Both the position numbers and the translations under genes were made by a program. DNA of 29,926 nt from a virus (Duplodnaviria; Caudoviricetes). The notes below the pieces were generated by a model that saw nothing but the letters and a program-made list of their open reading frames with translations, ran no database searches and had not been told where the DNA came from. Each line of letters begins with the position of its first letter. Within the stretch, counting starts at the first letter, position 1. Where the stretch lies: IMG/VR virus record IMGVR_UViG_3300030389_004227, positions 1 through 29,926 of that record. One strand, given 5' to 3'. This document shows positions 1 to 29,926 of this stretch, piece after piece.

Positions 1-1809
1 GTGCAGCGCCTCAATCTCAAGCAAATCAGCCCCTGCATCATCGGCGTCCTCGCCCGCGTGGCTGGCCTGCACAACGGCGAGTTTGGCATCTTGCTGCGTG
101 TCAAAAGGCCCAACGCGTTTAAACATGAGGACATCTTCCTGCCCGCCTCAAAACTCGTCAGCAAGGCAAAGCTCAAGGAGTCCCTTGGCGAATGGGGCAT
201 CAACATCCTGCCAAGTCGCTCGACCCGCGACACCCGAGAGACGGATTTTTTGTCTTGGTTCATCGACTCGCACAGCACCCGTCTAATCTACAACCTTGGC
301 CGCATTGGCCACGCTCTTGGGCCAAACGAAGAGCCGTGCTTCGCCTTGCCTCATGAAGTCATTGGCCTTGAGAAAACCGCTAGGGTTCTTCGGTCAGATA
401 AAGAGGCTCTCTTGCCACCTGTGCAGAAGTCAGGCTCTCTGGCTGGCTGGCATGACGCGCTGAACCAATTGAAGACAGAGGACGGCCAGGAGCGCCACCA
501 GCTCAGCCTCTTCTTTGTCATGGCTGCCTTGGCTGCGCCATTGCTCCGATACCTCTCCGTTGAGGCCGGGGGATTTCACGCGTACGGCGAAAGCTCTAAG
601 GGTAAGACCCTGGCCGCCAGAGTAGGCGCATCCGCTTGGGGTCCTGTCTATCATGGCAAGGGTGCCGATGACCTCTACTATCAAAAGTGGTACTCGACCA
701 AGAACGGCCTAGAGGGCTTGGCCACTCAGTTCAACGACATCCCGCTGATTCTCGATGAGAGCAAGGAAGCGGCAGATGAAGACGTCGCCGATGCGTGCTA
801 TGTCCTTGCGCACGGCGTGGGTAAGTCCACCATGACAAAGACGCGAGAGCTGCGACGCGCCAAGAAGTGGCAAACCCTGCTTCTGAGCACTGGCGAGCAG
901 AGCATCGACGAGACAATCCGGCGCAGCAAGCGCGACGAGATGGTTGGGCAGCGCGTGAGGATGATCGACATCCAATGCACTGCCAAAGGGATCACGCCTA
1001 CCCTGCCTCAAAAAAGCCTGCGGGAGTTTGGTCGCCTGGTGCGTTTAAACCATGGTCACGCTGGCCCGCTCTTTGTTCGCCACCTGCTGCAAGCACGCCC
1101 GGAAGACCTGAGCGCCCAGTATACCAACATTGCCGAGAAGAGAAGAAAGGGACTTATCGCAAACACGGAGAAGCGCGTTGCCGAACGGTTTGCCATTGTC
1201 GAGCTGGCTGGTGCCCTCGCAAAGGAATGGGGCATCCTCCCGAGCTGGTTTACACCTGAGCAAACAGTCGCCCGCCTTCACTCTCAGTTTTGTCGCGACC
1301 TGAGCGGAACGAACCTAAGTGAGATTGATATCGGCATGGCGCTCGTTCTGGATTACGTTGAGACTCGCCTTGGTCGAGAGATTATTGAGGTGCAAAAAGC
1401 GGCACCCACCACAGGCATGCCCGATCTGCAAGAACAGCAAACACCAAAAGGTCCGCGTGTTGGCTGGCTTGTCTTGCTCGAAGGGCAACCGCCTTCCCTC
1501 TGGCTCCCTGTCCCTGGTCTCAAAAAGATACTCGACGGCCGTCCACACCTGCCTTTTGTCAGAGCCATGAAGGATAAGAATATCTTACTGGTTTCACCAT
1601 CAGCTAAGAACCTAACCAAGCGGCGACCGCAGTTTCGTACCGCAGAGAGCGGCAGCGACCAAGGCAAGTCAATCGATGCAGTCACGTCAGTCGGAAGCCA
1701 GAAAGTCAAGTCCAGTGCACACTACGGATACGAGTTCGACCTGCAAAAAATGTCCCAATACGCAAACGGAGAAATGCCCGAGACTGGTGCAACAAATGCG
1801 GCATCATGA
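1..1809 (+). CDS. DUF927-family P-loop protein (primase-associated helicase/replication protein), probably 5'-truncated
   Basis: Walker A GESSKGKT, Walker B LILDE, and the motifs GFHAYG, STKNGLE, LLSTGE and GQRVRMIDI typical of DUF927/Cch-like helicases; the frame is open from the window edge. Confidence 0.8.
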   Translation: MQRLNLKQISPCIIGVLARVAGLHNGEFGILLRVKRPNAFKHEDIFLPASKLVSKAKLKESLGEWGINILPSRSTRDTRETDFLSWFIDSHSTRLIYNLGRIGHALGPNEEPCFALPHEVIGLEKTARVLRSDKEALLPPVQKSGSLAGWHDALNQLKTEDGQERHQLSLFFVMAALAAPLLRYLSVEAGGFHAYGESSKGKTLAARVGASAWGPVYHGKGADDLYYQKWYSTKNGLEGLATQFNDIPLILDESKEAADEDVADACYVLAHGVGKSTMTKTRELRRAKKWQTLLLSTGEQSIDETIRRSKRDEMVGQRVRMIDIQCTAKGITPTLPQKSLREFGRLVRLNHGHAGPLFVRHLLQARPEDLSAQYTNIAEKRRKGLIANTEKRVAERFAIVELAGALAKEWGILPSWFTPEQTVARLHSQFCRDLSGTNLSEIDIGMALVLDYVETRLGREIIEVQKAAPTTGMPDLQEQQTPKGPRVGWLVLLEGQPPSLWLPVPGLKKILDGRPHLPFVRAMKDKNILLVSPSAKNLTKRRPQFRTAESGSDQGKSIDAVTSVGSQKVKSSAHYGYEFDLQKMSQYANGEMPETGATNAAS

Positions 1810-1972
1810 TTGGTTTTATCCCATGACTGACAACTACACGGTCTTTCTTCGCGGCGAGGCGGCACGACGTCGCATCATGTTTAAACTCAACAAGCTGCCG
1901 CGGGAAGAGGCCCACGCACTTTGGGTAAAGTACGCGCCGGAATCAATGCCTAGTCCTTTTTTAGACACGTAA
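1796..1972 (+). CDS. small hypothetical phage protein (HDWxY-type)
   Basis: MRHHDWFYPMTDNYTVFLRG...LWVKYAP resembles a recurrent small phage protein; overlaps the upstream stop; alternative GTG start at 1787. Confidence 0.55.
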   Translation: MRHHDWFYPMTDNYTVFLRGEAARRRIMFKLNKLPREEAHALWVKYAPESMPSPFLDT

Positions 1973-2027
1973 CCCAGGTAATTTGTCAGGGCCCTGTGTC
2001 ATATTGAGACCTTACAAAGAGGAATGA

Positions 2028-2720
2028 ATGCCACTAACTTCAACAAATAAAAAGAATCAGCGCAAGATAACCGCCGGTCTGTACGGCGAGAGTGCTGCCG
2101 GTAAAACGTCATTGGTAAAAACATGCGCATCGGAAGATGGCGATTTCAGCTCTGTCCTTTTGGCGGATGCGGATAATGGCACCCTGGCGCTGCGAGGTAT
2201 TGATATCCCTGTGTGGAGCATTGAGACCGAAGCCGACGTGACCGACATGCTTGGCTACTTACAGAGTCCAGAGGGCGCTCATGTTCGTTGGGTCTGGTTT
2301 GACTCACTAACCGCTGCCGGTACGATGAAGCTAAACGCCGAGAAGGCCAAAGAGAGCAATCCGATGCGGGCCTACGGCAACACCCAAGACTGGTGTCTTA
2401 GCCTGATCGGGCAGCTCAACAAGCTACCGCAAAACATCGTGTACATCTGTGAGTTGGATAAGGTCACAGATGAGCAGGGTCGCATTTTATTTGGCCCATC
2501 GATGCCAGGGTCAAAGCTTGGCAACAAGCTGCCGTACTACGTCGATTTTATGTTTGCGCTCCAGGTCGTCTCCTCAGAAGACGGCCAGACAGTACGACGT
2601 ATGCAGTGCAACCCATGCGGTCGATGGACCGCCAAGGACCGCTCCGGCATGCTGCCCCAATACCTCGAACAAGACAGAATACACTTTGGCAAAATGGCCC
2701 AAGCGATTCTCAAGAACTAA
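2028..2720 (+). CDS. Sak4-like / AAA_24 ATPase (ssDNA annealing recombinase)
   Basis: LYGESAAGKTS Walker A, WFDSLT Walker B, C-terminal AKDRSG motif; SD GAGG upstream; followed by an SSB gene as is usual for Sak4. Confidence 0.85.
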   Translation: MPLTSTNKKNQRKITAGLYGESAAGKTSLVKTCASEDGDFSSVLLADADNGTLALRGIDIPVWSIETEADVTDMLGYLQSPEGAHVRWVWFDSLTAAGTMKLNAEKAKESNPMRAYGNTQDWCLSLIGQLNKLPQNIVYICELDKVTDEQGRILFGPSMPGSKLGNKLPYYVDFMFALQVVSSEDGQTVRRMQCNPCGRWTAKDRSGMLPQYLEQDRIHFGKMAQAILKN

Positions 2721-2735
2721 CAGGACCTAACCTTA

Positions 2736-3263
2736 ATGATGACTACGTTTAACCGACAAAGCTATGAATCACGCGCACAGACTCCAAGCACTGAGTTTGC
2801 TGCTTTGCCAGAAGGCAGTTACCGAGCAACTGTGACCGGCGGTACTGTTGGCGTTCACGACGCTGGCGATACATTTTGGGAGCTAGAGTTCACAGTTCGA
2901 GACCATCCTGAGTATGCGGGTCGCAAAATTTGGCGCAAGTACCGTTTAAACCACGCAGACGCAAGACAGGCGCAATGGGACAAGAATCGGTTTGGCCAGG
3001 TTTACGAGGCTCTTAATTACCATCACGAAGTGACTCATCCAGAGCAGATGCGTTCTAGCCTGGTCGTTGAGATTGTGCTCGACCAATGGACCAACAACAA
3101 AGGGAAGATTGCCAACAGTGTGAAGTACGTCAACGCTGCAATGCCAAATCCTGCCGCCACCGCTGGCGCCGTCGCTGCAATTGCCAGTGAGTTTCCCGGC
3201 GCTACGGTCGAATGTTCCACCCCGGTAGCTCCTGCTCCAGATGCCCAGGAGATCCCGTGGTGA
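2736..3263 (+). CDS. DUF669-like single-stranded DNA-binding protein
   Basis: LPEGSYRATV...LEFTV...GRKIW OB-fold-like pattern, Ala/Pro-rich linker and acidic-aromatic tail EIPW. Confidence 0.75.
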   Translation: MMTTFNRQSYESRAQTPSTEFAALPEGSYRATVTGGTVGVHDAGDTFWELEFTVRDHPEYAGRKIWRKYRLNHADARQAQWDKNRFGQVYEALNYHHEVTHPEQMRSSLVVEIVLDQWTNNKGKIANSVKYVNAAMPNPAATAGAVAAIASEFPGATVECSTPVAPAPDAQEIPW

Positions 3264-3266
3264 CTT

Positions 3267-3311
3267 GGAGGGGCCTCATCTTCATCCTCTCTTCCGTGCC
3301 GAGGCCCCTCC
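3267..3311 (+). other. intergenic stem-loop with 11-bp perfect stem and 23-nt pyrimidine-rich loop
   Basis: GGAGGGGCCTC (3267-3277) is the exact reverse complement of GAGGCCCCTCC (3301-3311). Confidence 0.7.
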
Positions 3312-3321
3312 CTTTCCTCCG

Positions 3322-4197
3322 ATGAGTATCTTAATTGACAAGATTCGCGCAGCCGTAGAGGCAAGGGCAAAGCAGGAGAAGCGTCGGTATTACATCGGCG
3401 CTTCTTCTGTCGGCGCAGAGTGCGAACGTCAGTGTCTTTTCAACCACGTCCACGCCAGTGATGACAATTACTCAGCCGACACCTTGTTTCGGTTTGAGGA
3501 TGGGCACAGAACCGAGGAACTGATTGCCGAACGCATACGATTGGTCGATGGGGTTGAGCTTTTCACGCACAAGCCTGATGGTTCCCAGTTCGGCTTCTCT
3601 GCTCTCAATGGGCATTTCCGTGGCCACATAGATGGCGTGATTAAAGGACATCCCGAGCTAGATGAGCCAGCGATTTGGGAATGCAAAGCCACAAGTGAAA
3701 AAAACTTTAGAGCGTTTAAACGACTCAAGGAAAAGCGTCGGCATGAAGATGTGCTGTTGAAGTGGAACGAAGTTTATTATGGTCAGGCTATGCTCTACTG
3801 CCATTTCTTTGACCTCGATTACCATTACCTCAGTGTAGCTACGCCTGGCGGTCGTGACCTAGATGACCTCATCACACCAGCCAACGGCGCGTATGCGACC
3901 AGCCTGATCGACAAGGCAAAGAGTATTCTTAAGAACCCGGAGCTACCGCCGCGCATCAGCGCAGATCCCAAGTTTTTCAAATGCGCGTGGTGTGCCCATC
4001 ATCGCCTTTGCCATCGGCAAAGTGGCGACTCCGATCCGATTCAGTACGTCAATCGAAACTGTCGAACGTGCAAATTCGCCGAGCCCATCATGGATGGAGA
4101 AGATGGTGGCTGGCGATGCGCGACTCACAACGTCGAGCTGACTGAGCAAGGTCAGTCCGAAGGGTGTGAGTTATGGGTCAACGCATGGCTAAATTGA
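3322..4197 (+). CDS. Cas4-like PD-(D/E)XK exonuclease with Cys cluster and extra C-terminal Cys/His finger
   Basis: IGASSVGAECERQ, GHIDG, WECK, QAMLY, CAWC...C, then CRTC...WRC..H...C; start chosen at ATG 3322 downstream of the hairpin. Confidence 0.8.
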   Translation: MSILIDKIRAAVEARAKQEKRRYYIGASSVGAECERQCLFNHVHASDDNYSADTLFRFEDGHRTEELIAERIRLVDGVELFTHKPDGSQFGFSALNGHFRGHIDGVIKGHPELDEPAIWECKATSEKNFRAFKRLKEKRRHEDVLLKWNEVYYGQAMLYCHFFDLDYHYLSVATPGGRDLDDLITPANGAYATSLIDKAKSILKNPELPPRISADPKFFKCAWCAHHRLCHRQSGDSDPIQYVNRNCRTCKFAEPIMDGEDGGWRCATHNVELTEQGQSEGCELWVNAWLN

Positions 4198-4685
4198 AGA
4201 AGCCAGACAGACCAGAAAGGGTGATACTCGTGGCTGATTTGTGGACACCGCTGGGTTTTCTCCAGGCCCAAAAACCAAAGCGGCGCAGGAAAAAGAGCTC
4301 GATACCAACAGAGGCCCAAGAGCAGACCCGCGTTGTCGGTGCGCTGCGCACTGAGGGGGTGCCCGTCTTTGCTGTGCCCAACAATCCCCGAGGCAAAATT
4401 CACGGCGCTCAACTAAAACGCCAAGGGCTATCTGCTGGTGTCCCTGATCTCATCCTGCCCAAGCCCTCGCCCAAGTATAAAGTACCTACAGCTATCGAAA
4501 TGAAGCGGGTCAAGGGTGGTCGAGTATCTGACAATCAAAAGAAGTGGCATCGTATCCTTGGCCGCGATTGCAACTGGAAGGTCTACGTCTGCAACGGAGC
4601 AGAGGAGGCTTTTGAGATTTTGCGAATGCTTGGCTACCTACCCAAAACGAGTCCCAAGCCGAAAGGAAAAGGCGACAAAAAGTGA
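4185..4685 (+). CDS. VRR-NUC domain nuclease (Holliday junction resolvase-like)
   Basis: AVPN...LKRQGLSAGVPDL...IEMKR..GGRVSDNQKKW. Confidence 0.85.
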   Translation: MAKLKKPDRPERVILVADLWTPLGFLQAQKPKRRRKKSSIPTEAQEQTRVVGALRTEGVPVFAVPNNPRGKIHGAQLKRQGLSAGVPDLILPKPSPKYKVPTAIEMKRVKGGRVSDNQKKWHRILGRDCNWKVYVCNGAEEAFEILRMLGYLPKTSPKPKGKGDKK

Positions 4686-4754
4686 CAGAAAGTGCGCAAG
4701 AGATGATAAGTTATGGAGCCCCCCTCTATATTCATTTCAACCTTTCGGCTTGGG
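4653..4754. repeat. 14-bp perfect inverted repeat with 74-nt spacer
   Basis: CCCAAGCCGAAAGG (4653-4666) and CCTTTCGGCTTGGG (4741-4754). Confidence 0.75.
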
Positions 4755-4765
4755 GCGTTTAAACA

Positions 4766-4969
4766 ATGGCACCGATGCGATCTTGCCTGGTGTGCGACCA
4801 TATCTATAGAGGATGCCTAGAGTGCCCGGAGTGCGGCAACCTAACGGGCGAGCCGTTACTTGGTCGCGAGGCGGCGCAGCAGCAAGCTGACATCAAGGCT
4901 GCCAGCGTTATTGACTTCGGTGTTGGAGACATCACCAGCGACGAGATAGAGAACCGTTGGCCCAGCTGA
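4766..4969 (+). CDS. small zinc-ribbon protein
   Basis: CLVC...CPECG; weak SD GGGG; 3' end overlaps the convergent gene by 114 nt. Confidence 0.5.
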   Translation: MAPMRSCLVCDHIYRGCLECPECGNLTGEPLLGREAAQQQADIKAASVIDFGVGDITSDEIENRWPS

Positions 4970-5443
4970 CTGGTAGGGTACGGCAGCGCTGTCGATTGTA
5001 CACTGACCGCTGATTGAGCTGGCGGTGATTACCTCTTCATCGATGATGACACTTACCTGCGTGATTGTGTTGGCGTCGATGACCCCAAGCCGAACGTCAA
5101 AGGTTGGGTCAGAGCCAGAGCTGTGCTGATTATCTGTACAGAGCCAAGTAGCGTTTACACACTCCCAGTCTGTCTGTGTCGATGGTGTCCCTGGTAGCGG
5201 ATGAATATCAAGCACTGAGGCGCCGCTGATGGTTGCGTTTGTTGCGGTTAGGTTCACAATGACAAACTCATAGAAGCCATCAACATAGGCCTTAGTCGTC
5301 GCGTCAGTGCCAGCCGTTGGGGTGGCAATGTTTTGCAGTCGCTGAGACTTTCCATCGAGCGGCCCTTGAATGGTGCCAAGAGAGCGCACGCCTTCGACTT
5401 CGATTACCGCACGCTCGTATATCTCATCCCCTGGCTTAATCAT
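4856..5443 (-). CDS. hypothetical virion/fibre-like protein with YadA/HIM-type neck motif
   Basis: RLQNIATPTAGTDATTKAYVD followed by a beta-rich domain; ATG 5443 overlaps the upstream stop (ATGATTAA). Confidence 0.6.
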   Translation of the reverse strand: MIKPGDEIYERAVIEVEGVRSLGTIQGPLDGKSQRLQNIATPTAGTDATTKAYVDGFYEFVIVNLTATNATISGASVLDIHPLPGTPSTQTDWECVNATWLCTDNQHSSGSDPTFDVRLGVIDANTITQVSVIIDEEVITASSISGQCTIDSAAVPYQSAGPTVLYLVAGDVSNTEVNNAGSLDVSLLLRRLATK

Positions 5444-5900
5444 GGTGCAGCCGACCCCAGCCAAAGTGACGATCTGCCCAGCGAGCTGCTTTACGCCCTT
5501 GGAGGCCACGCACGTCCACGTGCACGAAGCTCGGGTAGAGGCCTAGGCCAAGGCTTATCGGCCGACCAAAACTCTCTAAAGCCATGTATAAGCGACACAT
5601 ATTCAAAGGGTTTCGGAGCCCGGCATTTGAGTAGGTAACATCCGCAGCGAAGCCAATCCTGTCGGCGACCTTACCCTTAAGCGGGTAGCCGAGGTGCAGG
5701 CTAGTAGAAACGCCACCCACGGCCAGGTTGTGATTGTCGCAGCGCACGCCGCTGTTGATACGCAGCGGCACGCCAAGGTGCTCCCGAGCCTTATCGAGCA
5801 CCTTGACAAGCTCCGGCTTTACTTTGTCCATTGAGCAACGCCCGCAACTGCAAGCGAACTCCGAAGGACGAAAGTATTTACCTGGCCAACCCTTGCTCAT
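5436..5900 (-). CDS. peptidase M15A-like endolysin
   Basis: YFRPSEFAC.CG.C, INSGVRC..HN..VGG...SLH, AAD, FVHVDVR. Confidence 0.85.
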   Translation of the reverse strand: MSKGWPGKYFRPSEFACSCGRCSMDKVKPELVKVLDKAREHLGVPLRINSGVRCDNHNLAVGGVSTSLHLGYPLKGKVADRIGFAADVTYSNAGLRNPLNMCRLYMALESFGRPISLGLGLYPSFVHVDVRGLQGRKAARWADRHFGWGRLHHD

Positions 5901-6007
5901 TTTGGCTTTTTCTTTGGCTTCATCTTCTTAGGCTTTACCTTCTTGGGCATCTTGTTTTTGCCCTTTGCCGCCTTCTTCGAGCCCTTCATAGAACCATAGT
6001 TTATCAT
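5897..6007 (-). CDS. 36-aa Lys-rich microprotein (not in the ORF track)
   Basis: MINYGSMKGSKKAAKGKNKMPKKVKPKKMKPKKKPK, 16/36 Lys; AGGA upstream; stop overlaps the endolysin start (ATGA). Confidence 0.6.
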   Translation of the reverse strand: MINYGSMKGSKKAAKGKNKMPKKVKPKKMKPKKKPK

Positions 6008-6596
6008 CTCGGTAATTCCTTGCTGTGTTGCTAAAGTAAATCTCCTCACAAGCCTCAAAGTCCGGTGGTCCCGAAACTTTGGTTAAGCTGTGATCTGTCC
6101 ACAAAATGCGGTTATTTGGCATTGAGCAGTATTGCCCGCTGCCATCGTCGAGCTGCAAAATATTCTGGCTCTTGTGCTGTTCTGGCACTGACGCACAAGT
6201 TGGCATCAGGGCGCCATCAGCATCAGCCTGGTCGACGGTGCAGACGTAGCAGCCGTTTACCAGCTCGTCGTTGATCTTCACCCTTGCGTCCAGGTGACGA
6301 AGGCCGTCCTTCACAATCGTGGTAATGTGCCAGGCATCAATATCCCAAAGCGCAAGATCGGCTTGCTTGTGTCGACAATCACCATCGCGGTCGTGCACGA
6401 ATGCTTCGATTGGGAGCTTATCGTAAAGCGCGCCGTTCTCTAAAAGCGTCTCGAAAAGCAAAGCCCTATGCTTCTGCGCTTTTACGCTGATCCAATAGCC
6501 GCGCATGAACTCACCGTGGCCTTGCTTCTGATTGTACAGAAATTCTTTGCGAACCCAGACGGGTTCCAGAGGTAGATTGGCTACCAGAAAACTCAT
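5928..6596 (-). CDS. conserved hypothetical phage protein
   Basis: LVANLP...VRKEFLY...GHGEF..GYWISVK...GALYDKLPI...EQHK...PNNR resembles a family I recall from aquatic phages; ATGA-coupled to the upstream gene. Confidence 0.75.
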   Translation of the reverse strand: MSFLVANLPLEPVWVRKEFLYNQKQGHGEFMRGYWISVKAQKHRALLFETLLENGALYDKLPIEAFVHDRDGDCRHKQADLALWDIDAWHITTIVKDGLRHLDARVKINDELVNGCYVCTVDQADADGALMPTCASVPEQHKSQNILQLDDGSGQYCSMPNNRILWTDHSLTKVSGPPDFEACEEIYFSNTARNYRDDKLWFYEGLEEGGKGQKQDAQEGKA

Positions 6597-6835
6597 CGTT
6601 TTTTACCTTTGTGCAGCCCGTGGCGAGCGTGCTGTTTGCCAGCTTTCGTTGCGGCGCGTTTTTTCCGATTTGCAGCTGCCAACTTTTTCCGACCGGCCGG
6701 AGTGCTCTTCAGCTTTTTAATCGTGGCAGCTGGCGCGTACACCTCGCCGGTCTCCGACGACTTCTTGCCCGACGGGGTTCGCCACTTTTGGCTGCCCCAG
6801 CGCTTGAGGCTTCTTTGCGATTTCTTCAACGCCAT
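6593..6835 (-). CDS. basic small protein, DUF5872-like C-terminal half
   Basis: MALKKSQRSLKRWGSQKWRTPSGKKS..TGEVYAP; TAATG overlap with the upstream gene. Confidence 0.7.
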   Translation of the reverse strand: MALKKSQRSLKRWGSQKWRTPSGKKSSETGEVYAPAATIKKLKSTPAGRKKLAAANRKKRAATKAGKQHARHGLHKGKKR

Positions 6836-7026
6836 TAGCTTTTGTACCCGCCACCGGCAGCCTTGTACTGCTTGGCAAGCATTTGCGCTTTCCGTGCCGA
6901 CCACTGACCAGGCTTGCCGCCTTTGCCACCTGCTTTTATCTTGTTAAAAAGACGCTTTCGCATTGCTGGCTTAGTGTAGTTGCCTGCCTCGTTCACCCGG
7001 CTCTTCGGCTTTTTTTTGACCGCCAT
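6835..7026 (-). CDS. basic small protein, DUF5872-like N-terminal half
   Basis: YTKP.MRKRL...KGGKPGQWSARKAQMLAKQYKAAGGGY; SD GAGGAG; TGATG overlap. Confidence 0.75.
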   Translation of the reverse strand: MAVKKKPKSRVNEAGNYTKPAMRKRLFNKIKAGGKGGKPGQWSARKAQMLAKQYKAAGGGYKS

Positions 7027-7286
7027 CACTTTCTCCTCGATTTTGCGCCCACGCACTTCCAACGCTTGCGTGATAAATTGTTGGGCGTGTTAGGGTCGTT
7101 CTGCTTCTTCTTGCTGAGGCGTTTCTTGATGCCGAGGCTGCGAGCGCAATAGCTGTCGGCCTTGGAGGTCCCTGGCTTGACACGCGGCCCGCCGTCTTTG
7201 GCTCTGCCTGCCTGACCGTAAGACACGCGCTTTGTGCCTCGCTTTGTCTTAACGACTTTGACCTTGGCTTTACCCTTCGCAGGCAT
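7026..7286 (-). CDS. basic small protein (SYCARS...KRWKC motif, possibly DUF6321-related)
   Basis: Lys/Arg-rich; YGQAG...SYCARS...DPNTPNNLSRKRWKC; SD GGAGG; TGATG overlap. Confidence 0.7.
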   Translation of the reverse strand: MPAKGKAKVKVVKTKRGTKRVSYGQAGRAKDGGPRVKPGTSKADSYCARSLGIKKRLSKKKQNDPNTPNNLSRKRWKCVGAKSRRK

Positions 7287-7540
7287 CAAAACCTCCAACG
7301 CAGGCCAGCAGTAGCCGACCAGTTTAAACGCTCGTCGAGCTGTAGCGCTCCCGACGCGAACCCGGTGAGGTTGCCAGTGAGTTTTCCAGCCATCTCTGCA
7401 ACGGCTTCGGCGCGAACTGCATCGCTGCCAGTGCCCCGAGCACGTAACCCGAGGTGGCCAACAAAATGGTCTTGTCCCAGAGCGAGCGCTGCTTTTTGCG
7501 CCGGTTCATTCAACTCTCCTCTGAGCCCGATGGCTTTCCC
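7286..7540 (-). CDS. putative -1 frameshift extension of the holin-like protein (4 beta-strands, C-terminal beta-signal)
   Basis: Open -1 frame entered at GGGAAAG (7540-7534); ends WSATAGLRWRF; its stop overlaps the next gene's ATG; lacks a well-spaced start of its own. Confidence 0.6.
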   Translation of the reverse strand, partial: GKAIGLRGELNEPAQKAALALGQDHFVGHLGLRARGTGSDAVRAEAVAEMAGKLTGNLTGFASGALQLDERLNWSATAGLRWRF

Positions 7541-7761
7541 ATCTTCGCCACCTCTTGCAGTCCCTGGCTGGAGACCAAGGCTTTTTTGACAGCTGCGCGG
7601 GAGGCGGCGTAAGCGGTTGGCGAGACCATAGCGATGAGACCACACAAGCCCTGCACTACTTGGTTGTCGGAAAAAACTGCACCGACGGCGCCCATGATGA
7701 GCGCGGCACAGCAGAGTAAGAACTCGGATGACTTGACGCCTTTGGTTTGTCCTTGCAACAT
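7510..7761 (-). CDS. holin-like 2-TM membrane protein
   Basis: KGVKSSEF motif, two hydrophobic segments, YAASRAAVK basic tail; SD GGAGG; located in the lysis region. Confidence 0.7.
   Translation of the reverse strand: MLQGQTKGVKSSEFLLCCAALIMGAVGAVFSDNQVVQGLCGLIAMVSPTAYAASRAAVKKALVSSQGLQEVAKMGKPSGSEES
7534..7540 (-). promoter_or_regulatory. candidate programmed -1 frameshift site G GGA AAG
   Basis: X XXY YYZ heptamer in the correct phase, identical to the lambda G-T slip site; SD-like GAGGTG 8 nt upstream. Confidence 0.65.
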
Positions 7762-7762
7762 C

Positions 7763-8062
7763 TCAACCTCCTGGGTCGTGTTGGCTATTGCCCTTTTTTG
7801 TCAGGGCGTCTTTGACAGCTTCTTGAATGACTTGTTTTTCGCGCAGCTCGTAGGTCAGTTTTAAATTTTCTACGACCTTGTCGGTCAGCTTTGCGATGTC
7901 CTCTTTAAGCTCTGTGAGCTGCTGCTCAGCTAAAGCGATGCGCGTGTCAATTCGAGAGGTCGAGCCGTTGGTCGAGCGCTTCTCATGATAGCGCTCGGCG
8001 ATACGCAATCCTAAAACTGCTGCAGCGACAATCCCGCCACCAACTGCGCTCTCCGGATCCAC
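7763..8062 (-). CDS. single-TM coiled-coil membrane protein (lysis accessory, XhlA/holin-like)
   Basis: N-terminal hydrophobic AVGGGIVAAAVLGL followed by a heptad-rich helix; GTG start with GAGG. Confidence 0.6.
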   Translation of the reverse strand: MDPESAVGGGIVAAAVLGLRIAERYHEKRSTNGSTSRIDTRIALAEQQLTELKEDIAKLTDKVVENLKLTYELREKQVIQEAVKDALTKKGNSQHDPGG

Positions 8063-8063
8063 G

Positions 8064-8312
8064 TCAATCCTCGCTTGCCTGCGCGTCTTCGACGGTGTGG
8101 CCGCCTTCGCTCATTTTGACTTTGAGCGCATCAACAGCATCGTTGATCAAAGCTGTTACGCCATCACCCTCTAGCGGTAGATTTACGCCGACTCTTGCAT
8201 TGTCTACTTCTGGCAGGGTTGCGATTGCTTGGCATGACGCCGTTATCGCACCGTCCGAAATTGATTTTGTAATCGTAAGTTGAACTCTGTGAATAATTTT
8301 TCTCGTAGCCAT
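8064..8312 (-). CDS. hypothetical protein downstream of the tail fibre
   Basis: Tightly packed ORF with AGGA SD. Confidence 0.65.
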   Translation of the reverse strand: MATRKIIHRVQLTITKSISDGAITASCQAIATLPEVDNARVGVNLPLEGDGVTALINDAVDALKVKMSEGGHTVEDAQASED

Positions 8313-8321
8313 TTGAAAATC

Positions 8322-9497
8322 CTAGCTGTAGTTTTGTCCAACAACCGTTGCAAAGACGTTAAACGTCGAGCCTCTCCCAAAAATTGAAAATTCAACAATA
8401 TCAACAGCACCGGTTGCTGTTGTCATTGTGTGGTGGGTTCCACCTGGAAATTTAATCTCGCCCGTTACGGCCGACGAACTGGCGCTACCGGAGTGGACCG
8501 ACACTGCCGAATCAGCATAGCTGATTGTTTTCGCGCTGCTTGCGTGCTGTGTAATTTTTGCTCTCAAGGTGAACACGTTGCCGTCGTTCGGCGCGTAAAT
8601 AAATTTTATCGCAGTCACATCCGCAGTTAAGGTAACATCACCGAAATTTCCTTTTCGTGCATCGATAATTAACGTTGCGCCCGAGTCCGCTAGATACAGC
8701 GGCTCAGTGGTTGCATCGTCGGCACCTTGCCCTGCAAAAAACTGAACACCCGCGTAGAGGAATTTTGTGCGTCCTGCATCGTCGATGTAAAGTCGAGCCG
8801 TCCCGCCCGTAAACGTTCGTATCGAACTGGTTCCTACGTCAAACGTAATCCCATGGTTGTTATTGTTGCCGTCTTTTTGAAATCGTATGTGGGTGTTTGA
8901 CGGGCTTGAAAAAGTCATTCCCGTTTCACCGCTGCCTTCGATTACGAAATCGTCAGCGTTGGCGTGCGGATTTGCAAGACCGCTGTCGCCGGTTTTTATG
9001 TGCAGCGAACCCGCATCACTGCCAAGACTGGTGGTTTCGCCACCTGTGCTTAGCTTTCCCTGCGGGCTGAGGATTAACCCAATGTGCTCAGTGGATGATC
9101 CGCCGGAAGCAAGCTGAACAGAATAACCACCGCCGGTTTCGGTAGAGCCAGAGCGGAGCTTCAATACTCCTGTGTTACCGTTTGACTCAAGAGAACCGTA
9201 GCGAGTGCCAGAGAGTGACTCCAAGCTGACCCCTACGGTATCAGTCATTGCGTTGCCAGAGAGCGTGAGATGTGCTCCTGCATCATCATGAACATGAAGA
9301 ACTGTGTCAGGGACTGCTTTTCCGATCCCGACTTTCGCACCACCAACTGCTAAAGCTACTCTTTCGTTGGCGGTATCAATCTCCAAAAAATCAACGCCCG
9401 CCGAGTCTTCAATGAGCACCGCGCCGTCAAGGTTTGCGTCGAGTTCAGTCGTGCCAGCTACGCCGCCGCCCGCTTTTTCGTCATTAAAGCCTGCCAT
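8322..9497 (-). CDS. tail fibre / receptor-binding protein
   Basis: Gly/Ser/Thr-rich; KVGIG...P...LHV and LHIKTGDSG...ADDFVIEG fibre repeats; beta-rich C-terminal domain. Confidence 0.7.
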   Translation of the reverse strand: MAGFNDEKAGGGVAGTTELDANLDGAVLIEDSAGVDFLEIDTANERVALAVGGAKVGIGKAVPDTVLHVHDDAGAHLTLSGNAMTDTVGVSLESLSGTRYGSLESNGNTGVLKLRSGSTETGGGYSVQLASGGSSTEHIGLILSPQGKLSTGGETTSLGSDAGSLHIKTGDSGLANPHANADDFVIEGSGETGMTFSSPSNTHIRFQKDGNNNNHGITFDVGTSSIRTFTGGTARLYIDDAGRTKFLYAGVQFFAGQGADDATTEPLYLADSGATLIIDARKGNFGDVTLTADVTAIKFIYAPNDGNVFTLRAKITQHASSAKTISYADSAVSVHSGSASSSAVTGEIKFPGGTHHTMTTATGAVDIVEFSIFGRGSTFNVFATVVGQNYS

Positions 9498-9895
9498 CAG
9501 ATACTCCCGAGTCGAACGTCTACGGTGACCTTGTCGCTTGAACCTGCACCTGAGACCGTTGGGAAGACGATACGCACAGCCTTCGCGTGCACAGCGTGCT
9601 GGCTAATCCACTTCGCCGCACCGGTGACGGCTTTTGAATAGGTCGCATCGCTCAAGGTTGCGACGCCGCTACTGACCGCGCTTTTTTGTTCGCGAAAGTA
9701 GGTCGTACCATCGTCGTTGGTAAATTCGAGATAGTAGGTGATGGTCAACGCGCCACTGCTGTTGGCATGGTCAATCATCAGGCTCAGCTGGTCGTATCCC
9801 GAAAGGGGTATGAGGTTTCCGGTTCGCGTGCCGTTTAGGGCTACACCGCTAAGGCCTACCTCTAGTTCCCCTACTTCAAAATGTCGTTTCAACAT
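9497..9895 (-). CDS. hypothetical beta-rich virion protein
   Basis: SD AGGAG before ATG 9895; beta-sandwich-like alternation; coupled to the fibre gene. Confidence 0.65.
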   Translation of the reverse strand: MLKRHFEVGELEVGLSGVALNGTRTGNLIPLSGYDQLSLMIDHANSSGALTITYYLEFTNDDGTTYFREQKSAVSSGVATLSDATYSKAVTGAAKWISQHAVHAKAVRIVFPTVSGAGSSDKVTVDVRLGSI

Positions 9896-9906
9896 CGTGT
9901 GTTCTC

Positions 9907-10290
9907 CTATGAGCCGAAGATTAAAACTTCGCACTCAACCGCTGCGCTGTTGGCAACCAGCGCGAGATTGCTCGCTACAGTAAAGTCAGTGATAACAAGA
10001 AAGCCACCAGCGGCTACCTGGACCTGGTTCAAAGTGCTGGAGTTGGCCGCTGAGTAGAATTTTGCAGTTACGTAGTTCGTTGTGTCGTTGTTCTTCACAA
10101 CAAGAGCCGTCGCAGAGGCTAGGTGGCTTGTTGTTACGGTAGTGCTGCCAGTGTCGGCCTGCACCTCAAGGTGCATCCACTCATCTGGCGTGACCGCGTA
10201 ATCAGCAGGCTCCATAAACACCTTGGCTGGCGTGTAGGTCGAGTCTTTTGAATAAGTGCCCGTTAAGGCAATTTTGGCGTAATCTGTCAC
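9907..10290 (-). CDS. hypothetical beta-rich virion protein
   Basis: GTG start overlapping the upstream stop; LVVKNND..NYV pattern. Confidence 0.65.
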   Translation of the reverse strand: MTDYAKIALTGTYSKDSTYTPAKVFMEPADYAVTPDEWMHLEVQADTGSTTVTTSHLASATALVVKNNDTTNYVTAKFYSAANSSTLNQVQVAAGGFLVITDFTVASNLALVANSAAVECEVLIFGS

Positions 10291-13200
10291 GGTAATCCAC
10301 CACCTGAGCGTCGCATTGCGAAGGTTTGGGTATCTCTAGCAAGAGGCTTGAGAGCGGCAGCGCTTGGGTCCTGCTTGGTGTCTGCTTGCTGCCTGGCACC
10401 GTGAACTGCGTTCATCGTATCAACAAACTGGGCTCTTCGGGTAGGCTCTTGACCACTTTGAAGAAAAGTTTCGAACAAAAGACGCTCCTGGTAACTGAGC
10501 ATCTCATCCCACGTCAATTCTTGAATGGCCTCAGCCCATTGGGAATAAACCAGAGGTGCTACAGAACGTAGCCCAGCGGTCATATCGCCGGTCCACACAC
10601 CAGATTTAAGGCTAGCCATCGTTGTTTTATGTGGCTCTAAAACTACCTCAATCGCGCGCTCAAACTTGCGACGCGGCCCCTCCGCTGGCTGATAGGTGTA
10701 CCGTTTAAACGAGCCGTAATCTCTGGCAGGTTGCTTTGGCATCTGAGCATGCAAGTAACCCACACTTCGCGCGAGCTGGTTTTGCACCGCTTGGGCGGTT
10801 CGCGGCATCTCATTGGCGATTGGCAAGGTTGCCTTATTGATAATATCAGCCTGAAGCTGGCCGTTGTAATACATCTCATCAAGGCCGTTACTTATGGCTG
10901 TAAAGTCATCTTGACCCTCTGTGCTTTTACCCCACTCGCGCCCAAGCATCCCTGTTAAAAGAATGCGCAAGCTTTGCATGGGTTGCGGCAAGCCTTTCTC
11001 TGCCTGTTGTATTCCCTCATACATGATGACTTCCACGGTATTTCGGGCCTCATTTTTGAGTTTGTACCCCTGGTCATAAATGGCTAGCAGCTTGCGGTAG
11101 CTCTCCGGTCGACCGCCGCGCAGTAAACCCGCAAGGCTCTTTACCCCAAGGCGAGCCACCAGTGCGCCAGAGTAGCCACCTAAGAGATAACCAGCGCCAC
11201 CAGCGGCTTCGCTGGGCACAATATCGCTGAAGCTTGCCCGGTCGGCCGCATCCGACTGAGGTCGCCACTTCATACTGATTGGTGCTGAATCTTCGAGCGA
11301 CCGCTTCTGGACGGCCATGTGGGCCTTCCAGGCTTTGATTGCACTCTCAACCTGCTTTTTATCGCCCTCTAGATCGCCCTTAATCTTGTTGAGAACACTC
11401 CGCGGCAGGGAGCCGATAGGTGTAGCACTGTTGGGGCTAAAGCCGGTGGCCTGTGCGGCAATACGTTCCTCAAATTTGGCTATCTCGTCATACACCTGGT
11501 AGACGTCGTCGCCAGGGTCACCCATGCTCTCCCGCGCTTCGTCGGTGAGCTTTGCCTTGCCCGTCATCTGATTGAGCGTGCGCTGCATCTGGCCGGTCTC
11601 GGTCAGAGCTTTTAGGCTGGCACGTGCGTTAGCCAGGAGTTCATTGACGTTGGCCACCACCTGCTTATTGACGCCAGGTAAATTCTCATCTCTGACAACC
11701 CGCGCCAACTGCTCAACGCTGTCTAGGTAGCCCGATAGGATGCGGCTGTGCGTATCTGAGCCAATAGAGCCAACATCCTTACCGAAACGTGCCACCTTGC
11801 CCGCGTCGACGATTGCTCCACGCTCTAGATCCAAGGCTACGCCAAAGGTATCCAAGAAGTCAGATTGGGCATCAATAAGGGTGCTAAGAGGGTTGTTGAG
11901 GTTGTTCTGAAACTTAGCAGCTTCGCCGAAAACACGCTCGTCCTCTAAGAGCCTGCGGAGAGGCCCCCAGCTGAGTGACTGCAAAATGCGGGCACCGTTT
12001 CGTCCGATTTGCCCTTCGCCCATATTGAAAAGAACGTCGGCAATGCCTTTCTTAAGATCATCGGCACGCATGAACGCAGAGCGCTTGATTTGCTGCTTTG
12101 CATCCCGGCTTAGAGCATGGAAAATAATTCGCCGCTGCCCCTCATCAATAATCAGCTCCTCGAACACATTATCCATTGCTTGGATGGTTTCACGGCGCCC
12201 ATCGACCGCCTTCAAGCCGAGAACTCGCAGCTCGTTTAAACGGCCTGCCAGCCTGGGATTTACAAGTGCGACCTGATCCTTAACCACTTGCAGTTGCTCA
12301 ATCAGCTCAATGCGCGCCCGCGTGGTGTTCTTGTCGATGACCTCGTCAAGGTTCATCCGTAGCGGCGTGTTCTCTGCCACAAGGTTAGATTGGTCGTAGG
12401 CTGTTCTAAGGCTGTTAGTGCTGCGCTCGTAGATGAGGGGATTGGCGCCATTGAAAAACTCGTCGAAGTTATCTCCATCAATCCTATCAGCAATGGCTTC
12501 GGTCTTGCCCGAGGCGATGGACCGCTGGGTTTCCAGCATCTTTGTGTTTAAGGACTCAAGACTGCGGAACAGGCCATTTTGCTCCTGCTCAATCACGTCG
12601 CTGTACTGCTTTTGGACGGTCGCCTTGACCTCGTCAAACTTCGGCTTGAGTGCGTCTCTTTGCGCTACCAGGTTTACCTGTGCCGCCTCGATGGCCTGCA
12701 CCTCTGCCTCAATCTTGGCGATAGTTACCTGCCGGGTCTCAAAGTCAATCGAGGCCTCTTCCCGTATGGCGTCAATCTCCAGCTCAAGCTTCTTGTGCTC
12801 CAGCTCCAACTCTCGGACCATTCCGTCGTAGTCGTAATTGTTCCACGTGTTCTCGATACGTGCTTCGACGCCATCAGGGGTTGCATCCAGCAGTCGTCGA
12901 GCCTCCGCAAATTCTTCCGAGTTACGAAGCGCTAGCTCCCTTTCGAGCATCTTTCGGCCGCGCTTCAGGGTTTTGGTACTAAGGGCTGCACCCGTGGCTT
13001 TTTCCACAATGCTGCCAAGAGCCTGCTGGCCGAGGGGCATTAGCATTTTACCGACGCCAGGGAGGAGCACGTTTAAACTACCGCCCAGAAGCGCGGGAAC
13101 GCCAACTCTGCCGACAAGGTTCTGCCCGACCTCTTCGGGGTCTCCCAGCATCTCCTCACTCAGCGTATGAGCGCCTTCGTAGATACCAGCGTCTACCGCA

Positions 13201-13823
13201 CCCTCAATGAAGCGTGCGCCTCCCCAGGTGGCAGCTCGTGAGCCCAGGCGGTCGAGCCCCTTAGTGGCGTGCCCAGCTGCCCGTGCACCCATCTTTGCGG
13301 CTTGACTGGCAGTCCCCCGCTCTAAGACTCTTGCGGCCAGAGCTTTGGCTGTATCAAGGCTTTGACCTCCCTTGCCAAGGAGGGACGGTGCCTTAAGAAT
13401 TGCTTGAGGCCCGAATAGCTGAGCGGCGATACCGCCAATTTCCCCGATGGTTGTCCCTGGCGCATACTCTTTAATGCCTTGGTACTCTCGGTCAGAGAGC
13501 ATGTTTCGGAGCGCAAACTCACCAACAAACGGCAGGCTCTTAAGTGCACCAAAACCAAGGCCAGCACCCCAGTCCTTGCCGTATTGCTCTTTGAGCATCT
13601 GCTGGTCACGGATGCCAGCAGGCTCGTACATGTATCCGTTTTTAAAGAACCGATACGCCTCAGAGCCAGGGACAAAGTGATTGGCCGTAGGGTCCCGAGG
13701 GTCGCGAATTGCCACCATGGAATCAGTCGTAAACGTGTACTGGCGCGATAGGATTTTATCCTGCACCTCCGCATCGTCTACAAACTCAAAGTCGCCTTTG
13801 TTATAGTTCCAAAGTTTTGGCAT
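10287..13823 (-). CDS. large internal virion / DNA ejection protein
   Basis: 1178 aa, helical/coiled-coil with Gly/Ala-rich hydrophobic stretches; position after the tail hub as in podoviruses. Confidence 0.65.
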   Translation of the reverse strand: MPKLWNYNKGDFEFVDDAEVQDKILSRQYTFTTDSMVAIRDPRDPTANHFVPGSEAYRFFKNGYMYEPAGIRDQQMLKEQYGKDWGAGLGFGALKSLPFVGEFALRNMLSDREYQGIKEYAPGTTIGEIGGIAAQLFGPQAILKAPSLLGKGGQSLDTAKALAARVLERGTASQAAKMGARAAGHATKGLDRLGSRAATWGGARFIEGAVDAGIYEGAHTLSEEMLGDPEEVGQNLVGRVGVPALLGGSLNVLLPGVGKMLMPLGQQALGSIVEKATGAALSTKTLKRGRKMLERELALRNSEEFAEARRLLDATPDGVEARIENTWNNYDYDGMVRELELEHKKLELEIDAIREEASIDFETRQVTIAKIEAEVQAIEAAQVNLVAQRDALKPKFDEVKATVQKQYSDVIEQEQNGLFRSLESLNTKMLETQRSIASGKTEAIADRIDGDNFDEFFNGANPLIYERSTNSLRTAYDQSNLVAENTPLRMNLDEVIDKNTTRARIELIEQLQVVKDQVALVNPRLAGRLNELRVLGLKAVDGRRETIQAMDNVFEELIIDEGQRRIIFHALSRDAKQQIKRSAFMRADDLKKGIADVLFNMGEGQIGRNGARILQSLSWGPLRRLLEDERVFGEAAKFQNNLNNPLSTLIDAQSDFLDTFGVALDLERGAIVDAGKVARFGKDVGSIGSDTHSRILSGYLDSVEQLARVVRDENLPGVNKQVVANVNELLANARASLKALTETGQMQRTLNQMTGKAKLTDEARESMGDPGDDVYQVYDEIAKFEERIAAQATGFSPNSATPIGSLPRSVLNKIKGDLEGDKKQVESAIKAWKAHMAVQKRSLEDSAPISMKWRPQSDAADRASFSDIVPSEAAGGAGYLLGGYSGALVARLGVKSLAGLLRGGRPESYRKLLAIYDQGYKLKNEARNTVEVIMYEGIQQAEKGLPQPMQSLRILLTGMLGREWGKSTEGQDDFTAISNGLDEMYYNGQLQADIINKATLPIANEMPRTAQAVQNQLARSVGYLHAQMPKQPARDYGSFKRYTYQPAEGPRRKFERAIEVVLEPHKTTMASLKSGVWTGDMTAGLRSVAPLVYSQWAEAIQELTWDEMLSYQERLLFETFLQSGQEPTRRAQFVDTMNAVHGARQQADTKQDPSAAALKPLARDTQTFAMRRSGGGLP

Positions 13824-14299
13824 TACCCTGTGTACTCCCAGTGAACTGGGTCATCGACCCGAGCCCAATTTGGCTGATTGAAACCGTACTTCTTGGCATT
13901 TTTACGAAGCCAATTTAGAGCTGCCGGTGTCGAGTAATCGTCGCCTGAAAATCGTGAGATATCGATTGCCTGGCCAACGCCTTCCTCGTGCGTGCTTCGT
14001 CCAGGCCTACCAGCCTTCATCAACGTTTTACCGGTAGCCTTCTTGTAGGCAGCTGCTGCCTTGGTAAAAGCCGCTTGATCCATACGGTCGGTCTTAGGAT
14101 TGATGTAAGGCTTGCCTGCGTACTTCTGCACCAAGTCAGAAACTCGTTTAAACAGCTTTTGCTGTTGAGCGCTGTCACGAATACCAGAGGTAGGCAGCAA
14201 GGTGATGCCATCCTTAGCGGCAGCCTGCTGCATCTTCGTAAAGGCCCTGCCTACAGTGGCGCTTACTCGCACCTCGTTGTTCTTACCCTCCAGCATCAT
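13823..14299 (-). CDS. peptidase M15B/C-like peptidoglycan hydrolase (probably virion-associated)
   Basis: SGIRDSAQQ, PGRSTH..G...AID, WL..NA.KYGF, DPVHWEY; embedded among the ejection genes. Confidence 0.8.
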   Translation of the reverse strand: MMLEGKNNEVRVSATVGRAFTKMQQAAAKDGITLLPTSGIRDSAQQQKLFKRVSDLVQKYAGKPYINPKTDRMDQAAFTKAAAAYKKATGKTLMKAGRPGRSTHEEGVGQAIDISRFSGDDYSTPAALNWLRKNAKKYGFNQPNWARVDDPVHWEYTG

Positions 14300-16236
14300 A
14301 TACCTGGACTTTTTTTTTTGAACACGCCTGTTTCGGGGTCGAGTTCAACTGCCGCGTCAAGCCTTGGCATCTGACTTATATCTGCCGGTTTGCCGGAATA
14401 AGTTGCACCAAATTTTTCATCCATAGACTTTACGGCGTCGTAGTGACTAAGCGCTGCTTGTACGGATGGCTCCTGTGCGCCTTCAACAATTTCCCGCATC
14501 ATTGGGTAGCGGTCTAAGATTGCTTTTTTCACGTTGAGCGGCTGACCTTGGAATTTTGCCAAAAAGCCCCGGTGACGAATTGCCATCAATGTTTTAATGC
14601 GGAAATCCGCCGTTTCGGAGCTGAAGAGCGTCGTTGCAAAGCCAGGGAAAAGCTGTAGGTAGAAAGTACGGTCACGGTCGGTCATACGACCGCCTTCTTT
14701 GGCAGACATAAAGTCAACACCAAGGAGTCGCTTGAGCATGTTAACCTGGCCTTTAATTCCAGGGTTCATCCAATCCGGAAGGACTACATTCATACCCTCT
14801 TTAAAGATGTCTTCAAGGGAGAACTTCGCGGGATATAAGTCCTGGCCAGTTCGCGCCTTGTGATCTGCATTTGCTTTCTTAAGGTTTGCGGCCAAGGCTC
14901 GGTACTGCTTCCAAACACTTTCCGACTCGGCAATCTTGGAAATATCCTCAATCATCTTTTCAGGTATCTTGAGGTTAGCCTGCTCGTTCATTAGCTTTAA
15001 TTCTTCAGCGCGCTGCTGTGCTGCCGCCTGCCGGGCCTCCATTTGCATCTTGTAAAAAGACAGCATCTGCTGGCCCTTGCGAGCGTCCATATCGGACTTG
15101 ACCTTAATCCACTCGATTTTCTTTTCGGCCGTTTGTTTGTCGAGCTTGAGCAGCAACATGCTTAAAGGATGGTCCCCGTCGCGTTGAATACCTGCCTTCT
15201 TAAGGATGTCGCCAACGCGCCCCTTGACCATCTCCAGCTCTTGAATCTCAAGGGCATCGGTGGCCAAGTCTTCGCGCTTATACTTGTTTAGTAGTCGGCC
15301 GTATGCGTTTTGCTCTGCTTGCAGTGCGGACTGCTTGGCACCAAGAGTAGACTTTTGTGCCTCGATATCCTGCGCGATTGCTGTGTTTAGAATATCCAGG
15401 GCAGTGTTACGAACACGGCCGCCGGAGTAGGCCTCTGCAAAACCCCCAATTGCGACGGCGATAGCAGCGCCAAGACGGGACATGGTGTTAGGGAAAAGAC
15501 GCGACGGGTTGACCTTGAAGGACTTGATATCGTCGACAATGATATTCATTTCCATCTCGGCATTTTTCAGCGCAGTTTTTCGCAGTTCCTCAACCTGACG
15601 ACGCTGCTCTATTTGGTTCTCAATGATTGCGGCTTTTTCTGCATCAATTGCGCTTTGACCTTTTGCAAGGTTAGCGTCTGCAAGCTGCAAATCCTCGTAC
15701 GCTCTTTGGATGTCGCCAAAATCATCAGTCGCGGCTCTGCCGTCCTCCAGCTCACTGGTCACAACTGGGTCGATGGATTGTTTGTTTAAGACATCCTCAT
15801 CGGGTTCTGGGCGCTCTAAAAATTCAGGAATATCTTGTGTGGGCTGTTGGTCAGCTACGGGTTGCGGAGGTATTCCCACTGGCATCGGGGCAAGGCCCTG
15901 GGTTGGGCTGATTGCACTGGGCGCCGTGTTTAAAATGTCATCTACCGATGGGAGTTGTGCTGGGCGAGCAACTGGTGAAAAATAATCAGGGGCCTGGATT
16001 CGAGTCTGCTCTAACTCACTCATCGGCTTATCTAGCAGAAAGTAATTCAAAAAATTGTCTGCTGACATCGTCGGTATATTAAAGCCAAATGAGGAGTCTG
16101 CATCAGCACCACGAGGCGGCGCCGCATCAGGCTCCTGTCCCCCTGGTGGGCCAGATACAACACCACCCTCATTCGCAAACTCTTGGGCCTCCTGCATCTT
16201 TTTAAGCTGCTCAGCCAACACTGCAAAACTAGACAT
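14296..16236 (-). CDS. internal virion / ejection protein
   Basis: Pro-rich N-terminus, coiled coils, one hydrophobic segment LGAAIAVAIGGFA; position in the operon. Confidence 0.65.
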   Translation of the reverse strand: MSSFAVLAEQLKKMQEAQEFANEGGVVSGPPGGQEPDAAPPRGADADSSFGFNIPTMSADNFLNYFLLDKPMSELEQTRIQAPDYFSPVARPAQLPSVDDILNTAPSAISPTQGLAPMPVGIPPQPVADQQPTQDIPEFLERPEPDEDVLNKQSIDPVVTSELEDGRAATDDFGDIQRAYEDLQLADANLAKGQSAIDAEKAAIIENQIEQRRQVEELRKTALKNAEMEMNIIVDDIKSFKVNPSRLFPNTMSRLGAAIAVAIGGFAEAYSGGRVRNTALDILNTAIAQDIEAQKSTLGAKQSALQAEQNAYGRLLNKYKREDLATDALEIQELEMVKGRVGDILKKAGIQRDGDHPLSMLLLKLDKQTAEKKIEWIKVKSDMDARKGQQMLSFYKMQMEARQAAAQQRAEELKLMNEQANLKIPEKMIEDISKIAESESVWKQYRALAANLKKANADHKARTGQDLYPAKFSLEDIFKEGMNVVLPDWMNPGIKGQVNMLKRLLGVDFMSAKEGGRMTDRDRTFYLQLFPGFATTLFSSETADFRIKTLMAIRHRGFLAKFQGQPLNVKKAILDRYPMMREIVEGAQEPSVQAALSHYDAVKSMDEKFGATYSGKPADISQMPRLDAAVELDPETGVFKKKSPGI

Positions 16237-16238
16237 GG

Positions 16239-17315
16239 TTAACCCCTCGACCCTTCAAGCTTCTTAATCCGCTCGTGCATATCCTTGTTCGCCGCCAGCA
16301 TGGCCCCAATCGCTCGCTCCACGTCGACCATCTGCACCCCACCGGCAGACTCTGCCACCATGCCTCTGCCCATCTCAGATTTCTTCAGGCTTTGCGCCAT
16401 GCCGCCGAAGATGCCTTTTTTGCTCCCACGGTCGTACTTCTTGGTCTCAAGCTTATCGAGCATGTTCCTAGCTGCCTTACCCACCGGCTTCTTGTTAGTC
16501 TTCATGTCTTCATCTGACACAATAAAGGCCGCGCCAAGCGTGCCAGCGAGACCAAGCAAGCCCTGTAAAAACTGCTGTTGACGTTGGCGTGCAGCCATCT
16601 CTTGTTGCGCCTGCCGCGTCATGTCCATCGTCATGGCTTCCTCGCCTGCTATGGAGCGCTGCAAGAGGAAATCATCAAGAGCCTGGCGAGCGCTCTCTCG
16701 CTCAGCCCTGCGCAGATCGGTGACATAGCCCGTTGCCAAAGCCTGCATGGCGTCGCGGCTTTGCTGTGCGCCAAGTTGGGAAGCTGCTGCTGACCGCCCT
16801 CGGCGGCCACGCGCCATTGCTGTCTGCGCCTGACGCAACTGCTGCATCGTCCGGTTCAGCTCTTGCTCTTGAAAGCTAGGGCCTGCTTCGCCACGGGCTT
16901 CACGGCTTAGCTGCGCTGCGCGCTCTCGTGCTATCGAGCTACTGAGGCCAGCTTGTCGTCGGCCTTTATCCTTGGCGATGGCATCGAGGTAGTTTTGGAA
17001 GGATCTTGTGCCGCGTAACTCATCATCTGACAAATCACCACGGGCATCACCAACGCGCTCGCTGTATTGCCGAAAAGCATCTTCAATTTCTTCGTCAGTC
17101 AATTCCGCCGCATCATAGAATTCCTCTTCGCCTTCTTGATAATCACCAGGGGCGCCGGGAACTTGGTCCTGCGGCAAATTGCTTTCTTGCTCATCAATTT
17201 CACGCTGTCGCCGTCGTCGAGCGCGTTGGCGTTCTGCCTCGTCGTCGCCGTAGTACTCGCCGTAGGACATGCCCCGCTCATCATACTGGCCTGCATCCTG
17301 CTCGTTTTCACCCAT
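16239..17315 (-). CDS. internal virion protein with C-terminal peptidase S74-like (intramolecular chaperone) domain
   Basis: SDEDMK...G.MAQ...VD...RIKKLE after a Gly-rich hydrophobic helix; SD GGAGG before ATG 17315. Confidence 0.7.
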   Translation of the reverse strand: MGENEQDAGQYDERGMSYGEYYGDDEAERQRARRRRQREIDEQESNLPQDQVPGAPGDYQEGEEEFYDAAELTDEEIEDAFRQYSERVGDARGDLSDDELRGTRSFQNYLDAIAKDKGRRQAGLSSSIARERAAQLSREARGEAGPSFQEQELNRTMQQLRQAQTAMARGRRGRSAAASQLGAQQSRDAMQALATGYVTDLRRAERESARQALDDFLLQRSIAGEEAMTMDMTRQAQQEMAARQRQQQFLQGLLGLAGTLGAAFIVSDEDMKTNKKPVGKAARNMLDKLETKKYDRGSKKGIFGGMAQSLKKSEMGRGMVAESAGGVQMVDVERAIGAMLAANKDMHERIKKLEGSRG

Positions 17316-18015
17316 AACCAAACCCTCCACCACGTTGGGAGCTAGTCATCTCCGGCATAAAGTTAGCCAAGGCGCTGTCGTAGCCCACCGCTGGCGACAT
17401 TGGTCCTGGCCCTGGCATTCTTGCAGGCGCGTCTTCAGAGCCCTCTAGGAACTCATCGAGCAGAGCTTCGCGCTCACGCAGTGACCGCTGCCGTAACTGC
17501 TCGCCATAACCGCTATCAGTCATGCCAGGCATGCGCTTAGTGGCGCTCTCAGCGTCTGCCATCAGAATTTCGTCGATGGCGACATCGGTCTCATCCGTTG
17601 GCTTGCCGGTTTTCTTGTACGTTAAATAACCCTGTGCCAAAGCGTTAGCCACGCCCATAGCCAACTGAGTGCGTTGCGCTCTTTCAGCCTCGTTCATTCT
17701 CTGTTGAATGGCCAGCTCCTGTCGCTCTCTGCCTTCAATCGCAGCGGCTAGTCGGTTGGTCATGTTGTTAAGAGCTGCCGTACGACGTTCGCGCAGTTGA
17801 CTCATGGCCGCACTTTGTCGACCAAGGATTTGCGCGAGAATTGCCTCGGTGATTGCTCGCTGGATAAGCAACCGACGAGGATCTCCGCGGCCGTCGCCAC
17901 TGCGACTTTGCTGCGTCTTGACGGCTTCGGTAATCATCGAACGAGCATTGACCGGTAGTTGGCCCGAGTTCGACATTGCGCGCATGAACGCCGCGTGATT
18001 TCTGGGTGCAGCCAT
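17308..18015 (-). CDS. putative internal virion protein
   Basis: Helical, Ala/Gln/Arg-rich; TAATG-coupled to the tail hub gene. Confidence 0.6.
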   Translation of the reverse strand: MAAPRNHAAFMRAMSNSGQLPVNARSMITEAVKTQQSRSGDGRGDPRRLLIQRAITEAILAQILGRQSAAMSQLRERRTAALNNMTNRLAAAIEGRERQELAIQQRMNEAERAQRTQLAMGVANALAQGYLTYKKTGKPTDETDVAIDEILMADAESATKRMPGMTDSGYGEQLRQRSLREREALLDEFLEGSEDAPARMPGPGPMSPAVGYDSALANFMPEMTSSQRGGGFGYG

Positions 18016-21000
18016 TACGCAGTCCTCTCTGTAGGCTGTTTAAACGTAGCGTTAGGTCGAAGACCAATCTCGAAAGCAATAGCGTCTAGGGTGGCGATGC
18101 CTAGGCTGGACGCCGTAGAAGTGCCGCTTCTTGCGATTTGAATGGCGACTTGAACACTGGCAGCTTTTTGATGCGGAACATGATGGCGCAACACTGTTTG
18201 CTGGTAGCCACCGGAGACATTACCCGCGGCTGTCGAAAAAGCGACCGCTCCAGTTGTGGATAGTTTGCTGCTGTCCTGGTCAGTAAAGACAATCATGTTC
18301 TGCGTATGGTCTTCCAGGTAGTTGCCCATAAGCTTAATACGGTACAAGCGAACCGCATTGCCTATCTCTGGTAAGCGCAGACTGTTCAGGGTGACTACAA
18401 GGCTGTAGCCAGTAGTGGTATCGATGACATCATCACCGCCAACGTTGGCCACCTGGTCGACAAAAGTGCTGGTGTCCTCTGTGCGAACTCTTCCGTAGTC
18501 GCCAACGTAGAAGAAGGTGCCCTGGCAATACTCTATTCCTCTAACCGTGTTGGAGGACGTTACGAGCGTCTCTGACCACGTGTTAAATGCGTAGTTGTAC
18601 ACAAGGATATCGCCATCTGATAGACCGAAGCGCACTTCGTTAAAGGCATCGATAGACACAATCTTGATGACTTCAAGGCTACCGATGGTGTCCTCTACGG
18701 ATTTACCAATGTAGCTAATTTGCAGGTTGCGACCAATTAGGTACACGCCGCGTCGGCTGACATACATCACGCCGATGGGTGTGTTTGCGTGCGCCTTGTA
18801 TTGTTCCATCCCTTGGCCAGGGGCAAATAACTTGGGGTGTGTAAACGCGCCGTTGCCGCCCGTGCCGTCAGGCCCTTCGCCGGAGACTCGATAAACCCCT
18901 GCCTCTGTAAAAACCAAAAGGGTCTCTACGTTGTTTTCGATGCCAGTAATATCTTTGGCGTAATTGTCGACCGTGAAGTACTGGCTTGTAGCCACAAAGA
19001 AGGGAGAGAGGCCTGGCGTTAGTGTACTGCTGAAGTAGACAGCATTGTCAGCCCCAACTGCAAAGATGCGATTCCGGAAAACAGTGATATCGGTGCAGCT
19101 GCCAGGAGGGACGTGCGCTAGCTCTCCGAGGTCCGTGTACAGCGGCGTGTTGTCGGTCAAACCGTAGCCAGTGACATCCGTAAAGCTGTAGGTCATGCTG
19201 CCGTCGATGGCTTTGCTTGCTACCTTGTGCTTTTGCGAACCACCTGTGTCCGTTCGATATAGGACAATTTTTGGGTCTCTTTTGTGCGTGAGCTGGAGGC
19301 CGTAGATAACAAGGTCCACCGAGTTGGAGCTTGCATGCGTGGTTGTAACTGACACCTGCTCAGAGGGCGCGCTTTGCTGTAGATTGCCATGCTGGTCTTG
19401 CCACTCGAAAACTGCTTGATACAGGTACGTACCGGCTGGGATGCTGCCGCCGCTTGTTTGGGGATCGACGCTGCGAAACGTGGGGCTAAACAAGAATCCA
19501 AGCTCTTTGAAGTAGTCACCGGCATAGTGAAACAGTAAGCCGCCTGCCGTGATAAGCGAATTGCCAGCCTGTGCCGATGGCATGTAGCGGTCTGGCAAAA
19601 GGTCGACTGTGGCCGTCGTGGCGTTCATGATGTTTGTATTCACAAACTCGTGATTGGCCACAAACTTACTGCATCCAAACAAATACTTCTGATCGCCAAG
19701 GTGGGTGATACGCTGCGCGCCGTAATGCAATCGTGCACCATCGTAGATCGTGTTGCTGCCAGCGAGGCTACTGTAGAACCCAATGCCCGCCATATACAGC
19801 GAGGCCTCCGAGGTTGAGCTGCTGGCTTCCCCAAACAAAGACGCGGCCACTGGGAGACCTGCTGAGTTTACCATCACAGTTCTGCTGCTAGACGAGTATC
19901 CTGCGTTGCCGTTATGCATCGAAACGCCAAAAACGTACTCAGGATACTGGTTGACGAATTGATTTGTATTTGGCGAGTGCATCAAGTCTGTTACCAAGCT
20001 TGCATTGGTTACAAAGTCGGCAGAGTCGCGGGTCACCGTCCCATCGCTTGCTACGGAAATTTTTCGCAGGCCATGAGTTTTTTGTTCCAATGGGGAACCG
20101 CTTGGGTTTGTGCCGGTAGGCTTGGTTGCAAGGTCGCTGGAGCCAGATAAGCCATGCTCAATCACATACAGAAACGGAGCCGTTGAAGGTATGCTGGTCT
20201 GTGAGATTACAGAGCCCGCTATCAAGGTGCTAGAGCTTTTAAGCAGGACATGCTGGTGCTGATAGGTGTAGTCCTGAGTTAGCACCGAGGTGCGAATATC
20301 GCCGCCGGCGGTGTACATAACCACGATGCGCGAGCTTGCGTTTTTCTTGCTGCTGTCGGTAGTTGTTCCTGTAGGGGTGTTTAAACAACGCACTACTGGC
20401 AGGGAGACAAGTGGATCCGCATTGTTGACTGACGAGTCTGTCCCCGTGGTGTGCTGGCTGATAGGCGTGCTGCCGGTAGAAAACAAATTGGTCGAGCTTT
20501 CAAGGCTCAAGACGCCGCTACCGCTATCTGTAAACATAGCGAGCGCGTACTCGTTCTCATGGCCACTTCCGTTATTCTTTACGAAAAAGATAACCAGGGC
20601 GCCGACATCATGCGTGGTTGTGAAAAGCGTATCGCAGCTAAAGGCCACTCTGCCAGCTTGGCCAAGGCTAAGGCCAAACGAGGTCGAGCTGGTGGAGATA
20701 CTGGTCGGGATAGTGCCGCTGGTCAGGTCAATCTTCCAGTAACGAATAGCAGAGCTTTGATAGGCTACGATGTAAACGTAGTTGCCCATGGCCAGGGCAT
20801 AGGGCGAAGGCGTTGTATAGTACCCTGTGGCCGTGCCAGCTCCGACAATCGACTCACTTGCCAAAAGGGTTGGCGCGACTACCTCTGTGTTGTTGTCGAG
20901 GTCCTTGATGGTCGCCATAATGCGGTAGGATGTCCCACTGGCTGACATAAGCACTTCAACGTAGGCGTAAACTGCCAGGTCACCCACCACGGCGACTGAC

Positions 21001-21368
21001 GGGGCACTTTGATAGGCGTTGAGGTTGCTGGCAATGTGGTCCTGTTTAAACGTAGCCGCCGACACTTGGCCCCGGTCAATCATCCGATAAGAGCCACTAT
21101 TCTCAATAGTACTAAAGGCGTTTTTACCATTAAAAGAGATTAACTCGTCTTTATAGGCTGCTGTGCCGTAGGACTTACCGATCTGCGTGCCGGATGCGTC
21201 AAGCTGCGTTTGGTGCTTTAGACCGTAGCGCAGAGCAATCTGCCCGGTCTTCTCAAACCGTGCATCTTGTAAGCCCTGGAGGCTGCCGTTGACCACGGAG
21301 CTTAGGCCCTCTTTGGTCTCAATGCCCTTGTTAAAGGGCAGGACAACCGTTTGTTTCTTGAGAGCCAT
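18015..21368 (-). CDS. tail hub/nozzle protein (P22 gp10 / T7 gp12-like)
   Basis: 1117 aa beta-rich; N-terminal F..G.....L....ARF...G....R.G pattern; propeller-like FRNRIF...VYFS, LLVF...VY; follows the adaptor gene. Confidence 0.7.
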   Translation of the reverse strand: MALKKQTVVLPFNKGIETKEGLSSVVNGSLQGLQDARFEKTGQIALRYGLKHQTQLDASGTQIGKSYGTAAYKDELISFNGKNAFSTIENSGSYRMIDRGQVSAATFKQDHIASNLNAYQSAPSVAVVGDLAVYAYVEVLMSASGTSYRIMATIKDLDNNTEVVAPTLLASESIVGAGTATGYYTTPSPYALAMGNYVYIVAYQSSAIRYWKIDLTSGTIPTSISTSSTSFGLSLGQAGRVAFSCDTLFTTTHDVGALVIFFVKNNGSGHENEYALAMFTDSGSGVLSLESSTNLFSTGSTPISQHTTGTDSSVNNADPLVSLPVVRCLNTPTGTTTDSSKKNASSRIVVMYTAGGDIRTSVLTQDYTYQHQHVLLKSSSTLIAGSVISQTSIPSTAPFLYVIEHGLSGSSDLATKPTGTNPSGSPLEQKTHGLRKISVASDGTVTRDSADFVTNASLVTDLMHSPNTNQFVNQYPEYVFGVSMHNGNAGYSSSSRTVMVNSAGLPVAASLFGEASSSTSEASLYMAGIGFYSSLAGSNTIYDGARLHYGAQRITHLGDQKYLFGCSKFVANHEFVNTNIMNATTATVDLLPDRYMPSAQAGNSLITAGGLLFHYAGDYFKELGFLFSPTFRSVDPQTSGGSIPAGTYLYQAVFEWQDQHGNLQQSAPSEQVSVTTTHASSNSVDLVIYGLQLTHKRDPKIVLYRTDTGGSQKHKVASKAIDGSMTYSFTDVTGYGLTDNTPLYTDLGELAHVPPGSCTDITVFRNRIFAVGADNAVYFSSTLTPGLSPFFVATSQYFTVDNYAKDITGIENNVETLLVFTEAGVYRVSGEGPDGTGGNGAFTHPKLFAPGQGMEQYKAHANTPIGVMYVSRRGVYLIGRNLQISYIGKSVEDTIGSLEVIKIVSIDAFNEVRFGLSDGDILVYNYAFNTWSETLVTSSNTVRGIEYCQGTFFYVGDYGRVRTEDTSTFVDQVANVGGDDVIDTTTGYSLVVTLNSLRLPEIGNAVRLYRIKLMGNYLEDHTQNMIVFTDQDSSKLSTTGAVAFSTAAGNVSGGYQQTVLRHHVPHQKAASVQVAIQIARSGTSTASSLGIATLDAIAFEIGLRPNATFKQPTERTA

Positions 21369-22060
21369 TAGACGAAGAACATCTCGTCCACACCGATAGA
21401 GACGTCGCGGACGGCATAGGTTGGGTCGCCAGCATTGCGGTAAGTCGCTGCGGTCTCGATGCGCTCCTTTAGTTCACGCTTTTGCGCCAGGTGAACACGC
21501 ACGTCTGACTCTTCTTTTTGCAGGCAATTAATAGCTGCGCAGATTACTGCATACTCCTCATAGCCATTTGGGATATTTGCCAAGGTGTCTTCTGTTTGCG
21601 TCGTTGACAGCTTTTGAGCTTCGGGCACGTAGAAGAGCGTAGCGGTGCCGCTGGTGCTCGGCTTCGGGATGAACTTTAGCTTACTGCCTTGGACGTGGTA
21701 ACGCGGCGTGGCGACAATGCCAGTGTTGTAAAACAGGTTGTTGTACATATTACGCTCGCCGAAATGGTAGCTGCGAAGGTTGACCACGGTCGTGCTTAGA
21801 CTGTTCGTTTGGTAGTCGACACCTAGCACCTTGTAGAAGTCACTAGGCAGGTCAAACTCGTTATCTACCCCGCCAACTAGCTCAAACTCTGCTGACTTAA
21901 GACTGTAGTCTTCGTACTTGGTCACCAGGATGTCGTGTAGTTCAGCGATGCCATTGTTGAGATAGTCAGTCACCTCGACGTCGGTGACGAAGGTGCTACC
22001 CACCATATCGGCGCGTCGTCGGACCCTAGCAATCAAGTCGGTTTTCGCAAAGGACCCCAT
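21368..22060 (-). CDS. head-tail adaptor protein
   Basis: LIARVRRRADM...FVTD.E..DYLN, LPSDF, FIPKP; SD AAGGAG; position after the capsid gene. Confidence 0.7.
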   Translation of the reverse strand: MGSFAKTDLIARVRRRADMVGSTFVTDVEVTDYLNNGIAELHDILVTKYEDYSLKSAEFELVGGVDNEFDLPSDFYKVLGVDYQTNSLSTTVVNLRSYHFGERNMYNNLFYNTGIVATPRYHVQGSKLKFIPKPSTSGTATLFYVPEAQKLSTTQTEDTLANIPNGYEEYAVICAAINCLQKEESDVRVHLAQKRELKERIETAATYRNAGDPTYAVRDVSIGVDEMFFV

Positions 22061-22074
22061 GTGCCACGCTCCTT

Positions 22075-22108
22075 AAAAAAGCAGGGGGGCATCGCCTCCC
22101 CCCTGCTT
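22075..22108 (-). terminator. rho-independent terminator after the capsid region
   Basis: 11-bp perfect stem (22079-22089 / 22098-22108), 8-nt loop, U-tract on the minus strand. Confidence 0.8.
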
Positions 22109-22109
22109 C

Positions 22110-22322
22110 TCACTCAACCTCGCCACCATCTAAGTTTGCTGAGTGAATTGTAAAAAAGTCTTGCAGGGCTGCAATGCCCGCGCCTTTGTCGTCGGCTTGG
22201 ATGGCTTGTGCCAGTGCATCAAAAGCTGCAACGAGGCCCGGATGATGACCCTCACCTTCGCCCAATTGCTTTCTTTCTCGTGCCTGCTTCACGATGGAAG
22301 ACGCCAAGCTTGATAAATCCAT
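22110..22322 (-). CDS. small hypothetical protein
   Basis: 70-aa helical ORF between the capsid gene and the terminator; AGGA SD. Confidence 0.6.
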   Translation of the reverse strand: MDLSSLASSIVKQARERKQLGEGEGHHPGLVAAFDALAQAIQADDKGAGIAALQDFFTIHSANLDGGEVE

Positions 22323-22399
22323 AACGCAAATCCTAGATAATAATGGTGGTGGATGGGCCCCGGCGATACGTCCACCGAGACCCCGAGGTTAGCTAAGTG

Positions 22400-23767
22400 T
22401 TAGTCTAGGACAATGCGGCAGTTAGCCGACGGGCGGCTACATCCAAGTTGTCCATAAAATCCCATTCTGAGACTTAGACTGTCACTTGACGCATCCCGCA
22501 ACATCTTCAGCCCGTCAAGGCTAAGGATGTGTGGAGCTTCACCAAGTGAGTACAGCTTCCAGGTGTTCATCTGGAGCAGGAAGACGTCATCAGCAGGGCA
22601 ATCAGGATCTGCCAAGAGGGTAATATCCCCTGTTGGAGTCTTGAAGTTGATGCCATCAAAGCCAATTGATGGAACATCGCCAGCTGTAATGCGGTATGGC
22701 CGCTCATTGGATGAGCCCTTCGCGGTCAACTCTTTAGTTAGCTGAACGAAGGTCTTGTAAGAGCAGATAGCAACATCAGGGCTTCCGCCTTCTCGTCCGA
22801 GAATAGCAGAGGCATCGATAAGGCTGTCATGCACGTTGCTCTTATCACCATCTACGAAGAGGCCAGCCAAGCGTGTGCGATCAACGCTTCGGTTTACACC
22901 GAAGAAGTTATCGCTAGCACTCACTGTAGAAGGCAGCCATCGCTGAAGGCCGGAGATTCGCACAAGAGCGTTGCCCTGCGCGGCGTCACCACTTGGTACG
23001 ACAAAGTCATCAGCAGCAGTACTGCCGACGATGCTGTCTACTGTGACGTTACCAAAAACACGGTCGACCTTTGTTACAACCATGGAGCCAGAGCGGAGAG
23101 CGCCATCAGCGTTTGTACCGCCGTTGGTGACAACAAGTTTCTGACCCACCTCGAAGTGCACAATGTCTTCGACGTTTTCAGTCTGAAAGGTGTTGTTATC
23201 TGCAAGCGCTGGTCCACGACGGTTAGTGCTGAAGCCTGTGCCGACACCCAAAATCTTGCAGAGCTTACCAGTTCCATCGCCAAAAACTGCTCGGCAAAGC
23301 GAGCGCTTCATGGCGTAGATAGCTCCGTCCACTTCCATGGTAAGGAAGTCTAGGAAGCTGCCTGCGTTGCCACGCGTGGCCAGGATTGCTTCCGCGTCTA
23401 ATTGCGCGTGGGCATAGTCCCGGACCCTCGTCAAATGGAATGCCTTAACACCAGCGCTGCTGGTTTGGCCCTGTGAATCAGTGAAGCTTTGCGAGCGCCG
23501 CTGATTGGTGGCGAACTGGATAGGTTGAACCATGTATGGTCCACCAAACGACGTAGTGTCCTTTGGCAGGAGCGCATAGAAGGGATTGTTCTCGTACATC
23601 ACTGCGCGAATTCGCTCAGGGGTGTAGATTTCCTTCAGCGCACCTTCGACCGTCTCAAGCGCGACTGCGCCCGCTGCGGTGTTGGTTGCGTAGGTTTTGG
23701 TATACTGGACTTCCGAATCGTTAAAGCCGGTATTATTGGCTCCGGCGGCCGCTGGTGATACAGGCAT
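22400..23767 (-). CDS. major capsid protein
   Basis: 455 aa following portal and scaffold; LKEIY...NNPFYALL, GLQRW...FFGVNRS, G.LGC..P..N C-terminus. Confidence 0.85.
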   Translation of the reverse strand: MPVSPAAAGANNTGFNDSEVQYTKTYATNTAAGAVALETVEGALKEIYTPERIRAVMYENNPFYALLPKDTTSFGGPYMVQPIQFATNQRRSQSFTDSQGQTSSAGVKAFHLTRVRDYAHAQLDAEAILATRGNAGSFLDFLTMEVDGAIYAMKRSLCRAVFGDGTGKLCKILGVGTGFSTNRRGPALADNNTFQTENVEDIVHFEVGQKLVVTNGGTNADGALRSGSMVVTKVDRVFGNVTVDSIVGSTAADDFVVPSGDAAQGNALVRISGLQRWLPSTVSASDNFFGVNRSVDRTRLAGLFVDGDKSNVHDSLIDASAILGREGGSPDVAICSYKTFVQLTKELTAKGSSNERPYRITAGDVPSIGFDGINFKTPTGDITLLADPDCPADDVFLLQMNTWKLYSLGEAPHILSLDGLKMLRDASSDSLSLRMGFYGQLGCSRPSANCRIVLD

Positions 23768-23780
23768 AGCCTCTCATTCC

Positions 23781-24653
23781 TTACTCCGGTGCATTAAAGC
23801 GCAGAAGGGCGGCTGCCCGTTTCTTGGCCTCATCCATCGGTAAAATACCCTCAGACTTCACCGTTCTGGTTGCCTGCTGGTCGTTTGTGAGTGTCTGTAG
23901 CCTTCCCCGGTACGGGGCTTGTGCTTGGCGGCTAGCCTTTGCCTGCGCTTCTTCGAGTTCTTTTCTGATTTGGTCAGATAACTCGCTTCGTACTTTTTTG
24001 CCCAGCTTGCTACTCTGTAAGTAGCTCTGCCCTTCTTTGAGCAATTCCTGCTCTACAAGCTTGGCAGCTTCCTGAACCGGCAATTCTTCACCGGTCTCTT
24101 TATGGTACTCACTGATAACCTCAACAACTGCATGATAAGCATCGCGAACTTTTATCAGCTCATACTCGTGACTATTATCTACGTAATTTTTTACACCGTC
24201 AACGAATTCATTATACAGGCGTTGATACTTAGCCTCTTCCTGCTCTGCTGTGCGGCTGGCCTGCTGCTGCCGCATTTGCTCAAGCTCCTGACGAAGTTTT
24301 ACGACTTCACGGCGTGACTCTTCTTCGACCGGCAACTGGCCCTGATTTACCTCATCGGTAAGAACGTCTTTAAGTGACACACCTGCGCGCTTAAGAAACT
24401 CTGTGGGGTTGCTGCGAGCAAGGTCGAAAACCTTTTCATATTTTGCAACCTTTTCCTCGAGTTCTTTGCTTTGCACCTTTTGCTGGCGATACACCTTTTC
24501 TTTTTGCGCAAGTTTTGCAAATTGACGGTGAAGCGGAGACTCAGCCTGTTGCTCGGGGGAAGCCGGATTAGGCTGAATCTCCTTCTCAGGCTGTGGGGAT
24601 GCCTGATCTTCGTTTTGAATGGCTTGGGGTGCTTCGGTATTGGTGGCTTCCAT
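23781..24653 (-). CDS. capsid scaffolding protein
   Basis: Acidic/Pro N-terminus, coiled coil, TLTN motif and short basic C-terminal helix; between portal and capsid. Confidence 0.75.
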   Translation of the reverse strand: MEATNTEAPQAIQNEDQASPQPEKEIQPNPASPEQQAESPLHRQFAKLAQKEKVYRQQKVQSKELEEKVAKYEKVFDLARSNPTEFLKRAGVSLKDVLTDEVNQGQLPVEEESRREVVKLRQELEQMRQQQASRTAEQEEAKYQRLYNEFVDGVKNYVDNSHEYELIKVRDAYHAVVEVISEYHKETGEELPVQEAAKLVEQELLKEGQSYLQSSKLGKKVRSELSDQIRKELEEAQAKASRQAQAPYRGRLQTLTNDQQATRTVKSEGILPMDEAKKRAAALLRFNAPE

Positions 24654-24666
24654 TGTGTTCTCCTGG

Positions 24667-26538
24667 TTACATCATTGGGGGCAGAGCTGGCTGCTCTACT
24701 GGTGTTACTGGCTCTTCAGCCATGAGTTGTGGTGGCATACCTGCCGGAGTAGCGCCGGAGGGGCCTTGAGACCCTTGCGCCATCTGGTTTTGTATTTCTG
24801 GAGGGGCAAATGGGCTTTGTAGCTTGGTCTGAAGCAGCGCTGCCGACTCTTCCAAAAACCTACGCAGTAAATCCAAGCGCTCCTCGGGTGCCCCTTGTGT
24901 TTTGGCCAGCAAGTAGGCCGAGTTTACCATCTCTAGAGCCATAGGAATGTTCATCATCGGCTCTGGGACGTGGTAATTGCCCCGCTCAAGCATTTCTTCG
25001 ATAAGAAGCTGAATATCCTTGTAGGCAGCGGTTGCGAGGTTGTTGACGCTCTCCAGATCAGGATAATCGAGCAAAACAAGCGCTTGCCGCTTATCGAGGA
25101 GGCCACCTTGTAGCATCTCAATGGTCCGCTGAAGTTTTGCCGCTGGGGTAGCCGGTAGAAGGTTGGTTGGGTACACCTTCATCACGTACATGTCCTCAGC
25201 TAGGTCAATTTCGGACCATTTGATTTTCTCAATCTCTTTATCGCCATGAGAGATAACCTCTGTATCCTCACCATCGGCGTGGAGGTCCCTTGCGAGGTCA
25301 ATCATGAGCTTACCGGCATCGAGATACGCCTGCTCGTAGCGCTGGGCCAAAAGCATAAAGCGCTCGGTGGTGATATCGTTAAACTCACGCAGAGCAACGC
25401 CACTCTCAAGGCCAGCTGGCTTGCGGCTGGTCGCATCGAGCATTGAGACGCCAGCAATCTCGTAGGCACGGTTGTAGAGCCTGTCGATGTGCTGAACAAC
25501 GTCAGGGCTTACTGTGCGAGGTACGTAGAAGGTAGGCGGCGTGCCTGTGTAGTTGATGACACCCCACACCTCGTTAGACAGCTGCATCTTTGAGACTTGC
25601 GAGCCCATTTCTACCAATATCTTGGGCTTGGCGAGGTGTTGTTGTTCCTGAATTGCACGCAGTAGCCGATTAAGTTCGATCTGGATGCCAGTGAGTTGCT
25701 CGATGAGTCCACTGCCATAGTAGCCAAGGAGTTTCTCTTGGTAGCGCAGCGTCACAAACGGAAAGTGGGTCTTGGTATACAGCTCGTCGAGCAAGACCAA
25801 GCCATCTACCGCAATGACGTGTCGTCCTTCACCACCCTTAACGGTCGGCAAGTGCCAGGCCTCGATGACTTCGAGCTGGGGCGGCAAGTTGCGCCGGTCC
25901 TCAAGGGCCTCTGCGTGCTCCACACGGTCAAGCTGTTCTGCGAGGTGGGGATAGAGCCCCTTGAGAGTTTCGAGCGAGATGTATTTACGCTGATACAAGG
26001 TTTGCGGTCTTGCATACATAGATTCAGAGTCATCACATAGAATTTCAGAGGGCAGTACGCGTTCACAAGCGATGCCTTTCTGAGAGCAGTGAAAAACCTT
26101 GAGAAAGCCCGTACCAAAAATGAGAGCATCCATCACCACCTTGGGCATCACCGCGTAGATATCGGTGTGGTAAAACTGGCCAAAGACAAACCGGTCGAGC
26201 CGTCGCGCTTTGCGCTGCTGGGTAAAGTCGCCACCAGAAGTCAGGAAGGTAGCTTTCGGTCTGTTTTTGCAGAGCTTGGCCGCAACGGTGTCGCACATAG
26301 ACGCGCAGATATTCATCGTTACGCGGTGCATGTTTGCCCTACTTACCTGGCGTGCATAGCCGCGTAAGCTCAGGTCTCGCGTGTAGGCATTACCGTAGAG
26401 GCGTGCATGCGTTAAATCTTCGGCAGCGCGGTACGCTTGATGCTCGTCGATTGCGCGGACGTGGGAGAAGATGCCTTCGTCAATATTGTTATCTCGTAAC
26501 CACCAGTGGGGCGAAAAGTGCATCATCGTGCTGCTCAT
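24667..26538 (-). CDS. portal protein
   Basis: 623 aa after TerL; NIC...K...P, DALIFGTGF.K, FPFV...YG.G....L..IQ.ELN, SGVAL; Pro/Gln tail. Confidence 0.88.
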   Translation of the reverse strand: MSSTMMHFSPHWWLRDNNIDEGIFSHVRAIDEHQAYRAAEDLTHARLYGNAYTRDLSLRGYARQVSRANMHRVTMNICASMCDTVAAKLCKNRPKATFLTSGGDFTQQRKARRLDRFVFGQFYHTDIYAVMPKVVMDALIFGTGFLKVFHCSQKGIACERVLPSEILCDDSESMYARPQTLYQRKYISLETLKGLYPHLAEQLDRVEHAEALEDRRNLPPQLEVIEAWHLPTVKGGEGRHVIAVDGLVLLDELYTKTHFPFVTLRYQEKLLGYYGSGLIEQLTGIQIELNRLLRAIQEQQHLAKPKILVEMGSQVSKMQLSNEVWGVINYTGTPPTFYVPRTVSPDVVQHIDRLYNRAYEIAGVSMLDATSRKPAGLESGVALREFNDITTERFMLLAQRYEQAYLDAGKLMIDLARDLHADGEDTEVISHGDKEIEKIKWSEIDLAEDMYVMKVYPTNLLPATPAAKLQRTIEMLQGGLLDKRQALVLLDYPDLESVNNLATAAYKDIQLLIEEMLERGNYHVPEPMMNIPMALEMVNSAYLLAKTQGAPEERLDLLRRFLEESAALLQTKLQSPFAPPEIQNQMAQGSQGPSGATPAGMPPQLMAEEPVTPVEQPALPPMM

Positions 26539-26548
26539 GACCTAACTC

Positions 26549-26758
26549 CTAAGTCACGCTGTAGAAGAGGTCGTCTTCCAGCGTAATTTCTTGCTCTTCA
26601 ATCGATGGTGGCTGTGCGGACGCTGGTAGCTCGACGCTAGGACTGGTTTCAGGGCCCAGCTTTATGCGGAGATCGTCAAAGGTAAATTCAACGACTCCCT
26701 TGCCCTTCAACAGGTCGAGAAGTGACGTAAGTCTCTCCAAATCAATATCATCGAACAT
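26549..26758 (-). CDS. small hypothetical protein between TerL and portal
   Basis: LLDLLK.KGV..F.....I.L; acidic tail ending LFYS. Confidence 0.65.
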   Translation of the reverse strand: MFDDIDLERLTSLLDLLKGKGVVEFTFDDLRIKLGPETSPSVELPASAQPPSIEEQEITLEDDLFYSVT

Positions 26759-26767
26759 GCAAAACTC

Positions 26768-28234
26768 TCAATTGAGACTGATGGCGTTTTCGAACCATGG
26801 AATCTCTTCGGTGTTAGAAATCTTTTCTTGGAGTGCGTCCCAATACCGGTCCATCTGATACTGCTCGTATTCTGGGGTACCAGGCTTGGGTCCTTCGTTA
26901 AGCGGCTCGTAGCACCAGTGCTTAGCTTCTCGCCATCCGTACAAAACGGCATCGGCGCAGTGGTTAGGGAAGCGGTCGTCTTCTTTTTGCCGGGTCTCAT
27001 GCCATTGGAGTAAGTCCCACTCGCTTAGAAGCTGGGTGCAAGAGCGGTCTACCTTGAGGCGGCCGGTACGCAGGTCATCCTGGAGCATCTCGATAAACGC
27101 GTTTTTGCGTTTCTTCTCTGCTGGCTTGATGGGCAGACCCTTGCGCTGTTTAAACTCCTCGGCCAGGTTTTTACCCGCGCCAGCCGTGTCCATCACCATC
27201 TGGACATAGCCATACTCTTCATTGAGCTGGCGGATGGTGTCAGCGATATCGCTGGGCAGCATTTTGACCTGCTTGAAACAGTCGACGACGTAGACCTCGG
27301 GATGGTGGCGACTAAAGCCAATGGTGGCGAAGGCTGTAGCGTCGTGCCAGCCGATGTCGACCGCCAAGATATATTCCAGGTCCCGGTCATCGGGGATGTG
27401 GTCGATCAGGTTCTCATCTTGGTATCGGTAGATAAGAGAGTCATCGGAGCGCACCCACTTGCCACACCACTCGCGCAGGTAGACCGGATTGTTCTCGTCC
27501 CAACCGCGCAGTTTCATCCTCTTCTCTAGCCAAGGGCGAGCATCGGGGACGTATGGATTATCGAGGATAGTCCAGTGATGGACTGACCAGTCTGGTCGCA
27601 GGCCGGTCGTAGCTTCGTGGAACAGGCCGCTGCACGAGGCTGTAGGTGTTCCGATTAAAACCAGGCTGCCCTGCACGTCGACAAGGCCTGGCTCGATGAC
27701 CTCCTCCACCAGCTCGACAATGTGGCCCGCAAAGGAGCCAGCTTCATCCAGGACAACTAACCGGTATGATAGGCCTCGGAGCCGGTCGATATCGCCTTCG
27801 TCGGAAGCTCCGGTGAGGATTATCTGACTGCCGTTTGGAAACCAGCACTCTAAGTTGGTGTTGTAGAACTTGGCCCCTAGGGCGTAGTTCCGGTTGGCCT
27901 GCTTCAGCATCGACCAAAGGATTCGCCGCGCACTCGTTCTTGTTAAGGCGATGTAAGCAACGACGGAGTTTGGATATAAAAGACATTCGCGAATCATATA
28001 GAAGGCCGTCGCCGTGGTTTTGCCAGCTCGGCGTGAACACACAGCGGCCTTCAAGGGTGAAGGGTCGTCCAAAAACGCCCGTTGCTCAGGGAAGAGATTA
28101 TCCATGAACCGGAAGGTTCGGGGGTTTATCTCGCCATGGTCTTGGGTCAGCTCTTGGTAGTCGCCAAAACGGCGCACGTATTCCTGGAGGACCTTGCGGC
28201 CGTCCAGGCTCTTGGGCTTCTTATTGCGCGACAC
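26768..28234 (-). CDS. terL: terminase large subunit
   Basis: Walker A CSRRAGKT, Walker B VVLDEA, motif C IGTP, RNase H-like AVDIG and NHCADA. Confidence 0.93.
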   Translation of the reverse strand: MSRNKKPKSLDGRKVLQEYVRRFGDYQELTQDHGEINPRTFRFMDNLFPEQRAFLDDPSPLKAAVCSRRAGKTTATAFYMIRECLLYPNSVVAYIALTRTSARRILWSMLKQANRNYALGAKFYNTNLECWFPNGSQIILTGASDEGDIDRLRGLSYRLVVLDEAGSFAGHIVELVEEVIEPGLVDVQGSLVLIGTPTASCSGLFHEATTGLRPDWSVHHWTILDNPYVPDARPWLEKRMKLRGWDENNPVYLREWCGKWVRSDDSLIYRYQDENLIDHIPDDRDLEYILAVDIGWHDATAFATIGFSRHHPEVYVVDCFKQVKMLPSDIADTIRQLNEEYGYVQMVMDTAGAGKNLAEEFKQRKGLPIKPAEKKRKNAFIEMLQDDLRTGRLKVDRSCTQLLSEWDLLQWHETRQKEDDRFPNHCADAVLYGWREAKHWCYEPLNEGPKPGTPEYEQYQMDRYWDALQEKISNTEEIPWFENAISLN

Positions 28235-28490
28235 CTGCCTGTACCTTCTTTGGTGGCCGTCCTCGACGGCGGGCCGGTGGCTTGGCTGGCTTTGGTTCAG
28301 TCACAATAGCGCGCATGTGGCTGATCGACGACATCGGAACGAAGTGGCTGCTGGTATCGTCTTCCGTTTGTACCCACACGCCGTTGCGCTCCTCGTCGAG
28401 CTTGAGGAGGAATCCCTGATTGCGCTTTAGCGTGGTCTTGAAGTAGACGGGCATGGTGTTGCCGGTCAGGACAATCTCGTCGATTTCCAT
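28221..28490 (-). CDS. hypothetical protein with C-terminal AT-hook-like RGRP
   Basis: Small beta domain followed by RRRGRPPKK; SD GAGG; overlaps the TerL start. Confidence 0.65.
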   Translation of the reverse strand: MEIDEIVLTGNTMPVYFKTTLKRNQGFLLKLDEERNGVWVQTEDDTSSHFVPMSSISHMRAIVTEPKPAKPPARRRGRPPKKVQAGVAQ

Positions 28491-28491
28491 T

Positions 28492-29100
28492 TTATTGGTC
28501 CTCTAGTGGTGGGAGCCCGTTGAAGGTTCGCCATTGTTTTCGATAGTCGTTTAAACCGCCTGGCTGGAGCAGGAACGGCGCGTAGTACAGCCGCCAGTTT
28601 TTCTCCTTGCGCAGTTCTCTCGCCAAGTAGCTCTTGTGGGAGTGCACCAGGATTTGGCGCTTATTGAATCCAAAGCCAAGGTTGAGGAGGGTCTTGGTAA
28701 TCCCAAGGCATCGAAATGGTTGTTTGCAAAAGGCGTAATGAATCGCCAGAAACTCAGGGGTTTGAACACCACACACCCAAGCGAAGACCTGATCCGAATC
28801 GTCCTCATGGCAAGCGATGAGGGTGACGGCTTCCTCCATGCAGCGTTTCACAATGGGACGGTGCAGGTCGTAGACCTCAAACTTGGCTTGGTTCTTATTG
28901 GCGGCGGCGTTGGAGCGCAGCCAGTCGGAGTACACCATCGGGGCATCTGCCTGGACGGCAGGCCGGATGCGGATGGGGAGCCGGTCCTTGGCGCTCTCGT
29001 TTTGGTTATAGTGACCGGCCGACTCTTTGACGCCCTCATCGTGGTAGCGCACAGAGCCTCCCTTGGTCATGTAGCCGAGTTCTCGCCTTAAATCATCCAT
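28492..29100 (-). CDS. GNAT-family acetyltransferase
   Basis: IRIRPAVQAD N-terminal motif and IHYAFCKQPFRCLGITKTLL motif A-like segment; start could be 29070. Confidence 0.7.
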   Translation of the reverse strand: MDDLRRELGYMTKGGSVRYHDEGVKESAGHYNQNESAKDRLPIRIRPAVQADAPMVYSDWLRSNAAANKNQAKFEVYDLHRPIVKRCMEEAVTLIACHEDDSDQVFAWVCGVQTPEFLAIHYAFCKQPFRCLGITKTLLNLGFGFNKRQILVHSHKSYLARELRKEKNWRLYYAPFLLQPGGLNDYRKQWRTFNGLPPLEDQ

Positions 29101-29602
29101 TCGTACCGGGGTCCTTCTTGCTCGCGCCTGGGAGCTTTTTAAACGTGTCTGAGGCTAGTTCTTTGAGTTGCTCGTCGGTCAGGGTGTCGAGGGCGTTCTG
29201 CTGGCGCAGGTCGTTCTCAAGAGCAGCCAGTTTGACCAGGGAAGCGACGGCAAGCCCAAACCTCTTGGACTCGGATGGATCGAGACCAGCGTAGGAATGG
29301 GCTTGCCGCTTTAGGTTGAGCAGTTCGGCATCGAGGATGTGATAGCTGGAGTTAATCAAGGTCTGGATAGCTGGCACGAACTGCACGGCATGAGCGGTTA
29401 GGTCGCGGTTGATTGCCACGTCCTTCCCCTCCCTTGCTAATGCCTCATCAGCTCGCTCGTTAGCTTCCGCCAAACTCTGGCTAGACATAGCGCCCTCTAG
29501 AGGCGGCTCGATGGGCGCGTCATCACCACTTGGGGCACCTCGGTCCACCTTGGTGACCTTGATGTTGCGTGGGATGTCCATCGTGTGCCTCTTGCCTGCC
29601 AA
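29093..29602 (-). CDS. hypothetical protein, possible terminase small subunit
   Basis: Helical; C-terminal LDTLTDEQL motif; first gene of the packaging block; TTG start with AAGGGA. Confidence 0.45.
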   Translation of the reverse strand: MAGKRHTMDIPRNIKVTKVDRGAPSGDDAPIEPPLEGAMSSQSLAEANERADEALAREGKDVAINRDLTAHAVQFVPAIQTLINSSYHILDAELLNLKRQAHSYAGLDPSESKRFGLAVASLVKLAALENDLRQQNALDTLTDEQLKELASDTFKKLPGASKKDPGTNG

Positions 29603-29671
29603 AACTGTCTTCCCTTTCGGTGTTTACGGTTTTTGTAAGTATCGCCTACGTTTTAAGTAAGCATCAATGGC

Positions 29672-29700
29672 AAAAAAAGACCGCCAGGGTGTTGGCGGTC
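29672..29700 (-). terminator. rho-independent terminator
   Basis: GACCGCCA/TGGCGGTC 8-bp stem, 6-nt loop, U7 tail on the minus strand. Confidence 0.75.
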
Positions 29701-29716
29701 AAAAAACGCTGCGGTT

Positions 29717-29908
29717 TTACTTCTGTACGCGAGTTGGGTCGACAAAATCCGGATCTTCCTCGCGCACGACTTGCCTGGCGGCCTTTGTTGCAACCATTTT
29801 GAGCCAATTGGAGACTGGGAGGTTGCATAAATGGGCTGCGTGGTCCCAGAGGGCGCGATTATCTTCGTCCACCGCGAGGGTTAAATTGCTAGGTCTGCGC
29901 TCAGCCAT
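29717..29908 (-). CDS. ribbon-helix-helix-like DNA-binding protein
   Basis: Alternating strand NLTLAV then helices (AA....LPVSNWL), DUF1778/CopG-like pattern. Confidence 0.55.
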   Translation of the reverse strand: MAERRPSNLTLAVDEDNRALWDHAAHLCNLPVSNWLKMVATKAARQVVREEDPDFVDPTRVQK

Positions 29909-29926
29909 TGGTAATACCGCCGATTG

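Follow-up and report, generated by a model that had tools for sequence, protein, structure and literature searches.

The palindrome GTTTAAAC is present 16 times in the window (the whole stretch of 29,926 nucleotides analysed here), and these copies are likely landing sites for a protein, because the same word accompanies one gene for a protease with a zinc ribbon in unrelated phages and plasmids. In the explanation preferred here, which we regard as an even call, GTTTAAAC and its one-letter variant GTGTAAAC would be binding sites for a SprT-like zinc-ribbon protein that is encoded in the missing quarter of the genome and acts as a genome-wide repressor. The parts of this explanation differ in strength: the zinc ribbon very probably binds the word, the phage itself quite probably encodes the SprT-like/ribbon gene, and repression is somewhat favoured over other uses of a DNA-docked protein.

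Enrichment and distribution of the palindrome

The window is a podovirus-like, marine contig that is 74% complete; the absent part of the genome amounts to ~10 kb, about one quarter. It is organized in a replication/recombination arm and a late arm (Table 1), and the DUF927 primase gene is interrupted by the left end of the contig. Family searches of the window revealed no tyrosine integrase and no match to a repressor family in these 74% of the genome. The best matches of the terminase among cultured phages have ~24% identity, the capsid has no match among cultured phages, and the primase and exonuclease have distant matches only. The sites within genes (15 of 16) lie distant from gene starts, a point against the preferred explanation.

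Table 1. Positions of the word, its variant and the main layout features of the window.
Feature	Position	Strand	Context
GTTTAAAC	117..124		DUF927 primase/helicase gene (Ala-Phe-Lys-His); retained in L081
GTTTAAAC	1043..1050		primase/helicase gene (Arg-Leu-Asn); retained in L081
variant GTTTACAC (= GTGTAAAC)	1248..1255		lost in L081
GTTTAAAC	1879..1886		98-aa ORF 1676-1972 (Met-Phe-Lys-Leu); retained in L081
GTTTAAAC	2944..2951		SSB-like gene (Arg-Leu-Asn); absent from L081 (Arg-Phe-Asn, diverged patch)
CGTTTAAACG core	3714..3721		Cas4-domain exonuclease gene; retained in L081
GTTTAAAC	4757..4764		intergenic, 1 base before ATG of ORF 4766-4969; retained in L081
variant GTTTACAC	5153..5160		retained in L081
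GTTTAAAC	7322..7329		end of ORF 7286-7645 (Arg-Leu-Asn) or stop of ORF 7324-7509; retained in L081
CGTTTAAACG core	10703..10710		1178-aa virion-region gene
CGTTTAAACG core	12234..12241		1178-aa virion-region gene
GTTTAAAC	13071..13078		1178-aa virion-region gene
GTTTAAAC	14146..14153		VanY-like peptidase gene
GTTTAAAC	18038..18045		1117-aa internal-virion-like gene, near its end
variant GTGTAAAC	18839..18846		
GTTTAAAC	20379..20386		1117-aa internal-virion-like gene
GTTTAAAC	21044..21051		1117-aa internal-virion-like gene
variant GTTTACAC	22892..22899		capsid gene; within the largest gap (6.1 kb) of exact sites
GTTTAAAC	27148..27155		terminase large subunit (Glu-Phe-Lys-Gln)
GTTTAAAC	28549..28556		202-aa ORF 28492-29100; retained in L303
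Replication/recombination arm	1..4685	+	DUF927 primase, Sak4-like, SSB-like, Cas4-domain exonuclease, VRR-NUC
Late arm	4856..29602	-	terminase, portal/head-tail connector, SU10-like capsid and adaptor, virion proteins, M15 endolysin
67-aa zinc-ribbon ORF	4766..4969	+	directly behind site 4757; judged unlikely as reader
63-aa ribbon-helix-helix (RHH)-like ORF	29717..29908	-	weak TacA1 similarity (E 0.005, below family cut-off); minor rival reader

An exact-match search of the window reproduced all 16 coordinates listed in an initial annotation made from the sequence alone, and that list is exhaustive. The annotation's expectation of about 0.3 copies agrees with dinucleotide shuffles (mean 0.32, max 2, n = 100) and with an order-2 Markov model (0.35), against 16 observed in 29.9 kb; GTTTAAAC ranks first among the 8-mers, with a density of 0.53 per kb and ~46-fold enrichment. 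As also described there, a C on the left or a G on the right is found at 13 of the 16 sites and the full CGTTTAAACG at three, and nearly all sites lie within genes, in two codon phases. ORFs hold 15 of them, with site 4757 as the sole intergenic one, and the phases are xxG-TTT-AAA-Cxx (n = 8) and xGT-TTA-AAC (n = 7). With the four variant sites, 19 of 20 (16 + 4) lie in ORFs. The word is the PmeI restriction site, which is not avoided in the window but enriched.

Amino-acid bias, which the annotation had considered insufficient, yields a mean of 0.74 copies in synonymous-codon shuffles (max 5, n = 2000) against 15 observed in genes. A codon-pair-preserving shuffle, named in the annotation as a possible refutation, lifts the expectation from 0.7 to 1.8 (max 7, n = 2000), and the enrichment persists, in two reading phases. 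Assembly junctions, the other objection raised, do not account for the sites, which are in frame in independently assembled contigs (six of seven in L081, a separate assembly, and one of one in L303); no joints at sites were seen in four other runs over positions 1-15000, among the differences listed (40 of 1112). An artefact or assembly origin was rejected on the in-frame sites of L081 and L303, and biased use of codons or codon pairs, or faulty assembly, is practically negligible as an explanation of the word. Peptide-compatible positions of the window hold GTTTAAAC in 15 of 18 cases, and these positions are themselves slightly over-represented (18 against 10.9, P 0.025). The signal sits at the DNA level, and the usable positions are near saturation. 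The peptide of the terminase site occurs in 4 of 46 aligned terminases. Site 7322 may alternatively be read as the stop codon (TAA) of a second, overlapping ORF of 61 aa, but what few differences L081 shows there lean towards the Arg-Leu-Asn frame. A sigma-70-like match at 4703-4732, upstream of site 4757, is at chance level (one found against 0.8 expected).

The gaps in the replication arm (926, 836, 1065, 770 and 1043 bases) correspond to the recurrence of 0.77-1.07 kb that had been claimed, and site density is highest in this arm, with 6 of 16 sites within the first 5 kb (P 0.04). Gaps shorter than 655 bases, a threshold picked after inspection of the data, are absent from the window (0 against 4.45 expected, P 0.002), the nearest pair being 665 bases apart; such an absence was also seen for 1 of 67 control words. 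The gap CV is ordinary (P 0.27) and no fixed period of site spacing was found, so that the absence of short gaps is the sole pattern. Even spacing is seen elsewhere (Percival P 0.0008, Pan1 P 0.004, R5C P 0.03, plasmid P 0.02), and the lake-phage representatives show no clear shortage of short gaps.

In 80 terminase relatives (788 kb) GTTTAAAC is found 6 times against 12.9 expected, and five relatives that are 90-100% complete are without the SprT-like gene and hold at most one copy in total. The excess is a lineage-specific gain. Nine genome-bin contigs with 32-48% terminase relatives (three Myxococcota, one Acidiferrobacteraceae, others) have 0 copies and give no lead to the host. Candidate host genomes contain 0-19 copies against 33-74 for a reversed control, and the word is depleted in five genomes with distant terminase relatives, which are unproven hosts. 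The strain L081 is 94% identical and has lost one exact site; its retention of 6 of 7 is not above background, since 68% of 8-base windows are unchanged.

A SprT-like zinc-ribbon gene accompanies the word in other phages and plasmids

The case for the reader rests on other genomes, because the SprT-like zinc-ribbon gene has no match in the window, L081 or L302 and the missing ~10 kb were not recovered. The terminase, the primase and its N-terminus, ORF 28492 and the RHH-like ORF, used as queries, led only to L081, which extends the window by 387 bases on the left, and to L302, which adds 275 non-coding bases on the right; no contig spans the gap. When 24 word-rich viral loci were selected on their DNA pattern alone, clustering showed that no protein family is shared by as many of them as a SprT-like one (18 of 24 slices); a regular expression for HExxH plus two CxxC gave no match. 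Both complete word-rich records without a match in the slice (2/2) carry the gene elsewhere, in cis, and four word-rich fragments had no match (three searched whole, 18-31% completeness; L143 in the slice only). The word is enriched in every one of 80 gene-bearing viral loci (23 clusters at 75% identity), these loci being related (50-100% to the query), several on contigs of the pattern set and 10 used to seed the profile.

Cultured phages with the gene carry GTTTAAAC or GTGTAAAC in 10 of 12 cases, and plasmids in three of four. Lizalica and Microdon hold 24 and 43 copies of GTGTAAAC; the counts for word or variant are 14+2 in Percival, 17 in R5C, 16 in Pan1, 6+1 in MQ-4, 5 in ECO1230-10, 4 in Persinger, 7 in phage 4A and 2 in F_TK1718. 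A Magnetospira plasmid has 18 copies against 0.4 expected, 11 of them not wholly within annotated genes, with a non-coding share of only 22%. The phages CN1 and Armstrong, whose ribbon is degenerate, have 0 copies each. The hosts of marked elements belong to the Actinobacteria, Alphaproteobacteria and Gammaproteobacteria, and among these elements the word or variant is confined to those with an intact ribbon. In one gene-carrying plasmid the word has 0 copies and a two-letter variant takes its place, and one 1.7-kb bacterial contig with the gene also has 0 copies. A search of 352 bacterial genomes detected the family in only one, and a marine bacterium carries it on a plasmid.

A site lies 18-81 bases upstream of the SprT-like gene in six phages and the Magnetospira plasmid, a placement that would resemble that of an autoregulated repressor; among the 23 lake-phage representatives only six show a site ≤400 bases upstream, which is not above local density. 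In some word-rich phages HExxH is lost or only the ~60-aa ribbon is left. The nearest fold matches of the predicted protease (Z 7.8) are human SPRTN (rmsd 3.3, 98 residues) and abylysin (rmsd 3.1, 93 residues), the matched structures being 4JIU and SPRTN 6MDW/6MDX, with the C-terminal ribbon outside the matched part; Atlas look-alikes of this ribbon scored <0.9. The flanking base (C/T/A/G) is 16/9/4/3 in the window and 310/234/64/50 in the gene-bearing loci. The sole enriched one-letter variant of the window, GTGTAAAC (4 against 0.46-0.79, P <= 0.004; two copies in each orientation, as compared to 8 and 6 in Percival), is the top variant in the gene-bearing loci (48 against 7.9) and is not enriched in the terminase relatives (14 against 15.1). 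A second variant, ATTTAAAC, is enriched in the lake set (53 against 10.3) and has 0 copies in the window. The window shares a fingerprint with the gene-bearing loci, namely a pyrimidine flank and GTGTAAAC as tolerated variant.

Proposed role and alternative explanations

In the preferred explanation, the phage-encoded SprT-like metalloprotease would dock on dispersed sites through its C-terminal zinc ribbon, with sites at promoters serving as operators and those inside genes as transcription roadblocks. This would amount to global repression of the stoperator type by a protein encoded on a mobile element; more speculatively, the protease domain might be a switch, freeing the sites by cleavage of itself or of a partner. 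No tyrosine integrase was found in the window (74% of the genome) or in the five complete relatives (PF00589) and the gene is also carried by plasmids, therefore lysogeny is not its general purpose. The same reader could have another job, with the word as a self-address: a protease activated by DNA would dock at intervals on the element's own DNA, where it would remove or block host proteins, among them silencers, translocating restriction or SMC-type defence machines or stalled protein-DNA adducts, or would organize the DNA of the element. This is doubtful, though it agrees with the even tiling, the in-gene sites, the SPRTN-like predicted fold, the few copies in candidate host genomes and the occurrence both on plasmids and in phages for which no lysogenic switch is known; the persistence of the word in several word-rich phages despite HExxH loss speaks against it, and the sites just upstream of the gene in seven cultured elements and outside genes on the plasmid fit operators. 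It is likewise only a tentative view that the gene and word form a portable one-gene address-and-reader, by which an acquiring element tiles its genome with an 8-base tag, even bending protein sequence; a sequence-specific docked protease would then mark self DNA and clear or block host proteins there, and the lineage of this marine podovirus would have acquired the system recently and independently, next to relatives that lack the word.

There is a small chance that the reader is supplied in trans (by a host plasmid, prophage or helper) or that the sites are relics of a lost gene, as the absence of the gene from the sequenced 74%, the site lost in L081 and the plasmid of the marine bacterium would allow; the near-saturation speaks against decay, and the rarity of the family in bacterial genomes and the gene in cis in both complete word-rich records speak against a reader in trans. 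About as improbable is an origin of the type suggested for HIP1, in which the host would produce or favour the word, either as the target of a methyltransferase or through biased repair. It would account for the density at HIP1 level, directed mutation could yield saturation, and site retention in L081 is no higher than background. However, relatives are without the word, the five possible host genomes are depleted, elements of actinobacterial, alphaproteobacterial and gammaproteobacterial hosts are marked only with an intact ribbon, neither a methyltransferase family match nor its motif was found in the window (74% of the genome), and one-letter neighbours are not depleted overall (9 against 9.0). 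Equally improbable is a reader encoded in the window itself, either the 63-aa RHH-like ORF (29717-29908) or the 67-aa zinc-ribbon ORF (4766-4969). Both are small and plausibly DNA-binding, the latter begins 1 base behind a site, and the former has no homologue in word-free relatives; against this, the RHH-like ORF has no site in the 293 bases upstream of it, the word-rich loci contain neither protein, ORF 4766, at a probability of 4% for membership, falls outside the SprT-ribbon family and has a homologue in the word-free L012, and the common flank and variant fingerprint would be coincidental.

Comparison with known systems

KorB, the global repressor of the IncP-1 plasmid RK2, is autoregulated and has evenly dispersed palindromic operators, at promoters and inside genes; it is a ParB-family protein with an operator of 13 bases, and no KorB-like (ParB-family) protein was found here. 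SPRTN and Wss1 belong to the same protein family as the candidate reader, and SPRTN is not known as a sequence reader. According to the available text of PMC6550527, Cluster A mycobacteriophages (L5, Bxb1) have 20-30 repressor sites genome-wide, some at promoters and most elsewhere. These stoperators resemble the GTTTAAAC set in being many and dispersed (16 + 4 in 74% of the genome here), in varying in sequence with the repressor and in lying at the repressor locus. They differ in being 13-base, asymmetric and oriented with transcription, whereas GTTTAAAC is an 8-10-base palindrome mostly within genes, and its candidate reader is a metalloprotease-zinc-ribbon protein also found on plasmids and integrase-less phages.

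HIP1 (GCGATCGC) of cyanobacteria is described in the available text of PMC5861425 as an octamer palindrome with >0.2 copies per kb and >16-fold enrichment, inside and between genes and non-randomly spaced. GTTTAAAC exceeds both values and shares this placement, yet HIP1 marks cellular chromosomes across a phylum, whereas GTTTAAAC marks scattered phages and plasmids, following one mobile gene. HIP1 identity was rejected: the word is another one, the window is a phage contig rather than a cyanobacterial chromosome, and CGATCG, the HIP1 core, has 0 copies in the window against 12 expected. From the initial interpretation, the protein-binding site is favoured by the evidence and the HIP1-like character holds as a resemblance only, because the word marks mobile elements and not host chromosomes, and tracks a mobile-element gene and not a methyltransferase; neither a modification target nor a motif driven by repair gained any support.

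Lizalica gp46, the SprT-like protease of Cluster AZ/EH/EB actinophages, is of the same family as the candidate reader, although the window contains no such gene. The Cluster AZ protein is described, in the available text of bioRxiv 10.1101/2025.05.26.655371, as an HExxH protease with a DNA-binding domain predicted at the C-terminal end and a predicted SPRTN-like function; the homologue is listed there among repressor candidates, and clear plaques are described for a phage with a truncated copy. The main text of that preprint names no binding site ('TAAAC' 0 times). No literature on GTTTAAAC or GTGTAAAC as a phage signal was found outside subscription journals (for GTGTAAAC, among the best 30 of 787).

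The window provides a clean contrast between a near-saturated lineage and 80 terminase relatives without word or gene, and yields a sharp prediction for this phage, a SprT-like/ribbon gene in the missing ~10 kb. Since both intact and degenerate ribbons occur among cultured phages, the link between word and reader is testable. If true, the explanation would assign a role, and a DNA site to bind, to a gene that is widespread in phages and plasmids and annotated as 'SprT-like protease' or 'transcription elongation protein'. It would also provide Cluster AZ phages with a candidate for their missing immunity repressor, and would present a SPRTN-like protease that regulates in a sequence-specific manner.

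The window phage and its GTTTAAAC sites

Gene content marks the window as a contig from a podovirus-like phage. It begins inside the primase gene, and its completeness is estimated at 74%. Each of the six sequencing runs with at least half of its words is a marine metagenome, and one of them may be its source. No close cultured relative of the phage was found, and the family search of the window gave no methyltransferase, repressor or integrase match.

Gene groups and overlapping reading frames of the window
Feature	Position	Strand	Basis
DUF927 primase, Sak4-like, SSB-like, Cas4-domain and VRR-NUC genes		plus	family matches
Terminase, portal, SU10-like capsid and adaptor, virion and lysis genes		minus	family matches
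Two competing overlapping ORFs	7286-7645 and 7324-7509	minus	

An exact pattern search returned 16 copies of the eight-base palindrome GTTTAAAC (the word), the same 16 listed in the initial annotation, whose list is complete and exact. The expectation, put there at about 0.3, is 0.32 by dinucleotide shuffling and 0.35 by an order-2 Markov model. As had been noted, the copies are mostly genic and in two codon phases (15/16 within ORFs); the other is intergenic, one base ahead of an ATG. Shuffling of synonymous codons gives 0.74 copies in ORFs and codon-pair-preserving shuffling 1.8 (maximum 7 in 2000), against the 15 found; the enrichment survives both nulls. The encoded peptides offer 18 compatible places, mildly above shuffled proteins (10.9, P 0.025), and 15 of these are occupied. 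The enrichment is real and operates at the DNA level. GATC is strongly avoided in the window (44 vs 133 expected, ratio 0.33; 0.09-0.74 in six terminase relatives), together with several six-base palindromes; beside the enriched word, this depletion is ordinary restriction-site avoidance.

The smallest gap between sites is 665 bases. Gaps below 655 bases, a threshold set after inspection, number 0 vs 4.45 expected (P 0.002), an absence shared by one of 67 control words; taken over all gaps, the CV is ordinary (P 0.27). L081, a 94.3% identical contig, retains six of seven sites, which is not above the background of 68%, and a second contig, L303, retains site 28549. The sole lost site lies in a patch of raised divergence from L081 at 2600-3000 (9-14 differences per 100 bases) that also holds amino-acid changes in the SSB-like gene and may be a recombined allele. 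Site 7322 reads Arg-Leu-Asn or a stop codon, depending on which of the two overlapping ORFs holds. Three small lysine/arginine-rich ORFs at 6593-7298 have close relatives in the unrelated viral contigs L143 and L156, and depth spikes there in all four runs compared. Past the right end of the window, L302:1-293 is non-coding, with several short palindromes, repeated GGGCCC and no GTTTAAAC; it may be an end of the genome, an origin or a control region.

Association of the word with a SprT-like zinc-ribbon gene

A scan for close GTTTAAAC pairs found 124 loci, of which 45 span just about 640 bases, and a word-rich subset of 24 (22 distinct contigs). The protein family common to most of this subset is a SprT-like zinc-ribbon protein, with a HExxH metalloprotease domain and a C-terminal zinc ribbon. 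A profile seeded from 10 word-rich loci matches 18 of the 24 and also L107 (GTTTAAAC 4 vs 0.08), with no further match below E 0.1. Five of the six unmatched loci were searched as whole records, and the gene is present in both complete ones and in none of three fragments. Conversely, the word is enriched in 80/80 loci found by the protein, which are interrelated and collapse to 23 clusters. It lies within the gene itself in 13 of 23 representatives (L262, L215, L261, L270 and others), in seven of these at about the same offset (397-406).

For an independent check, 12 cultured phages (out of 164 records) and 4 plasmids (out of 74) were chosen. GTTTAAAC or its one-letter variant GTGTAAAC is present in 10 of the 12 phages, strongly in Microdon (43), Lizalica (24), R5C (17), Pan1 (16), Percival (14+2) and 4A (7, in a slice), and weakly in MQ-4 (6+1), ECO1230-10 (5), Persinger (4) and F_TK1718 (2 vs 0.03, in a slice). 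Neither word is present in the two phages with degenerate ribbons, CN1 and Armstrong; the ribbon comparison covers the cultured phages other than Persinger. Three of the four plasmids carry GTTTAAAC or GTGTAAAC (18 vs 0.4, 4 vs 0.04, 3 vs 0.06), and the remaining one has a two-letter variant instead. Among 352 bacterial genomes searched the family occurs in one, on a 1.7-kb contig without GTTTAAAC. The Pseudomonas viciae plasmid L309 has QSKR in place of Q[ST]TR in its ribbon, lacks GTTTAAAC, and carries CGTGTACA (14 vs 0.59) and, upstream of the gene, GTGTACAC; a specificity switch is possible. In two sphingomonad plasmids (L307, L308) the gene immediately precedes a ParA-type ATPase gene and adjoins the replication gene. 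The complete 63-kb phage record L304 has six DnaA-box-like words of the TTATCCAC type near the gene.

Structure prediction gives a zincin fold whose nearest matches are abylysin and SPRTN at Z 7.8, a range also reached by common folds; Pfam SprT-like is matched by 6 of 14 family members. Several word-rich phages have lost HExxH or have the ribbon only, so that the ribbon is probably the reading part.

Relatives of the window phage and the shared fingerprint

Among the best 80 of 569 viral loci found by terminase similarity (terminases 45-53% identical), GTTTAAAC occurs 6 times in 788 kb vs 12.9 expected, and five records that are 90-100% complete hold one copy altogether. The word was therefore gained within the window's lineage. 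GTTTAAAC is depleted (0-19 copies vs 33-74 of the reversed word) in five genome bins that carry distant terminase relatives and are not proven hosts. Other 8-mers, possibly tandem repeats, are locally enriched in the terminase relatives L029, L036, L037, L046 and L078, such as GTCCTGAA (8 vs 0.17) and CAAACACC (11 vs 0.4).

The SprT-like gene was not found in the window (74% of the genome) or in five complete word-free relatives, and no contig covering the missing 10 kb was recovered. The window is tied to the putative reader by a shared fingerprint. Flanking bases C/T/A/G number 16/9/4/3 in the window vs 310/234/64/50 in gene-bearing loci. GTGTAAAC, the main word of the actinophages above, occurs 4 times in the window against 0.53, 0.46 and 0.79 expected by three nulls, and no other one-letter variant is enriched there. 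It also leads the variants of gene-bearing loci (48 vs 7.9), and terminase relatives show no excess of it (14 vs 15.1). Absence from the window of ATTTAAAC, the second variant of the lake set, counts against the fingerprint. Two small window proteins were considered as other candidate readers and judged unlikely: zinc-ribbon ORF 4766 is outside the SprT-ribbon family and has a homologue in the word-free L012, and RHH-like ORF 29717 has no upstream site and no homologue in word-rich loci.

Proposed role of the sites

A site lies 18-81 bases ahead of the SprT-like gene in six cultured phages and the Magnetospira plasmid, where 11/18 sites are not wholly inside annotated genes; this placement has the pattern of a putative autoregulated repressor. 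The other sites are evenly tiled along the element (Percival P 0.0008, Pan1 0.004, plasmid 0.02, R5C 0.03). In a preprint, the Cluster AZ homologue is counted among repressor candidates, and a phage with a truncated homologue is reported to form clear plaques and its near-twin turbid ones; three further differences separate the two phages (bioRxiv 10.1101/2025.05.26.655371). Upstream sites, even tiling and this candidate led to the reading that the sites likely serve a putative global repressor or roadblock, read by the ribbon. The ribbon would dock on GTTTAAAC, sites ahead of the gene would be operators for autoregulation, the tiled remainder would suit roadblocks within transcription units, and the protease domain may act as a switch. 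The presumed working mode resembles that of KorB operators. Counting against a repressor are the lake phages, with upstream sites not enriched (6/23) and no clear lack of short gaps, and the window itself, with sites nearly all mid-gene. The main rival takes the word as a self-tag, docking a protease that clears or blocks host proteins; this would be a categorically new system and is considered rather unlikely. Also counting against the repressor reading, the system occurs on plasmids and relatives are integrase-free, which shows that lysogeny is not its general purpose.

The initial annotation called the word HIP1-like. Its density is comparable to that of the cyanobacterial octamer palindrome, and it differs in sequence and genomic setting, so that likeness holds and membership does not (PMC5861425). 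Stoperators, the dispersed repressor sites of Cluster A mycobacteriophages, act as roadblocks inside transcription units; the window sites resemble them in presumed working mode and differ in symmetry and orientation, which places the word outside the class (PMC6550527). A literature search, with supplements outside it, found no paper on GTTTAAAC as a phage or plasmid signal. On the repressor reading, dispersed repressor sites would be the known part and the reader family the new part. To this the window contributes an independent marine lineage with the word, near-saturation of usable positions, and a testable prediction for its own unsequenced part.
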